Position numbers and translations under genes: made by a program. Under the pieces are notes generated by a model. The model was not told where the DNA came from. It did no database searches and saw nothing but the letters and a program-made list of their open reading frames with translations. A DNA stretch of 58,778 nt. Source: a virus. Lineage: Duplodnaviria; Caudoviricetes. Positions 1 to 58,778 of this stretch are shown here, one piece after another; positions within the stretch are counted from its first letter, which is position 1; each line of letters opens with the position of its first letter. The stretch lies in IMG/VR virus record IMGVR_UViG_3300028025_003040, positions 1-58,778 of that record, one strand, 5' to 3'.

Positions 1-90
1 TAAGCCCGAAGAAATCTTAGCGGTAATCGCTGAACTAAATAAACTCGGTAAGGGTTTCACTTATAACATTAGAGAAGTAGAGGTAAAGTA

Positions 91-258
91 ATGATGACTA
101 AATGGGATACTATCCAAGCAGATGTATCAGATGCCTATGTGTATCTAGATGAAGAAGAGATGTATAACAAGGCTCTAGAAGAGGGCTTAGATTTTGGCTC
201 TGATGAATACGATGAAGATGAACTATCTAAATCACTTACACTAGATTGGGATAACTAA
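91..258 (+). CDS. small acidic hypothetical protein (55 aa)
   Basis: Read by hand; ATG after GAGG, abuts the stop of a truncated upstream ORF; below ORF-track cutoff. Confidence 0.6.
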   Translation: MMTKWDTIQADVSDAYVYLDEEEMYNKALEEGLDFGSDEYDEDELSKSLTLDWDN

Positions 259-260
259 TA

Positions 261-416
261 ATGATTAGCGACGGATTAGAATTACTACTAAGCGAATATG
301 GATTAGAGTTAGATAGTTTCTTAGGGGCTATCTATCTACCATGGCACACTATCGCTATCACCGCCCTACTAATAACCGCTTATAAGATTTATAAGAGAAA
401 GAAGATAACTAAATGA
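261..416 (+). CDS. small putative membrane protein (51 aa)
   Basis: Read by hand; hydrophobic C-terminal half followed by basic tail; tight gene packing. Confidence 0.55.
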   Translation: MISDGLELLLSEYGLELDSFLGAIYLPWHTIAITALLITAYKIYKRKKITK

Positions 417-523
417 ATAGACTACTAACTACTATCGTGCAACTAGCCTTAGCAGTACCCGCCTACTATTGTGTGCGCTACATGATCGCAGACATGAAAG
501 AGATGTGGCGAGAAACACACTAG
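413..523 (+). CDS. small putative membrane protein (36 aa)
   Basis: ATGA overlap with previous ORF; hydrophobic N-terminus. Confidence 0.5.
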   Translation: MNRLLTTIVQLALAVPAYYCVRYMIADMKEMWRETH

Positions 524-570
524 GATAACGGCGTGTCGCCTTGACAAAGGCGGTGGCTGCCCCTAATCTT

Positions 571-619
571 TTGCGGGGTCGGGCGTGTCGTTACGTGATT
601 GTTATAAATTACCCTGGAT
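571..619 (+). repeat. tripartite element copy 1 (TTGNGGG-N13-TTACG-N15/16-CCCTGRAA)
   Basis: TTGCGGG 571, TTACG 591, CCCTGGAT 612; 571-595 is identical to 1902-1926. Confidence 0.85.
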
Positions 620-660
620 TTTACGGCGTGTCGATTTGACAGACAAATCGGACATTTTGG

Positions 661-676
661 TGTGATGTGATTCACA
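661..676. promoter_or_regulatory. CRP-family binding site
   Basis: TGTGA-TGTGAT-TCACA, exact TGTGA-N6-TCACA. Confidence 0.65.
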
Positions 677-724
677 TGACTTGAGCGTCTCATATCGTGG
701 AATTACTGGCTAGTAGGTAGAAAA

Positions 725-747
725 TTGTCGGTGGCTTAGGCTATAAT
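725..747 (+). promoter_or_regulatory. RecA-NDp/PafBC-type promoter
   Basis: TTGTCGGTG-N8-TATAAT upstream of ORF 777. Confidence 0.8.
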
Positions 748-776
748 AGCGGTATAACGAAAGGAAGTGGCTAACA

Positions 777-977
777 ATGGCTAACTTATACACAATAGAA
801 AACTTGCTAATCGGCAAGACTTACAACTCAAAAACTTTGCGTGGAGAAATTATCTCAGCAGAAAAACACCCGAAGGCAATTTGGTATGGAGAAAATACCG
901 AAGCCTATTTGGTAGAAATCAACGCTGGAACTTTCCGCAATAAATTCCGCACAATAGCGGTGAAGGTTGGTGAGTAA
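777..977 (+). CDS. hypothetical protein
   Basis: ORF track; SD AACGAAAGGAA at 756. Confidence 0.8.
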   Translation: MANLYTIENLLIGKTYNSKTLRGEIISAEKHPKAIWYGENTEAYLVEINAGTFRNKFRTIAVKVGE

Positions 978-979
978 TA

Positions 980-1102
980 ATGGGATACATTGAAATTTTT
1001 AGAGTAAATGAAGAAGGTGCTGGCTGGGTAGATTTATCCGAAGCCACACCCGAAGAAATCTTAGATTTAGAAATCGGACTATTTCAGGAAGGTGCTATCT
1101 AA
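980..1102 (+). CDS. small hypothetical protein (40 aa)
   Basis: Read by hand; packed between neighbours. Confidence 0.55.
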   Translation: MGYIEIFRVNEEGAGWVDLSEATPEEILDLEIGLFQEGAI

Positions 1103-1164
1103 TGAATTTAGAAGAATTTAAAAAAAGCGTTATCGCTCAGCGTGAAGCAAGCAAGGCGCAGGCC

Positions 1165-1187
1165 TTGTCGGTGCTATCTGCTACAAT
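1165..1187 (+). promoter_or_regulatory. RecA-NDp/PafBC-type promoter
   Basis: TTGTCGGTG-N8-TACAAT. Confidence 0.75.
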
Positions 1188-1219
1188 TACAACTCAAACA
1201 AACGAAGGGGAAAACCTAA

Positions 1220-1384
1220 ATGGCTAAAGTAAAAGAATACATAGAAATTATCGCAGCGAATTGCGATGAATGCGGTGGCGCAGGATTTTTATTCTGGGGC
1301 AACGAAAAAAACTTTGATGTAGAGCCTTGCGCTTGCGTAGATGAAATTGCAGATGAACTAACAGTAGATTGGGTAAATGACTAA
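1220..1384 (+). CDS. small Zn-finger-like protein (54 aa)
   Basis: Read by hand: CDECGGAG...CAC; SD AACGAAGGGG. Confidence 0.65.
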   Translation: MAKVKEYIEIIAANCDECGGAGFLFWGNEKNFDVEPCACVDEIADELTVDWVND

Positions 1385-1587
1385 TGTATAAACTAACTAT
1401 TGCTTATGACGGAAATGCGCCACTAATAACTGAAACTTATTCAGACGCATTAACCGCCGTTCATTCTTTTGATAAATGCTCAGACTTTGGCGACGCTAAA
1501 GAATACGCAACTTATAATTTGTCAGAGCCTAATGGTAAAATGCACACTAAGAACTTCTACCGAAATGGAAAGGTATCACAAAAATGA
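1384..1587 (+). CDS. hypothetical protein
   Basis: ORF track; TAATG coupling. Confidence 0.75.
   Translation: MYKLTIAYDGNAPLITETYSDALTAVHSFDKCSDFGDAKEYATYNLSEPNGKMHTKNFYRNGKVSQK
1519..1541 (+). promoter_or_regulatory. RecA-NDp/PafBC-type promoter (intragenic)
   Basis: TTGTCAGAG-N8-TAAAAT. Confidence 0.6.
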
Positions 1588-1775
1588 TGACACGAAAAGA
1601 TTATATCGCAACCGCAGAAATTCTAAACTATGTTAGCAATAAAACGCACCCCGCTGTTTTTTCTAAAATGGTAAATGATTTTGCGGAAATGTTTGCAAAA
1701 GATAATGAGCGATTTGATGTAAAAAGATTTCACGAAGCGAGTGGGTACAATGTTCCTAACTTCTCTTCAAGATAA
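1584..1775 (+). CDS. hypothetical protein
   Basis: ORF track; ATGA coupling. Confidence 0.75.
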   Translation: MMTRKDYIATAEILNYVSNKTHPAVFSKMVNDFAEMFAKDNERFDVKRFHEASGYNVPNFSSR

Positions 1776-1881
1776 AGTAAAACGCATTCAGGAATTGCGT
1801 CGCAGTAATGCGGCGCAACCTGTTCGCAATAAAAAAAAATACACACGCAAGATCAAACATAAAAATAAACTTGACAATTAG
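1750..1881 (+). CDS. small basic protein (43 aa)
   Basis: Read by hand: MFLTSLQDKVKRIQELRRSNAAQPVRNKKKYTRKIKHKNKLDN. Confidence 0.5.
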   Translation: MFLTSLQDKVKRIQELRRSNAAQPVRNKKKYTRKIKHKNKLDN

Positions 1882-1901
1882 CGCAGCTGGCCCGCAATAC
1901 G

Positions 1902-1950
1902 TTGCGGGGTCGGGCGTGTCGTTACGGGTGTGATCAAAAACACCCTGGAA
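1902..1950 (+). repeat. tripartite element copy 2
   Basis: TTGCGGG 1902, TTACG 1922, CCCTGGAA 1943. Confidence 0.85.
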
Positions 1951-1971
1951 ATTTTGGGCGTGTTGCAAAAA

Positions 1972-1994
1972 ATGTCAGTGGCCTGTGGTATTAT
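1972..1994 (+). promoter_or_regulatory. RecA-NDp/PafBC-type promoter
   Basis: ATGTCAGTG-N8-TATTAT. Confidence 0.75.
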
Positions 1995-2023
1995 TCCATT
2001 ATCAACAAACGAAAGGTCAACTC

Positions 2024-2179
2024 ATGAACGATATCAACTCATGCTACTGTACTAACTACTCTATCTGCACAATTTGTGCACGAGGCTATTCTAGCGAAGG
2101 AATGGCCGTGTATGATCGTGATCTAGCGCAAGACTGGGCCATGTCAAGAATGGCCGATGCAGAAATGGGGGATTTATAA
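2024..2179 (+). CDS. small Cys-rich hypothetical protein
   Basis: Track ORF 1985 re-started at the ATG after SD AACGAAAGG (2008). Confidence 0.65.
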   Translation: MNDINSCYCTNYSICTICARGYSSEGMAVYDRDLAQDWAMSRMADAEMGDL

Positions 2180-2201
2180 TGTCAGACCGTCCTGTTATAA
2201 T
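2179..2201 (+). promoter_or_regulatory. RecA-NDp/PafBC-type promoter
   Basis: ATGTCAGAC-N8-TATAAT; overlaps a 34-aa CxxC..CxxC ORF at 2179-2283. Confidence 0.7.
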
Positions 2202-2282
2202 AAACTGTTCCATATGCGATACGCCTACCGAGGGCCTATGGTTTAGTATTGGCGATGTGATAACCTGTGAGGAGTGTTGGTA

Positions 2283-3002
2283 ATGAAATTAAAACGTTCT
2301 AACGATAGAAAGGTGGCTAACCTTGTCACAAAAAATGGAAAGCAAGCAGCAATTGCAAACACGTTCGGATTACCCGCAGGAAAAGACTTTTCATGTCCTG
2401 GTGCTACGTCTATCTGTGAGACTGTTTGCTACGCTGGGAAACTTGAAAAACTATTCAAGGGAGTAAAGACTAATCTCCTGCACAATTGGGAATTACTACG
2501 CAATGCAGATATGGATAGCATGCTGCTATTGCTTGATGAAATGATTGTTGAATTCGTCAATGATTGCAATAAGAAAGACGCTCCTAAGTTATTCCGTATC
2601 CACTGGGACGGAGATTTCTTCAATGATACTTATACATATGCCTGGAAGACTGTTATCTCTAATCATCCCGATGTTCAATTTTGGGTTTATACACGTGTAA
2701 AGTCTGCAGCGCTTATTCTTAAGGATGTTACTAATCTTTCACTGTACTATTCCACCGACGATGAGAATAAGGAAATTGGCCACGAGTTAAAGAAGAATTC
2801 TGGTATCCGCCTTGCTTATCTAGGAAAGACATTCGCCTTAACCGAAAGCACAATGAAAGAGTTAACGGGGAGGCCTGGCGCTAAGTGTCCTGAAAATATG
2901 AAATCTATTCCACTAATTAGCAATGCAGGCTCCGCATGCGTATCATGCGGCTTATGTGTCTACGGTAAAGCAGACATTCGATTTAGCGCAACTAAAAAAT
3001 AA
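2283..3002 (+). CDS. phage gp88-like protein (radical-SAM-related fold)
   Basis: CPGATSICETVCYA Cys cluster, RIHWDGDF and WVYTR motifs, C-terminal CxxCxxC. Confidence 0.7.
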   Translation: MKLKRSNDRKVANLVTKNGKQAAIANTFGLPAGKDFSCPGATSICETVCYAGKLEKLFKGVKTNLLHNWELLRNADMDSMLLLLDEMIVEFVNDCNKKDAPKLFRIHWDGDFFNDTYTYAWKTVISNHPDVQFWVYTRVKSAALILKDVTNLSLYYSTDDENKEIGHELKKNSGIRLAYLGKTFALTESTMKELTGRPGAKCPENMKSIPLISNAGSACVSCGLCVYGKADIRFSATKK

Positions 3003-3011
3003 GGAGACAAA

Positions 3012-3146
3012 ATGCAAAATCCATTCTATACAATGCCCCTTGGTTACATGAATGCATTAATAGCTAGCGTGACTGGCGATGAAGAATCTTCTAAGCTGGC
3101 TAAAGAATATTTAGCAGATGTTGATCCCGACACTTGGTCCGATTAG
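3012..3146 (+). CDS. small hypothetical protein (44 aa)
   Basis: Read by hand; AAGGAG SD. Confidence 0.55.
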   Translation: MQNPFYTMPLGYMNALIASVTGDEESSKLAKEYLADVDPDTWSD

Positions 3147-3175
3147 CTTGACAAACTAGATCAAAGCCCGCAACG

Positions 3176-3223
3176 TTGCGGGGTTATCCACAGTTTTACG
3201 AGAGTTATCCACAACCCCTGAAA
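3176..3223 (+). repeat. tripartite element copy 3, both spacers filled by DnaA boxes
   Basis: TTGCGGG 3176, TTACG 3196, CCCTGAAA 3216; TTATCCACA at 3184 and 3205. Confidence 0.85.
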
Positions 3224-3224
3224 A

Positions 3225-3240
3225 TGTGAGGTTAATCACA
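3225..3240. promoter_or_regulatory. CRP-family binding site
   Basis: TGTGA-GGTTAA-TCACA. Confidence 0.65.
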
Positions 3241-3272
3241 AAAGCTGCGACACGCCGAGAATGGATTAGGTA

Positions 3273-3295
3273 ATGTCGGTGGCTTAGTGTAAAAT
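3273..3295 (+). promoter_or_regulatory. RecA-NDp/PafBC-type promoter
   Basis: ATGTCGGTG-N8-TAAAAT. Confidence 0.75.
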
Positions 3296-3324
3296 ACCAT
3301 TATCAACCAAACGAAAGGCAACAA

Positions 3325-3531
3325 ATGAAAATCATCAGCCACTCTCTAAACTTCGTTACTGAAATTGACGAAACAAATCCAACTGCACAACGCTTACTTG
3401 CGTTACCTGAAAAGGAACAAATCCTTATGCTAGAAGGAATGTTAAAGTCTATCTTGCTTCCTAAGATTACTCCAGTTATCGACGAAGTAAATGAAGGTGG
3501 CTCTTGGGCTATTCTAAAGGTGGTGAAGTAA
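3325..3531 (+). CDS. hypothetical protein
   Basis: ORF track; SD AACGAAAGG at 3310. Confidence 0.8.
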   Translation: MKIISHSLNFVTEIDETNPTAQRLLALPEKEQILMLEGMLKSILLPKITPVIDEVNEGGSWAILKVVK

Positions 3532-3806
3532 TGTTATCAACTGCAACTGCGTTGCTAGACGCAACTAAAGACTCTATGTTCGATGAGGATATCATGGGGC
3601 TTGCGGGTGAACTACACACTCGCAGAAATGAACTTAGCGATGAAATTTTTGCTAAGTACCTATTTATGTATTCATCTGCCCTATCTGCTAAAGTAGCCGA
3701 TAGCATAACTAAGGTATTGCTAACTGAGCAAGAAATGTCAGACCTATGCGCTACAATAGACGAAATGGAAAACCTATCCGAAACTATCCTAGAGGAGAAC
3801 GAGTAA
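3531..3806 (+). CDS. hypothetical protein
   Basis: Track ORF 3504 re-started at TAATG overlap; contains ATGTCAGAC-N8-TACAAT promoter at 3735-3757. Confidence 0.75.
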   Translation: MLSTATALLDATKDSMFDEDIMGLAGELHTRRNELSDEIFAKYLFMYSSALSAKVADSITKVLLTEQEMSDLCATIDEMENLSETILEENE

Positions 3807-4072
3807 TGGGATTAAACACAGCAATAGACTTGGCAGAGAGTTTTGACCTAGACCAATCTATTTTAATTCATCTACAAAGTAATCACTATCCACCCGTACC
3901 CGCATCAATGGTACAACCATGTATCGATGCTATCGATGCCTACTACGATGAGGACTATGATAAATTGATCAAACTGCCTGAGCCAGTATTGTGGAAAGGT
4001 AGAGACGAAGCACCCGCTTCCGCTATCATAGAGGCTCATCACCTAGACGCTTGGCTTCCTGAGTCTTACTGA
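3806..4072 (+). CDS. hypothetical protein
   Basis: Track ORF 3746 re-started at TAATG overlap with GAGGAG SD. Confidence 0.75.
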   Translation: MGLNTAIDLAESFDLDQSILIHLQSNHYPPVPASMVQPCIDAIDAYYDEDYDKLIKLPEPVLWKGRDEAPASAIIEAHHLDAWLPESY

Positions 4073-4118
4073 CGGGTAAGGGGGGTGTGGTACAAATCAC
4101 ACCCCCATAAACTACTAA

Positions 4119-4141
4119 TTGTCGGTGGTATCCGCTATAAT
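4119..4141 (+). promoter_or_regulatory. RecA-NDp/PafBC-type promoter
   Basis: TTGTCGGTG-N8-TATAAT; preceded by inverted repeat 4081-4106 enclosing TGTGG-N6-TCACA. Confidence 0.8.
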
Positions 4142-4169
4142 ACTACCAACACCAAACGAAAGGAAACAA

Positions 4170-4316
4170 ATGCTAGAAATCGGACAGACCTTCACAACAA
4201 CACAGACAGGTATCACAGGTATTATCAAAGCCGTTGATAATCACCCAAGCGGTGTAAATCGTGTGCTACTAGATGTCAATGGCACAGAACGCTGGACAAG
4301 CGTATCTGCTGAATAA
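4170..4316 (+). CDS. small hypothetical protein
   Basis: SD AACGAAAGGAAA at 4155. Confidence 0.7.
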   Translation: MLEIGQTFTTTQTGITGIIKAVDNHPSGVNRVLLDVNGTERWTSVSAE

Positions 4317-4331
4317 TTCCTAATCGGGAAA

Positions 4332-4361
4332 TGTCCTGAGCATGACAACTAAAACTGCTCA
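4332..4361 (+). ncRNA. H-type pseudoknot motif, copy 1
   Basis: TGTC-CTGAGCAT-GACA-actaaaac-TGCTCA. Confidence 0.6.
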
Positions 4362-4388
4362 ACCCACAAACCCAACGAAAGGAATACC

Positions 4389-4805
4389 ATGTCAAGACAA
4401 ATCACAGTAAAGGTAGCAACAGCAAAAGTAATCAAGGCACTAGAGGCTCGTCTAGCAACGCTAGAAAAAGATTACTCATCACAAGAAGCAAACGAAGCCA
4501 AGTATCAAAAAGCCCGTGAAAAGTGGCAGAAAGAAATTGGTAAATGGGCTATTGAGAACTTCTCAAAGGCTGAAAATATCAGAACAAATTATCGTCAATG
4601 GAACAACACTCTTAATGTTGATTTTGACATCATCACAAAGGAAAGCAATTTCCCTACTGAACCTGAAAAAGACTACGAGCAAATCCATCAGCACACTTAT
4701 CGTGAGATGAAAGAGGACATCACAAATGCCCTAACAATTCTCAAAATGACAGATGAGGAAACAGTAAATGCTTCCACAATGAAGCAGATTGCTAAGTATC
4801 TCTAA
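4389..4805 (+). CDS. hypothetical coiled-coil protein
   Basis: ORF track; SD CAACGAAAGGAA at 4373. Confidence 0.85.
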   Translation: MSRQITVKVATAKVIKALEARLATLEKDYSSQEANEAKYQKAREKWQKEIGKWAIENFSKAENIRTNYRQWNNTLNVDFDIITKESNFPTEPEKDYEQIHQHTYREMKEDITNALTILKMTDEETVNASTMKQIAKYL

Positions 4806-4878
4806 CTGATGGCAGGGGGCTAGACAAAATCTAGCCCCCAATGCTACAATAGTTATCCCTACTAACAAAGGAAACAAA

Positions 4879-5103
4879 ATGCGTAATCGCTTTAGAATTG
4901 AAATCTATGACGCAAACAAAGCAAATGATTTAACAATGTACTCAGAGCAAGGCGTAGACAAAGAGTATCTAACTGAATTAGTATTCTCTAACCTCCGCCG
5001 TTTTAATGGTAAAGTTCGTGCCTATGTTTATGATAGCGTAAAGAAAAAGAAAATCACCGCAATGTTTCTTAATGAAGAAACAGTTGCTTCCTTAAATAAA
5101 TAA
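4879..5103 (+). CDS. hypothetical protein
   Basis: ORF track; SD AAAGGAAA; upstream hairpin 4816-4839. Confidence 0.75.
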   Translation: MRNRFRIEIYDANKANDLTMYSEQGVDKEYLTELVFSNLRRFNGKVRAYVYDSVKKKKITAMFLNEETVASLNK

Positions 5104-5108
5104 GAGCT

Positions 5109-5135
5109 TGGGGCGGGATCAAACTCGCCCCATTT
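5109..5135 (+). terminator. putative intrinsic terminator
   Basis: TGGGGCGGG-atcaaa-CTCGCCCCA-TTT right after the stop codon. Confidence 0.55.
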
Positions 5136-5166
5136 CCCAAATGTCCGTTTTGTCTGCCCCCATTCG

Positions 5167-5214
5167 TTGAGGGGTTTTCCACATGTTTACGACAAGCTGT
5201 GGATAACCCTGAAA
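5167..5214 (+). repeat. tripartite element copy 4 with DnaA boxes in both spacers
   Basis: TTGAGGG 5167, TTACG 5187, CCCTGAAA 5207; TTTTCCACA 5175 and TGTGGATAA 5198. Confidence 0.85.
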
Positions 5215-5217
5215 ATT

Positions 5218-5233
5218 TGTGAGATTGATCACA
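5218..5233. promoter_or_regulatory. CRP-family binding site
   Basis: TGTGA-GATTGA-TCACA. Confidence 0.65.
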
Positions 5234-5270
5234 TGACGCAATTCGGACAAATGACTCCTTAGACTAGTAA

Positions 5271-5293
5271 ATGTCAGACCCCTATGTTATACT
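5271..5293 (+). promoter_or_regulatory. RecA-NDp/PafBC-type promoter
   Basis: ATGTCAGAC-N8-TATACT. Confidence 0.75.
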
Positions 5294-5320
5294 AATCAAA
5301 CAATCAACCGAAAGGAAATC

Positions 5321-6325
5321 ATGGCTCACAATCTCGAAACCGAAAACGGCGAAGTTGCATTTGCTCTTCGTGGCGCACCTGCTTGGCATAACCTTGCCAA
5401 TCGTATCTTCAATCAAGATGAAGAAGTTACAACACAAACAATGCTTGATGAAGCAAAACTATCCAACTGGAATGTTCGCTTATCTCCATTGACCGACCAC
5501 ATTTCAGAATCTTGGAATGATGTATCAAATGCATCTCTTGTCATTCGTGACAACCCATTCAATAAGGGAATCGATGTTCTTGCAACTGTTGGCAAACGTT
5601 ACAAGCCTGTGCAGAATGAAGAACTATTTGCATTCGCTGATGCAATTCACGATGCCAATGCTGATTGCCGTTGGGAATCTGCGGGTTCTCTTAAGAAAGG
5701 CAAAGTTGTATTTGGTACTGTAGATATTCCTCGCACAATGGTTCTTGACCCACAAGGCGCCAATGACCAAACAAAGTTATATCTAATCGTATGGACATCA
5801 CACGATGGTTCTGTTGCCGTTCAAGCAGCGGTTACACCTGTTCGTGTTGTATGTCAAAACACGCTAAACCTTGCAATGAAGAATGCTAAGCAATCTTTCA
5901 AGATTCGCCACACGCAATCTGTTGAAGGTCGCATTCAAGTTGCTCGTGAAACTCTTGGGCTTGCTCTTGGTTATTTCGATGAATTCGAAGTTCAAGCAAA
6001 GGCTCTTTATTCACAAGCAATTACCGATGCTGAATTCTCTAAGTTAATTCAGACAATCTATCCTAAGCCTGAAAAAGATGCTAAGGGTGCATTGAAGAAG
6101 TGGGAAAATAAAGTTGTTCTAATTGACGACCTTTATCATAACTCACCAACCAATGCGACAATCAAGGGAACAAAGTGGGGTGCATTCAATGCACTAACTG
6201 AGCGCCTTGATTACTACCGCTCTGGTCGTGGTAATTCAGAATCCCTAATGGCGGGTGCAAGTGGTTTTGACCCAATCTTAACCGCAGAAAAAAATAAGTT
6301 GTATCGAATGGTTGCAACTTTCTAA
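5321..6325 (+). CDS. DUF932-family (TIGR03299-like) phage/plasmid protein
   Basis: MAHNLE..PAWH, YKPVQN, ESAGSL, SHDGS, TPVRVVCQNTL, GTKWGAFNALTE motifs. Confidence 0.85.
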   Translation: MAHNLETENGEVAFALRGAPAWHNLANRIFNQDEEVTTQTMLDEAKLSNWNVRLSPLTDHISESWNDVSNASLVIRDNPFNKGIDVLATVGKRYKPVQNEELFAFADAIHDANADCRWESAGSLKKGKVVFGTVDIPRTMVLDPQGANDQTKLYLIVWTSHDGSVAVQAAVTPVRVVCQNTLNLAMKNAKQSFKIRHTQSVEGRIQVARETLGLALGYFDEFEVQAKALYSQAITDAEFSKLIQTIYPKPEKDAKGALKKWENKVVLIDDLYHNSPTNATIKGTKWGAFNALTERLDYYRSGRGNSESLMAGASGFDPILTAEKNKLYRMVATF

Positions 6326-6331
6326 ATAATA

Positions 6332-6360
6332 AAATCCTGAGCAAGATTTAAAACTGCTCA
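6332..6360 (+). ncRNA. H-type pseudoknot motif, copy 2
   Basis: AAATC-CTGAGCAA-GATTT-aaaac-TGCTCA, 6 nt before tRNA-Asp. Confidence 0.6.
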
Positions 6361-6366
6361 CCATTT

Positions 6367-6443
6367 GGTCCATTAGCTCAGTTGGTTAGAGCGCTACCCT
6401 GTCACGGTAGAGGTCGACGGTTCAAGTCCGTTATGGATCGCCA
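6367..6443 (+). tRNA. tRNA-Asp(GTC)
   Basis: Cloverleaf; anticodon arm CTACC-CTGTCAC-GGTAG; TTCAAGT T-loop; encoded CCA. Confidence 0.93.
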
Positions 6444-6473
6444 GGTGTATCAAAATGTGAGACGCCCCCAAGA

Positions 6474-6522
6474 TTGAAGGCAGGATTTTTGTGTTACGAA
6501 TCACAAAAAAATTACCCTGGAA
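6474..6522 (+). repeat. tripartite element copy 5 with overlapping CRP-like site
   Basis: TTGAAGG 6474, TTACG 6494, CCCTGGAA 6515; TGTGT-TACGAA-TCACA 6490-6505. Confidence 0.8.
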
Positions 6523-6533
6523 AGCTATTGTAA

Positions 6534-6556
6534 ATGTCAGTGGCACCCACTATAAT
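6534..6556 (+). promoter_or_regulatory. RecA-NDp/PafBC-type promoter
   Basis: ATGTCAGTG-N8-TATAAT; second copy GTGTCAGAC-N8-TAGAAT at 6679-6701. Confidence 0.75.
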
Positions 6557-6562
6557 AGCGAC

Positions 6563-7207
6563 ATGTTCAAATCATATTGGTATGTGTGTACATCTTGTGA
6601 TGCATCTATTGAGATCGTATCTAAGGGAATACATTTTCAGGACCCGTCCTGTAATTGTTCAGACCCAGCAGTTGTATGGTGTCAGACCAGTGTGGTAGAA
6701 TCATCCACTAACCAAACGAAAGAGGAACAAATGGAAGAAACAACATATGGAGCAACAGTAACACCTGCAGTAACCGTGCCTGACACATACAATCCTAATC
6801 TATTGGTAACCTATAAAGTTATCCACGGATATTCAGATGCAGAATACGCAACTGATAAGGTCACATCAATTGAATGGGACTTGCACAATGCACGTCAAGC
6901 ACAGAAGCGTAATGCAGTTTTTCAAGATAAGATTGATGCAGTCAAGCAAATTATCTGCGAAGCATATGCAGATTCACAAGACCAAGACACATTGCGTGAA
7001 ATTGCTGAAGCGCTTGATATTGAACTTGTCAAGGAAGTTGAGTGGACTGCATCTATCGAAGTTAGCGGAACATATTCATACAACATTCTTGAGAATGATT
7101 ACGAGTTAGACCTCGAGTCAGATATTACAGATGCAATCTTTGCTGATTCACATCACGGAAACATTGAAATTAATGACCAAGAAGTATGTAATGTTAGGGA
7201 AGCCTAA
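6563..7207 (+). CDS. hypothetical protein with N-terminal Zn-ribbon; alternative start at 6731
   Basis: Track ORF 6491; ATG 6563 lies 6 nt after a -10 box; ATG 6731 has its own SD and promoter. Confidence 0.7.
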   Translation: MFKSYWYVCTSCDASIEIVSKGIHFQDPSCNCSDPAVVWCQTSVVESSTNQTKEEQMEETTYGATVTPAVTVPDTYNPNLLVTYKVIHGYSDAEYATDKVTSIEWDLHNARQAQKRNAVFQDKIDAVKQIICEAYADSQDQDTLREIAEALDIELVKEVEWTASIEVSGTYSYNILENDYELDLESDITDAIFADSHHGNIEINDQEVCNVREA

Positions 7208-7422
7208 TGTATTTTGAACTAAAGGCACCAAACCAGTTGGCCCTGCAAGGGGCCTTCTGGGAAGCCGAAGTAGTTGGTCTTGACCCTGAATTAAATTCAC
7301 AACCATTGACATTCAATATCGGAACTGGTAGCATAGAGAAGGTGAGTCGCATTCGTGATAAGTATAACTTAGTAGAGTCATACACTAGCGATTACGAGCC
7401 AACAGGATATACAAGGAGATAA
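7207..7422 (+). CDS. hypothetical protein
   Basis: ORF track; TAATG coupling. Confidence 0.75.
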   Translation: MYFELKAPNQLALQGAFWEAEVVGLDPELNSQPLTFNIGTGSIEKVSRIRDKYNLVESYTSDYEPTGYTRR

Positions 7423-7423
7423 A

Positions 7424-7570
7424 ATGTCAGACTATAAAGATGGTTTCACAGATGGCGTTAAGTGGGCTAAGGAAGACTTAGCAGAGCGCCTACGTGAAAT
7501 TGATATTATGGATATCGATTCGTGGATGTTAGATAGACTAGCAGATATGATAGAGGGCGGAGATCTCTAA
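7424..7570 (+). CDS. small hypothetical protein (48 aa)
   Basis: Read by hand; AAGGAG SD. Confidence 0.65.
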   Translation: MSDYKDGFTDGVKWAKEDLAERLREIDIMDIDSWMLDRLADMIEGGDL

Positions 7571-7773
7571 TGGAAGATTTAACTAGATGGATCGGCTGCG
7601 ATCAATGCGGGACAGCTCAAGCAATGTATCTAATTAAACTAGTAGATGGTGAGCTGTACTTTTGTCACCACCACTATAATAAAAACAAAGAGGCCCTTGA
7701 CAAGGTTTCATTTGAAATGATAGAATTGAATAAAACAGAAGAAGTACCTCAACTAGAAACGGCGGAAATATAA
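7570..7773 (+). CDS. small Zn-binding protein
   Basis: CDQC...FCHHH motif. Confidence 0.7.
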   Translation: MEDLTRWIGCDQCGTAQAMYLIKLVDGELYFCHHHYNKNKEALDKVSFEMIELNKTEEVPQLETAEI

Positions 7774-8180
7774 TGGGAGATAGAGCAAACTTTGGATTCG
7801 TCCAACCTAATGGAAATACAATTGTGCTATACGGTCACTGGGCTGGATACAACATGCTTGGTAAGTTAGCGGATGCTGTAATCGCTGCTCGTCCAAGGTG
7901 GACCGATACATCATATGCAACACGTATTGCTATCAGTCAATTAATTGGAGACCAATGGAATATGGAAACAGGTTGGGGCCTGCAGGTAAATGAGCGCTCT
8001 GACAATGAACATAAGATTGCAATCGTAGACTTTGAACAGCAAACGTTTTCTCTTCACGAGGAAGACGACTTTAGAAATCAAGACAACAAAGTTCGTGGAA
8101 TGAAGAATGAAGCAATCTTTACCATGGACCTGTCAGCATTCTGCGAGAAGTATGCATTGGAAAATATCTTAGTCAACTAA
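7773..8180 (+). CDS. hypothetical phage protein
   Basis: ORF track; MGDRAN..LYGHW N-terminus. Confidence 0.8.
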   Translation: MGDRANFGFVQPNGNTIVLYGHWAGYNMLGKLADAVIAARPRWTDTSYATRIAISQLIGDQWNMETGWGLQVNERSDNEHKIAIVDFEQQTFSLHEEDDFRNQDNKVRGMKNEAIFTMDLSAFCEKYALENILVN

Positions 8181-8196
8181 TATGATATAATATTGA

Positions 8197-8330
8197 TAGG
8201 CCTGGTGCCTATTCATATGAGTGGTGCATCTACTCAAGATGCTAAGTAAGGCAGGTTTTTCCTTTCGTTGAGGTCCTAGCAGCCGCTCCTTTAAACCCCC
8301 GTGTATTACAGTCCACGGGGGTTTATTCTT
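8197..8330 (+). ncRNA. candidate sRNA with anti-Shine-Dalgarno loop
   Basis: TGaTATAAT at 8183-8191; internal stems; TTTCCTTTCGTTG at 8258-8270; terminator AAACCCCCGTG..CACGGGGGTTT at 8293-8324; no credible ORF. Confidence 0.6.
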
Positions 8331-8342
8331 GCCCGCAAAAGC

Positions 8343-8391
8343 TTGAGGGTAAAATATTCTTCTTACGGAAGTCAAATAAATTTCCCAGGAA
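8343..8391 (+). repeat. tripartite element copy 6
   Basis: TTGAGGG 8343, TTACG 8363, CCCAGGAA 8384. Confidence 0.8.
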
Positions 8392-8442
8392 TTTCAGCAT
8401 ATGAGATCATGTGGTGTAGAACACACCCATATAGTATATACA

Positions 8443-8465
8443 ATGTCAGTGGTCTAATATATAAT
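8443..8465 (+). promoter_or_regulatory. RecA-NDp/PafBC-type promoter
   Basis: ATGTCAGTG-N8-TATAAT. Confidence 0.75.
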
Positions 8466-8492
8466 AAGAACATATCAGCGAAAGGATATAAT

Positions 8493-9269
8493 ATGCCAAA
8501 CTGGGTGTATAACACATTAACTATACAAGGACCAAAAGAACAAGTAGATTCAATTAAAGATAGATTAAATGCTCCATTTACATTAGCACAGGAGACATTT
8601 GGTATGGGTGATATTTCTTCTATGGGATTTCCTACTAAGATTATTCAGGTATCTTATTCTAATCCCGTTTTTTCTTTCAACAATATCCATTCATATAAGG
8701 ATGACGGAATTACTGATGAGGAATATGCCTGCCAACCTAATCGTGGTGATATAGATATTCAGAATGACCCTGATTGGTTCCGCAAATCTGTTGAGTTTGC
8801 TAAGACTCAGAAGGATTGGTACTCTTGGAATAATTCTAACTGGGGAACTAAATGGGATGTAGCCGTCCGTGACGGAGATGAATATCCAAATACAGAACTA
8901 ATTGAATATAAGTCAGAAGGTGAAGACAACTGGGTTATATATAAATATGAGACTGCATGGTCACCTGCTGTAACTATCTTAACTAAACTAAGTAATCTTG
9001 TTCCTAACTGTGTTCTTACTTTAGAATTTGAGGAAGAGACAGGTTGGGGTGGTGAATATGAAATTATCAAGGGTGAAGTAAGAGAACTAATGGAATGGGA
9101 GAATCGTTGTTATGCTTGCCAATCTTTTGATACATTGAGTTACTGTGAAGATGAATGTGGAGAGTTCTGCTCAGAATGTAATCAAGGCTCTTGGCAGGAT
9201 GAAGAGGCAATGGCAAAATGTCAGACCCACATGGTACTATTGGAATCTACAGAAAAGGCGGAAGTATGA
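8493..9269 (+). CDS. DUF1281/YubB-like ferredoxin-fold protein with Cys-rich tail
   Basis: MPNWVYNTL start, WYSWN..NWGTKWD, ETAWSP motifs; internal promoter at 9218-9240. Confidence 0.75.
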   Translation: MPNWVYNTLTIQGPKEQVDSIKDRLNAPFTLAQETFGMGDISSMGFPTKIIQVSYSNPVFSFNNIHSYKDDGITDEEYACQPNRGDIDIQNDPDWFRKSVEFAKTQKDWYSWNNSNWGTKWDVAVRDGDEYPNTELIEYKSEGEDNWVIYKYETAWSPAVTILTKLSNLVPNCVLTLEFEEETGWGGEYEIIKGEVRELMEWENRCYACQSFDTLSYCEDECGEFCSECNQGSWQDEEAMAKCQTHMVLLESTEKAEV

Positions 9270-9496
9270 GTTTCTTAGAAAACGAAAACCAAATGGTGAT
9301 TGACGCTGAACTGCAAGAAATTGCAGAACAGTTATTAGATGACTGGATGAATTCTAATTTAGATGAAGGTCAGTTATATGCAGATTGGAGAATTGCAGAC
9401 ATGTCATCTAGCAATTATCTCAAAGGTAGGTTTAATCAACATTATGATTTAACACCTGATAACCAATACTATCTAGAATTTGATGAGGAGAAATAA
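9266..9496 (+). CDS. hypothetical acidic protein
   Basis: ATGA coupling. Confidence 0.7.
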   Translation: MSFLENENQMVIDAELQEIAEQLLDDWMNSNLDEGQLYADWRIADMSSSNYLKGRFNQHYDLTPDNQYYLEFDEEK

Positions 9497-9660
9497 TGTT
9501 AGGGTATACGCAGAAAGATTTGGCAGATATGACCTATGGGGTCTACCAAGCTGACCTGTTGGTCAATGCTGATGAAAATCCTGCAATTCATAATTATTTA
9601 GTTATGGCTCATGATTTCTTACAGGGCTTGTGGGCAGAAGGGTATTTCGATCATGTCTAA
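9496..9660 (+). CDS. small hypothetical protein (54 aa)
   Basis: Read by hand; GAGGAG SD, TAATG coupling. Confidence 0.65.
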   Translation: MLGYTQKDLADMTYGVYQADLLVNADENPAIHNYLVMAHDFLQGLWAEGYFDHV

Positions 9661-9838
9661 ATCATCTTACTTCCTAGAATATATGAAAGTTCATTTAATT
9701 AGTCTTATACAAGATTTAGATAAAGATTTGAATGTTGAATCTAAGATTAATATCCAAGGACAAATTATGGCAACAGAACATTTGTTGTCAGTGGCTACTG
9801 ATATAATGAATTCTTCTAACGAAAGGGTATATGAATGA
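9653..9838 (+). CDS. hypothetical protein
   Basis: Track ORF 9611 re-started; contains TTGTCAGTG-N8-TATAAT at 9785-9807. Confidence 0.65.
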   Translation: MSKSSYFLEYMKVHLISLIQDLDKDLNVESKINIQGQIMATEHLLSVATDIMNSSNERVYE

Positions 9839-10098
9839 GACATACTGAACTTCCCGTCCATTTACAACGAATGGTAGACGCAGAGGTAACGGGGCTCGAC
9901 ATCATGCATGGAGAACTAAAAAACCTCATGCTTCTTGGAGAAAAGGAATTAGAGCGGACCTTGATAGCGGAACAAGAATCAGGAGAAGCAATGGATTCTA
10001 TGGAACGTACTTATGCAGAAGGATATCTAGACGCATTAGTATCTTTATATAAACTAACATATGATTTATCATTTGCCATTGGGGGAAAAAATGAGTAG
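9835..10098 (+). CDS. hypothetical protein
   Basis: ORF track; SD AACGAAAGGG. Confidence 0.75.
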   Translation: MRHTELPVHLQRMVDAEVTGLDIMHGELKNLMLLGEKELERTLIAEQESGEAMDSMERTYAEGYLDALVSLYKLTYDLSFAIGGKNE

Positions 10099-10321
10099 TT
10101 ATGAGCCAAGCTTGGAAATCCTGGAAGTTAATTACGGCTGTTCTCCAGGAGGTGTAGATACATTTGAGGTCTATGATAGATCTGAGATTGAGCCTGTACA
10201 AATACCAATATATGAGACAGAGTCCTTGACCGAAGCGGTCCTATTCTGTTACAATTTGGGAAAGGACTTTATTGTTCGAACATTAGCGGAATGGGAAGAA
10301 CGGGAGTTAATGAATGCCTAA
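10091..10321 (+). CDS. hypothetical protein
   Basis: Track ORF 10061 re-started at overlap. Confidence 0.7.
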   Translation: MSSYEPSLEILEVNYGCSPGGVDTFEVYDRSEIEPVQIPIYETESLTEAVLFCYNLGKDFIVRTLAEWEERELMNA

Positions 10322-10493
10322 ATACAGAGTCTTTGGAGTTCAAGAAAAGAATTACTATGCAATCGTTGAGGCAACTGACGAATATGAAGCATGGGACATA
10401 ATCAACGGGGACAAAGTCTTCCAATGGTTTGCAATACCTACAGATAAAACAATCGAACCTACTGAAGTATATGGGGAGTATGATGAAGCCTGA
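10314..10493 (+). CDS. small hypothetical protein (59 aa)
   Basis: Read by hand: MPKYRVFGVQEKNYYAIVEATDEYEAW... Confidence 0.65.
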   Translation: MPKYRVFGVQEKNYYAIVEATDEYEAWDIINGDKVFQWFAIPTDKTIEPTEVYGEYDEA

Positions 10494-10812
10494 TGACAAA
10501 GATAAACTAAATGAATGCTTAAAGATTCTAGATTCCACCGACCTTGGCTTGTCCCTGGTTTGGCTATGGACCTGGTCTACAATTAATAACATCTTTGAGG
10601 ATGAGACCTACAAGCAGAACTGCACCATAGATGAGATGTGGGACCACCTCTGTGAGGCTGTGGAGGCAGGCCAGGGCTTCTCTCTAGAGTACGGGGCAGA
10701 ACAACATCAAGACGACGTACTTGAATGGATGATGAATCGTGAATACATTGTAGACACAATGTTTGAGGAAGACGAGGAGGACGAAGATGAGGATGAAGAT
10801 AAAGATGAGTGA
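10480..10812 (+). CDS. hypothetical protein with acidic tail
   Basis: Track ORF 10429 re-started at GGGGAG SD. Confidence 0.75.
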   Translation: MMKPDDKDKLNECLKILDSTDLGLSLVWLWTWSTINNIFEDETYKQNCTIDEMWDHLCEAVEAGQGFSLEYGAEQHQDDVLEWMMNREYIVDTMFEEDEEDEDEDEDKDE

Positions 10813-10945
10813 TCAATATGTCGACTCTGTCCTTGCAGAGGCCCAACGGCTTCTGTGGGGCGGATCTGAGACAGAGAACATTGCTGCACACAACCTGATA
10901 GCAAAGCTTATTAAAGACAGATTACCTGATGAAGAAGTGGAGTAG
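10805..10945 (+). CDS. small hypothetical protein
   Basis: Track ORF 10763 re-started at overlap. Confidence 0.6.
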   Translation: MSDQYVDSVLAEAQRLLWGGSETENIAAHNLIAKLIKDRLPDEEVE

Positions 10946-11153
10946 ATTCTACAAAACTATAGATAAGCAGATCTATGTTTATTTAAAGAATGAGGATCCT
11001 GACACATATAAGGTACATGCATATGGGATGTCTAGATACTATAAAGGCGAGGACGCAATTCAGCAGCTTATTAAATTAGTTAGAGATTTAGGCGATTGTG
11101 ATCTAAATGAATCTTTAATTAAAGAAGCAAAGAAAGAATTCGTGGGGGCGTAA
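10929..11153 (+). CDS. hypothetical protein
   Basis: ORF track. Confidence 0.6.
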   Translation: MKKWSRFYKTIDKQIYVYLKNEDPDTYKVHAYGMSRYYKGEDAIQQLIKLVRDLGDCDLNESLIKEAKKEFVGA

Positions 11154-11189
11154 AAAGCTTGTTACGAAACAATTAAATATCGGCTGGAA
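11142..11189 (+). repeat. tripartite element copy 7 (degenerate)
   Basis: GTGGGGG 11142, TTACG 11162, GGCTGGAA 11182. Confidence 0.6.
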
Positions 11190-11192
11190 CTA

Positions 11193-11221
11193 TTGACCAA
11201 ATCGGCAATAGTTGATATACT
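11193..11221 (+). promoter_or_regulatory. housekeeping sigma promoter
   Basis: TTGACC-N17-TATACT. Confidence 0.65.
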
Positions 11222-11255
11222 AATATAAAACAATATCTCGAAAGGATATACTACT

Positions 11256-11402
11256 ATGACAACAAAGCGTGAATATCTAAAGTCACAAGGAATTACAGTT
11301 GGTGCCCGTGGTCGTTTCTCAGGAGCTGCAAAGGTAGCTATTGATGAGGCCCTGAAGAAGGGTGTTAGCTTCACAGCTGAGAAGCCTGCAGCAAAGAAGT
11401 AA
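11256..11402 (+). CDS. Lsr2-like stand-alone DNA-binding domain (48 aa)
   Basis: Read by hand: MTTKREYLKSQGITVGARGRFSGAAKVAIDEAL..., like the Lsr2 C-terminal RxW..G..V..RGR AT-hook; SD CGAAAGGA. Confidence 0.65.
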   Translation: MTTKREYLKSQGITVGARGRFSGAAKVAIDEALKKGVSFTAEKPAAKK

Positions 11403-11484
11403 CACATATAGATCGGAGGGGCTGGTTGACGAGAGTTGCCAGCCCTTCCCCAATTTGGTACAATACTATAACGAAAGGCGGACT

Positions 11485-11853
11485 ATGAGTAAAACACCAG
11501 AAACAAAAGTAGCAGAACAACTAATCAATCTAACAGAAAGCCATTGGTTCAATCCAGCAACGCTGGGTAGTTATATGGCAGACCAACCGCTATATACTAT
11601 TGACCGAGTTATGGAAATGCTTGCTCAAACAGTTCATTATCTAAATAAGAGATATGGACAAGAGCAAATCAATGGTCGCACATCAGAAGGTCTATTGCTT
11701 GCTAATAAATTAGACATGTTAATTAAATCTATTAAACATACTGACAATCTTCAACTGCCGAAGGCACCTTCTAAGATAATTGGCGGGATAAAGAAAATGG
11801 ATCCCTCCCTCAGATACTCTCATATCAGAGAGACCAATAGCCAAGTACAATAG
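11485..11853 (+). CDS. hypothetical protein
   Basis: SD AACGAAAGG at 11470; last gene of the + arm. Confidence 0.75.
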   Translation: MSKTPETKVAEQLINLTESHWFNPATLGSYMADQPLYTIDRVMEMLAQTVHYLNKRYGQEQINGRTSEGLLLANKLDMLIKSIKHTDNLQLPKAPSKIIGGIKKMDPSLRYSHIRETNSQVQ

Positions 11854-12384
11854 AATAAACATATAGCCCAAATTATCCACAGTCTTATCCACAGGCTGTG
11901 GATTTTTTGTGGACAAAATTGGGGGCAGCTTTTTCCTTTTACGAGAGATCTAAAAATATCCTGGAATATCTGAGAGAAATGTATATATATCTTATTAAAC
12001 ATTATATATATGTCGACAAATCTATATAGAATTTAATAGAATTGTGGGCAAATTTTCCCGTTTACGGGGGCATATTAAATACCCCTGAAGCCTACAAATG
12101 TCGACAAAATGCTTGACAAATTTGCACGGATGTGCATCTATTGACATAAATGGAGCAAAATGGTATTAAGTGGGTAATTGTGGAGGGTGTTCAAATACAC
12201 ATATGTATATATGTCGATATATTGATAGTGTGCTGGAGGGAATTAATAGTATTTACTTTGGTAGATATCCTGTAGATATGGCTCTAAAAAGGCTTATAAG
12301 AGGATTTGAGGGGGGTCTGAGGGGAAGGGGATATAGGAGTTAGATGCTATTTTGGATGCTATCTCAGCAATTTATAGAGGCATG
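11854..12384. other. non-coding arm junction with DnaA-box cluster (origin-like or terminal-repeat end)
   Basis: TTATCCACA 11873 and 11885, TGTGGATTT 11897, TGTGGACAA 11908; tripartite copies 8 (11919-11966) and 9 (12042-12090); AT-rich tract about 11980-12040. Confidence 0.55.
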
Positions 12385-12585
12385 TTAATCATGCATTATG
12401 GCTGAGTTCATCCAGATATCTCCATCATTGTTGATCGAGTACTTTAGAATCATTGTCTTATTACACTTTAAGCATTTAGGTAAGAAGTCTAACTCTCTAC
12501 TTAGCTCTATATTCATCTCTGATCTATCTGACATACATAGGAAGTTATAGGTGAATATGGGATCTATCTCGCCTTCCCGCCCCAT
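12385..12585 (-). CDS. small Zn-ribbon protein
   Basis: YNFLC...PKCLKC..M pattern; true start may be internal. Confidence 0.5.
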   Translation of the reverse strand: MGREGEIDPIFTYNFLCMSDRSEMNIELSRELDFLPKCLKCNKTMILKYSINNDGDIWMNSAIMHD

Positions 12586-12866
12586 TATCGTAATGGACTG
12601 ATGAATGGCGTTATTGGCCCATAGTCATCATCATCAGACCATTTGCCTGTAGCAAAGCCTGATACTTTATCTAGTGTATTAAATAATGTATAACAGTCTG
12701 AACATACATATGCTGATGTATCTAATCTAGTAATTAATCTTAGTTGACTAGAATTAATATCTATCTTACAGTGAGCACATATTGAATCTTTAGCTAATCT
12801 TTTATGTGAACCATCACATCTAGGGAATATGCTTGATTGATCACATTTACATAATACCATGGTCAT
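12585..12866 (-). CDS. CDGSH iron-sulfur domain protein fused to a Zn finger
   Basis: CKCDQSSIFPRCDGSH matches the CDGSH consensus; then CAHC..CSDC. Confidence 0.75.
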   Translation of the reverse strand: MTMVLCKCDQSSIFPRCDGSHKRLAKDSICAHCKIDINSSQLRLITRLDTSAYVCSDCYTLFNTLDKVSGFATGKWSDDDDYGPITPFISPLR

Positions 12867-13128
12867 CTGCTTCCTTAAGCCATTGATCTTCCCATAGACC
12901 CATTAATGATTCATTGCCAATATCATCGAAATAGTATCTCTTCTTATCTGGGTTATAGGTCCATCCATACCATTTGTCGCCTTCCGACCAAGTTAGGTTA
13001 GTTGGACCCTGTTCTTTATATTCTGATAGTCTACGTAGCAATTCGTCATTCTCTCTGACTACCGCCTGAATCGCCTCTCTGAGGCGCTTGGGCCGCATGA
13101 GATATTTCTCCACAAAATTAAATAACAT
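12847..13128 (-). CDS. hypothetical protein
   Basis: Track ORF re-started at MLFNF. Confidence 0.65.
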   Translation of the reverse strand: MLFNFVEKYLMRPKRLREAIQAVVRENDELLRRLSEYKEQGPTNLTWSEGDKWYGWTYNPDKKRYYFDDIGNESLMGLWEDQWLKEADDHGIM

Positions 13129-13409
13129 GTTCTCTCTTTTCGCCGCACTTTTCGTTCGCACTAATTGTGTCAATATTCTCCCATATAAGAGTAGGTATAT
13201 TATCTATTACTTGGTACCTTGCTTGGTATCCTAAAGCTTTCCAGTCCATCTGCATAATACTTCTAGGCATTACCATCCCCCTAAACAGCTATTAGAATGA
13301 GTATGAAGGCTACGCTGTACTAAGTAGGATCCTTTGGTGGGTGCAAAAAGCTCTGTACCACATGCCCCACATCCGCCAAACCATTCTTGTGCAAAGAAAT
13401 CATATGTCA

Positions 13410-13709
13410 TTAGTTACCCTTAACTGCTAATACATTCTTTGAGTTAACAATTAAATATTTAGTTCCGTCTTCATCTTCGATCTCATCTCCGCCGTGTCTA
13501 GGGTAGTAGACTATATCTCCAATATCAAGGCCGTTTACAGGAATAAGGTCTCCCTTATAGTTGTATTCCCCGTCTCCAATATCAATGATCTCACCCCTTT
13601 TTAAGGATGTATCAGCAAAAGCTGCTGATATAACCAAACCAGACGCAGTTTTTTTATCTGTTGCTTCTTCTTCTTTGATCAGGATCATTCCACCATATGG
13701 CTTTATCAT
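13410..13709 (-). CDS. groES: co-chaperonin GroES-like
   Basis: IKPYGG.ILI, TASGLVI mobile loop, G.IIDIGDG, GDIVYY, LIV..KNVLA. Confidence 0.88.
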   Translation of the reverse strand: MIKPYGGMILIKEEEATDKKTASGLVISAAFADTSLKRGEIIDIGDGEYNYKGDLIPVNGLDIGDIVYYPRHGGDEIEDEDGTKYLIVNSKNVLAVKGN

Positions 13710-13972
13710 TTTTTCCCCTTTGTTTTTGGCATTCTATCTTCAATTAGATTAATAACCATATCAATACCATCCGCATATGCTTGAGCATCATCCTTAGCCC
13801 ACATTAAATTACCCTCAGCATCAAATGAGGATCCACGATAGATTAAGTACTCAGCTTTCTTAATTAATAAAATCTCTATAAGTTGTTTACGCTCTGCCGA
13901 AATTGACTTGGTGCACCCACTACAGGGACATAACCAGTCTCCCCTACTTGGTGTTTGTGTTGGATCTGCCAT
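13706..13972 (-). CDS. hypothetical protein
   Basis: ORF track; ATGA coupling to groES. Confidence 0.7.
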   Translation of the reverse strand: MADPTQTPSRGDWLCPCSGCTKSISAERKQLIEILLIKKAEYLIYRGSSFDAEGNLMWAKDDAQAYADGIDMVINLIEDRMPKTKGKK

Positions 13973-14093
13973 TATCGATCTTCCTAGTAATTACTGGACC
14001 GTTCTTTAAGTTCCAGTCTTCCTGCTCTTTAAGCTTTTTACGCTTTTTTGCAGCCCCGCTCTCAACCTTATATATGGCTGTGTTTAATGTCAT
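13944..14093 (-). CDS. small basic protein (probably leaderless)
   Basis: ATG 6 nt after TTGACA-N17-TATTAT promoter (14128-14100). Confidence 0.55.
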   Translation of the reverse strand: MTLNTAIYKVESGAAKKRKKLKEQEDWNLKNGPVITRKIDNGRSNTNTK

Positions 14094-14130
14094 ATACCTA
14101 TAATACAATTTATGTGAAAGAATGTCAATG

Positions 14131-14201
14131 CTCCCAGACATAGATTCGAACTATGATTCACGGCTTCAAAGGCCGTTGTCCTGCCGTTGGACGATCTGGG
14201 A
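14131..14201 (-). tRNA. tRNA-Gln(TTG)
   Basis: Cloverleaf; ACGGC-CTTTGAA-GCCGT; TTCGAAT. Confidence 0.9.
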
Positions 14202-14202
14202 G

Positions 14203-14275
14203 TACCTCTGGTTGGATTCGAACCAACGCTTGCACGATTTTAAGTCGTGTGCCTCTACCACTGGGCTACAAAGGC
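14203..14275 (-). tRNA. tRNA-Leu(TAA), short variable region
   Basis: CACGA-CTTAAAA-TCGTG; 3-bp D stem; A discriminator; promoter TTGACT-N17-TATACT at 14317-14289. Confidence 0.85.
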
Positions 14276-14443
14276 TTGTGTTATTTTTAGTATAGAATAT
14301 TTAAATAGGTGAGTCAAGTATTTCGTCTACCGCATCATCAATTGTGCGGGGATGTTCTTTGGTACAATTACCACAATCTTTACACATTATTTATCCTTAA
14401 ATAAATATAGCCCCATATTGCATGGGGCCATATTTTTATTCAG

Positions 14444-14644
14444 TTATACTTTTTTAGGTCTTGTTTTCTTTGGAGGCTTTGGTCCCAAGCTAGTTTCTCT
14501 ACGGATGCCATGTCGATTTTTATCAACCTTTAATCCCGATCTAAATCCTTGTTTTGGGTTTTTTCTTGTTGCCTCTTCACTTGTTACAGCTCCTGCTGGT
14601 GTTGGGTTTACTGGCGAAGCCATCCCTGTTCCATTATCGCTCAT
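14444..14644 (-). CDS. small basic hypothetical protein
   Basis: ORF track; followed by hairpin near 14408-14430. Confidence 0.65.
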   Translation of the reverse strand: MSDNGTGMASPVNPTPAGAVTSEEATRKNPKQGFRSGLKVDKNRHGIRRETSLGPKPPKKTRPKKV

Positions 14645-14792
14645 TAATAAATTGTCTTGTCTGCTCTGGAGTTGAAGTCATGTTTAAAGTTAAACCTGAA
14701 TCTCCATCTCTTGAAACATCAAGGATTCCGCCAGGAATATTTACAATCCCAGCCTCACTTCCTAATGCTTCGCAACCACATTCAATACACAT
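14634..14792 (-). CDS. small hypothetical protein (MCIECGC..., 52 aa)
   Basis: Read by hand. Confidence 0.55.
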   Translation of the reverse strand: MCIECGCEALGSEAGIVNIPGGILDVSRDGDSGLTLNMTSTPEQTRQFINER

Positions 14793-14794
14793 GA

Positions 14795-14941
14795 TTACTT
14801 AGGGCCTTGTGCTGTAGATTGGTTTGATACGTCTTTTGCTGGAAACGCTGGCTTTGGATCTGCAGCGTACTGCTCTCCAAGGTTATGTGTTCCTGCTGGC
14901 TTTGTCTCGTTAAATCCTGTTAAGTTTAATCCGTCTGACAT
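14795..14941 (-). CDS. small hypothetical protein (48 aa)
   Basis: Read by hand; AGGAG SD. Confidence 0.6.
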   Translation of the reverse strand: MSDGLNLTGFNETKPAGTHNLGEQYAADPKPAFPAKDVSNQSTAQGPK

Positions 14942-15298
14942 TTTATTTCTCCTATAGGTTTTTAATTTAGATGGTTCTAGAAAGCCACCTATACGACCAT
15001 TATAGCATTTTCTGTATTAGGACCTGTAGACCTTATCCCAGCATTTATTGCACATCTCTATAATTGTTCCTACGCTATTGATGCCTAATTTAGCCGCCTC
15101 ATTTGAACATCCATCAACTTTACAGTTATCGTTAAATTCCATTATTTTGCAGTATTAGACTTCACGCCTCTATAGCCAGTCTTTTTCTTATTCATTGATC
15201 CTGGTACTTTGCCGCCTGGACCCTTGTGATTGGCTTTTCTAATTTCTAAAGCTTTCGCAATCTTATTGTGATGTTTTCCCATAACTACCTTTCAAATA

Positions 15299-15330
15299 TA
15301 AATGGGGCAGGATTATTCCTGCCCCATTTA
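15299..15330. terminator. intrinsic terminator
   Basis: TAAATGGGGCAGGA-ttat-TCCTGCCCCATTTA inverted repeat downstream of the 16328 gene. Confidence 0.7.
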
Positions 15331-15335
15331 ATTAA

Positions 15336-16328
15336 TTACTTCTTGTAAGCAACCTTTAGCTTAGGGAACTTGCTGTTCCATTTCTTAGCAAGAGCATTAT
15401 ATTCTTTAATATAAGTTGCCTTTGCAAGATCTGCTGTCGCCTTGTTTTGTGCAACTGTTACTGTTGCGGTATCCAAAGCTAACTTAGTTGCTGCATGTGC
15501 AGCCTTTTCTGCTGCTAATTGTGCATTTAATGCTGCAATTTGAGCATTTGCGCTAGCAAGAGAATCTGCAATATTTGTTACTGCAATGAACTTTGTTGCA
15601 GTTTTTGCTGCAGCAGCGAGTCCAGCAACGTCTGTTGCTGTAATTGCTGTTGATAGTCCAACTGTACCGACTGCTGATGGTGCTGTTAGATCAAAAACAA
15701 ATGTTCCTGTTGAAGTATCAGATACTGAAACTGATCCTAGTGTTGCATTAACTGCTGTAACAGAAGGAGTAGATGTAACAACTGGGTTGCCAAATACGTC
15801 TGTTGTCTTTACATAAACCTTGTTAACGCTTGAGATATTTGTTGTATCTGGTGCTGTAAGAGCAAGGTTATACGCTGCTCCTGCTGAACCCTTGACATGG
15901 TATGTAATTGAGCTTCCAGCAAATGAAACTACTACAGTACCTGCATTTGTAGTTTTAGTATATACATAAAACTCTGCTGTTGTTCCTGTACCAGTATTGA
16001 TGCTTGCTGTTGCTGAACCAGTTGATGAGTTAACTGGTGCTGCGTCTGTATGTAACGCTGTTACGATAGTTGCATTTGTTGCAACTGCTGAGACTACTGT
16101 ACCTGTATCAAGTCCAGTAACTGCAATTTTAAGAGCATCTGCTGAATCTACCTTATTGTCAGATGGTACTGGCAATACTGATGGGTTAGCAGCAGTTGTT
16201 CCAGTTGAAACGGATGATCCGCCAACTGTTAGTGTTGTTGTTGCTGCATTTGCAGATGTAGCGACAATTGTTGTCACTGTCATGGCTGCAACCACGGCAA
16301 TGGCTAGTTTATTCTTGAATGATTTCAT
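15336..16328 (-). CDS. exported surface protein (Ig-like/S-layer-like) with C-terminal coiled coil
   Basis: Signal peptide MKSFKNKLAIAVVAAMTVTTIVATSANA; T/S/A/V-rich; AAGGAG SD; strong terminator. Confidence 0.7.
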   Translation of the reverse strand: MKSFKNKLAIAVVAAMTVTTIVATSANAATTTLTVGGSSVSTGTTAANPSVLPVPSDNKVDSADALKIAVTGLDTGTVVSAVATNATIVTALHTDAAPVNSSTGSATASINTGTGTTAEFYVYTKTTNAGTVVVSFAGSSITYHVKGSAGAAYNLALTAPDTTNISSVNKVYVKTTDVFGNPVVTSTPSVTAVNATLGSVSVSDTSTGTFVFDLTAPSAVGTVGLSTAITATDVAGLAAAAKTATKFIAVTNIADSLASANAQIAALNAQLAAEKAAHAATKLALDTATVTVAQNKATADLAKATYIKEYNALAKKWNSKFPKLKVAYKK

Positions 16329-16369
16329 TCTTCTCCTTATTTTATCTGCCTCTTTTGAGCACAGGGTTT

Positions 16370-16672
16370 TTATATCCAATCGGATAATTCTTTTATCATT
16401 AGGTGTTTTGGCATGGCGCCCACAATTGTTTTAATTGGAACCCCATCTTCAAATAATACCATAGTTGGTATTGAAGATACACCATATTCTTTGGGTTTGA
16501 CCTGATTCTCATCAATATTTAACTTACCAACTGGTAGGCTATACTCTGAAGAGATCTCGTCTAGGATTGGTGAAACCTTCTTGCATGGTCCACACCAGTC
16601 CGCCCAAAAATCTATTAGTATTAACTTATTGTTCTTGATTAATTCATTAAATGTTTCATCTGTGACTATCAT
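16370..16672 (-). CDS. trxA: thioredoxin
   Basis: DFWADWCGPCK, SIPT. Confidence 0.93.
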   Translation of the reverse strand: MIVTDETFNELIKNNKLILIDFWADWCGPCKKVSPILDEISSEYSLPVGKLNIDENQVKPKEYGVSSIPTMVLFEDGVPIKTIVGAMPKHLMIKELSDWI

Positions 16673-17139
16673 TTTGCCTCCGCATGTGTTGGCCAGTAAT
16701 AACTACATGCTTCGCAACATGTGTATCCAAGTTCACGGTAGTCTGAGTACTCATTATAGAAATAATAGGACTCTGGATCTTTCTCAAACAACCGCCCCTT
16801 GTGTGTATAATGAAGCTTATCGTCACCTAGCCACCAAGGCTTTTCTGACTCTAGCATCATAAAGTGTTCTTGATAGATATCATCAAAGGTTTGTCGTGTG
16901 CTGTTTTTATAGCCACGCATAATTATTTCTTTAATGATTGCTTCGTTGTATGTAAATAGCCAATCTTCGTGGCCGTTCCACATTTTTACTGCTGGATGAT
17001 TTCCCCATGCTCCTGAACTATAAAGTCCAGCTAATGACTTTAAAACTTGTAGGTTCTCAACGCTTTGTTTAATTAAACGCTTACGGTCTAAATGCTTTGC
17101 TGTTTCAGCAAAGTCCGCCTCTGGTAAGAATGTTTGCAT
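16669..17139 (-). CDS. pyrimidine-dimer DNA glycosylase / DenV-related family protein
   Basis: MQTFLP..F...A..LD.KRL.KQ.VE, HPAVKMW, PWWLG; promoter TTGACT-N17-TAGAAT. Confidence 0.75.
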   Translation of the reverse strand: MQTFLPEADFAETAKHLDRKRLIKQSVENLQVLKSLAGLYSSGAWGNHPAVKMWNGHEDWLFTYNEAIIKEIIMRGYKNSTRQTFDDIYQEHFMMLESEKPWWLGDDKLHYTHKGRLFEKDPESYYFYNEYSDYRELGYTCCEACSYYWPTHAEAK

Positions 17140-17180
17140 GATACCTATTCTACTAAATTAATTTAAGAGAGTCAATAGGA

Positions 17181-17402
17181 TTATTGCTCGTCTGGTTGAT
17201 CTTTTAATTCTTCTGCTGCTGCATTAAATTTATCCATAAATTTTTGGATAACAAATAATGTAGTTTCTTTAGAGTTTAATCCAATAGCTTTAGATGACTC
17301 TTCAGTTTGTTCTTCTGCTGGAATAGCGTTCCAAAGTTTTTGATATAGTTCTGCTGCAACTTCCTCAACTATACCTTCTAGAACTGTCATTTTTTGACTC
17401 AA
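17181..17402 (-). CDS. hypothetical protein
   Basis: ORF track. Confidence 0.7.
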   Translation of the reverse strand: MSQKMTVLEGIVEEVAAELYQKLWNAIPAEEQTEESSKAIGLNSKETTLFVIQKFMDKFNAAAEELKDQPDEQ

Positions 17403-18318
17403 TTAGTGCCTCCTTTAGGTTAATAAATTTACCACTACCTTGTCTACCTTTAATAGTTTTTGATGTTTTATCAATTAAACTAATTATTTCTTGATAAGAT
17501 AATTCTGGGTTTGTTTGTGTAATTGCAACCCAAGATGCACCAGCAACCTGTGTAGCAATAGATGTTCCTGTAACGCTTTGAATTATTTCTCCTGGTGTCG
17601 ATACATTCAGGGTTCCTTCTGCAATATAGTCTATGCGAAGCGGATCATGATTTGAGTAAGTTTTAATTCCGTCTCTAGAGCCAGCCCCTACTGAAATTGA
17701 CTCAGGTATACAAGATGGCCAATCTATTCTTCTATAGTCTCTGTTATTTCCAGCAGCCATAAATGTTGGAATTCCAGCCAAACCAAGAACTTCAATCATT
17801 CCTTGTGTTTCTGGGGTATTTGGGCAATAATTTTCTATGGACCTAAAGCTGTGACTTCCTTGTGACATCGAAATAGCTTTAATATTATATTTATCTTTAT
17901 TAAGATATACCCACACAAGAGAGTTGAGTATGGTTGCTTCAGTAGCATTTTGTCTATTATAATTAAAATCTTGACCAGCCATTCTAATAAATACAATTTT
18001 CATATTTGGATTAGTTGTTAGTGCTGCTGATACCATTTTTGTTCCATGATCAAATCCATTTTTTGTCATAGCATAAGGCGAAATTGTTGCTGCGCCCTTG
18101 CCTTCCATAAAATAATCTCCATTTGGACATGTTTTCCATTCCAAAATGCATACTTCCTGTGCAATCTTTCCTTTAAATTGCTGTACTGTTGTATCAATCG
18201 CTGTGTCCATTATAACAAGGGTAGGTTTTTCTATTTCATTTGGCTCAAGTGCGTTTGATCCAGTATTGGGAATTGATAACACCATAACGGATAAAATTAT
18301 TGTTATTTTTTTATTCAT
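17365..18318 (-). CDS. secreted S8 (subtilisin-like) serine protease
   Basis: Signal peptide; IMDTAI, HGTKM, AAGNN, GTSIA catalytic motifs. Confidence 0.85.
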   Translation of the reverse strand: MNKKITIILSVMVLSIPNTGSNALEPNEIEKPTLVIMDTAIDTTVQQFKGKIAQEVCILEWKTCPNGDYFMEGKGAATISPYAMTKNGFDHGTKMVSAALTTNPNMKIVFIRMAGQDFNYNRQNATEATILNSLVWVYLNKDKYNIKAISMSQGSHSFRSIENYCPNTPETQGMIEVLGLAGIPTFMAAGNNRDYRRIDWPSCIPESISVGAGSRDGIKTYSNHDPLRIDYIAEGTLNVSTPGEIIQSVTGTSIATQVAGASWVAITQTNPELSYQEIISLIDKTSKTIKGRQGSGKFINLKEALIESKNDSSRRYS

Positions 18319-18356
18319 GTTTATATAATACTAAAACAGATCAAGTCTGTCAATAG

Positions 18357-18527
18357 TTATTTTAGGCCGTCAAGCTTCTTTTGATACCATTTGCCAGCGT
18401 CAAGGCTAGGTTTTTCCATACCTTGTGACTCTAATAGATTATTTAATGTTACTGAATATAAATCTACAAGCATTTCTAGCCTTACTACCTGCATTTCAAG
18501 CAGTCTAAGTCTTTCTGATTTTCTCAA
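18357..18527 (-). CDS. small hypothetical protein
   Basis: Track ORF re-started at TTG overlap. Confidence 0.55.
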   Translation of the reverse strand: MRKSERLRLLEMQVVRLEMLVDLYSVTLNNLLESQGMEKPSLDAGKWYQKKLDGLK

Positions 18528-18838
18528 GGTTCCATTCCTTCTCTGTCTAAGGGGGTTGGTGCAGTTGCAATGTTTCCACATTCAACACAAACCATGTCTA
18601 AAAAATAAGTAGCAATTTCATAGTCATCAAAAACTGTTTTTACATACCAAACTTTAGATCCGCATGTACAAGCATGTGTGGGTGTGCCACGTAAATCTAA
18701 ACCAGTGTGCTCTTTATCTGATTCTGCCAAATCCTCTTTATTAAAAACAAGTACTTCATACTTAGTTAAAAAATTCTTAAATATACCTATTGATAAAAGT
18801 CCTAATAGGAGTGCTGATAACCTGTTTAACCACTTCAT
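18524..18838 (-). CDS. membrane-anchored Zn-ribbon protein
   Basis: N-terminal TM; DLRG.PTHACTCG...CVECG. Confidence 0.7.
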   Translation of the reverse strand: MKWLNRLSALLLGLLSIGIFKNFLTKYEVLVFNKEDLAESDKEHTGLDLRGTPTHACTCGSKVWYVKTVFDDYEIATYFLDMVCVECGNIATAPTPLDREGMEP

Positions 18839-18852
18839 AATACTATTATACT

Positions 18853-19413
18853 CTAAACTTGAATGTAAGTAAAGGGGGGTGCAACACTCATTGAAAATTC
18901 TGAAGCGGCTTCTAAAGCTGCCTTTAAACGCATTTTGGGGTTCTTTTGATTTTTTGTAGAATGCAATGATCCAAGTGCAAACATGCATCCGCTACCTTCA
19001 GCCATATAGTTTAACACATGCTCTCCCACATGAAAATCTTCATCTATAGTATATATCTTGCCCTCAACCCCAATTATAAAAATTCCTCCGACATCCTCAC
19101 CCTCAGAACTTGATCCAAAGCTTCCATATCCATTATCTTTAAATGCTACTTTAACCGAATCAATAAATTTAGTTCTCATAAATTTGTCTAAACCAGAGTT
19201 AGTTTTTGTAGGAGTATATTTTGGTGGACTCCAATTATATTGAAGAATTTGACCCATTCTAAAAGAGTCTGTGAATGCTACACCATATTGTCCAACTTTA
19301 AATACTTTTGGCTCTTTGCGTGAAAATATTAAACCGCTTTTTTCGTCTGAGGCGGCATGGTCTGATGCCATAAAAACGGTACCGTTTTGGGCTATGGCTA
19401 CTATACAGGTCAT
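18853..19413 (-). CDS. Ntn-hydrolase (HslV/proteasome-beta-like) peptidase
   Basis: N-terminal M-T-CIVA, ASD, KVF, AEGSG motifs. Confidence 0.75.
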   Translation of the reverse strand: MTCIVAIAQNGTVFMASDHAASDEKSGLIFSRKEPKVFKVGQYGVAFTDSFRMGQILQYNWSPPKYTPTKTNSGLDKFMRTKFIDSVKVAFKDNGYGSFGSSSEGEDVGGIFIIGVEGKIYTIDEDFHVGEHVLNYMAEGSGCMFALGSLHSTKNQKNPKMRLKAALEAASEFSMSVAPPFTYIQV

Positions 19414-19445
19414 ACTCCCAGTATACTATTTTTAAATTCGAAGGT

Positions 19446-19757
19446 CTAGGCCCCTTCTGGGTAATCTAAATGAATTAATGATAGCTTAATCAGAGTGTCT
19501 TCAAGCTCAGCCTTAACCTGAATTAACTGCTCTACTGCAGAATAATACTTTTCTTTCCAAGCATCTAATTCTTTTTCAATTTCATATAAATGGATTTTTA
19601 AATCCTTTAACTCTAATTTAAGGTTATCTTGATATCGCTCTATTCGTCTTGCCTGCTCCTTTTTAGATTCCATTCTGGCAGCGATAAGGGCTGTACCCAT
19701 ACCGCTTAAAATAGAAGCAGATAAGGCAATAACAATGGCGGTAGAGTCAATGTTCAT
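19446..19757 (-). CDS. membrane-anchored coiled-coil protein
   Basis: N-terminal hydrophobic helix plus heptads. Confidence 0.7.
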   Translation of the reverse strand: MNIDSTAIVIALSASILSGMGTALIAARMESKKEQARRIERYQDNLKLELKDLKIHLYEIEKELDAWKEKYYSAVEQLIQVKAELEDTLIKLSLIHLDYPEGA

Positions 19758-19787
19758 TATATATACAATTATACAGTATATATATAA

Positions 19788-20024
19788 TTAAACTAATAAT
19801 TCAGAAGCTGAAATCTCATTTCCGATATAACGCTTTTTTAGCACAAATTCTCTTACAGCGTCTGGTCCACCTTGGCGACCAGCTAAAATAATAACCCATC
19901 TAGGCTCTACTTTAGAAGTAATACAGGTCTCGCACATTAATAAGTTAATTGGTAACAAAACAGACTTTCTTACATTTAATTTATTTTTTGTCTTGTTACA
20001 GGAGTAACATAAAATCTTTTCCAT
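19788..20024 (-). CDS. Zn-finger hypothetical protein
   Basis: CYSC..CETC. Confidence 0.7.
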   Translation of the reverse strand: MEKILCYSCNKTKNKLNVRKSVLLPINLLMCETCITSKVEPRWVIILAGRQGGPDAVREFVLKKRYIGNEISASELLV

Positions 20025-20227
20025 TAATCGCCTTCTTCTTGTTCTTGATGTTCAAAGACTATTTCGTCTATGATAGCAAAATCTTCATTTTCCAGTAGCT
20101 CTTCGTATTCTATTCCATCTTTAGTATATTTTACAACTGACGCAAAGGCACCAAGTTTTTCTACGGTACCATAAGTGTTTTCAGCATGTAGGTAAACTAT
20201 ATTAATTATTTCGTAGCTTTCTTTCAC
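20024..20227 (-). CDS. hypothetical protein
   Basis: ORF track. Confidence 0.7.
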   Translation of the reverse strand: MKESYEIINIVYLHAENTYGTVEKLGAFASVVKYTKDGIEYEELLENEDFAIIDEIVFEHQEQEEGD

Positions 20228-20516
20228 CTGGTTTTCCTTCCAACTCGCATCTTACTCCGTATGATTCTATAATCTTTTTAATCATTTCAACATAATCAAT
20301 AACTCTTAATTTTAAAGATCCATCATACTGCGAAAAGTTATCTTCATATAGTCTTATGGCTAAAAACTCTGGGTACTCTACTATATCCATTTGTAAATCA
20401 TGTGCTGGCCTTTTTATTTCTCTTAACTTTCTAGCCATCTCTTTTGTGTAAAATACGGGTTTGTCGGGCTCTCCTGTCCATAAATTAATACCGTGCTGAA
20501 AATGATTATTTGCCAT
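20202..20516 (-). CDS. hypothetical protein
   Basis: ORF track. Confidence 0.7.
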   Translation of the reverse strand: MANNHFQHGINLWTGEPDKPVFYTKEMARKLREIKRPAHDLQMDIVEYPEFLAIRLYEDNFSQYDGSLKLRVIDYVEMIKKIIESYGVRCELEGKPGERKLRNN

Positions 20517-20817
20517 GTTTTTTCTTTAACCTCTTCCAGACATCTTGTGTTTTATGGATGTTTCTTGCTTTATCAATTGAACCAGAATTTAAATAAACTC
20601 CACCCCAAATTCCATGTTCATCATTTTCTATACCAGACTCATAACACATTTTTATAACTGGACAAGATAGACACGCTTCGTCTATACTTTTTGCTATATT
20701 TGAATCTGCTTCATATTTTTCATAAAATAAATTGGTATCCATTCCTCTACATACTGCAAGGTGCCACCAATCAAAATCATCTTTATCTATGCCGAGATCA
20801 TTTAAAATACTTGACAT
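20506..20817 (-). CDS. whiB: WhiB-family Fe-S transcription factor
   Basis: W...AVCRG.DTNLF, CLSCPVIKMC, GIWGG. Confidence 0.92.
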   Translation of the reverse strand: MSSILNDLGIDKDDFDWWHLAVCRGMDTNLFYEKYEADSNIAKSIDEACLSCPVIKMCYESGIENDEHGIWGGVYLNSGSIDKARNIHKTQDVWKRLKKKHGK

Positions 20818-21031
20818 ATTTTTTAGGCAACTTCCATATTCCTTCAGAGTTTACGGATACGTTCTCTGCTATTCCCCAAGCATCTTTTCTAAATCTGCCA
20901 CTTAAGCTTGTAAATCCTTCTGGGTTTTTATTCCAGATAACTAGTTTATAGTTCTCCCAAAATGATTCTTGGGTATTCTTTTTATATCTATCTATAAATA
21001 TTTCTACACCACGGTGGGTTAAATTTAACAT
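20798..21031 (-). CDS. hypothetical protein
   Basis: ORF track; promoter TTGACA-N18-TATAAT at 21097-21068. Confidence 0.7.
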   Translation of the reverse strand: MLNLTHRGVEIFIDRYKKNTQESFWENYKLVIWNKNPEGFTSLSGRFRKDAWGIAENVSVNSEGIWKLPKKYVKYFK

Positions 21032-21100
21032 ATTTTCCTAACACTAAACCGTAGCATCCCAAGTACTATTATACAGGAAAAGCTACGGCTGTGTCAATGA

Positions 21101-21883
21101 TTACTTTAAGAAAGTTCCGCCCCATACGGACTTTTTAATTGGCTCTTCTTTATCTTCTTTATCGTATGATTTTTCAATAGGTACACAATTTGGAACCATT
21201 CTGCCATTCTTTTCTTTCATGCCTCTTTGTGTATACCCTGACCAGCAAGCCTTTTGCATATTATCCCACTTATCTTCTTCTTCATTATCTGACTCATAAT
21301 CTTCTGATTTAGACATATCTTCAATTTCGGCAGAATCTTCTGACTCTACCTCTGGGACCTCGATCATGCCTTCAATTGCTTCCATTAAATGCTCTATAAC
21401 CATGCTTAATTGCTCTTTTGTAATTTCAGAACGTACAGCCTTGTTTATATTTTCATCCTCTGGTATCTCAATAACTGTTTCAATTGGATTAACTACGTCC
21501 TCTAGCATACCTTTAATCTCTTCTATAATTTCTTCTTCGTGCCCGTGCCAATCTTTTTTCATTGTTTTCTCCCTATTAACTATTTTACGTGACCAAGAAA
21601 ATCCTGCGTCTCCGCCCCATGCTAACCACATTATTTTTCCATTAGAAGGACTTTCTGCGTTATCCCAGTCTTTGCCTTTTTTATCTACTTCATGACGTGA
21701 AAAATAAGAATACATGCGTTTAACTGTAGAGAGACTTAAAGTTTCTCCTCTAGCAAGCTGTCCTGCACGAGTCCAGCCCACCGCTGTTCCAGCGCCTTTA
21801 GCTTTACCCTGCTCTTTTAATTTAATAGCACGACGTGCTGCTGATTGCATACCAGAGGTTGGTTTGTATCCTTCTTTAGCCAT
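21101..21883 (-). CDS. hypothetical protein, possibly head-associated
   Basis: Basic N-terminal domain (GTAVGWTRA..RHE..WGGDAG), acidic linker, CWSGY..GMK..VPNCVP module. Confidence 0.7.
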   Translation of the reverse strand: MAKEGYKPTSGMQSAARRAIKLKEQGKAKGAGTAVGWTRAGQLARGETLSLSTVKRMYSYFSRHEVDKKGKDWDNAESPSNGKIMWLAWGGDAGFSWSRKIVNREKTMKKDWHGHEEEIIEEIKGMLEDVVNPIETVIEIPEDENINKAVRSEITKEQLSMVIEHLMEAIEGMIEVPEVESEDSAEIEDMSKSEDYESDNEEEDKWDNMQKACWSGYTQRGMKEKNGRMVPNCVPIEKSYDKEDKEEPIKKSVWGGTFLK

Positions 21884-22026
21884 TATTTCTCCTTGACACT
21901 AATTACTTTAACGTTTTTAATTTCATCATCTACACCAAATATATCATTAGCATAGTCTAGAGCGTCATTTTGATCAAAGGCTTCTACTTCTGCCTCGACC
22001 TCTAGCTTAACTCTATATGTGTTCAT
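21883..22026 (-). CDS. small hypothetical protein (47 aa)
   Basis: Read by hand; coupled on both sides. Confidence 0.6.
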   Translation of the reverse strand: MNTYRVKLEVEAEVEAFDQNDALDYANDIFGVDDEIKNVKVISVKEK

Positions 22027-22029
22027 TTA

Positions 22030-22599
22030 TTACTTGCCGCAAGTTGGGCAAACTTTTGTCTTAGCTTTAGTAGTTTTTTGTTCTGCTGACTTGGGTGCTG
22101 CGCCAAACTTTGGACGACCAAAACCTACGATTGAAATTAATACCCCAGCCTTATTTTTTTTGTAAGCACGAAGTTGTTTGCAAACTTCTCCACCATTTCT
22201 TTGGCTTCCAGACTTCTTTGAAGACGTGTTTCCTTCTATACACCAAACGGTTCCATCTTCGTTATCCTTTACAACAATTCCTACGTGAGACACCCTATCT
22301 ACGCCATCTGATGGGAAATCAAAATAGGCTATATCTCCTGGCTCTGGGTCTGCAATGTCTCCATCAATCCATGAGTTAGCTTTCTTAAATGCCGTTACTC
22401 CTGCTGGGGTATAGACTGTATTAGGTATTTTTACTCCAGCCTCGTTACCACACCAGTTAACAAAACTTCCACACCATGGTTGGAAATTAGCCTTAGTGTA
22501 AGCGCCATATTTTGTTTCGTTATCTTTTGGACCTTCAATGGTCCCAATCTCTGCTGTAGCAACTTCAATTAAACGTGCTGCTGTACCTTGATCTGCCAT
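22030..22599 (-). CDS. endolysin, CHAP amidase/peptidase
   Basis: QPWCGSFV, PGDI, SHVGIV, IEGN. Confidence 0.85.
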   Translation of the reverse strand: MADQGTAARLIEVATAEIGTIEGPKDNETKYGAYTKANFQPWCGSFVNWCGNEAGVKIPNTVYTPAGVTAFKKANSWIDGDIADPEPGDIAYFDFPSDGVDRVSHVGIVVKDNEDGTVWCIEGNTSSKKSGSQRNGGEVCKQLRAYKKNKAGVLISIVGFGRPKFGAAPKSAEQKTTKAKTKVCPTCGK

Positions 22600-23009
22600 T
22601 AGTCCTTGTCCCAATCTGTATCAACTGGTTGTTCTGCTGGCATTTCTCCGTCTGGTTTTGCCGCTAAACGTGCTGCAGTAGCATCAATTTCTGCTTCTAA
22701 TTTTTTATCTGCCTGTGTGTTCTTGGCATCTACTTCTTTGTTTTGTATTTGAGCCGCCATAATGTCTTTAGCTCCTGAGTTTCCGATAAGAATTCCTGCA
22801 AGAGTACCTGTAATGAATGTTGCAATGCTACCCAGCACATTAAAAAACATTTTATCGTTCTCTGACTGTGCTCCAATAGGTTGTGTTACAAACAATAATC
22901 CATAAATAATTCCGAGTGCTGTCAGGAAAAGAATGCTTCCAAGAGTTATTCCTAGAATAAACTTTAAACGTGCATCTAAATCTGCAGCTGTTAATCTTTC
23001 TTTAGCCAT
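22599..23009 (-). CDS. two-TM membrane protein (holin candidate)
   Basis: Two hydrophobic helices; coupled to endolysin. Confidence 0.55.
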   Translation of the reverse strand: MAKERLTAADLDARLKFILGITLGSILFLTALGIIYGLLFVTQPIGAQSENDKMFFNVLGSIATFITGTLAGILIGNSGAKDIMAAQIQNKEVDAKNTQADKKLEAEIDATAARLAAKPDGEMPAEQPVDTDWDKD

Positions 23010-23217
23010 TTGTTATTTCCTGTTCTGGTGTAATAGGTGTAATTGTTATTACATCTTTGGTGCAAGTCTGAGAGGCTTCACATTCTGGGGGATTGCATTC
23101 TGAAATCTCCCAGTTTTTAGGATCTTGACATGGATAGCGATACCTGTTTAAAGAGTCACACCCAGTCAATGATAGCATTAATAGCCCAGATAGGGCAATA
23201 GTAATTAATTTCCTCAT
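23002..23217 (-). CDS. small lipoprotein
   Basis: Signal peptide with lipobox LTG-C; Cys/Pro-rich. Confidence 0.7.
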   Translation of the reverse strand: MRKLITIALSGLLMLSLTGCDSLNRYRYPCQDPKNWEISECNPPECEASQTCTKDVITITPITPEQEITNG

Positions 23218-23231
23218 GCTACTATTATACC

Positions 23232-23414
23232 TTACTCTGATTCTTTATTTCTAGCAGGGCTTGTAATTATCCAAAGGGCCGTTGTTGCTATAATTCCATA
23301 GCCTACTATAGTTTTTGCGCTTCCGTCCAAAACGACCCAAGCAATAAACATGCCAAGAAGGGTCCAGGCCTGATCAATTAGATCCTTGATTATATTTTTA
23401 AGTATTCTTACCAT
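23232..23414 (-). CDS. small two-TM membrane protein
   Basis: Two hydrophobic segments. Confidence 0.65.
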   Translation of the reverse strand: MVRILKNIIKDLIDQAWTLLGMFIAWVVLDGSAKTIVGYGIIATTALWIITSPARNKESE

Positions 23415-25807
23415 TTTCTACCTCCTCGTGAACCTGGTGAATTGGCTCCTGAGCCTCCACCAGAACTTCCTCCTCCGCCTGTGCCACTTCCTGTGGCTCC
23501 TCCTGCGGCAACTGCTGCTGCGTTAATTGCAGCGCCTCCTGCAATTACTGTAGCAACAACCATATCTGTTGCTTCTTCTCTTTCTGCATCTGACATATCT
23601 GCACCTATGCTTCCAAATGCAGCCAATGCTGCTGCTGGATCATTAAATAATTCTTCTACAAGTGCTGATGGGTTCTGTAATAATTCTACCTGTGCCGCAA
23701 CTTCAGCAGTAATTACAACTGCATTTCCATTTTCATCCGTTCTAACATCTACTGGTGTTGATGCTGGTAGATCTTTATATTCAATCCCAGATGCTTTTAT
23801 ATCTGCAGAACTTAATGCTTCTCCTGGCTTTAAATCTTCAATAAGACTTTCAACTACCGCATCTTTTTGTTCTTCAGTTAATTCTTTACCATCTTCTATT
23901 GCTTTTTCAAGGGCCTCTGCTTCTGCTTCTTTTGCTTCTGCCTCCGCCTTTAGTTTATCTGCCTCTGCTTGTTTAGCTTTTGCTTCTGCTTTAGCGTTTT
24001 CTTCTTCTTGTGCTTTATCTTCCGCTTCTGCCCTTGCTTGCTCTTCTGCTTGTCTTGCAGCTTCTGCTTCTGCTTCTAATCTTTCTGCTTCCGCTTCTAA
24101 TCTTTCTGTTTCCGCTTTTGCTGCAGCCTCTTCTGCTGCGACACGATCTGCTTCTGCTTTAGCTGCTGCTTCCTCAGCAGCAACTCTATCTGCTTCTGCT
24201 TTTGCTGCAGCCTCTGCAGCTGCTTTAGCTTCTGCTTCCGCTTTTGCCGCTGCTTCAGCGGCTGCCTTTGCCTGTGCTTCTGCTTGAGCCGCTGCAGCTT
24301 CCGCTGCCGCAGCTTCTTGTGCTGCTTGTTGTGCCGCTGCTTCCGCAGCTGCTTGAGCCGATGCCTGTACTGCTGCTCTCTGCTCTGCATAATAATTTGT
24401 AGTAACCTGTGCAGCATTTGTCATTGCTGTTACTGCTTCATTTACTTTTGTAGTTGCTGTATTTGCAAGGGAGTCTGCTGTTTGAACTGCAACTGTTAGG
24501 TTTTCATTAGCAGTTGTGAGGTTTTGTTGCTGAGTTGTTAGGTTTGTCTGAGCGGTTGTTAGGTTTGTTTCTGCAACTGTTTTTTCTGCCACAAGTGTTG
24601 TTAACACGGCAACTTCTGCCACCTTAATTTCTGTTTTATCAGCGACTACTGCTGTTTGACTTTCTATTTGAGCAGTTAATTCTGTATTAGTTACATTTGT
24701 CATTGCTTGCACTGGCTGCCCAGAAGTTTCACGTACACCAATACGAGGTCCGTTATATAAGTTAGTTGTATTTCCAGCAACTGTACCAACGCCTGTCCAT
24801 TCTCCAGTTGTAGGGTTTACGGTCATAGTCCAGTTAACATTTGTAATTGAACTGCCTGGATTACCAAATAAGTGTAAATCCCAATCAACAGCAAGAGTTG
24901 TTTCTGTGGTTGTTACTGTAATTCCAGCGTTAGGTCCTGCACTTTGGAAGTCAGAACCAAAGACTGAGATACTTGGTCCGTTAGGGAAATCCCACCAATT
25001 ATAGTCTCCAATACCAAAAGTAATAGTTGCTTTAGAGGTTACATAAATTTGACTATTATTTCCTTGTCCTTCATAAACCGTGTCTCCCATTTTAATATCA
25101 AATGGTGTGCTGATCTTTGTTGCAGCATCATACATAGGAGGCAAAACTGTAGTAGTAACGGTTGGCGTGTCTACTGGTTCTGGTGCTACATATCCCTCAG
25201 TAGTGTATGTCTTGCTGTCTGATGGTGTGTTCTGAAGCTCTGTTAATGTGGTCTGAGCATTAGTAAGATTAGTAGTGGCAGTTGCTACTACGGCAGTTTG
25301 GCTTTCTACTGCTGCGGTTGCGGTAGTAACAGTAGCGGTGGCTGATTCAACGACTGTTGTTGCTGTTGCTACTATTGCTGTTTGAGATTCAACTGCTACC
25401 TGAGCTGTTTGTGCAACTGTTACTGCTGTCTCAGCAGATTGAATTGCTGTTGTGGCTTCTTGTACCTTTACTGTAGCCTCTGCTACCGCAGTAGCAATTG
25501 GTTCTTGTGTGGTAGCAATTGTAGCTGCTTGCGTTGTTGTTGTGTTAGGAACATTAGTTTGAATTGTAGTAGTTATAGCAGTTGCTTGTTCTTCTGCTGC
25601 CGCCTGCAATGTCTCCGCTGCCGCTTCAACCTTATCTGCAACTGTCTCAACTGTAATAGGAGTGGTTGCTGTGGCAGTGTCTGAAGAAGGATTAACTGGA
25701 GTTACTTGAACTGTTGGCTCATCAGCATTTGCTATGCTAGGCCCAAAAAGGAAAAGCCAGCCGATTATAAAAAGGCTGGTTAAAAAGTATTGAAACTTTC
25801 TAGTCAA
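23408..25807 (-). CDS. large exported Ala/Thr-rich fibrous protein
   Basis: Signal peptide (..SIANA); coiled-coil stalk interrupted by a beta-rich domain; EAAAKAEA repeats; hydrophobic then Gly-rich C-terminus. Confidence 0.75.
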   Translation of the reverse strand: MTRKFQYFLTSLFIIGWLFLFGPSIANADEPTVQVTPVNPSSDTATATTPITVETVADKVEAAAETLQAAAEEQATAITTTIQTNVPNTTTTQAATIATTQEPIATAVAEATVKVQEATTAIQSAETAVTVAQTAQVAVESQTAIVATATTVVESATATVTTATAAVESQTAVVATATTNLTNAQTTLTELQNTPSDSKTYTTEGYVAPEPVDTPTVTTTVLPPMYDAATKISTPFDIKMGDTVYEGQGNNSQIYVTSKATITFGIGDYNWWDFPNGPSISVFGSDFQSAGPNAGITVTTTETTLAVDWDLHLFGNPGSSITNVNWTMTVNPTTGEWTGVGTVAGNTTNLYNGPRIGVRETSGQPVQAMTNVTNTELTAQIESQTAVVADKTEIKVAEVAVLTTLVAEKTVAETNLTTAQTNLTTQQQNLTTANENLTVAVQTADSLANTATTKVNEAVTAMTNAAQVTTNYYAEQRAAVQASAQAAAEAAAQQAAQEAAAAEAAAAQAEAQAKAAAEAAAKAEAEAKAAAEAAAKAEADRVAAEEAAAKAEADRVAAEEAAAKAETERLEAEAERLEAEAEAARQAEEQARAEAEDKAQEEENAKAEAKAKQAEADKLKAEAEAKEAEAEALEKAIEDGKELTEEQKDAVVESLIEDLKPGEALSSADIKASGIEYKDLPASTPVDVRTDENGNAVVITAEVAAQVELLQNPSALVEELFNDPAAALAAFGSIGADMSDAEREEATDMVVATVIAGGAAINAAAVAAGGATGSGTGGGGSSGGGSGANSPGSRGGRKW

Positions 25808-25873
25808 TTAGGATCTCCTAAGTAATGCAATATTTTTGCTTACTTAGTAATTATAGCAGAATGTTAGTTTAAA

Positions 25874-26059
25874 CTACTTGGGATTATCTGTTTTATAAAA
25901 GCCACTACCATTGAACTGAATTCCAAATGATCCATAGTGTCTTACAAGATTAGCGTTACATTTTTGACAACCATATGTTGGCTCATCATCTGTGATGCTT
26001 CTTTCAAATTGTACGACATCCTCTGGAGAGCATTCACACTTGTACTCGTATATTGGCAT
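25874..26059 (-). CDS. FmdB-family Zn-ribbon protein
   Basis: MPIYEYKC...CQKC...FNGSGFYKTD. Confidence 0.85.
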   Translation of the reverse strand: MPIYEYKCECSPEDVVQFERSITDDEPTYGCQKCNANLVRHYGSFGIQFNGSGFYKTDNPK

Positions 26060-26466
26060 TACTTACCGCTCTTTTTTCTCTTTTCAGCTAAGGCAACGAA
26101 GTCTTTGACCTTAGTTTCTCCCATGTATCCCCACGCATAACCATCTTCAATCATTTGTTCATTAACAGACTTATTGTTTCCGTCAATATAAACCCAACCT
26201 AAAATACGACCATACTTTTCAGAACTATCTGGTTTTTCTGTTTTTACAACAATTTCTTTAGCATCTTTAAATTTAGATTTTAGATACTCTTTTGACTCTA
26301 AGCCTAATGTCTTTTCAAGTTTGTCTGTTGTTCTTGACTCTGGTGTGTCAATTCCTGCCAACCTAAGTCTTTGAGAATATGAAATGCTGAATCCAAGATC
26401 AATGTCAACATCAATAGTATCTCCGTCCACTATCTTTGTTACTTGCTTAACTCTGTATTCAAACAT
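26059..26466 (-). CDS. thermonuclease (SNase-like)
   Basis: IVDGDT, RLAGIDTPE, KYGRILG; start moved to ATG after AAGGAG. Confidence 0.88.
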   Translation of the reverse strand: MFEYRVKQVTKIVDGDTIDVDIDLGFSISYSQRLRLAGIDTPESRTTDKLEKTLGLESKEYLKSKFKDAKEIVVKTEKPDSSEKYGRILGWVYIDGNNKSVNEQMIEDGYAWGYMGETKVKDFVALAEKRKKSGK

Positions 26467-26485
26467 AATTCTCCTTAAATTTAAA

Positions 26486-26566
26486 GAGCAGTTTTGGGAC
26501 GTGCTCAGGTCCATCCTTCGGGTAGCGACCCGAATAGTCTGCGACTCCCCAGTGACGGGGTGCAGA
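26486..26566 (-). ncRNA. structured leader ending in pseudoknot copy 3
   Basis: On the - strand: TCTGC..GCAGA stem, TTCGGGT..ACCCGAA hairpin, GGAC-CTGAGCAC-GTCC-caaaac-TGCTC; TATAAT at 26577-26572. Confidence 0.6.
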
Positions 26567-26581
26567 TTTCTATTATACTAT

Positions 26582-26998
26582 TTATTTGATCTTGATGGGC
26601 TTGGGCTTTTTTTCTTCAGGCACTATACGATCTACATTGATATGCAGCATGCCATCCTTTAACTCAGCACCAGTAACTTCCATGTATTCTCCAAGGGCAA
26701 AAGATCTTGTAAATTTTCTGCTTGCGATACCTTTGTGAACAACTTCTGCATCTGTTACCTCAACAATTTCTCCTTTAATTATAAGACTGCCATTGTCTAC
26801 AGACAACTCAATATCATTTTTTGAGAATCCAGCGACAGCAATCGATAACCTAAATGTGTCTTCATCTAATTTGAGAAGATCATAAGGTGGATATGATTGT
26901 GAGTTTAGTTTGTGTGCATGATTTAAACGACTTAGCTCCCTATTGAAGCCAATGAAAAAAGGATCATTAAAAAGATCCATAGCAAATTGTGTTACCAT
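26582..26998 (-). CDS. small heat-shock protein Hsp20 (IbpA-like)
   Basis: YPPYD, AVAGF, HKGIASRKFTRSFAL, LKDGML. Confidence 0.92.
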   Translation of the reverse strand: MVTQFAMDLFNDPFFIGFNRELSRLNHAHKLNSQSYPPYDLLKLDEDTFRLSIAVAGFSKNDIELSVDNGSLIIKGEIVEVTDAEVVHKGIASRKFTRSFALGEYMEVTGAELKDGMLHINVDRIVPEEKKPKPIKIK

Positions 26999-27079
26999 TT
27001 TATTCCTCCTTTAAGCGAATAAGTTAATATACGGGCCTCCTATTGGACGACCCGTATACTATTATATCAAATATTTTAT

Positions 27080-27277
27080 TTACTCGCCAGAAGAAACTTC
27101 TCCTCTGAGAATTGATTTCTTTGGTTTATTTGAATCTGACTCTGAAGCATATAGAGCTCTTAAATGAGCCTCTGCTCTTGATCTGCTTGGGTGGCAACTA
27201 ACAAGCTCACCACTGTCTTTTACAACTGCATATCCGCCTCTACATTCGGCAGAATTTTCTTTTATATTCCAAGGCAT
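27080..27277 (-). CDS. hypothetical protein
   Basis: MPW..C...AVVK..CH...A...RALYASE; AGGAG SD. Confidence 0.7.
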   Translation of the reverse strand: MPWNIKENSAECRGGYAVVKDSGELVSCHPSRSRAEAHLRALYASESDSNKPKKSILRGEVSSGE

Positions 27278-27332
27278 AACTGTCTCCTAATCTATTATAG
27301 TATTTACAATTATATCATTTGTAAATTTTGAG

Positions 27333-27403
27333 AGCGGGTGACCAGAATCGAACTGGCACTATCTGCTTGGAAGGCAGAGGCACTACCATTATGCAACACC
27401 CGC
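27333..27403 (-). tRNA. tRNA-Gly(TCC)
   Basis: GCGGGTG/CACCCGC acceptor; TCTGC-CTTCCAA-GCAGA; U discriminator. Confidence 0.92.
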
Positions 27404-27407
27404 AAAG

Positions 27408-27479
27408 CACCCCTGGCAGGAATCGAACCTGCGACCAACAGATTAGAAGTCTGTTGCTCTTCCTCTGAGCTACAGAGGT
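27408..27479 (-). tRNA. tRNA-Arg(TCT)
   Basis: ACAGA-CTTCTAA-TCTGT; GTTCGATT. Confidence 0.92.
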
Positions 27480-27485
27480 ATATAT

Positions 27486-27815
27486 TTAATCGTTTGGCAT
27501 ATTCCATTCATCTATGTCCATCTGAATAATGCCCATTTGCTTTGCTATCTCTTTTCCTTCTTCTGTTAATTCTAAAGTTGCTTCAAGGTTTTCGTCATAT
27601 GAAACATTCACTAAACCCTTTTCATATAGATCCATTAAAGATTTGTCTACATACTCTTCGTGGGCATCCCATAGTTCTGGGGCAACTTCTGAGGCTGCCT
27701 CGGTTATTTTATATATAAATTCCCCAGTATTATCAACGCCAGCCAATTCAATTGCCCCTATAGAAATATAATATTCTAACTTATCATCACTATTAAACTC
27801 AAAATCTTCTTCCAT
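27486..27815 (-). CDS. acidic hypothetical protein
   Basis: ORF track; AGAAAGG SD. Confidence 0.75.
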   Translation of the reverse strand: MEEDFEFNSDDKLEYYISIGAIELAGVDNTGEFIYKITEAASEVAPELWDAHEEYVDKSLMDLYEKGLVNVSYDENLEATLELTEEGKEIAKQMGIIQMDIDEWNMPND

Positions 27816-27829
27816 TTGCAGCCTTTCTG

Positions 27830-27903
27830 TGCAACAGGTAGGACTTGAACCTACGATTACCGAATTATGAGTTCGGGGCTTTAACCAACTAAGCTACTGT
27901 TGC
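27830..27903 (-). tRNA. tRNA with CAT anticodon (Ile2 or elongator Met)
   Basis: GCAACAG/CTGTTGC acceptor; CCGAA-CTCATAA-TTCGG; not initiator-like. Confidence 0.88.
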
Positions 27904-27911
27904 TTAGTGTA

Positions 27912-28163
27912 CTATTGTATCGTTCCGTCTTCATTCTTGTCAATAGTTTCTTCAACCAATTGCTGAACATAATCAGAAAAATGTTTCCTAATGCTTCCAG
28001 CTGGTCGCTTGCCTAGTGTTTTCCAAATTCTTTTATATTCAACTACATTAGAAAATGTTGTTGGACATAGCATAACTTCGTTGTATTCTTTTAATGTAGT
28101 TGGTAAAGGAACATGTTTACCACAACACTTACATTGTTTAGCCATTTCTTGATAAGCACTCAT
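27912..28163 (-). CDS. hypothetical Zn-binding protein
   Basis: CKCC..CPT; coupled to terL. Confidence 0.7.
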   Translation of the reverse strand: MSAYQEMAKQCKCCGKHVPLPTTLKEYNEVMLCPTTFSNVVEYKRIWKTLGKRPAGSIRKHFSDYVQQLVEETIDKNEDGTIQ

Positions 28164-29959
28164 AGTACTGTCATCCCGTCTATCGCATCCGCCAAATCTG
28201 TTGGCATCCTAGGTGGCCTAATAAGATTAAGAATTGTTTCGTCTTCTCTTTTTATGCCAAAATCATTATCATAACTCATAGATTCATATGTATGAATATT
28301 AACTTCTTGATTATTTTGAAATCTACTTCTGCTAATTGCATTATATATTGATCCGCAAACTGCATCTGCTAGATCTTTTGATCCTTTTCTAGGGTGGTCT
28401 ACTCTATCTCTCATTATTCTTAGCTGCAAGAGCTCGTCTATAAGCAAAGGTATATGAGGACCTATCACTCTTTCTTCAGATACAATCATTGCCATGTCAT
28501 CATAATGCTTTTTGGCGACAGACAGAATCTCTGTATTGATGCCATATTGTTTGAGTTGTTGCATCATGTCATGAGAGTTCCATCTGTCAAAGGTACACAC
28601 ACGAATTTTAAATCCTCGTGTTTTTAATGAAAGTATGTAGTCTTTTACCTCAGTAAAATCTACAGATTTATCTTTTGTTGGAGTCCAATATCTAACTGCG
28701 TCAATTTCTACTATAGGGGCTGGCTGTGAGTAGGTGTCTGTTACTTTAACATTTACCCATTTATTAACATGTGACATTGAGACTGCACAATGGTCGTGCT
28801 TTTGAGCTAAGTCAACATGTATAAAATATTCTTTATCTGGGTCTGGTATGAACCATTCTTCTAATCTTCCAAAATTATCTACAGCAAGATGCCCTTTATT
28901 AAATGCCTTTTCAATTTTTTCTTTAGACTTAAAAAATGCATCTACCGCATCTGGTGGCATGCATGCAAAACGTGAAAGAGCATCTAACGGATTAGTAAAG
29001 AATGCAACTTTAAAATCATTAATAGTTCTAACTGGATTTACTTCCCACGTAGGCCTCTTTAATGCATATGCTTTTGGAATCTTGTATGAAAGAATATGGT
29101 CTTCTTCCCATTGAATCTCAAACTCATTTCCCTCAGTTCCGTCTGGTAAATCCTCGTCCATTTTAAATTTATGATCACGAACAATAGTTTCTTTTTCGGC
29201 TACCACTGCATCATATCTTTGCTGAATATAGTCGTTTTTATAACGTGGGAATGAGAGCAATATAACCTTGCCAAAATCTGGAAAACGTGAATCAACCGAT
29301 GCTCTATACATGTCGTATATGGCACTACCAGTTTTAGCCTGATCATGCCCAGTAGTATTCTCAATAGCAAATCCAGAGATTTCGTCAAGAATAATTACAA
29401 TAACGTTATATCCTTCCCATGCTTCACGCTCAGAGTGTCCAGAGTGAACAGTAATAGCTTTATCAAATTTAATTTCAGAAGCCTTGTCGGTGTACTTTCC
29501 AGCAAACCATGGTGACTTTTCAATTCTTGTTTTAAATCCTTTAAAGAATACATTATTAGCTTGTTGTGCGTTAATAGCAATGTTGATAATATCAATTGAG
29601 TCGCCAGGAGGTTTTCCATAATACGTCGCTGGATCCTTTAGGCATAATAGCAAGTAAACTATATATGAAACGGCAATAGTAGAACAATAATCTTTGCCAG
29701 AACCCTTGCCAAGTTGTGCAACTACTTCATTAGCAGTTTGTTTAAATCTAATCTTTCCTTCTTCTTCGCCAAAAAGCTTAATCAATGTAGATTCTTTATA
29801 AATTTGTGAACTTTTTTCAATAAGTGTATATTGATAATCAGATAATTCTGGTAGGCCAAGGTACTGTGGGCTTCTGACAAAAGTTTTTAAATCAACGGGC
29901 TTCTCTTCAAATTCTTCGCCGTCAAGTAAGTCAATTAAATCATCAAAATTAAATTCCAC
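28160..29959 (-). CDS. terL: terminase large subunit
   Basis: Walker A GKGSGKD, Walker B IILDE, nuclease HVDLA, FDRW, KDLADA. Confidence 0.88.
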   Translation of the reverse strand: MEFNFDDLIDLLDGEEFEEKPVDLKTFVRSPQYLGLPELSDYQYTLIEKSSQIYKESTLIKLFGEEEGKIRFKQTANEVVAQLGKGSGKDYCSTIAVSYIVYLLLCLKDPATYYGKPPGDSIDIINIAINAQQANNVFFKGFKTRIEKSPWFAGKYTDKASEIKFDKAITVHSGHSEREAWEGYNVIVIILDEISGFAIENTTGHDQAKTGSAIYDMYRASVDSRFPDFGKVILLSFPRYKNDYIQQRYDAVVAEKETIVRDHKFKMDEDLPDGTEGNEFEIQWEEDHILSYKIPKAYALKRPTWEVNPVRTINDFKVAFFTNPLDALSRFACMPPDAVDAFFKSKEKIEKAFNKGHLAVDNFGRLEEWFIPDPDKEYFIHVDLAQKHDHCAVSMSHVNKWVNVKVTDTYSQPAPIVEIDAVRYWTPTKDKSVDFTEVKDYILSLKTRGFKIRVCTFDRWNSHDMMQQLKQYGINTEILSVAKKHYDDMAMIVSEERVIGPHIPLLIDELLQLRIMRDRVDHPRKGSKDLADAVCGSIYNAISRSRFQNNQEVNIHTYESMSYDNDFGIKREDETILNLIRPPRMPTDLADAIDGMTVL

Positions 29960-30488
29960 TTACTTCCTCAATAATTTCTATTGGCTCAACAACCCCACTT
30001 ATTTGGGATAATCTTTTTGCTACATCCATTTTACATTTTGGACAAGAGGCAGTTACTTCTTTTAATATCTTAACCAAGATTTCTTGCTTTCTTTCAGTCT
30101 CAGATATTTGAGTTGCAAGCTCTGCGTTATCAAGTAGACCAATTTCCTGAAGCATGCCTATTCTTTTTCCTTCAATATCTGCAATCAATTTTAATGCCGT
30201 TGACTTAACATTTAGCTGACCCTGTTGATCTGCGTCTTCTACGGTCTTCCAGGCTTCTTTAATAAGCATTGCATAGTGCTTGTCTGCACCCGAGATTGCT
30301 TCTTTTGCTCTCTCTTTTGCCGTGCTATCGTTGTGTACCACAGACTTCCACTCATCAATTAACTCAATAACCTCAGCCCTCTTTAACCCAGTAAGGGTTG
30401 AAATTTGAGTTGGGCTATTACCCTTAAGCAGTTCTGAGACAACTTTATTCATTCGATCAATATGATCTACTAATTCAATTTCGGACAT
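29949..30488 (-). CDS. putative terminase small subunit
   Basis: N-terminal HTH-like segment, helical body, directly upstream of terL. Confidence 0.5.
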   Translation of the reverse strand: MSEIELVDHIDRMNKVVSELLKGNSPTQISTLTGLKRAEVIELIDEWKSVVHNDSTAKERAKEAISGADKHYAMLIKEAWKTVEDADQQGQLNVKSTALKLIADIEGKRIGMLQEIGLLDNAELATQISETERKQEILVKILKEVTASCPKCKMDVAKRLSQISGVVEPIEIIEEVSGI

Positions 30489-30520
30489 GTATAACAGTAT
30501 ACTCTTAGTCGACTAAAAAA

Positions 30521-30847
30521 TCAACTAGATTTGGCTATTTTATATAGGACTAAATACCCAATTAGATCATCTATGTCGTTATCTCCAGCAAATCCTTGAT
30601 TATTTTTTACTCTATTTAATTTATCATCAATACGAACCTTTAATTGTTCCGTGGAGTCCGCCGTTGAAAATATTCTTGCAGGCTCAAGAGCTGAGTTACC
30701 ATATGAAATATTTTTTTCAATTAACATGTGAGCAATTTCATGACAAGTAGACCATATGCTACGTCCTGCTGGTGCTCCTACTGACCTTAAATATAAATCA
30801 TTACAGTTAAACATTGTTGCATCTTCAAATACTGGTTTTAACATCAT
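30521..30847 (-). CDS. nucleotide-modification-associated domain protein (DUF1599-like)
   Basis: EKNISYGNS, RIDDKLNR, DDLIGY. Confidence 0.7.
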   Translation of the reverse strand: MMLKPVFEDATMFNCNDLYLRSVGAPAGRSIWSTCHEIAHMLIEKNISYGNSALEPARIFSTADSTEQLKVRIDDKLNRVKNNQGFAGDNDIDDLIGYLVLYKIAKSS

Positions 30848-31512
30848 ACGTCCATTTCTTTATATAATTGCTTAAGTCCACGTAGTGTACCTATGTCCAT
30901 ATATCTGCCGCCTGGTTGAACAGATTGAATATCTAATCCTTGATCTATCCACTCTTGAATTTGTTTTCCTGGGTGGTCTAAATTTGGATCTATGTATCTT
31001 ATCATATTTTTACGGAATAGCATAGTGCCCCACATATCTTTATAATCACAATCCGAAACTTTATCTTTTGAAGAAAGGACTTTTCCTTCGCTAGATAAAA
31101 GAATTTGTCCAACCCTGCCTTTTAATTCTCCAAGACACTCCCAAGTTCCAAGAACTAAATCTGCGGTGTTCTTTTTCATCATTTCTTTATATATATTTAA
31201 AGGAGCATTTAAAATATAAGTGTCTGGCATGCCCACAAGAACAGTGTCATTGTATTCGCCTATCATAAATTTAATAGCGTCAGACATTGTTGATGGTTCT
31301 TTTACAATTAATTTAATATTCATATCCATATTTTGAATAATTGGTATCCACTCTGGTCTTGTAGAAACACGAACTTCGTCGCATACCTCTAGCATCTGCT
31401 CTACATGCCATTGCAGTAATGATCTTTCATCAGATATAGGTAGGCAAAACTTGGGAATGCCTCCAATTCTAGATGCCTTACCTGACGCTGGCAAAACTCC
31501 TATCGTAGCCAT
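30844..31512 (-). CDS. sugar-phosphate nucleotidyltransferase
   Basis: GVLPASGKASRIGGIPK, GMPD, DIGT. Confidence 0.8.
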   Translation of the reverse strand: MATIGVLPASGKASRIGGIPKFCLPISDERSLLQWHVEQMLEVCDEVRVSTRPEWIPIIQNMDMNIKLIVKEPSTMSDAIKFMIGEYNDTVLVGMPDTYILNAPLNIYKEMMKKNTADLVLGTWECLGELKGRVGQILLSSEGKVLSSKDKVSDCDYKDMWGTMLFRKNMIRYIDPNLDHPGKQIQEWIDQGLDIQSVQPGGRYMDIGTLRGLKQLYKEMDV

Positions 31513-32144
31513 TCATGATCCCTTCTTCTAGACAATGACCAAGGCTTAGATATTTCAAAGTTGTTGGTCAGTTTGTATTTATAGTACTCTTGATTTTTAA
31601 TAAATGTCTCGTTATTTATGTTTTTTAATTTATCATCACTATTAATTGTTTGACTACCTGTTTCAGGAGCTGTGTCAATGGAGGTTGATACTATAGTATT
31701 TTCTGGGCAAAATCTTGCAGCTCTTTCATGAAAGTCATTGTCTTCAAAATATATTGGATAAAAATATTCATCAAATAGACCAATCTTGTCTATTACATTT
31801 TCTCCAACAGAAAAACATCCGTATGAATCATTTGTAAGTATAAGTTTGTCTGGGCCGCTTAATCTATCTATTTCTTGTAGCGCTGTTTCTGCCCACCTAG
31901 TGTCAGCAGAGGCAAAAAGCCAGTACTTAGAATGTGGATAACATTTAATACCAAGATTCCATGCAGCAGATAGACCTAAATTTGCTGGCATATTTAGAAC
32001 TTTAACATTTTCTTTTTGTGTTTTAAATTCTCCGCCATTATCTATAATTAAAATGTTATCTATTGGATAACTAATTGACTCCAGCATTGATTCTAACAGA
32101 TCATATCTATTTAATACTGGAACTATAAGTACAGGGATGCTCAT
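31500..32144 (-). CDS. glycosyltransferase family 2
   Basis: IVPVLNR, IIDNG, NLG..AAWNLG, GLFDE.F...YFEDND. Confidence 0.85.
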   Translation of the reverse strand: MSIPVLIVPVLNRYDLLESMLESISYPIDNILIIDNGGEFKTQKENVKVLNMPANLGLSAAWNLGIKCYPHSKYWLFASADTRWAETALQEIDRLSGPDKLILTNDSYGCFSVGENVIDKIGLFDEYFYPIYFEDNDFHERAARFCPENTIVSTSIDTAPETGSQTINSDDKLKNINNETFIKNQEYYKYKLTNNFEISKPWSLSRRRDHEWLR

Positions 32145-32287
32145 CTTTTTTTAATTAATCCAAACTGATCTAAGTATCTCTGTATGGTCATAGCAGAGAC
32201 ATTACATTCTTTACCTATTTCTGTAACGGTTTTCTTTTGTATAACATATCTTCTATATAGCCAATCTTTGCTTTGATAAAGCTTCAA
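32141..32287 (-). CDS. small HTH DNA-binding protein (48 aa)
   Basis: Read by hand: LYQSKDWLYRRY..KKTVTEIGKECNVSAMTIQRYL. Confidence 0.65.
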   Translation of the reverse strand: MKLYQSKDWLYRRYVIQKKTVTEIGKECNVSAMTIQRYLDQFGLIKKR

Positions 32288-32436
32288 ATAGACCACCAGC
32301 CTTGTAATATTGTTTTGCCACTTGCTATCCAGTCTTTATGCAATTCCCATTGATACTGCCAATTTATCTCGTGTGTGTCTTTACCACAATAAGGACATAT
32401 ATTTTGATTTACATATTCATATACGTGCCTACACAT
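32284..32436 (-). CDS. small hypothetical protein (50 aa)
   Basis: Read by hand; CRH..CPYCG. Confidence 0.55.
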   Translation of the reverse strand: MCRHVYEYVNQNICPYCGKDTHEINWQYQWELHKDWIASGKTILQGWWSI

Positions 32437-33002
32437 TATCTCTCCGTAAGTATTGTATTGGTATAATGTGCAATTCCAAATGAATCTGCAACGTCAAAAT
32501 CTGATAGGTTAAGGTCGTACTTCTTATTGAAGTAGTCTACTGTTCTTTGCTTACGCATATTTCTTAATTGGTTTTGATACCATGAGTCTGCATAACCTGG
32601 GTGCTTTGCTCTTATTGCTGCCTTCTCATCTTTAGTAGGGTTACTATTCTTAATGTATGCTTGCCATGATGAGGGCGATATAGTAATTACTTCCGCCCCA
32701 GTAGACATAAGCTCGGCGATAACAACCCCATAAACGTATGATAATTTAATTACAGCATCCGCTGATTTTACAAATACAGCGCCTTCTACAACTATATAAT
32801 CAGACTTTAGTTCATCTAACATTAAAGACATTTTTTTCTTAGCGTCATATATTTTATCATATATATTGGTGCCAACTAAATCAATCTTACCCCATTTAAT
32901 TGGATAATCGTTCTCCATTAAACAAAAAGCTATTGAATTTGTTGAGGCATCTATACCAAGAACACGGCTTGCCTTAGTCTTTACTAGGTTAGCTAATGTC
33001 AT
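32436..33002 (-). CDS. RuvC-like Holliday junction resolvase
   Basis: VLGIDAS, VVEG, PSSW, DVADS.GIA. Confidence 0.8.
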   Translation of the reverse strand: MTLANLVKTKASRVLGIDASTNSIAFCLMENDYPIKWGKIDLVGTNIYDKIYDAKKKMSLMLDELKSDYIVVEGAVFVKSADAVIKLSYVYGVVIAELMSTGAEVITISPSSWQAYIKNSNPTKDEKAAIRAKHPGYADSWYQNQLRNMRKQRTVDYFNKKYDLNLSDFDVADSFGIAHYTNTILTER

Positions 33003-33267
33003 CTATCATTCCCATTAAAATGCTTTTATTACTTAAGGTTATTTTCTTTTCACATATCGTACAATAATCACCCTGGTTATACCTACTTAGCTTTACATTA
33101 CATTTTTTACACTCACGATAGGCGCCATTTCTAATAGCCTTTTTTTCATAATATTTTTCCATAATTCTTTTATTTGTTGCCACTCTACAACAAGTATCTG
33201 AGCAATACTTTTGATTGTGTGTCTTTGCATCAAAATCTTTTGCACACTCCTTGTTGCCGCATATCAT
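32989..33267 (-). CDS. Zn-finger hypothetical protein
   Basis: Multiple CxxC motifs; QKYCS..C. Confidence 0.7.
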   Translation of the reverse strand: MICGNKECAKDFDAKTHNQKYCSDTCCRVATNKRIMEKYYEKKAIRNGAYRECKKCNVKLSRYNQGDYCTICEKKITLSNKSILMGMIDDIS

Positions 33268-34040
33268 ATTTTTGGAACCTCAAATTTTTCTATTTGAATA
33301 GTTCCAGTTGGCATGGACCAACATGCTTCTTTTGCTGGACAATACTTACAGGCTGAAGTAGACTTAGTAAATGATCTCATTGGCAGGTCTCCGTCTTTAA
33401 AGTTATCCCAGACTTCACACATCCAAATAAATGTATCATCAATAATTTTTTTATTTCTTTCATTCATAACAACTGGTATAACTACTATTTCTTGTGTATT
33501 TTTATTTTCGTATAGAAAAAATCCTTCTTTGGCATCAGTTAACTTCATGTAGGTAAGCAGTTGTAGCATGTGATTTGCTGATGATTTCATCTCTGCTTGA
33601 CGGGTATCCCAAACTTCTTGTTTAGCAGTTTTAATTTCACCAATTACTTTCTCTCCCTCCCACTCCATAACAAGGTCAATAAAACCTCTAATAGGTGGGT
33701 AATCATTTTTAATCTCTTGCTCTTCAGAAACAAAGTTAGGCATTGTCTTTATTAGATTTTGTAATCTTTCGTGGGCTTGTGTGCCTTGAGCCATATTTGC
33801 AATAGCAATGGAATCATTATCGTTGATAAACATAACTCCACTAAATGCTAGATACCAGTATCTTGGGCAATTGCCATGGCCATAGCCTAGAGAACTTGGG
33901 CTGAATGAGGTCTTTGTTGTAATTGCATCTTCTCTTTTTGTAGACAGGTATGCATCGTCTAGCATTTTAGCAAAAACCTCTGGGTCGAATTTACCAGATG
34001 ACTTTTTAAATTTTAGGTTCTTGACTATATCTCTACCCAT
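33264..34040 (-). CDS. Cas4-like PD-(D/E)XK exonuclease
   Basis: CPR..Y, GT..H, GFIDL, EIKT, QL..Y, CKYCP...C Fe-S motif. Confidence 0.82.
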   Translation of the reverse strand: MGRDIVKNLKFKKSSGKFDPEVFAKMLDDAYLSTKREDAITTKTSFSPSSLGYGHGNCPRYWYLAFSGVMFINDNDSIAIANMAQGTQAHERLQNLIKTMPNFVSEEQEIKNDYPPIRGFIDLVMEWEGEKVIGEIKTAKQEVWDTRQAEMKSSANHMLQLLTYMKLTDAKEGFFLYENKNTQEIVVIPVVMNERNKKIIDDTFIWMCEVWDNFKDGDLPMRSFTKSTSACKYCPAKEACWSMPTGTIQIEKFEVPKI

Positions 34041-34379
34041 TTATGAATTGTACCTAACGACATACTTAAGTGCATCTACAAGTTTGTCTATGGACTCCTT
34101 TACTGAATAATATACGTTCTTCTTATTGTTATTTTCTGTTCCAGCTTTATCTTTTGCAATTGTAGAATAAACTGAAGCAAGCACTGCAAACTTAGTTGAC
34201 ATTGCCTGTAGCTCCATGATTAGGTGCGGAGCTTTGGCAGATGGAACATCTGGGTTCATTAACAATTTTACCACAATTGCCAAAGCCCTATCTAAATGCT
34301 CGTCCTTCATAAACTCATGAAGATCATTAAATTCTGTAATATCACTAATTAATTCAAGAGTGTTTTTATCTTGCGTCAT
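34041..34379 (-). CDS. hypothetical protein
   Basis: ORF track. Confidence 0.75.
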   Translation of the reverse strand: MTQDKNTLELISDITEFNDLHEFMKDEHLDRALAIVVKLLMNPDVPSAKAPHLIMELQAMSTKFAVLASVYSTIAKDKAGTENNNKKNVYYSVKESIDKLVDALKYVVRYNS

Positions 34380-34466
34380 GCTTCATATCCTTATCAATCT
34401 TATTAATGAATAGCCCAATTGGGTATCCTGCAACAAATCCTATTAACATGCCCAACAAAAATGATG

Positions 34467-34625
34467 TCATGACATTACATTCTGAACTAATGCATAGCCT
34501 ATCCAAAGTCCGACAATACCCATCAATCCAGCAAATACTGGCGGTGCAGGGATAGGTAGCTTAAATATACTAAAGATTCCACCTACTCCAATACCAGTTA
34601 AAGTAGTTAAAAAAAGTTCTTTCAT
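34467..34625 (-). CDS. XapX/DUF1427-like small membrane protein (52 aa)
   Basis: Read by hand: GGIFSIFKLPIPAPPVFAGLMGIVGLWIGY. Confidence 0.7.
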   Translation of the reverse strand: MKELFLTTLTGIGVGGIFSIFKLPIPAPPVFAGLMGIVGLWIGYALVQNVMS

Positions 34626-34927
34626 TTATTATTCTCTTCCCAAAATTTGATCAGTTCCTCGAGAACAGACCATTCAATAATACCAAGACGAACCTTAGAG
34701 TCTTCACCAATTATAATTTTAAGGGCAGGGTGCATATCACGACTTACCTTAAATGTATCAGTGCATATCTTAGCCCATACATCTTTATTTAAATTAAAAG
34801 ATCTTGAAGCCTCTTTATAGTCTACAAGGAATTGTTTCCATTTGGCATCACCCTTTTGGTAATCTCCCCGTCCACTATTTTTTTGAGCCTTAGCCCCGTC
34901 TCTTTTTACTTCAGATCTTTCTGACAT
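34622..34927 (-). CDS. Hjc-like PD-(D/E)XK resolvase
   Basis: NSGRG..KGDA...LVDYK. Confidence 0.6.
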   Translation of the reverse strand: MSERSEVKRDGAKAQKNSGRGDYQKGDAKWKQFLVDYKEASRSFNLNKDVWAKICTDTFKVSRDMHPALKIIIGEDSKVRLGIIEWSVLEELIKFWEENNK

Positions 34928-35121
34928 TACTGAACCCTAAATGTTGTTGTATGGTCTTTTGAGCACTTCCAAGACATAACAAGTTCTATTGGATCCCACA
35001 ACGCACCTCTAACATCTTCATCGCATTTTGAACAAGCACGTACTCCAGATAGCTGTTCTAGTTCATATCCCTTTGATTCTTCTTTAATTTTTGTATTAAG
35101 AAACTCATTAAGATTTGGCAT
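34927..35121 (-). CDS. small Zn-binding protein
   Basis: CSKC...C..DH. Confidence 0.65.
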   Translation of the reverse strand: MPNLNEFLNTKIKEESKGYELEQLSGVRACSKCDEDVRGALWDPIELVMSWKCSKDHTTTFRVQ

Positions 35122-36112
35122 TTATGTCTCCGACTAAACTGTCTACAACATCTGGATTTTCTCTTAAATACGCTACAGCCTTTGCACGTCCTTGAAAACG
35201 TTCTCCATTTACTGTATACCATGCTCCACCTTTTTCTACTATGCCACACATTTCTGCAACATCAAGAGTTTCTCCGACCCTATCTACGCCAAGAGCTTCT
35301 CCTTGGTAATAAAAATCGTATTGTCCTGATAGGTTTGGTGGGCCGAGTTTGTTGTAATCAATAATCCAATTAACTGGTCTTCCAACTCTTTGTTCAATAA
35401 TTTTGTCGCCAACCTTAATGCCAGCTTTAATAGCATTAGCTTCGGCTTCAGACGACCATAACTTAATGACCGTGGAAGAAAAAAACTTAACTGCCATTCC
35501 ACCTGTTGGTATGTGGCTAGCATGCATGGAGCCAAACTGATTTCTTTGTTGTGAGATTAAAACAAGCAATGTGTTTTTATTTGCATAATTCAACATTTTT
35601 ACTGCGTGTGTCATATCTTTTGCTTCGGCGCCGATCTGCTTTGTGTCTTGTAGATCTTTCATTTCATTTCCGTCTTTTTCAAAATAAATTCCTGGAAGAA
35701 GTGCTGATATAGAATCTACGACAATAAGATCCACTCCAGCCTCCATCAGCTTTACGCCAACATCAACCATATCATTAACTGTTTTTGCTGGAGAGTAGAT
35801 TAGCTTTGAAGAATCTACACCTAAAGTTTCTGCCCACTTTTGATCGTAAGATGCCTCTGCATCAATCCATGCACAGGTCTTTCCTTCTTTTTGTGCAATT
35901 GCAATCATCTGTAAACAAAAAGATGACTTGCCAGCAGATTTATTTCCCCATACCAACACTTGTCTTCCGTATCCTAGCCCACCCTTTAAGGCCATGTTTA
36001 GACCAATACTTGGGGTTAATTGCTTTTCTACCTTTATGTCCTGTGCTGACTGGACTCTTGCTCTTGTTTTTGGATCTAGTTTTGATAATATATTATCTAT
36101 TGTGATAGTCAT
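35108..36112 (-). CDS. recA: RecA-like recombinase
   Basis: GNKSAGKS, WIDAE, VVDSI, ISQ.R, TGG.A.KF, GAWY. Confidence 0.9.
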   Translation of the reverse strand: MTITIDNILSKLDPKTRARVQSAQDIKVEKQLTPSIGLNMALKGGLGYGRQVLVWGNKSAGKSSFCLQMIAIAQKEGKTCAWIDAEASYDQKWAETLGVDSSKLIYSPAKTVNDMVDVGVKLMEAGVDLIVVDSISALLPGIYFEKDGNEMKDLQDTKQIGAEAKDMTHAVKMLNYANKNTLLVLISQQRNQFGSMHASHIPTGGMAVKFFSSTVIKLWSSEAEANAIKAGIKVGDKIIEQRVGRPVNWIIDYNKLGPPNLSGQYDFYYQGEALGVDRVGETLDVAEMCGIVEKGGAWYTVNGERFQGRAKAVAYLRENPDVVDSLVGDINAKS

Positions 36113-36144
36113 TTAAACTCTTTTCTTAAGTATATAGTATAGCA

Positions 36145-36492
36145 TTAAAACAAATTCCCGTGAAGCTTTGGCCTTTCCTTATTTATATTTACTTTATTTT
36201 CTAGGGCTACGTCTAGGGAGTGTGAAATCATTTCTGTGTTCATCATTGCCGCATACAAGTCCAGAAGCCTAATTACCACATCTGCCATTTCTTCAACAAT
36301 ATTTTCACTACCCTTATTTTTTCTTACTGCTTCTAAAACTTCCGTAACCTCTGAGTGGATAAGCGCTAGCTTGTTTCCAATTACATTATATGTAACTTCA
36401 TCTTCCCAAAACCCTTTTTCAATTGCTGTTTCGTGAAGAATTGCTGAAAGTGCATCTAAACCAAACTCTGTAATAATTTTATTGCTGTTCAA
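36145..36492 (-). CDS. MazG-like nucleotide pyrophosphohydrolase
   Basis: LALIHSEVTEVLEA.RK, EEMAD..IR. Confidence 0.8.
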   Translation of the reverse strand: MNSNKIITEFGLDALSAILHETAIEKGFWEDEVTYNVIGNKLALIHSEVTEVLEAVRKNKGSENIVEEMADVVIRLLDLYAAMMNTEMISHSLDVALENKVNINKERPKLHGNLF

Positions 36493-36679
36493 CTTTGTCT
36501 CCTAATTTAAAAATAAATGAAGGTCCTTCTTCATCATATTCAACTACTAACCCCTTGTCGGAATTACCAGATTCAACAAATGTCAATGTAGACACTTTTA
36601 CTTCACCAACAGTTTCTAGTATTGAAAGTAAAACTTTATTAATACTAAATTCAGATATAATATCTTCATGATTTTCCAT
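36479..36679 (-). CDS. hypothetical protein
   Basis: ORF track. Confidence 0.7.
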   Translation of the reverse strand: MENHEDIISEFSINKVLLSILETVGEVKVSTLTFVESGNSDKGLVVEYDEEGPSFIFKLGDKVEQQ

Positions 36680-36907
36680 TTAATCTCCTACGTATATATC
36701 AACTTTACCATTTGATTTAAGCCAATCAAATGTAGCCATCAGGTGTTCACGAGTCTCACAGGTTTCGCATCCATCATAAAGATCATATGGCTCCCAATCT
36801 TCTGGCACCGCATCATCGTATAGATAATTCATGCACATTGCTCTGTGGTCACCTATAAAAACCTCAAGCTGCTTTGCCTCTTCTGTTGTCAGAATTATAT
36901 CTATCAT
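36680..36907 (-). CDS. hypothetical protein
   Basis: ORF track; coupled to dnaE. Confidence 0.7.
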   Translation of the reverse strand: MIDIILTTEEAKQLEVFIGDHRAMCMNYLYDDAVPEDWEPYDLYDGCETCETREHLMATFDWLKSNGKVDIYVGD

Positions 36908-39900
36908 TTTATTTCCTTTATCATAAGAGTTCCATCATCAAGTTTTGACAAGGTTACCTTACATTTCATTCCTTCTCTCATTTTAGCCAAAGCCATTTTA
37001 TAGAGTGTTGGGAATGCAATTGCTCTTGTTAAGTTTTTATCTCTATCTGAAAATACAAGGTGCGCCATCATTTTGCCAGCCTTAGTTTTATAAGGAGTAA
37101 AACTTACAACTATGTATTCATCTTCTTCTAAATCGTATTCTTTCCTATAAAGGTAGTCTACAAATAAGTCTGATCCGCTTGGATCTATATCAGACACCTT
37201 AACATATCTTGCTATTCGGTTATCTCCAACAAGTATAAAATACATTTGACTTGTTTCTATTTGTGTCTGTTCGTTATGGAATAAACCAATTGAACCAGTT
37301 TCATCTACCAACTCAATTCTTGCCCATCCAGTTCCTCGTTTAATTCCCTTTACCATTCCAAACATAACAAATGATCCAAGGTCATCAAATTCTTCAATCG
37401 GTCTAGCCTGAGCTTTAATGCGTGGAGGAATTCCTTCTAAGTTAAAGGTTGGGATCCCTAAGTATTCGTAATAGTTATCTTTTTCGTTTCCAGACCTAAC
37501 ATTATCCTCAAAGGCAGCGCCACCAATTGAATTAAGTGCAGCAATAGCTCTACTATTAATACCACTACCTTTCTTAGAAGCCTTTTCAATAAAGTCATTG
37601 TAATTTGTATAAGGTCTTTTTTCTATAATCTTGTTTGCGATACTGTCTGATATAAACTTAACTTCTGCAAGTCCAAATCTGATAGATTCTCCTTGCAAAG
37701 AAAAATAAACATTAGATTCGTTTATATGAGGAAGTTTAATGCTTAGCCCTAGTCTTTTGGCTTCAATTAAATATTCCGTTCTGGCATCTTTATCATTTTC
37801 GTTTTTAAGAATTGAAAACATAAATTCAAGAGGGTAATAAGTCTTGAGCCAAGCAGTATAATAACTAAGCATGGAATAAGCAACAGCATGAGAACGGTTG
37901 AAAGAATAACCCGCATGAGCTTCAAAATCATGCCAAAGGGTTTCTGCTTTTTTCTCTGAGATATGCTTAGAAGCGCCGCTAATAAATTGATCCTTGAATT
38001 GGTCGAACTCTTTTGCATCTTTCTTCTTTCCAATGATCTTTCTTACCTTATCGGCTTCTGACCATGACATTCCACCCAAGTGTACACAAGCTTGCATAAC
38101 TTGTTCTTGATATATAATAACTCCGTATGTATTCTCTGTAAACGGCTTAAGAATTGTGTGAGTAAACTCAACTGCTTCTCTTCCATGTTTACGATTAATA
38201 TAAGCAGCACCTACAGTATTCATTGCGCCTGGTCTAACCAATGCGTTAGATGCGGCAAGATCTTCAAACTTATCCACACCCATCTTAATAAGAAGGTTTG
38301 TGTATGGTGTTGCTTCGGCCTGGAATACTCCCTTTGTATATCCATCGCTTAACATTTTATAAACTTTAGGGTCATCAAGAGAAAGCTCAGACAAATTAAT
38401 ATCCTTGCCAGTTCTTTTCTTAACTGAGTCTAGGGTATCTGATATCACAGATAAAGTTTTTAGTCCAAGAGCATCTAATTTAATAAGACCAATATCTGCA
38501 ACTGTATCCATGTCATACGCAACAACTGGTATACGTCCAGAAACAGAATCGCTTGCATCTGCACGAGACTCAACTGGTGCAAACTTTCTAATATCATCTT
38601 TTGCTACCACAACTCCAGCAGCATGTACTCCTACTGAGCGGATACGTCCACGAAGCCTTTCTGCAAGCCATACAACCTCTGGGTATCTTGTTCTAAATTC
38701 TTTTGTATTTGGAGAATCAATAAAGTCTTCAAATGTATCAACTGACTTTAGTGCACGGTTAACTTCTTGAAGAGGAATCATAAATACACGAGCAGCATCA
38801 CGAACTACTCCCTTGTCTTTAAAATAAGTAAATGTAGAAATTGATGCTACGTGCTTAAATTTTTTCTTTAAATAATCCTTAACCTCTTTACGACGGCGGT
38901 CCTCAAAGTCTGTATCAATATCTGGGAAATCATTACGTTCAGGGTTAATAAATCGGAAAAACAATAGGTCGTATTTAATTGGATCGACATCCGTAATTCC
39001 CAATGAATAACAAACTAAAGATCCAGCTGCAGAACCACGTCCTGGACCAACCTTGATGTTATTTTCTTTAGCCCAATTAATCATATCTGCTACTACTAAA
39101 AAGTATGAGGCAAAATTTTTCGAAGCAATAACCCCCAATTCCTCCTCTAGGCGTTCCCTATAAATTGGTTCTGAAGCCTTCTGAAGCCTCTCTAAGCCCC
39201 TTTCAGTCAGTTCCCGTAGTCTTTCATCGGCATCTGTCTTTGGGACTGGCAGGAGGTCAAGGCCCTGATGAAAATCATACTCTGATACCTTAGAGGCAAT
39301 CTCCATGGTATTTTCATAAATATCAGTACGGCTAATTCCAACCTTATTAAAATCAGCCTCTATTTCAGACCGTGTTTGAATAAATAAATTATAGTCTTGA
39401 AATGATATTCTTCTATCAGGATAAAGATAGTTAAATCTATCATTCATATTCTTCATCTGACGAGACATGTCAAAGTCTGCATCTTTGTCTGCTTTTGGGG
39501 ATGTTGATAGGATCAGCATGGCTTCTTCTAATACTCTATCTTCTTCTTTAGCAAAATGGGCATCTCCTGTAGCCACCGCTTTAATTTTTAATTCATCTGC
39601 AAGCTCAAGAAGCTTGCTGTTTATTTCTTTCGGATTGTGAGATTGAACCTCAATATAAAAATCATCTGAAAAAGTTCTTTGAAAATCTTTGAGAACCATC
39701 TTAGCTTCAGAGAACTCGCCCTTTTCGATAGCCTTAGAAATAAGACCATTGAGGCATCCAGATAGTACAATAATACCTTCCGCATATTCCTTAAGCACCT
39801 CCCTATCAATACGTGGCTTATGATAAAACCCTTCGTTCCAAGCCAGTTCCTGCAAAATGTTTATATTTTCTAGACCCTTTTTATTTTTTGCTAGCAAGAT

Positions 39901-40173
39901 TATGTGATTATACGCCTGAATACTTTTGTCTGTTTTAGAGGAGCGATCAAACCTATCTGTTGGTGATATGTACGCTTCTACTCCAAGGATTGGCTTAATG
40001 CCTAATTCTTTTGCAGCAATTTGCATTTCACGATGTGAAGAAAGTGTTCCGTGGTCTGTAATTGCTATAGCGGTTTGACCAGCATCTAATGCGGCTTGGC
40101 ATAGTTCTCTTGGTGAATTAAGTCCATCCATTAATGAATAATAAGAGTGAACGTGTAGGTGTGTAAAATTCAT
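36904..40173 (-). CDS. dnaE: DNA polymerase III alpha subunit
   Basis: PHP HLHVHSYYSLMDG, GRGSAAGSL, PDIDTD, HAAG, YQEQ, FNRSHA. Confidence 0.96.
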   Translation of the reverse strand: MNFTHLHVHSYYSLMDGLNSPRELCQAALDAGQTAIAITDHGTLSSHREMQIAAKELGIKPILGVEAYISPTDRFDRSSKTDKSIQAYNHIILLAKNKKGLENINILQELAWNEGFYHKPRIDREVLKEYAEGIIVLSGCLNGLISKAIEKGEFSEAKMVLKDFQRTFSDDFYIEVQSHNPKEINSKLLELADELKIKAVATGDAHFAKEEDRVLEEAMLILSTSPKADKDADFDMSRQMKNMNDRFNYLYPDRRISFQDYNLFIQTRSEIEADFNKVGISRTDIYENTMEIASKVSEYDFHQGLDLLPVPKTDADERLRELTERGLERLQKASEPIYRERLEEELGVIASKNFASYFLVVADMINWAKENNIKVGPGRGSAAGSLVCYSLGITDVDPIKYDLLFFRFINPERNDFPDIDTDFEDRRRKEVKDYLKKKFKHVASISTFTYFKDKGVVRDAARVFMIPLQEVNRALKSVDTFEDFIDSPNTKEFRTRYPEVVWLAERLRGRIRSVGVHAAGVVVAKDDIRKFAPVESRADASDSVSGRIPVVAYDMDTVADIGLIKLDALGLKTLSVISDTLDSVKKRTGKDINLSELSLDDPKVYKMLSDGYTKGVFQAEATPYTNLLIKMGVDKFEDLAASNALVRPGAMNTVGAAYINRKHGREAVEFTHTILKPFTENTYGVIIYQEQVMQACVHLGGMSWSEADKVRKIIGKKKDAKEFDQFKDQFISGASKHISEKKAETLWHDFEAHAGYSFNRSHAVAYSMLSYYTAWLKTYYPLEFMFSILKNENDKDARTEYLIEAKRLGLSIKLPHINESNVYFSLQGESIRFGLAEVKFISDSIANKIIEKRPYTNYNDFIEKASKKGSGINSRAIAALNSIGGAAFEDNVRSGNEKDNYYEYLGIPTFNLEGIPPRIKAQARPIEEFDDLGSFVMFGMVKGIKRGTGWARIELVDETGSIGLFHNEQTQIETSQMYFILVGDNRIARYVKVSDIDPSGSDLFVDYLYRKEYDLEEDEYIVVSFTPYKTKAGKMMAHLVFSDRDKNLTRAIAFPTLYKMALAKMREGMKCKVTLSKLDDGTLMIKEIK

Positions 40174-40191
40174 TTGTCTCCGCCGTTAATG

Positions 40192-40220
40192 AGAGGCGGG
40201 GGATTTACCCCCGCCCCCGT
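40192..40220 (-). terminator. GC hairpin between ssb and dnaE
   Basis: GGCGGGG-gattta-CCCCGCC. Confidence 0.5.
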
Positions 40221-40224
40221 TTAA

Positions 40225-40896
40225 TTACCAGTCCATGCTGCTACTAGTAGCAGATGTCTCCTCGTTGTTACCGCCATTTTCTCCTGCGAAAAAGGCTTCT
40301 TGCTCTACGTAAGGTAGGTCACGTACAGCAGTTGTTTCTAGGTCATACAACTCTAGAACAGATGAATCAAACAATGTTTCATCTTTTGCTAATGGGATTA
40401 TTGTATAACTTGTGTCTGTTTTTGTGCCAGAACGCTTGATACGCCACATCAAATTTGTGATGCTTCCCATTTCGCCAGCGTATTCAATTAGTGTAGGTGT
40501 TACTGTCTTACCGCTTGAACCTTGTGAAAGGATTGCGACATATGGATCCTCTTTACCATCTTCAACAAGTACATTTGTGTAAAGTCTTGAACGGCCTTTC
40601 CAACCAGCCTTATAATCCTTACGGTGTTGTTCACAACCATAACACTTACCTTGGTCTTCCATGGAACATAGCGCCTTGCGGCGATAGTCTTTTGGATTTG
40701 TGTGCTCAACGGCAATAAAGCCTAAGCCATTCTTTTCATTGTAAGAAGGTGAGTCTGGATCTAATTCCTGAAGGAAGCGAATCTTAATGCTTTCCCCATC
40801 TTCCAGCTTAACCCAACGAGCCTTTGATCCGTCTCCAGAACTTTGTGGCTTGTCCATAACTTGATTTAGGCCTTTAAGCCCTTTAACTATACCCAA
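40225..40896 (-). CDS. single-stranded DNA-binding protein (gp32-like)
   Basis: IRFL, Zn-type Cys/His, R.G...DTSY, acidic tail ending in W; position between primase and polymerase. Confidence 0.7.
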   Translation of the reverse strand: MGIVKGLKGLNQVMDKPQSSGDGSKARWVKLEDGESIKIRFLQELDPDSPSYNEKNGLGFIAVEHTNPKDYRRKALCSMEDQGKCYGCEQHRKDYKAGWKGRSRLYTNVLVEDGKEDPYVAILSQGSSGKTVTPTLIEYAGEMGSITNLMWRIKRSGTKTDTSYTIIPLAKDETLFDSSVLELYDLETTAVRDLPYVEQEAFFAGENGGNNEETSATSSSMDW

Positions 40897-40952
40897 TTTG
40901 TTTCCTCTTTTCATGTAGTTGATGGTATAAATCCATCTGTATTTCTATTATA

Positions 40953-41951
40953 TCATGGGCTCCAAGATCGATATTCGATATCAGATACTGCGTTTTTAAT
41001 ACAAGTTTTAATTTCCTCATCGGTCATATCGCCTGCATCTTTTGCTTCGTGTGGGTATATCTTACCATATTCATAAGAAGCCCACAAGAGGTCTTTGTTC
41101 CTTAGTTTATTAGACAACACATAGCCAAGCTCACGCCCAGCCTTATCTGCATCTGTCATTATAATAATCTTATTAAAATATCTATTCAGTAATTTAATAT
41201 TATCTTGAGATACGTGTCCGCCCAGCGTTGCAACAACATTTGGAAATCCAGCTTGATGCACACGGATTGCGTCAAAGCTGGACTCCACTACTATGACGTG
41301 GTCCCCAATTTTTTTTGCACGATGTATATTAAACATCGTTTTATTTCTTGGAAGATTGGTGCTATTCTTAAATTTTTTATCCGATATAGATCTTCCAACA
41401 AGACCTACTGGAATACCGTCTGGGCTATGCACTGGAACAATAACCATTCCTTGTTTTGCAGAATACCCTAATGAGAAATAGTTTATAGATTCAAGGTTAA
41501 TGCCTCTTGAACTAAAGTAGGCTTTCCCATCTTCTGACTCTAGTATCTCTGTGTGTAGATTAGAAAGAACATCTTGTGGAAACTCTACAAAGTCTGGCTT
41601 TTCTTCAAACATATCATTCATTACTTCTTCAAAATTATCAAGAACTTCTGCTTCGCTTTTTGATATAAACCTAATAGCCTCAAAGTCATTCTTGTGCATT
41701 ATTCTTTTAACTAGATCTACTAAGGTTCCAGATTCACCGCATGCTGGGTTAAAGCATAGCCAGGCACCAGAAGACTTGCTTATGCTACAGCTTGCGCTGT
41801 GTCGATTGGAATGAAATGGGCAGTAAAAAGAAACCTCCACGTTTGTCTCACCAGCAATATGAATACCAAGTTCTTTAACTATAGACTTGATATGCGCTGA
41901 CGAGTATTTCGTGGAATCATCTTTCCTTGCGTAATTCCCTCTGATAGCCAT
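40953..41951 (-). CDS. dnaG: DNA primase
   Basis: CPFH..C....C Zn finger, VGRS, TOPRIM VVESSFD, DADKAG. Confidence 0.9.
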   Translation of the reverse strand: MAIRGNYARKDDSTKYSSAHIKSIVKELGIHIAGETNVEVSFYCPFHSNRHSASCSISKSSGAWLCFNPACGESGTLVDLVKRIMHKNDFEAIRFISKSEAEVLDNFEEVMNDMFEEKPDFVEFPQDVLSNLHTEILESEDGKAYFSSRGINLESINYFSLGYSAKQGMVIVPVHSPDGIPVGLVGRSISDKKFKNSTNLPRNKTMFNIHRAKKIGDHVIVVESSFDAIRVHQAGFPNVVATLGGHVSQDNIKLLNRYFNKIIIMTDADKAGRELGYVLSNKLRNKDLLWASYEYGKIYPHEAKDAGDMTDEEIKTCIKNAVSDIEYRSWSP

Positions 41952-42178
41952 GCCTTCTTCTTTCCCACATAAACTCCATGTAAAGTCATTAAGAACTTCC
42001 ATGTTTCACCTGTAAATTCTACCGAAAAGGCAGTATCTATGTCAAGTACTCTTATATATCCTTGATCCCTCATTTGATGAATAAGTAAGCTTTCATACTG
42101 ATGCTTAACCCTAATCATATCTGAGTCATCTAGGAACTCTACATCTATTTGAAATCTTTTAATTCGTTTGTGCGTCAT
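41879..42178 (-). CDS. hypothetical protein
   Basis: ORF between helicase and primase. Confidence 0.7.
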   Translation of the reverse strand: MTHKRIKRFQIDVEFLDDSDMIRVKHQYESLLIHQMRDQGYIRVLDIDTAFSVEFTGETWKFLMTLHGVYVGKKKAWLSEGITQGKMIPRNTRQRISSL

Positions 42179-43403
42179 TCTGGAATGGGTTTTCATAAAT
42201 CTCTTTTACGATACCACGATTGATATCCCAGTCTAGATAGAAGTTGAAGTCTGTTCCGTGTCTATTCTTTCTAGAAACCACCTCAATCATATTTGTTTGA
42301 GGATACTTGTGAATAGCCATAGCCATATCAGCATCATATTCAATTGCCTTTGACCAAGCCACTTGGCTCATCATAGGTGGATTATCTTGATCCGATACGT
42401 CGTCTGCTGTGGCTGCGGTAATATCTATAATTGGAATATTGTTAGATACGGCAAGCATCTTAAATTCACGAGATACATTTCGGTTACGCTCTACTTCAGA
42501 ATTTGAACGCTTATTATCGTTAAACAATTGGTGGTAATCAAGGATAACTAAGTCTGGCTTATGCTGATCTATCTTGCCTTGTATCGTAGCAGGGGTAACC
42601 TCAGAGTTACCTTCATTTGAAATAAGCACAAAAGAATTTTTTCCTTCAAACCTTTTTGTACCCCAAGATCTAAAATCATCAATGTTAATATCTCCTTTTG
42701 ACAAATCGCTTGCTTTAAATAGTCCAGAGCCAAGCATTGTATAGATACGATCTCTCATGTTCTCTGGTGCCATTTCAAGAGAAACAATCATAGGCTTAAA
42801 TCCTTGTTCCCAAGCTTTACACGCAAGATAAGAAGTAAACCAAGTCTTACCACGTCCTGGCCAACCAATAGCAACAATTAAATGCCCTGGAGCCATGCCA
42901 GTAGGATAAGCTGTATCGATTGCATTAAATCCAGTTCTAATTCCTGGGGATCCTCCCATTGCTTCTGACCTGTTACGAACAGCCTCAAAATGTCTTGCTG
43001 CATTTTCAACATCCGTGATGTCTAAGTCTCTTACGTTATTTGTAAATCTGCTTAGTCCAGCAAGTTCGCTTTGTAGTTGTGATAAAACTCTTGATGCCGC
43101 TTCATCTTTAAGGGCAGATCCACCACGAAGAATAATTCCTTTTAGTTTGCTTGATATATATTCATTCTTAAGAATGTCTAGATAGTAGCCAGTCTCAGCT
43201 TTTGGAAGCACTGGCTCAAAATCTTTAAATCTTTCTTGCAGCACAGCAACTTCTGGTACTGCTTTAAACTTATAATAATAACTCTTAAGACCTTCCCACA
43301 CGTCTCTATGAGAAGTAAATAAATCATCTACGTTGTCTGCAAGAAGGGTGCTGATATCCTTGTTCTTACAAACTGAGGATATTAATGTTGCTTCTGTATT
43401 CAC
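42159..43403 (-). CDS. dnaB: replicative DnaB-like helicase
   Basis: GWPGRGKT, SLEM, ILDY, IEYDAD, KNRHG. Confidence 0.92.
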   Translation of the reverse strand: MNTEATLISSVCKNKDISTLLADNVDDLFTSHRDVWEGLKSYYYKFKAVPEVAVLQERFKDFEPVLPKAETGYYLDILKNEYISSKLKGIILRGGSALKDEAASRVLSQLQSELAGLSRFTNNVRDLDITDVENAARHFEAVRNRSEAMGGSPGIRTGFNAIDTAYPTGMAPGHLIVAIGWPGRGKTWFTSYLACKAWEQGFKPMIVSLEMAPENMRDRIYTMLGSGLFKASDLSKGDINIDDFRSWGTKRFEGKNSFVLISNEGNSEVTPATIQGKIDQHKPDLVILDYHQLFNDNKRSNSEVERNRNVSREFKMLAVSNNIPIIDITAATADDVSDQDNPPMMSQVAWSKAIEYDADMAMAIHKYPQTNMIEVVSRKNRHGTDFNFYLDWDINRGIVKEIYENPFQNDAQTN

Positions 43404-43759
43404 GCTATTCCGCCTTCTTCAACCATATGCTTTGTCGCCTCCAATAGGTGTTGGCGATTTAACTTGTCTTTGTCAATCTCAGTTTTCATTCTGTCCATCT
43501 TGTCAAAGTTATAAAAGAAAAATGTAAGAGAGTGGTCTGGCCTATCTATTACGAAGTAATACTCTATTAGCTGGATAGCACGAGTATATCCAACACTATC
43601 TATTACATCTTGCATTGCCCATTTTTCTCTATACTTGTTTACTCTTGCTTCTTTCTTATACTTTTCTTTATATAACTTTTGATAGATCCCAATAAGAATA
43701 AAGGGCTCAGACTTTTTGTTGCTTTCTACAATAGCCTGAAGGTCCTCTTTACTTGCCAC
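43400..43759 (-). CDS. hypothetical protein, coupled to helicase
   Basis: ORF track; GTGA overlap. Confidence 0.75.
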   Translation of the reverse strand: MASKEDLQAIVESNKKSEPFILIGIYQKLYKEKYKKEARVNKYREKWAMQDVIDSVGYTRAIQLIEYYFVIDRPDHSLTFFFYNFDKMDRMKTEIDKDKLNRQHLLEATKHMVEEGGIA

Positions 43760-43961
43760 GGTTAGATAACTCCTCTTCTACCTCACGAGTTTTTTCAATA
43801 AGCTTTTCTTCAACAAACTTATATACTCTTTCTGTAGCAGTATCTACATTTTCTCCCTGGCGAACATTATCTTCTATGCCAATACCAATTTTAATGCTTT
43901 CGTAATTACCAAGGTTTCTAGTAAACGATAGGTCGATCTTTACCCTTGTATCGTTACTCAT
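43749..43961 (-). CDS. hypothetical protein
   Basis: TRNLGNYESIK motif. Confidence 0.75.
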   Translation of the reverse strand: MSNDTRVKIDLSFTRNLGNYESIKIGIGIEDNVRQGENVDTATERVYKFVEEKLIEKTREVEEELSNRGK

Positions 43962-44072
43962 TTTTATGCTCCACTTTCTTATGTCTTGATAGAGTATCGT
44001 TGGCAAATATACCCCAGCGAACTTCTATTGATTTGCTACAAATGTCACAAACCACAACTCTTGTTTTTTCCA

Positions 44073-44558
44073 CTACTCCGCCTTCCAGACTGGCACAAAT
44101 TTTCCCTCTTCTGTCTTAGTATACAATATCATGTTGTGTTTGAGAATAGCCAGCAATTCAGATTTAGAAGGGGTATTGTTTGAATAGCCATCTTCTAATA
44201 TAAATTCATGTATCTGCAAAATGTCTGACTGTTTTAACATATACTTTGACCATGTGCTGTCATCTGGATTAGCTATTGGATATACCTTAGTTGGCTGTTT
44301 AATTTTGCCTTCTAATATATAATCTTCAATTGTAACCTTATGCTTATTAAGCATATCGGCAACCTGCTTTAATGTATATGCAGTCTCCATGTACTTAACC
44401 ACTAAAGAATAGTTATACATAACCCTTCTTTTTTCTGGATAGCACCAAGCGACAATCTCGTCTTTAGCCCTAGAAACCCGTAAGGTTTTATGGATTTTAC
44501 CCTCTAAGAAGAAATAGAGAAATTTTTTGCGTGTTCCTGATCTCTTTTTTCTAGCCAT
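44073..44558 (-). CDS. DNA-binding protein with excisionase/MerR-like HTH
   Basis: YTLKQVADMLNKHKVTIEDYILEGKI. Confidence 0.6.
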   Translation of the reverse strand: MARKKRSGTRKKFLYFFLEGKIHKTLRVSRAKDEIVAWCYPEKRRVMYNYSLVVKYMETAYTLKQVADMLNKHKVTIEDYILEGKIKQPTKVYPIANPDDSTWSKYMLKQSDILQIHEFILEDGYSNNTPSKSELLAILKHNMILYTKTEEGKFVPVWKAE

Positions 44559-44692
44559 TTTGCCAACGCATTCGTCTCCTTGTTGAGCATCCATCGGCGC
44601 CCACACATAATACAGAACAATTCCATATGTAATTTTTGAGAAAATACTCTATCAATAAATACTCTACCAGTACATCTCTGACATTTCATCAT
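44504..44692 (-). CDS. Zn-ribbon protein
   Basis: CQRCTG...CIMCG. Confidence 0.7.
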   Translation of the reverse strand: MMKCQRCTGRVFIDRVFSQKLHMELFCIMCGRRWMLNKETNALAKWLEKRDQEHAKNFSISS

Positions 44693-45492
44693 AACGAAAA
44701 TAGCTTCCCGTCAACAACACATGTATAGTTTGGAGAAATATGAATCATTTGAATATGAGGGTATTCTCCATTTTCAATATGTGCAATAGCAAAACCCTTT
44801 TGCCAATCATGATGTTGAGAGTATTTCATTCCATCGCTCTTTTCATCACACATGTGACCAATTTCATAGCCACGAATAGTTTCGCCTTCACCGTTATTTC
44901 TTAATTCATATGTTTGCAAATGTGATGCAATTCTATGAGAGTGCCCACGGATCAGAGAAATTTGAAGGTCTTCCATATCTTTTCGAACTGCACCAGTGGC
45001 TGATACAGATAGACCATGGTGTACGTGAATATCTCCAAAGCGTCGCTTTGGCAATTCATTGTAATAAATATATTCATATCCAAGAGAATCTAATGACCAC
45101 ATGGATTCTGGTGTCACGTCTTTTATATAATCTGGAAGCTTTGCATCTACGTAATTAAAAATTCTAATATCATGATTACCTAGGGCTGAGAATAACTGTG
45201 CGTTGGGTAGCATTTCTCTTGTCTTAGCATAGAAATCTCTTGCTTCTTTGGCTTCATGCCTCATCATAGGAACAATTAAGTCTTTGCTATCTGTCTTATG
45301 AAGATTAAGAAACTCTGCCGACCTGCCTTCAGTATATTTACTATAGCATGCCTGATCATCTGTGTCTCCCAAATAGTCAACAACATCTGGCTTGAACCAC
45401 TTCATTACCTTAAACCAAAGGGCTATAGCTTTATCATCTTGATACGGGAACTGCTGGTCCGAGGATAGCATCCACTTTAAATCATTGCTCAT
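44689..45492 (-). CDS. calcineurin-like metallophosphoesterase
   Basis: SDQQ, LGD..D, GNHD, HHG, GHSH. Confidence 0.85.
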   Translation of the reverse strand: MSNDLKWMLSSDQQFPYQDDKAIALWFKVMKWFKPDVVDYLGDTDDQACYSKYTEGRSAEFLNLHKTDSKDLIVPMMRHEAKEARDFYAKTREMLPNAQLFSALGNHDIRIFNYVDAKLPDYIKDVTPESMWSLDSLGYEYIYYNELPKRRFGDIHVHHGLSVSATGAVRKDMEDLQISLIRGHSHRIASHLQTYELRNNGEGETIRGYEIGHMCDEKSDGMKYSQHHDWQKGFAIAHIENGEYPHIQMIHISPNYTCVVDGKLFSL

Positions 45493-45575
45493 TGTTTGCC
45501 TTAATACGAAAAAAGTCACGGGAACGTGACTTTGATGTTACACCCTTAGTGTAACATATTTTACCTGTGTGTCAA

Positions 45576-45983
45576 CTACTTATTTGCTATTGCAATCCAG
45601 TTTACTAAAGTGGTTCCAGTTCTTGCTAGGTTGGAACCAACAACAATTTTTGGAGTTAAAGTATCTCCATTTACAATCTGGATGCTTACTTGTTCTTTTG
45701 CTCTTAATGTACTTGCTAGTGTAGCAACTACTGTTGGAACAACGGTTCCAAAGCTGGTGTTATATGTAATAGGGACTGCTGCTGAAATTGCACCTGCAGC
45801 AATTGCTGATACGGAAACTTGTCCATAGTCTACAATTGGCTGTAGCTTTTGTCCATCTAATGTTTGATTAAATAAGATTTGAGAAGAAAGGTTAGTAATA
45901 TTAGCCTGAAGCTTCTGAAGATCTGTTGGGTCTAGAGGGGCTCCCTCATTAAATACAACTGGTTCAATCTTAAAGTCTGCCAT
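45576..45983 (-). CDS. tail-associated protein
   Basis: C-terminal F...PTVV...VNWIAI fibre-like domain. Confidence 0.6.
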   Translation of the reverse strand: MADFKIEPVVFNEGAPLDPTDLQKLQANITNLSSQILFNQTLDGQKLQPIVDYGQVSVSAIAAGAISAAVPITYNTSFGTVVPTVVATLASTLRAKEQVSIQIVNGDTLTPKIVVGSNLARTGTTLVNWIAIANK

Positions 45984-46375
45984 TATAAGTTTTCTCCTAA
46001 ATCGTGCATATTTGTTTCTACTTCACTTACCTCAATAGTCTTAGACCTATCTAGTCCATATCTATCAAAGGTATCTGGGTCAACTACATGCCGACGCTTG
46101 TTCTGTGATATTAAATATATTTTACCATCTGCTATGTTCTTTATCAAGGTCCCGTCTCTAAAGCCTAGTTTACCTACAACTTTAGATCCAGACAAAGCTG
46201 TCTCTGTAGCATGAACCATTGTAAATGCCCATGACTCAACAGCTCTCTCAGATATAAGACGAAATCTCTTTCCATCTTTAATCCAATAAACATTTTTCTC
46301 AGTCCTTACCGCTATCCCTGATGGGAAATTTGTTGGACTACTTACTGTCTTGTGTTGCTGCTTCTTCTTTAGCAT
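45983..46375 (-). CDS. hypothetical protein with internal repeat
   Basis: VYWIKDGKRF / IYLISQNKRR duplicated motif. Confidence 0.7.
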   Translation of the reverse strand: MLKKKQQHKTVSSPTNFPSGIAVRTEKNVYWIKDGKRFRLISERAVESWAFTMVHATETALSGSKVVGKLGFRDGTLIKNIADGKIYLISQNKRRHVVDPDTFDRYGLDRSKTIEVSEVETNMHDLGENL

Positions 46376-46496
46376 CTTTGTCCATAAGTTGAGTAATCTC
46401 TGCACGAAGAATTGCAATCTGAGTTTCATAGGTAGAAACAATTTCCCCAATACGCTGTTGTAGCGCTGTAATTACTAGTTCTGCTTTTTCAGCCAT
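46338..46496 (-). CDS. small coiled-coil protein (52 aa)
   Basis: Read by hand: MAEKAELVITALQQRIGE... Confidence 0.6.
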   Translation of the reverse strand: MAEKAELVITALQQRIGEIVSTYETQIAILRAEITQLMDKDAKEEAATQDSK

Positions 46497-46529
46497 AGTT
46501 AATCCGATCTGTTAGATTCTAGGATACCA

Positions 46530-49088
46530 TTATCCTTCGAGGGCGTCAAGTCTATTTTCTATAGATTCTATCTTGGCTTTTATTTCTTTTAATGCCATTA
46601 TAGCTAAAACTCCTACAAGTTCATAATGAACCGCTCCTGGATTTCCTTCCGCATCACGAGGAACTAGGCCATCCTTAAGTTCTGGTATCTCTGCCACCTC
46701 TTCTGCAATTAATCCAAAAGCCTTTGGAGCACTATCTTCTTCATTTCTATCTATATAAGAAACTGGAGATAGTCTTGTAAGAAGATCCATGTAACTACCC
46801 TCTATTAATGGAGAAATATTTTTCTTAAATTTTCTGGAAGATGTGTTTACTCTCAAGAATCCCGTTGCATTTGTTCCAGTTCCTCCTGCATAAACCTGTC
46901 TAACAGCATATGCTGATGTTCCAGTATATACTCCAAGAGTATTTGCATAAATTCTACCATCACCATAAAGTGTTGTTGTGCCAACACCTAGGTCAATAGT
47001 TCCTGTACCAAGTACCATGCTTCCGCTTACTGAAACAAAGTCTCCGCTAGTAGTGTAATAGTCTCCACCTGAAGTTGTAAGAAACCCGCCGCTTCCAGCG
47101 TAAACAGATTTAAAATATGCTCCTCTTAATGCGTCAAATATTGCAACATCTTCTGTCAAACCAGGATCGTCATATGAACCATAAAGATATGTTGAACCAC
47201 TTGATAAGTAGCCATTAGCGTTGATTGACCATCCACCAATATATCCACTGTCAGCTTGAATTTTTCCAGTTACAGTCAATGTGCTGGTTGATGATACATA
47301 TCTTAAAAAACTTGTTGCATCGCCCGCTCTAAATCCAGTGCTATTCCAGTAATTGTTTGAATCTCTAGATATCTGTCCAGTTACAGTTAATACACCAGTT
47401 GAAGAAACGTATTCTAATTTATTTGTACCATTTCCAACTAAAAATCCAGTAGAGTTCCAATAATTATTTGTATCAATGCTAAATTGTGATGCTGTTATAT
47501 TTGCAACAGTAACTGCTCCCGTAGATGTGTTTATAGTTACAGTATTTCCAGAAGATCCAATTGTAAGGTTACCAGATCCGCTATATTTAATACCAGAACT
47601 TCCACCAAATTGAAATGCCCCTCCGCTTGACCAACTATCTCCACCTGACCCGCTTAGGCTAAATGTAGATGCAGTAATTGATCCATTTACTGTTAGGCTT
47701 GGAGAGGCTCCTGTAGTTAATGTAAATTTACCGCTTGCCGTTCCATTTGAATTTCTATGAGTTATGCCATCTGCTGCAATATCAATATAAGAAGATGAAG
47801 TTGCTCCAACAATAATACCACTTGTATTAAGCCTAATTGTTGGGCTGCTTGAAGCATTTTGTAAAGTTGAGCTTCCAAGATACCAGCCACCAATTGTTCC
47901 GCTTGTTGCTCTTATTACACCGTTATTAGAAACGCTAAATGGCGCACTAGACTCTGTTGCATTTCCTAACCACATACCAGTTGCTGGCTCTGCTTTAAAT
48001 ATACTGTTTCCAGATCCTACAGAAAGATTTCCTGAAAATGTAGAACTTCCTGTAATTGCTAGCGTTCCAGTTGACCCACCAATAAATTCTAATAACTTTG
48101 TAGAACCATCTGTTCCATAAATAATAAATGGACTTGAGGCGCCAGACATAACAACTCTAGCTCCACCAGAAGCCCCTGCAGTAATTGAAGCATCTGCTGC
48201 CAAGATTCCTGTTTTAATTTCGCTTGCTGGCAACTTGTCCACAGTTATATTTGTAGGGCTAGATGCCACTGCTGTAGAAGTTTCAGTTCCGTCTGCATTT
48301 ATAGTTCTTAATTTTATATAATATGGAGTACCATAGGTTAATGTCGAACCACTTGTTTTATTTATTACTGTACCTACTCCGATAGATACTTGGTTTGTTC
48401 CATTAGCAAAATTTAAAGAATGAACCCAGTTATCTGCACTTGGCGTAAAAGTAGAAGTTGTTCCAATATAAACTTTTGCCCCAGCAAAAGCTCCTGCTGT
48501 AAAATTGTTTCCGTCTGACTTCTTACCATTCCAAGAAACAACTATAGATGCAAGTCCTGTTGTAATTGTTGGAGCAGAGGGATCTTCTGGAGTTGTAACT
48601 GGTGTACCTACTGTAGTCACTGTTTTTGTAATTGCTGTGCTTGTTGGTGATAGGGTTCCTAGTTTTGATACCGCAACTAAAACTACTGTATACGTACCAG
48701 CTGGTGCTGTAAATGTTTTAGTTCCAGCAGTCTTAAAATTATCAGTTGGTTTGGTTCCATCAAATGGTAATCCATCAATATAAATATCAACACGATCAAT
48801 ATTAGTTAAATCTGCACCAGATGAATTTTTGCCATCCCATGTTACTGAAAGGTATCCAGCTGCCCCAATAACATTTGCAGACTGCAATCTTGGTGTTGCT
48901 GGATCTGACTCTCCTGGTGTTGATAATGTTTTTGCTGCACCCCACTTGCTAAAACTTCCGTCTTTATTTTTCCATCTAAATTGAACTGGGTAGGGTTGAT
49001 TTACATCCAAATCAGTAATTGTTAATATGAAATAATTTCCATTTTCAAATGACTGCGAGGTATCTTTAATTAGATCTTCGTATGCCAT
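46530..49088 (-). CDS. tail fibre/spike with C-terminal S74 intramolecular chaperone
   Basis: FN3-like N-terminus, G/S/T-rich shaft with NNYWNSTGF repeat, SSRKFKKNI..FGLIAEEV..coiled coil. Confidence 0.82.
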   Translation of the reverse strand: MAYEDLIKDTSQSFENGNYFILTITDLDVNQPYPVQFRWKNKDGSFSKWGAAKTLSTPGESDPATPRLQSANVIGAAGYLSVTWDGKNSSGADLTNIDRVDIYIDGLPFDGTKPTDNFKTAGTKTFTAPAGTYTVVLVAVSKLGTLSPTSTAITKTVTTVGTPVTTPEDPSAPTITTGLASIVVSWNGKKSDGNNFTAGAFAGAKVYIGTTSTFTPSADNWVHSLNFANGTNQVSIGVGTVINKTSGSTLTYGTPYYIKLRTINADGTETSTAVASSPTNITVDKLPASEIKTGILAADASITAGASGGARVVMSGASSPFIIYGTDGSTKLLEFIGGSTGTLAITGSSTFSGNLSVGSGNSIFKAEPATGMWLGNATESSAPFSVSNNGVIRATSGTIGGWYLGSSTLQNASSSPTIRLNTSGIIVGATSSSYIDIAADGITHRNSNGTASGKFTLTTGASPSLTVNGSITASTFSLSGSGGDSWSSGGAFQFGGSSGIKYSGSGNLTIGSSGNTVTINTSTGAVTVANITASQFSIDTNNYWNSTGFLVGNGTNKLEYVSSTGVLTVTGQISRDSNNYWNSTGFRAGDATSFLRYVSSTSTLTVTGKIQADSGYIGGWSINANGYLSSGSTYLYGSYDDPGLTEDVAIFDALRGAYFKSVYAGSGGFLTTSGGDYYTTSGDFVSVSGSMVLGTGTIDLGVGTTTLYGDGRIYANTLGVYTGTSAYAVRQVYAGGTGTNATGFLRVNTSSRKFKKNISPLIEGSYMDLLTRLSPVSYIDRNEEDSAPKAFGLIAEEVAEIPELKDGLVPRDAEGNPGAVHYELVGVLAIMALKEIKAKIESIENRLDALEG

Positions 49089-49089
49089 T

Positions 49090-50022
49090 TTAGAAATCCA
49101 AATCTAATTTATATTCTACGTCCACTGCTCTTCCAGTTGACTTTGATAATGCTGTTGCTAATATTGATCTGCTGATTAAACCAAATGCTGGGTCGAATGT
49201 ATCTTCATCATTTATTCTAAGCCCGTCCATACCTACAGAAGTTGATTGTCCACTTATTGGTGTTACAATAATTCCAATTTTATTAATTGCTGTTTTATCT
49301 GGGCTATTTACTGCGCCAGCAAATACGGTGCTCATTAAAACATCTGGAGATAGGTAGTAGCCGACGCTTGCAGATGGACTAAATGTTATTTCATAATATC
49401 CATTATTTGAACTATAGAATCTTACTTTAACTGAAGATAGATTTACGTTGTTTCTATAGAATGCTATCTTAACTGAATCATATATGCTATATCCAGAAAA
49501 ATCAATTGTAGCAATACTTTGAGTATATTCTCTAGCTGCGGTAGAATTAGATGTCATTGTTAAAACATTATCTCCTACCCTAACTCCAGTTGTAGAATAT
49601 TGTGGATTATTGTTGCTCTCATCTTTCCAGTCAAGAGAATCGTAAAAGTCTGCAAGGAATTTGCTATCAAAATTATTAATTGATGAACGTGTGGATGGAT
49701 ATATTCCTACCTCTTTAATTGATCCTGCTACATCTTGTGGGATTGTTGTTTTATAAATAACTGAGTACGTTGTTGTTCCCGCTGTTGTCTGTATATCAGT
49801 GGCGCCTAGAGTTACTGGTGTTCTGTAGAATTCAAATTCAAGTCTTGTATCGTTTTCGCTTGCCGCCGTTGTTCCTATGCCAAAAGCCATATCTTTTTCA
49901 AGATCTGATACGTTACCAGCAATGAAATTAGTAAAGAATCTTTTACCAAATTTAGTAATTATGTTTTCTGAACGGCAAATCTCTTTGCCATCTTGGCTAA
50001 ATATATAGGTACCTTTAAGCAT
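49090..50022 (-). CDS. minor tail protein
   Basis: Tail operon; ENIITKFG..GIGTTAA..DTRL pattern. Confidence 0.6.
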   Translation of the reverse strand: MLKGTYIFSQDGKEICRSENIITKFGKRFFTNFIAGNVSDLEKDMAFGIGTTAASENDTRLEFEFYRTPVTLGATDIQTTAGTTTYSVIYKTTIPQDVAGSIKEVGIYPSTRSSINNFDSKFLADFYDSLDWKDESNNNPQYSTTGVRVGDNVLTMTSNSTAAREYTQSIATIDFSGYSIYDSVKIAFYRNNVNLSSVKVRFYSSNNGYYEITFSPSASVGYYLSPDVLMSTVFAGAVNSPDKTAINKIGIIVTPISGQSTSVGMDGLRINDEDTFDPAFGLISRSILATALSKSTGRAVDVEYKLDLDF

Positions 50023-50453
50023 TATTCTGACGCAGGATTATATAACCTTGCATCTACCCCCTCAACATTTTCTGGACTTGTGCTAGTATTTCTAATTTTA
50101 ATAACAGCTCTATATTTTGTAATTTTAGTTGAAGCATCTTGATACTCTTCATATGTTACAGACTCAATATCGGTTGGGTCTGGTATATCTACAAGTACGG
50201 CTTTTGGCTCTAGATATGTTGTCTTACCAGGATTAGTATATGTTGTATCTCCGCCAGTAAATCCAGATGCATTTCCCATTCCAGCTAGCTGTGCAGCAAC
50301 TGGTGGCCCAGCTTGATATGAAGAGTATACAGTTTTTGATCCAGCTTTAATTGCAACCTCATATGGTGCAAACAAAGCGACATCAGGGTTATCTTCTGAC
50401 ACTTGAATAATAGGGGGCTTTACAACTTGTTGGCTGGGGACTCTTTTTACCAT
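50022..50453 (-). CDS. tail-region hypothetical protein
   Basis: Synteny. Confidence 0.55.
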   Translation of the reverse strand: MVKRVPSQQVVKPPIIQVSEDNPDVALFAPYEVAIKAGSKTVYSSYQAGPPVAAQLAGMGNASGFTGGDTTYTNPGKTTYLEPKAVLVDIPDPTDIESVTYEEYQDASTKITKYRAVIKIRNTSTSPENVEGVDARLYNPASE

Positions 50454-50477
50454 TTTATTATTATACCATTTGGTCGA

Positions 50478-52184
50478 CTATAAAGTTCGACATGTAACGG
50501 TAGTCTCCAATCCTTCGCTAAATGAGTTTGTTATATTTGTTACAATTAAAAGCTGGGTTCCATTAAATCCTTGATAAGCATAATTAATTGAAACAATATC
50601 TCCAATACAAATTAATGGATTTCCAAAAGTTGTTAACTCTACTATCTTACCACGATTTACAACCTTTTCTTTAATCCAGTTTGCTAATTTTTTAACATCA
50701 TTTTCGTTTTGAAGCCATGTTGATTCAAATCCAATTGGCTCAACTATTCCATAGTAATAATCATTATCTTTATCATCATCTGTAGAGTACTCAAGGGTTC
50801 CAGATTCTCCTATAGTATTACCGATTAAATAGAATGACGCTTCAGACCCATCTGATAAAGGTATGGTTGAAGACGAATTATTTAGAACGTATGCTTCCCC
50901 TCCAAAGCTAGAGGCTTTTGATGCAATAATTTTTGCAGCGCTATTGTTGCCAGTTGACCATTTAACTGGATAGGCTGGTCCGCTTCCATATCTAGTTTTG
51001 ACATATGCTATTTCTCTAACAACAGTTCCAAATTCATCCAGGATTGTTGCTTTTCTTGCCGACTCGCTTGAATACTGATCCTGATCTGCGTTAGCATCAT
51101 ATAAAAGATTTCCAAAGGTTGTAGACAAAACATCATTTGAAAATTGACCGTCATAAAAGTTAGGCATATAGTCTTGTTTATTATAATCTTCTTCTGTTAT
51201 GCTTGTTCCAAATACATAGTCATATGCAATTTGTCCTTTTACAGAAACCAGGCCTATGTTATTTGTTGGCGTTGGAATATTATTTGAAGCAGTATAACTT
51301 ATTGTATCGGTAGTAGTTATTTTAAATCCATTAATGTATGCATTAATTGTAACAGTTTGTTGATAAATTTTTACTTTTACGTCTATTGTATAAGTTACAC
51401 CAGCATAAATTCCATCTAATGTGCTGGTTGCGCTTACCTGCGAAGTCTTTAATTCTTTTAAATTTGTACCATCAGACTTACATATTCTTACAGATTTTCT
51501 ATCTTTTGCTGCTGCAGATGCTGTAGTTTCTACAAATATAAAATACCCAGATGTTCCTTCTGCTCCTACAAAAAATCCTAGTCCTCCGCCTGGATTAGGA
51601 TACTCTTGCGTAGGCATCATAAACATTTTAGTTCCAAAAGCATAATGCATTTTTGAATAAGTGGTTGCCTTATATGTTTTGCCAGGTACGGTAGCCTGTG
51701 TTGAAGTTGGTAAAGATATGCCGAAGGATTTTAAGGACACCGCATACTCGTTTTTGTTTTTGCTTGCATTTGTTATCTTTAAATATGATTTAGATGCCTT
51801 TACAACTTGAGGGCTAGAATTTGATTTAACTACCTGACCATTAAATGTGCTGGCTGCTAAATCAACGATCATGCTTATGCTTTGTCCACGAGCAGTTCCT
51901 TTGTAGGCCTGCATTTTAAAATAATATTTTGAACCAGCTGTTAGATCATCAATAATTACTGAGTCGTCTTCAAAGGTACCAGTGTCGCTAGTACCATCTG
52001 GCTGGTATGTGGATAAAAGTCTTTGCCATGTCCACCTATAATAATCTGGGGTATCCGTCATTCCTTCTGGATTTGGTATTAGTTTAATAGAAGTGGGGCT
52101 TAGCTGTTCTGCAAAAAATTGTTTTTGAAAATCAATAGAAGATAAAGTTCCGTCCGATCCTCCGTACATTGGTTCTGCTGCCAT
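50478..52184 (-). CDS. minor tail protein
   Basis: FN3-like segment; C-terminal GNPLI.IGDIV hub motif. Confidence 0.65.
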   Translation of the reverse strand: MAAEPMYGGSDGTLSSIDFQKQFFAEQLSPTSIKLIPNPEGMTDTPDYYRWTWQRLLSTYQPDGTSDTGTFEDDSVIIDDLTAGSKYYFKMQAYKGTARGQSISMIVDLAASTFNGQVVKSNSSPQVVKASKSYLKITNASKNKNEYAVSLKSFGISLPTSTQATVPGKTYKATTYSKMHYAFGTKMFMMPTQEYPNPGGGLGFFVGAEGTSGYFIFVETTASAAAKDRKSVRICKSDGTNLKELKTSQVSATSTLDGIYAGVTYTIDVKVKIYQQTVTINAYINGFKITTTDTISYTASNNIPTPTNNIGLVSVKGQIAYDYVFGTSITEEDYNKQDYMPNFYDGQFSNDVLSTTFGNLLYDANADQDQYSSESARKATILDEFGTVVREIAYVKTRYGSGPAYPVKWSTGNNSAAKIIASKASSFGGEAYVLNNSSSTIPLSDGSEASFYLIGNTIGESGTLEYSTDDDKDNDYYYGIVEPIGFESTWLQNENDVKKLANWIKEKVVNRGKIVELTTFGNPLICIGDIVSINYAYQGFNGTQLLIVTNITNSFSEGLETTVTCRTL

Positions 52185-54220
52185 TATCGCCACACCACCG
52201 TTCTACCAAACCAGCTTCCAGCTGTTTCAACTGCTGTTGCTGTATGCGCTGCTGCTGTAGTTCCTAGTGCTGCTCTAGATTTAATTCTATATCTTCCAGT
52301 AGGTCTGAAGTATGAAGTTTCTACTGGATTGTTTTGATCTGCATATCCTGGTTCTGATAAGTAGCGATATTTATTAATATCTAAATCAGATTCAATCCAA
52401 ACCAAAACCTGTGCTCCTCCACCTTTAGGAGTATATTGATATTGTATTGCATCAAATTCAAAAATCTCAGAATCTACTAATAGGTATCCAGAAAAATTAT
52501 ATAAAGACTTATCTTGTGTATATGCATCTATTTTTTCAGTCTCTATAATAAATGCATTTGGGTTGGGGTTGGTGGTAGTGTCATTCATTTGAGATAATGT
52601 CGTGGTTGAACTAATTGTATTTTTTAATCCCCCAGCACTTAAATAAAGATCTGGGGACTGCCATAGGGCGGTTGAGTTTCCAATATATTGTGAACTTACT
52701 GGTGTACGCCATCTAATCTTTACCTGATTTGCAGAAACAACTTCTTTTTGAGAAAAGCTTACAATGTTTGGCAAAATAGATCCACTTGGTTCGCTATAGA
52801 AAGTCCATGATGCACTACTTTGTCCGTAAATGTATTCTCTACTTGAAAACTGTAATACCCCGAAGTCATCAAATACTGCGTTCATCTGAATGTCTCTACA
52901 TAGTTCTTGAATGCACTCCCACACCGTTTTGCTATTATCTGACCACCAATAATTAATTTGAGGTATAGATGTATCAACAACCTTGCCTGCAGATTCAACT
53001 AAATTAAAATTATAATCTGTAAATCCTACTGAGTCTAGTAACCTTCTAAATATTGCTGTTACTGGATAGTTCTCACAAAAAATATCTGGTACAAAAGTAT
53101 CCATTAAATACTTTGCTCCGTCTAAAGCGGTTATAGACCAGTCTCCATATTCTGAAATACTCCAGTCATTAATATAATAAGTTCCTTGAGGAACTTTGTC
53201 ATACGATCCAGTTACGGTTACAGCGTTTGAATGATAAATTTTAAAGTAAGGTTTTAGTTCAGCATTTTTTACGGCATAAATAAGTGATGAGTCAAGGCTT
53301 GATGAATACCTATTGTACGGCTGAATTTGCAGAGCTGTCTTATCGTACTTAGAAACACTTAGGTTAATGCTATTTGCAGTGACATACCCAATTGGAATTA
53401 TGTCTGAGCTGCTAGATGATGACTCCTTAGATATAGTTATTACTTCAATATCAGAAGAAAGGTCTTTTACCCATCTTGCAGATACTTCAATTACTCCTAT
53501 AACTTTTCCTCCGCCAGGATTTGTTGCTTCAAGCCTAATTGATTTAATTGATTGAGGTGTTGAATATGTTACTGGCTCTGACAACGTGGTTGTGCTCCAG
53601 TTTGTACCATTCCAATAATGATTAACTAATCCAGTTGATGGTGGCGCAGTATATGTTGTTGTTATCGCAGATCCAGTTTCTGGGGTAACGGTTATTCGGT
53701 ATTGAGTTGGAAGGGCATGATATTTATCAAACTTAACTACAATTTTATTTGCAAGTGCATGCTTGTTTCCAGTAACTGGGCTGCTTGTTTGTTTATATGT
53801 GACTGTAACGTCAGCATTTACGTCTTTTGGCGTAACCCAATATTTATAAAAGGTAGAAACTCCAGGATAATAAACTCTAGGTTTTGTGTTAGAGTACTTT
53901 ACAGATCGATATGATTCAAAACTATTTAATGTTGTGTCTGCATCCAAGGTAATAAAATATTTAACTCCGCCAGAAGTGGGCCTAAATGGTCTAATTATTG
54001 AATCTACAGGAAAAAGTTTTTTAAAAGGATTTAATCTTAATGTTTCGCCAGTTGGACCTACTGTGACACCAGCAATATACTGTGCGTCAGTTGAAGTTGT
54101 GGTTGCAGCAATTCCCTCAATCATTGAGTTCATATTATATTCTATAGTGCAACCTACGTCTGCTTTAATTACTGAACTATTTTTAAATAGGTCTGTAAGA
54201 TTGTTTGATATGTTTATCAT
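52184..54220 (-). CDS. minor tail (hub) protein
   Basis: G.YYI..W, ALDG, WECIQEL...FD.FG.L.F motifs; synteny. Confidence 0.65.
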   Translation of the reverse strand: MINISNNLTDLFKNSSVIKADVGCTIEYNMNSMIEGIAATTTSTDAQYIAGVTVGPTGETLRLNPFKKLFPVDSIIRPFRPTSGGVKYFITLDADTTLNSFESYRSVKYSNTKPRVYYPGVSTFYKYWVTPKDVNADVTVTYKQTSSPVTGNKHALANKIVVKFDKYHALPTQYRITVTPETGSAITTTYTAPPSTGLVNHYWNGTNWSTTTLSEPVTYSTPQSIKSIRLEATNPGGGKVIGVIEVSARWVKDLSSDIEVITISKESSSSSSDIIPIGYVTANSINLSVSKYDKTALQIQPYNRYSSSLDSSLIYAVKNAELKPYFKIYHSNAVTVTGSYDKVPQGTYYINDWSISEYGDWSITALDGAKYLMDTFVPDIFCENYPVTAIFRRLLDSVGFTDYNFNLVESAGKVVDTSIPQINYWWSDNSKTVWECIQELCRDIQMNAVFDDFGVLQFSSREYIYGQSSASWTFYSEPSGSILPNIVSFSQKEVVSANQVKIRWRTPVSSQYIGNSTALWQSPDLYLSAGGLKNTISSTTTLSQMNDTTTNPNPNAFIIETEKIDAYTQDKSLYNFSGYLLVDSEIFEFDAIQYQYTPKGGGAQVLVWIESDLDINKYRYLSEPGYADQNNPVETSYFRPTGRYRIKSRAALGTTAAAHTATAVETAGSWFGRTVVWR

Positions 54221-54690
54221 TATACCTCTTCCATTGAAAGAGATACATTCCATAATTCCTGTGGGGTATCTGAAGTTGCTAGTTTTGCATTACGTTTAAC
54301 CATTTCAAATGAGCAGGATGTAAATATCATTGTATAAGTTTCTGTGGTAGCCCCGCTACCATACTTTACAGTTACATCAAATGTATTTTGACCAGACAAT
54401 GCGCCAGATGTTTTTGCTGCAGCCCCCTCATAAAAAGATTTTAAATCTAATGCTCCGTATCCGCCATCAACTGTAAAAGTTGAATAAGATGGAAGCATGT
54501 TCCACGACATATTTATTGTCATTTTGTCGTCTATATAAAATTTACGCAATGTTCCATTGGTCATTCTAGTAGACTTTTCAATTCTGTTTGGCGTAATAGA
54601 GACAGGCTGCCTATTATGCTCACTTAGTTTTAGTGTAGTATTAAGGTATATTAATGAGCCTATTGGTAGTGCTCCTGGTGTGTATCCCAT
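54220..54690 (-). CDS. distal-tail-like protein
   Basis: Directly after tape measure; R..NGTLR, W..SL..EEV. Confidence 0.6.
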   Translation of the reverse strand: MGYTPGALPIGSLIYLNTTLKLSEHNRQPVSITPNRIEKSTRMTNGTLRKFYIDDKMTINMSWNMLPSYSTFTVDGGYGALDLKSFYEGAAAKTSGALSGQNTFDVTVKYGSGATTETYTMIFTSCSFEMVKRNAKLATSDTPQELWNVSLSMEEV

Positions 54691-57600
54691 TATATTACCA
54701 TCTTTCCTGGTCCAATTTTCTTAGCATCTAATGCAGTTTGTGCATTCATCATTCCAACTGCAAGTCTTGCAATTTCCATTTCGCTTTGTCCTGGTTGAGT
54801 ATTAATCACAAGTCCACCTACTTCATAGTGATGAACTGATCCACCTTTATTATATCCCATCATTGGGCTTACGCCAAGTGACTTTGTAGGAATATTATAT
54901 GTTGTAGCAAGTCCGCCCATTGCCATTTTATTTATACTATCAAGCATTGGTGTTCCTATTGCCTGAACTGATGACGCTCTAATTACATATTCGCCATTAG
55001 AAAGCATTGCTGGGATAGAGTCTGATGTTCCAGTTCCTGGGCCTGAAACTTTTCCACCTGGCTCATAATGTTTAACCTGTCCACCCATTGCATATTTAAC
55101 TTCCTTTACAGTTGGAATTCCAGATGTATTTTCAACAGTGTATTCTTTACCCTTATAAGTAAACGACTCTCCTTTTTTAAGACCTTCTCCCTTAATAAGT
55201 TTTGCTAGGTTGTCGGTATTTGCCCAGGTTCTAGGATCGAATCTATTAAAATTAATATTACCGTAATCTTTGCTAACATTTTTTGAAAATGCAGGAATGT
55301 CTTTTAGTTTAGCTACCCATGTTCCAAATGTTGCTACGTCTCCACCAAATTGCTTAAAGTATTTTTCTGCATTTTTATTATTTTCTTCTGTTAACTTCGC
55401 TAGTTGTCCAGCCCAATCTTGCTTAGGGCCAGCCCCTGGAGCAATTCCGCTTTGTGCTGAATATGCTGGTGTCATTGACTTTGCTGCTTTTGCTCCTTCT
55501 GGACCTATCTGAGCAAGTGCTGCTACATCTGACTTAAAAGCTTGTGACAAAGCTTCAAATTCTTTTGAGCCCTTTTCATATCTTCCAGCTTGTGTAATAG
55601 TATTAGAAATACTTGTTTGAAGCATTTGAATTTTTGCGTATTTTTCTGCTGAGGCTGCGGCTTTTTCTGCTGCGGCTGCGGCTCTTTTTTGTGCAGCAGC
55701 AATGCTTTCTTGAATCTTAAGTTTCTTTTCTTCAAGTGCATTAACTTCTTGCTTTTCTTTAGCATCAATTGCAGCCATTGCTCGTTTCTTTTGGTCTTCA
55801 ATTGTAAGTTGTCTAATATTAAGCTGTGCTTGTGCAGCATCTGACATGTTACCAGAAGCAAGAGCATCTGCATATTTAATTTTTTCTTTTTGAATCTGAA
55901 CAAGGAAGCTTTCTTGGTCTGCTTCATCTTCAAGAGCTTTTCTTCTTGCATCAGCAGCTTCTTGAATCTTTTTGATTTTTTTATCAATGGCTTTAATTTC
56001 TTCATCGCCATTTCTTTGTGCAGCTTTTGCGGCTTTTTCTGCTGCGGCTTTGTCTGAGTCAGCCTGTGCTTTTAACGCAGCTCCAGAAACTGCCAATTGT
56101 TTCAACGAATTATCAGCAAGATTAACATTTGTAGCCATATCTTTTGCTGAAGACTCTAGAGCTGTCATAACATTTAATAAATTCTTTGCTGCTTCTCCGC
56201 TTAGTTTGCGTAAATCTCCAGTAATGCCTTTTGTGTAAAGCTGAATCTTTGCCCAAGAATCTCCTAGCGTGTCTGTAGAACTAATTATGGCTCTTAAGGC
56301 TGGATTTTCTTTAATTAAAGTGTTATAGGTTTCTTCTGATATCTGCTTTCTATCTCCGCCAAGCTCTTTTATTTTATCCATGGTTAATTCTAATGCTTTT
56401 GTTTCTGTAATCAGCTTTCCAGTTTCGTCATTTGTGCCAACTAATGACTTGTAGTATGAAGTTATGCTATCCATGCTAGATTCAAATGCTGCCGCTAATT
56501 CTTTTTTATCCGCCCCCGATAAAACAGCTTGATCAAAATTTGCAATTGCTTGTTTTGCTGCTGTTGTTTTATCTACAATATCCATAAAAGATTTAGATGA
56601 AATTGCTGCAACCGCTTGGCTTGCTTTATTAGATACGCTAATTATTCCAAATATTTCTTTTGCGGCATCTGATGCTGACTTGCCAGCTGCTACCAGCTGA
56701 ACCTTTAATGCCGTTGCTGCTGCAATTACATCTTCAGAGTTCATGTTATTAAACATTTCAACAACAGATCCTTGTGTTTCCTTTGCTTTCTTTTGAAGAG
56801 CATCAAGTTCTTTTACAGTCATAAATAGACCGCCGCCTACTTGATTTGCAGTTGCTGATTTTGCTAGCAAGAGTTCTCTTTCTTTTCTAGCTTTTGTTAA
56901 TGCATTGGTTAGTGTGTCTCCAAGATTTGTATAAGATATTCCAAGCTCTTTGGCTTCTTTTGAATTTACCTTTAATGCTTCTTGTGATGCAAGACGTGCT
57001 TTTCTTGCGTTATCCCACATCTTAAACAGGGCTACTCCAGCACCCGCTACTGCAACAGCTAACGCTGTGTACGGGTTACCTACGGCAACCTTTGCAAGAC
57101 CTTGAAGAACAACTCTTGCTCCACCACCAGCCTTAGCAACTGCTCCAAATCCTTTAACAACGGCCATAATTCTATTAAGTATTGCTGGTCCAGCAATCAT
57201 TCCTACCAATGATCCCATGTCTCCAGCATATTTTTGTCCGACCATTGATCCAGCAATTGAGCCACCTACGCCAGTAACCATACCAGACCCAGCCACACGA
57301 GATAGCCCAGATCTAACTCTATTTGGCTTTTCTTCTCCTACTGCAACAACGCCTTCTTGGAATCCTTCAATTTTTCCGCCAGCATTTATAAATGCAATTG
57401 CGCCTTCATTTCCAGCTGTTGCTGTTTTTGTTACAACAGATTCTCCTGGTTCAAGAAGTGCTGGGATAATGTCTCCTCCGCCGTATCCTGGTACTTTTGT
57501 AACTCCCTTTTCAAATGGTGTTGGCTCAAGATTACCACGTCCCCAAAACGGATCATTAGAGTTAGCAGATGCAGATTTTTGTCTCATCATTGGGTGAAAT

Positions 57601-58778
57601 GCTGATCTTAGTCCTCTTACTGATGCTTGATTAAGCATATCCCCAAAAACATTTTCTGTAATTGGTCCTTTATGAGATGCAATTTTTGCATTTAAAACTT
57701 CAGCTGCATTATTAGCAATGCGGTTGGCTGAATGTACATCTACACCTTGTTCTTTTAAGAAATATTTAAGGCTTACCATGTCATCGCCAGTAACTGGTGC
57801 CCAATCGGCAGAAGTAGCCTTACCCTTATTTAAATTTTTATTAAATCCTTCTCTATTTTTAACAAACTGTGTTGGGAGAACTTGTACATAAGGCTTGTCT
57901 GTTTTGCCAGTAAGACTCATAGATGACAATTGATTTCCTGGAATCATTGGAGCAGATTGACCTGGGAGAGTCTCTAGATTCTTTGTTCTTTCTCTAAATG
58001 CTTTTCCAGCTCCATGAATAAGAACTTGGTTGTCATCTTTTACTCCAGCTTTTGTTGGAGTAATTCCATATTTAATTATGTCTGGGTCTTTGTATAGATC
58101 ACCTTCTCTTTTAGAGAATTCCCTAAATGTCTTACCAGCTCCTTCTTCAACATGTGCCGCAGTGCTCATTCCTCTGCTCTTTGATGTTAAACGCTCACCT
58201 CTTTGTGCAGCTAAATACCTATCAGCCTGCCCCTTTGAAGGTACTCTTGATCCGCCTATCCTGCCTGATTGTTTTGAAAATTCTCTTAGTAGTTTTGCTG
58301 CTGCTTTTGCTCTAGATAAATTTGCAAATTTTGGAAGTTTTGCACCTACTCCAACAACCCCACCAGCAAATCTTTTTGGTCTAGTTGTTTCTGTGCTGTA
58401 CGGGGCACCAAATGTTTTTACTCCGAGACCTTGTGCAATTCTTGTAAACAGCCCTCTATTTCTTGGTCTAAACAATTCTTTCATGTTTGACTTACCTGTG
58501 CCTGGGTCTACGATTGGTTGTCCCGTTAAAGGAATCATTGAAAGATTCGCTGTGCGGCCCTGTGTTTGTGCAACGGAAGAAACTGTTTGTGCAATCATAG
58601 ATTCAATCTGTGCGTTGAGTGCTACAATTTTAGCTCTTGCCTGATCAAGGTTAATCTTTCCTGCTTGCAACTGACTTACGATAGCAGCTGATTGTTGGGC
58701 TGCTCCGCCAGTAATTTTGCTTATTTCTGGTAATAGGGCCTGGTATGATCCAGATAATTCATTTGTAATATAGCCTGT
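54690..58778 (-). CDS. tape measure protein (5' end beyond window)
   Basis: More than 1300 aa, Ala/Gly-rich helical; GPGTGTSDSIPAMLSNGEYV and GGGDIIPALLEPGE motifs. Confidence 0.85.
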   Translation of the reverse strand, partial: TGYITNELSGSYQALLPEISKITGGAAQQSAAIVSQLQAGKINLDQARAKIVALNAQIESMIAQTVSSVAQTQGRTANLSMIPLTGQPIVDPGTGKSNMKELFRPRNRGLFTRIAQGLGVKTFGAPYSTETTRPKRFAGGVVGVGAKLPKFANLSRAKAAAKLLREFSKQSGRIGGSRVPSKGQADRYLAAQRGERLTSKSRGMSTAAHVEEGAGKTFREFSKREGDLYKDPDIIKYGITPTKAGVKDDNQVLIHGAGKAFRERTKNLETLPGQSAPMIPGNQLSSMSLTGKTDKPYVQVLPTQFVKNREGFNKNLNKGKATSADWAPVTGDDMVSLKYFLKEQGVDVHSANRIANNAAEVLNAKIASHKGPITENVFGDMLNQASVRGLRSAFHPMMRQKSASANSNDPFWGRGNLEPTPFEKGVTKVPGYGGGDIIPALLEPGESVVTKTATAGNEGAIAFINAGGKIEGFQEGVVAVGEEKPNRVRSGLSRVAGSGMVTGVGGSIAGSMVGQKYAGDMGSLVGMIAGPAILNRIMAVVKGFGAVAKAGGGARVVLQGLAKVAVGNPYTALAVAVAGAGVALFKMWDNARKARLASQEALKVNSKEAKELGISYTNLGDTLTNALTKARKERELLLAKSATANQVGGGLFMTVKELDALQKKAKETQGSVVEMFNNMNSEDVIAAATALKVQLVAAGKSASDAAKEIFGIISVSNKASQAVAAISSKSFMDIVDKTTAAKQAIANFDQAVLSGADKKELAAAFESSMDSITSYYKSLVGTNDETGKLITETKALELTMDKIKELGGDRKQISEETYNTLIKENPALRAIISSTDTLGDSWAKIQLYTKGITGDLRKLSGEAAKNLLNVMTALESSAKDMATNVNLADNSLKQLAVSGAALKAQADSDKAAAEKAAKAAQRNGDEEIKAIDKKIKKIQEAADARRKALEDEADQESFLVQIQKEKIKYADALASGNMSDAAQAQLNIRQLTIEDQKKRAMAAIDAKEKQEVNALEEKKLKIQESIAAAQKRAAAAAEKAAASAEKYAKIQMLQTSISNTITQAGRYEKGSKEFEALSQAFKSDVAALAQIGPEGAKAAKSMTPAYSAQSGIAPGAGPKQDWAGQLAKLTEENNKNAEKYFKQFGGDVATFGTWVAKLKDIPAFSKNVSKDYGNINFNRFDPRTWANTDNLAKLIKGEGLKKGESFTYKGKEYTVENTSGIPTVKEVKYAMGGQVKHYEPGGKVSGPGTGTSDSIPAMLSNGEYVIRASSVQAIGTPMLDSINKMAMGGLATTYNIPTKSLGVSPMMGYNKGGSVHHYEVGGLVINTQPGQSEMEIARLAVGMMNAQTALDAKKIGPGKMVI

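What the first reader, a model, noticed from the sequence alone, without database searches (positions are those of the whole stretch)
4332..26512. A 27-30 nt RNA pseudoknot occurs three times with compensatory changes
Seen: stem1-CTGAGCAN-stem1'-(N)AAAAC-TGCTC(A) at 4332-4361 (+), 6332-6360 (+) and 26512-26486 (-). Stem 1 differs in each copy but always pairs (TGTC/GACA, AAATC/GATTT, GGAC/GTCC), while loop GAGCA pairs with TGCTC. Each is in the sense direction, just 5' of an SD or of tRNA-Asp. Inference: a compact H-type pseudoknot acting as a 5' exonuclease (RNase J) block, a processing signal, a protein-binding site or a small riboswitch. I cannot assign it to a named family.
Basis: partly seen in the sequence, partly recalled or inferred. 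Interest (0 to 1): 0.7.

Follow-up and report, generated by a model that had tools for sequence, protein, structure and literature searches.

The report
Tiny boundary RNA pseudoknot of phages
The three repeats are real copies of a tiny knotted RNA that very many phages place just after the end of a gene, often right before a spot where the RNA is cut, so it probably caps and protects the end of the message, though nobody has tested this.

Summary
The loose pattern hits 3 times and 0 times in 100 shuffles.

The motif belongs to a very large family, and both stems covary.
- It occurs in cultured phages of Mycobacterium, Paracoccus and Synechococcus.
- Rfam 15 has no match, and four literature searches found no description.

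The motif is anchored to the upstream stop codon, not to the downstream SD. The spacer is 4-9 nt in 205 of 597 copies. Forty-seven copies sit at most 30 nt before a tRNA 5' end, as window copy 2 does. Five sit directly before a hammerhead ribozyme.

My reading, at about 0.45: it is a self-folding roadblock that is left as the 3' end-cap of the upstream cistron. Rivals are a coremin-like 5'-to-3' block, a folding or ribosome insulator, a ribozyme and a riboswitch.

This scan has flagged the same family on at least eight other genomes.

The parts
4332..4361 (+). Pseudoknot copy 1: P1 4332-4335/4344-4347, L1 CU 4336-4337, P2 4338-4342/4356-4360, L2 4343, L3 ACUAAAAC 4348-4355, +1 A 4361
   Evidence: Sequence read. 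R1 hit 4329-4362, 47.3 bits, E 5.4e-11. The same L3 type recurs before homologues of the 4389-4805 gene in other loci.
4314..4316 (+). Stop codon (TAA) of the 65-aa ORF 4119-4316, 15 nt before P1 of copy 1
4389..4805 (+). 138-aa ORF downstream of copy 1. A C/A-rich unstructured leader and the SD AAAGGAA lie between it and the motif. No Pfam or PHROG family matches.
   Evidence: Relatives appear in contigs from lake RNA libraries.
6332..6360 (+). Pseudoknot copy 2: P1 6332-6336/6345-6349, L1 6337-6338, P2 6339-6343/6355-6359, L2 6344, L3 AAAAC 6350-6354, +1 A 6360
   Evidence: Sequence read. R1 hit 6330-6361, 52.8 bits, E 1.2e-12.
6323..6325 (+). Stop codon (TAA) of the DUF932 gene 5321-6325, 6 nt before P1 of copy 2
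   Evidence: PF06067, E 7e-56.
6367..6443 (+). tRNA-Asp (GTC). Its 5' end, the RNase P site, lies 7 nt after the last P2 base of copy 2.
   Evidence: ARAGORN. Rfam tRNA, 67.7 bits.
26486..26512 (-). Pseudoknot copy 3: P1 26512-26509/26500-26497, L1 26508-26507, P2 26506-26502/26490-26486, L2 26501, L3 CAAAAC 26496-26491
   Evidence: Sequence read. R1 hit 26484-26515, 39.4 bits, E 1.2e-8.
26518..26567 (-). Two stable hairpins between the Hsp20-like gene (26582-26998, stop at 26584-26582) and copy 3
   Evidence: Fold of 26585-26478, -30.4 kcal/mol, z -2.1. A similar upstream sequence precedes the L056 copy.
26059..26466 (-). SNase-like nuclease gene. The SD AAGGAG at 26476-26471 lies 9 nt after copy 3, and the start ATG is at 26466-26464.
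   Evidence: (PF00565, E 2e-17). Homologues follow the motif in several loci.

Best explanation
The element is a self-contained H-type RNA pseudoknot of 27-30 nt.

Anatomy:
- P1 is 4-7 bp and its sequence is free, but it is closed by C-G.
- L1 is CU.
- P2 is GAGCA/UGCUC. It probably extends to 6 bp through the L1 U pairing with the +1 A.
- There is a one-base junction that is almost never G.
- An A-rich L3 ends in AAAC and is suited to lie in the P1 minor groove.

Phages and other mobile elements place it at cistron boundaries, usually 4-9 nt after a stop codon.

Proposed mechanism (inferred):
- The knot folds on its own and acts as a mechanical roadblock.
- The transcript is then cut or ended a few bases further on. 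The cut can come from RNase P at an adjoining tRNA, from an adjoining hammerhead, from a U-tract terminator or from another endonuclease.
- The knot is left as the 3' end of the upstream cistron with only a 4-13 nt tail.
- That stops 3'-to-5' exonucleases before they reach the stop codon and the coding region.
- It also insulates the neighbouring tRNA, ribozyme or ribosome-binding site from the coding RNA.

In this window:
- Copy 2 would cap the DUF932 mRNA after RNase P cuts at tRNA-Asp.
- Copy 1 would cap or insulate the 65-aa ORF's message.
- Copy 3 would do the same for the hsp20-like message, ahead of the next gene.
For: SHOWN: structure.
- With P2 fixed by the search pattern, 138 of 151 instances have at least 3 consecutive P1 pairs next to the loop; my own estimate of the chance rate is about 5%.
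- The fourth P1 pair was not used for selection. It is paired in 105 of 118 cases and uses six pair types.
- With P1 fixed and P2 left free, 155 of 188 sites have 5 of 5 P2 pairs, against 1 of 20 in reversed-sequence controls.
- Inner P2 pair 3: the compensated form GAACA/UGUUC gives at least 104 unique instances, 85 of them with P1 of 3 or more. The uncompensated form GAACA/UGCUC gives 35, only 5 of them with P1 of 3 or more.

SHOWN: position, on 597 non-redundant instances unless another call is named.
- A same-strand ORF stops 4-9 nt before P1 in 205, 0-3 nt before it in 4, and 10-30 nt before it in 140.
- A tRNA 5' end lies within 30 nt downstream in 47, spread over 12 tRNA types. In the first sample the gap was 4-14 nt.
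- Five copies are followed at once by a type III hammerhead: L201 twice, L193, L002 and L115. None has a true hammerhead upstream.
- In L201 the order is ORF, stop, knot, hammerhead, RBS, 51-aa ORF, stop, 6 nt, knot, hammerhead, RBS, ORF. Self-cleavage there must leave each knot at the 3' end of a cistron and cut it away from the next one.
- 64 of the 597 are followed directly by a T-run.
- 79 of 194 copies have no start codon within 120 nt downstream, yet 43 of those 79 follow a stop codon within 30 nt.

INFERRED: that the knot resists exonucleases, and in which direction.
Against: - No RNA ends were seen. The RNA runs that hold relatives are assembled contigs, which cannot show ends.
- Seven of 597 copies lie within 60 nt after a tRNA. 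Four of these are tRNA-knot-tRNA spacers, where no mRNA is there to be capped.
- In 60 of 194 copies, including window copies 1 and 3, the next feature is simply an SD and start 15-60 nt away, with no recognisable cut site.
- 16 of 194 have no same-strand gene close upstream, by my crude ORF calls.
- An ordinary hairpin would also cap a 3' end. The strong sequence conservation asks for an extra reason.
- The closest experimentally studied look-alike, coremin, blocks a 5'-to-3' enzyme.
- Many tRNA-Asp cases belong to one syntenic cluster (25 of the 32 tRNA cases fall in one flank-similarity cluster), so they are not independent.
Confidence: 0.45

Rival explanations
1. It is a 5'-to-3' exoribonuclease-resistant RNA, a coremin/xrRNA-like block to RNase J or a similar enzyme. 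It would shield the RNA downstream of the knot and define stable 5' ends.
For: Resemblance to the coremin motif and its Watson-Crick form:
- a short hairpin with a C-G closing pair;
- a loop that starts with a pyrimidine;
- an A-rich linker ending in AAAC;
- loop-to-linker pairing GAG/CUC followed by A.
These features come from PMC6546385 passages and the Results of PMC10321173.

The cultured carriers infect Mycobacterium, Paracoccus and Synechococcus; I recall these hosts as having RNase J. In addition, 60 of 194 copies lie 15-60 nt before a start codon.
Against: - Coremin's defining second hairpin is absent. The 32 nt downstream fold no better than shuffles (-2.81 against -2.70 kcal/mol), and only 23 of 192 have a hairpin of -5 kcal/mol or better starting within 6 nt.
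- The loop is 8 nt (CUGAGCAN), not YGAD or YGNNAD.
- The same authors report that frameshifter pseudoknots without that architecture do not stall Xrn1 (abstract).
- Before tRNAs and hammerheads the knot is cut off from the RNA it would have to protect.
Confidence: 0.2
2. It is a folding and translation insulator. A fast-folding inert knot would stop the terminating or sliding ribosome and upstream coding RNA from disturbing the next module (a tRNA, a ribozyme or a ribosome-binding site). It would have no role in RNA decay.
For: - The sharp lower limit and the 4-9 nt peak of the stop-to-P1 spacer. This places the knot where I recall the ribosome's mRNA entry lying at termination.
- tRNA-knot-tRNA spacers.
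- Hammerhead stem III starts 0-5 nt after the knot.
- The region after the knot is unstructured, least of all before start codons (-2.04 kcal/mol).
- Coremin blocks scanning ribosomes (abstract of PMC10520033).
Against: A spacer or any stable hairpin would insulate as well, so the conservation of sequence across phyla is not explained. There is no direct evidence.
Confidence: 0.12
3. It is itself a processing signal. Either it is a new, very small self-cleaving ribozyme, or it is a mimic of a tRNA acceptor arm that RNase P cuts in L1.
For: - It sits where self-cleaving ribozymes cluster in phages, next to hammerheads and tRNAs.
- The unpaired bases C, U and AAAC are invariant.
- +1 is A in 136 of 194 copies and +2 is C in 98 of 194, which resembles a discriminator plus CC.
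- That RNase P cuts pseudoknotted plant-virus tRNA-like ends is recalled, not checked here.
Against: - If the knot cut itself, a hammerhead 0-5 nt further on would be redundant.
- The +1 A is explained more simply by pairing with the L1 U.
- It matches no ribozyme family at E up to 10.
- At 27 nt it is far smaller than any known natural self-cleaver (recalled).
Confidence: 0.1
4. It is a ligand-sensing riboswitch (the topology resembles preQ1-I) or the binding site of a specific regulatory protein.
For: - It has the same H-type layout as the smallest riboswitches (recalled).
- There are two junction classes with a tightly linked double change: AAAC-UGCUC against AAAA-GGCUC. The second class is found in at least 115 stretches.
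- The frequent neighbour tRNA-Asp is a queuosine-modified tRNA (recalled).
Against: - There is no preQ1 or other riboswitch hit at E up to 10.
- The SD lies 9-30 nt outside the fold, and nothing downstream can switch.
- The neighbouring genes are unrelated: nuclease, PadR-like, ATPase, ArdA-like, tRNAs.
- There are several copies per genome, in phages of very different types, so no shared phage protein is available.
Confidence: 0.07
5. It is a transcription element: the 'hairpin' of an intrinsic terminator, or an RNA that acts on RNA polymerase or Rho.
For: 64 of 597 copies are followed within 0-3 nt by a run of 4 or more T, and many copies end a gene block before promoter-like regions.
Against: About nine in ten copies have no T-run. 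None of the three window copies has a predicted terminator or promoter beside it beyond chance. Copies in front of tRNAs and start codons must be read through.
Confidence: 0.05

Closest known systems
Coremin motif (xrRNA-C) of plant and other RNA viruses, especially its Watson-Crick form xrRNA-WCC (PMC6546385, PMC10321173, PMC10520033)
   Same: - A small hairpin with a C-G loop-closing pair.
- A loop that starts with a pyrimidine.
- An A-rich linker ending in AAAC, thought to lie in the stem's minor groove.
- An antiparallel loop-to-linker helix whose outer pairs are GAG/CUC followed by A.
- A position in untranslated regions at gene ends.
- A proposed roadblock function.
   Different: - The loop is 8 nt (CUGAGCAN), not YGAD or YGNNAD.
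- P2 is 5-6 bp, not 3.
[quoted passage not shown]
- The hosts are bacteria, which have no Xrn1.
- The anatomy here points to protection of the upstream side, not the downstream side.
Compact luteovirus-type frameshifting pseudoknots (recalled, not checked here)
   Same: The same H-type plan: a short P1, a 1-2 nt L1, a one-base junction, and an A-rich loop in the P1 minor groove. They are known for mechanical resistance.
   Different: The phage knot lies after stop codons and has no slippery site. Only 11 of 194 copies lie inside a long open frame.
MALAT1 / MEN-beta 3' triple helix with the downstream tRNA-like mascRNA cut by RNase P
   Same: A protective compact structure directly upstream of a tRNA-shaped RNase P site, so that cleavage creates a capped 3' end. 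Window copy 2 followed by tRNA-Asp has this layout.
   Different: That system is eukaryotic, is a U-rich/A-rich triple helix that buries the 3' end itself, and has a different sequence and size. Here the cut can also be made by a hammerhead.
preQ1-I riboswitch (Rfam RF00522)
   Same: An H-type pseudoknot of about 30 nt whose A-rich tail pairs back to the hairpin loop.
   Different: - No model match at E up to 10.
- The SD is not part of P2.
- There is no link to queuosine genes.
- The junction loop is a single unconserved base.
Bacterial intercistronic stabiliser hairpins, REP elements and terminator hairpins (recalled)
   Same: They sit after a cistron and block 3'-to-5' exonucleases, which gives operon segments different stabilities.
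   Different: Those are plain hairpins of lineage-specific sequence. This is a sequence-conserved pseudoknot shared across phages of many phyla.

Membership tests
Coremin / xrRNA-C | 5' hairpin of 3-5 bp with a C-G loop-closing pair | tested here: met
   The closing pair is C-G in 187 of 194 copies and G-C in 7. P1 is 4-7 bp. The criterion comes from PMC6546385.
Coremin / xrRNA-C | Loop consensus YGAD (4 nt) or YGNNAD (6 nt) | tested here: not met
   The loop is the 8-nt CUGAGCAN in all three window copies and in the family. The last base is U, A or C and almost never G.
Coremin / xrRNA-C | Second hairpin (hp2) directly downstream, required for Xrn1 resistance | tested here: not met
   The 32 nt downstream give a mean MFE of -2.81, against -2.70 for shuffles. 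Only 23 of 192 have a hairpin of -5 kcal/mol or better starting within 6 nt. Window copies 1 and 3 have none.
Coremin / xrRNA-C | Conserved 10-nt spacer between the hairpins | tested here: inconclusive
   Only the AAAC core is shared. L3 is 4-9 nt and variable at its 5' side.
Coremin / xrRNA-C | Stalls a 5'-to-3' exoribonuclease | not testable with these tools
   This needs an enzyme assay or 5'-end mapping.
Watson-Crick coremin (xrRNA-WCC) | Antiparallel loop-to-spacer helix of three Watson-Crick pairs (GAG/CUC) followed by A | tested here: met
   The outer three P2 pairs are GAG/CUC, and +1 is A in 389 of 597 copies. P2 has two further pairs that coremin lacks.
preQ1-I riboswitch (RF00522) | Match to the family's covariance model | tested here: not met
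   No hit at E up to 10 around copies 1 and 3, and none at gathering score in the whole window.
preQ1-I riboswitch (RF00522) | Expression platform: the SD or a terminator is part of, or competes with, P2 | tested here: not met
   The SD lies 9 and 19 nt after the fold in copies 3 and 1. The downstream region is unstructured.
Self-cleaving ribozymes in Rfam (hammerhead, twister, pistol, hatchet, HDV-like) | Match to a family model | tested here: not met
   Nothing matches on the motif itself. Hammerhead_3 matches lie next to the motif, not on it.
Self-cleaving ribozymes (new class) | Site-specific self-scission | not testable with these tools
   This needs an in vitro cleavage assay or mapping of cyclic-phosphate and 5'-OH ends.
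Intrinsic terminator | Structure followed at once by a U-tract | tested here: not met
   A T-run of 4 or more starts within +1 to +4 in 64 of 597 copies. It is absent at all three window copies.
Programmed -1 frameshift pseudoknot | Lies inside overlapping reading frames, 5-9 nt after a slippery heptamer | tested here: not met
   The motif follows stop codons. Only 11 of 194 copies lie inside an open frame of 100 codons or more.
tRNA-like acceptor pseudoknot (TYMV type) | 3'-terminal ACCA after the pseudoknot helix | tested here: inconclusive
   +1 is A in 136 of 194 copies, +2 is C in 98 of 194 and +3 is C in 77 of 194. The motif is internal, not terminal. The +1 A can instead pair with the L1 U.

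The most novel reading that the evidence does not exclude
Phages and other mobile elements of many bacterial phyla share a universal 'cut-and-cap' punctuation system. A 27-nt stop-codon-anchored pseudoknot is paired with an adjoining tRNA (cut by RNase P), a hammerhead or another cut site. Together they turn long transcripts into individually capped, exonuclease-proof cistrons that always keep their stop codon. This would be a bacterial-world counterpart of the MALAT1 triple helix with mascRNA. The two junction classes (C-U and A-G) may tune it to different nucleases.
Probability: 0.3. Interest if true: 0.85.

Novelty: new variant of a known kind. Interest (0 to 1): 0.72.

Why it matters
If the reading is right, this is one of the most widespread structured RNA elements of phages, and it is still missing from Rfam.
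- It would explain how phages with long polycistronic transcripts, and with embedded tRNAs and ribozymes, give single genes their own stability.
- It would give hammerheads and 'stray' phage tRNA genes a role as cutting partners.
- It would offer a 27-nt portable stabiliser or insulator part for synthetic biology.
- It would give phage genome annotation a marker of cistron ends.

Even if the direction of protection turns out to be the opposite, it would be the first bacterial counterpart of viral exonuclease-resistant RNAs.

Tried and rejected
- Public RNA runs. Only small shares of the stretch were held, all as assembled contigs. No starts or ends can be read. One contig (X4, depth 2.5) joins 4362 to 4856, which keeps the knot with its upstream side; that is only a hint.
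- Host test for a link to RNase J. The pattern in 400 further genomes of G001's class gave 1 match (G338); it and the centre genome's own match both lack P1, so both are chance. In 400 further genomes of G002's phylum it gave none; only the centre genome matched.
- Genome-contig scan. 120 matches in 118 loci, of which only 54 have P1 of 3 or more. The rest are chance hits in coding DNA; for example, all the Pseudomonas hits lack a convincing P1 (at most 3 pairs).
- Promoter and terminator scans beside the window copies: nothing above shuffles.
- Flank-similarity analysis. 321 pairs are alike only upstream, 161 only downstream and 231 on both sides. This is confounded by coding conservation, so I do not use it as evidence.
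- Neighbour orientation by crude ORF calls. 27 copies are at gene-block ends and 16 at block starts; this is weak.
- Megablast of 3000-9000 against named phages: no match.
- My first regex scanner was faulty and was replaced.
- The hammerhead regex 'upstream' hits proved to be coding-sequence false positives.
- Literature searches found no description of this element. The Patience paper (PMC4324244, passages only) has no RNA-end data. Supplementary files of all papers were not seen.
- Outer P2 pair. I expected strict covariation, but the A.C mismatch form is common: 110 stretches, 84 unique, 74 with P1 of 3 or more. That pair is therefore dispensable.

Full report
1. THE OBSERVATION

The three sites are exactly as described. 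Each reads P1, CU, GAGCA, N, P1', (N0-3)AAAAC, UGCUC. P1 is TGTC/GACA at 4332-4347, AAATC/GATTT at 6332-6349 and GGAC/GTCC at 26512-26497 on the minus strand.

The loose pattern GAGCAN{4,20}AAACTGCTC occurs 3 times in the window and never in 100 dinucleotide shuffles. All three copies are intergenic and point the same way as the flanking genes.
- Copy 1 lies 15 nt after the stop of a 65-aa ORF and 19 nt before the SD of a 138-aa ORF.
- Copy 2 lies 6 nt after the stop of a DUF932 gene and 7 nt before tRNA-Asp.
- Copy 3 lies 69 nt after an Hsp20-like gene, behind two hairpins, and 9 nt before the SD of a staphylococcal-nuclease-like gene.

The window is the whole of a 58.8-kb phage record that is estimated to be 54% complete. 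It is a siphovirus-like phage. Its DnaE polymerase is 58% identical to those of large Streptomyces phages.

2. A VERY LARGE FAMILY WITH TWO COVARYING STEMS

That pattern says nothing about P1. Even so, 138 of the 151 instances in the window and these loci have at least 3 consecutive P1 pairs next to the loop; by my own estimate chance would give about 5%. By eye, about seven of the other 13 have the stem behind a 2-4 nt junction, and six are chance hits in coding DNA.

I aligned 121 unique copies (A1).
- The fourth P1 pair, which was not used for selection, is paired in 105 of 118 and uses six pair types.
- The second and third pairs each use four pair types.
- The covariation score is 0.337, against 0.079 for shuffles and at most 0.046 for slid partners.

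A covariance model (R1) does not know about P2 pairing. It found further variant copies in the same loci. All seven CCUAAGCA loops there carry a tail ending in U. The GGGCA, GAACA and one GAGUA loop carry the matching UGCCC, UGUUC and UACUC tails.

A scan that fixes only P1, CU and AAAC/AAAA found 188 sites, against 20 in reversed controls. Of these, 155 have 5 of 5 P2 pairs, against 1 of 20 in the controls.

Whole-collection scans give the cleanest test.
The uncompensated GAACA/UGCUC form has 35, only 5 of them with P1 of 3 or more.
- Outermost pair: this result is less tidy. The A-U form has at least 114 stretches, but the A.C mismatch form has 110 (84 unique, 74 with P1 of 3 or more), so that pair is dispensable.

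The ordinary nested fold shows that the L1 U can pair with the base after UGCUC. That base is A in 389 of 597 copies, so P2 is probably 6 bp and L1 a single C.

The junction base is G in only 10 of 597 copies.

A second class changes two neighbouring bases together, from AAAC-UGCUC to AAAA-GGCUC. It is itself abundant: at least 115 stretches, and 104 of 115 unique copies have P1 of 3 or more. I have no explanation for this linked change.

3. WHERE THE MOTIF SITS

I analysed 597 non-redundant copies in 435 viral loci plus the window. The sample is shaped by the patterns used to fetch the loci.
- A same-strand open frame of 60 codons or more stops 4-9 nt before P1 in 205 copies, 0-3 nt before it in 4 and 10-30 nt before it in 140. 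The first sample showed the same sharp lower limit.
- Downstream the picture is mixed. In the first 194 copies, 32 have a tRNA within 30 nt, 60 have an SD and start at 15-60 nt, 23 have one at 61-120 nt and 79 have nothing within 120 nt. Of those 79, 43 still follow a stop codon within 30 nt.
- In the large sample, 47 copies precede a tRNA 5' end within 30 nt. These cover 12 tRNA types, with Asp in 31. Seven copies follow a tRNA within 60 nt, and four of those seven are tRNA-knot-tRNA spacers with gaps of 0-3 nt.
- Most tRNA-Asp cases belong to one syntenic module and are not independent.
- In one cellular contig (L143) a copy lies about 27 nt after a tRNA.

Five copies are followed at once by a type III hammerhead.
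- L201 has two: 50.5 bits, and 41.2 bits at E 2e-7.
- L002 has one at 32 bits, E 9e-5, and L115 has its homologue.
- The L193 case I identified by eye.

In L201 the order on the RNA is ORF, stop, 11 nt, knot, hammerhead, RBS, 51-aa ORF, stop, 6 nt, knot, hammerhead, RBS, ORF. After self-cleavage each small message must end in the knot plus six bases. The knot is cut away from the next message.

A run of 4 or more T follows directly in 64 of 597 copies. The 32 nt after the knot are no more structured than shuffles.

4. DISTRIBUTION

True copies occur in three cultured phages:
- Mycobacterium phage Labelle, 9 nt after the gene 85 stop;
- the T7-like Paracoccus phage ParKuw1;
- the T4-like cyanophage S-RIM4, 13 nt after a stop, with the GAGUA variant.

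True copies also occur in about 54 of 118 cellular contigs hit by the pattern: Saccharibacteria, Lachnospiraceae, Anaerolineae, Clostridium, Calothrix and others. In those the neighbours look like mobile-element genes, for example ArdA-like, by my reading of the translation, and PadR-like.

No phage-encoded partner can be common to such carriers. The knot must therefore act alone or with something universal, such as the ribosome, RNA polymerase or the general RNases.

5. WHAT IT IS NOT

- Rfam 15 has no match, at gathering score in the whole window or at E up to 10 around copies 1 and 3.
- It is not a frameshift signal: it follows stop codons, and only 11 of 194 copies lie inside long frames.
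- It is not a classical terminator: about nine in ten copies lack a T-run.
- It is unlikely to be a riboswitch: there is no platform, and the neighbouring genes are unrelated.

6. MECHANISM

What is shown is the fold, the anchoring to the upstream stop codon, and the frequent presence of a defined cut or end a few bases downstream.

What I infer is this.
- The knot is a mechanical roadblock that remains as the 3' end of the upstream cistron.
- Its tail is only 4-13 nt.
- It therefore keeps 3'-to-5' exonucleases from eroding the stop codon and the coding region.
- As a side effect it insulates the neighbouring module.

Window copy 2 (DUF932 gene, knot, 7 nt, tRNA-Asp) is the standard example of this layout.

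I put this reading at about 0.45. The main rival, at 0.2, is the reverse direction: a coremin-like block to a 5'-to-3' enzyme. The rest is spread over an insulator, a ribozyme or RNase P signal, a riboswitch or protein site, and a transcription element.

The tRNA-knot-tRNA spacers, and the many copies with no recognisable cut site, are the chief facts that the cap reading does not explain.

7. COMPARISON WITH KNOWN ELEMENTS

The nearest described element is the coremin motif and its Watson-Crick variant. I read passages of PMC6546385, the abstract and Results of PMC10321173 and only the abstract of PMC10520033.

Shared features:
- the C-G closing pair;
- the pyrimidine-first loop;
- the AAAC linker;
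- GAG/CUC-A pairing.

Not shared:
- the loop consensus;
- the obligatory second hairpin;
- the host kingdom.

It therefore may work like coremin, but it fails the membership test.

The luteovirus-type frameshift knots and the MALAT1 triple helix with mascRNA are resemblances I recall from memory and did not check here.

8. EARLIER NOTES OF THIS SCAN

Look-ups show that agents have met the same family on at least eight other genomes and named coremin as the closest relative.
- I took the coremin lead from those notes and tested it, as described above.
- My stop-codon result agrees with e1-5665468 and e1-6023092.
- My reading of the protected side differs from e1-5910934.
These notes are not independent evidence.

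9. NOVELTY AND VERDICT

The family is real and very widespread. It is absent from Rfam 15, and four full-text searches found no description. Supplementary files were not visible to me.

It is a new variant of a known kind, the compact roadblock pseudoknot. Its function is untested. Interest 0.72.

Noticed in passing
window 26518-26567 (- strand): Two stable hairpins fill the gap between the Hsp20-like gene and knot copy 3. One has a CUGCACCCC...GGGGAGUCGCAG stem and the other a UUCGGG...CCCGAA stem. A similar GGGGAGTCGCAG stretch precedes the L056 copy. They may belong to the same 3' UTR, or to a small RNA that ends in the knot.
   Followed up: partly
L003 86-101, L019 6543-6558, L064, L066, L070, L083, L089, L095, L102, L107, L118: A conserved 16-nt hairpin element, TAGTAGGGGGCTACTA, often preceded by TTGACA, lies in 11 related loci; in those I inspected it sits directly upstream of a knot copy. 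It is absent from the window.
   Followed up: partly
related loci, 20-100 nt after many knot copies, e.g. L003, L006, L064, L065, L088, L089: There are recurrent TTATCCACA-like (DnaA-box-like) words and TGTGATC...GATCACA inverted repeats. They look like operator or promoter regions that start a new transcription unit right after the knot.
   Followed up: no
family-wide; e.g. L098 5603-5634, L019 3672-3703: A second junction class has two linked changes, AAAC-UGCUC to AAAA-GGCUC. It is found in at least 115 IMG/VR stretches, often in the same genomes as class 1. It precedes a tRNA within 30 nt in only 2 of 120 copies, against 45 of 477 for class 1. This is unexplained.
   Followed up: partly
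L388, L303, L532, L446: The knot is used as the spacer between two tRNA genes, with 0-3 nt on the upstream side and about 3 nt on the downstream side. tRNA processing would release it as a free RNA of about 30 nt.
   Followed up: partly
window 4304-4839 and 5242-6179: Relatives of the 138-aa ORF and of the DUF932 gene, 88-99% alike, are present in contigs from lake-water RNA libraries. Contigs cannot rank expression.
   Followed up: no
window 26464-26514 (- strand): The mechanical ORF 26059-26514 starts at an ATG inside the knot. The real start of the nuclease gene is probably the ATG at 26466-26464, behind the SD AAGGAG.
   Followed up: yes
window 4361-4388: The leader between copy 1 and the next start codon is C/A-rich and G-poor. 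Similar leaders follow the orthologous copies in other loci.
   Followed up: no
L201 7271-7325 and 7541-7595 (- strand): Two type III hammerheads lie in a contig binned as Polynucleobacter, and each bounds a very small ORF. Together they form a ribozyme-punctuated mini-operon.
   Followed up: partly
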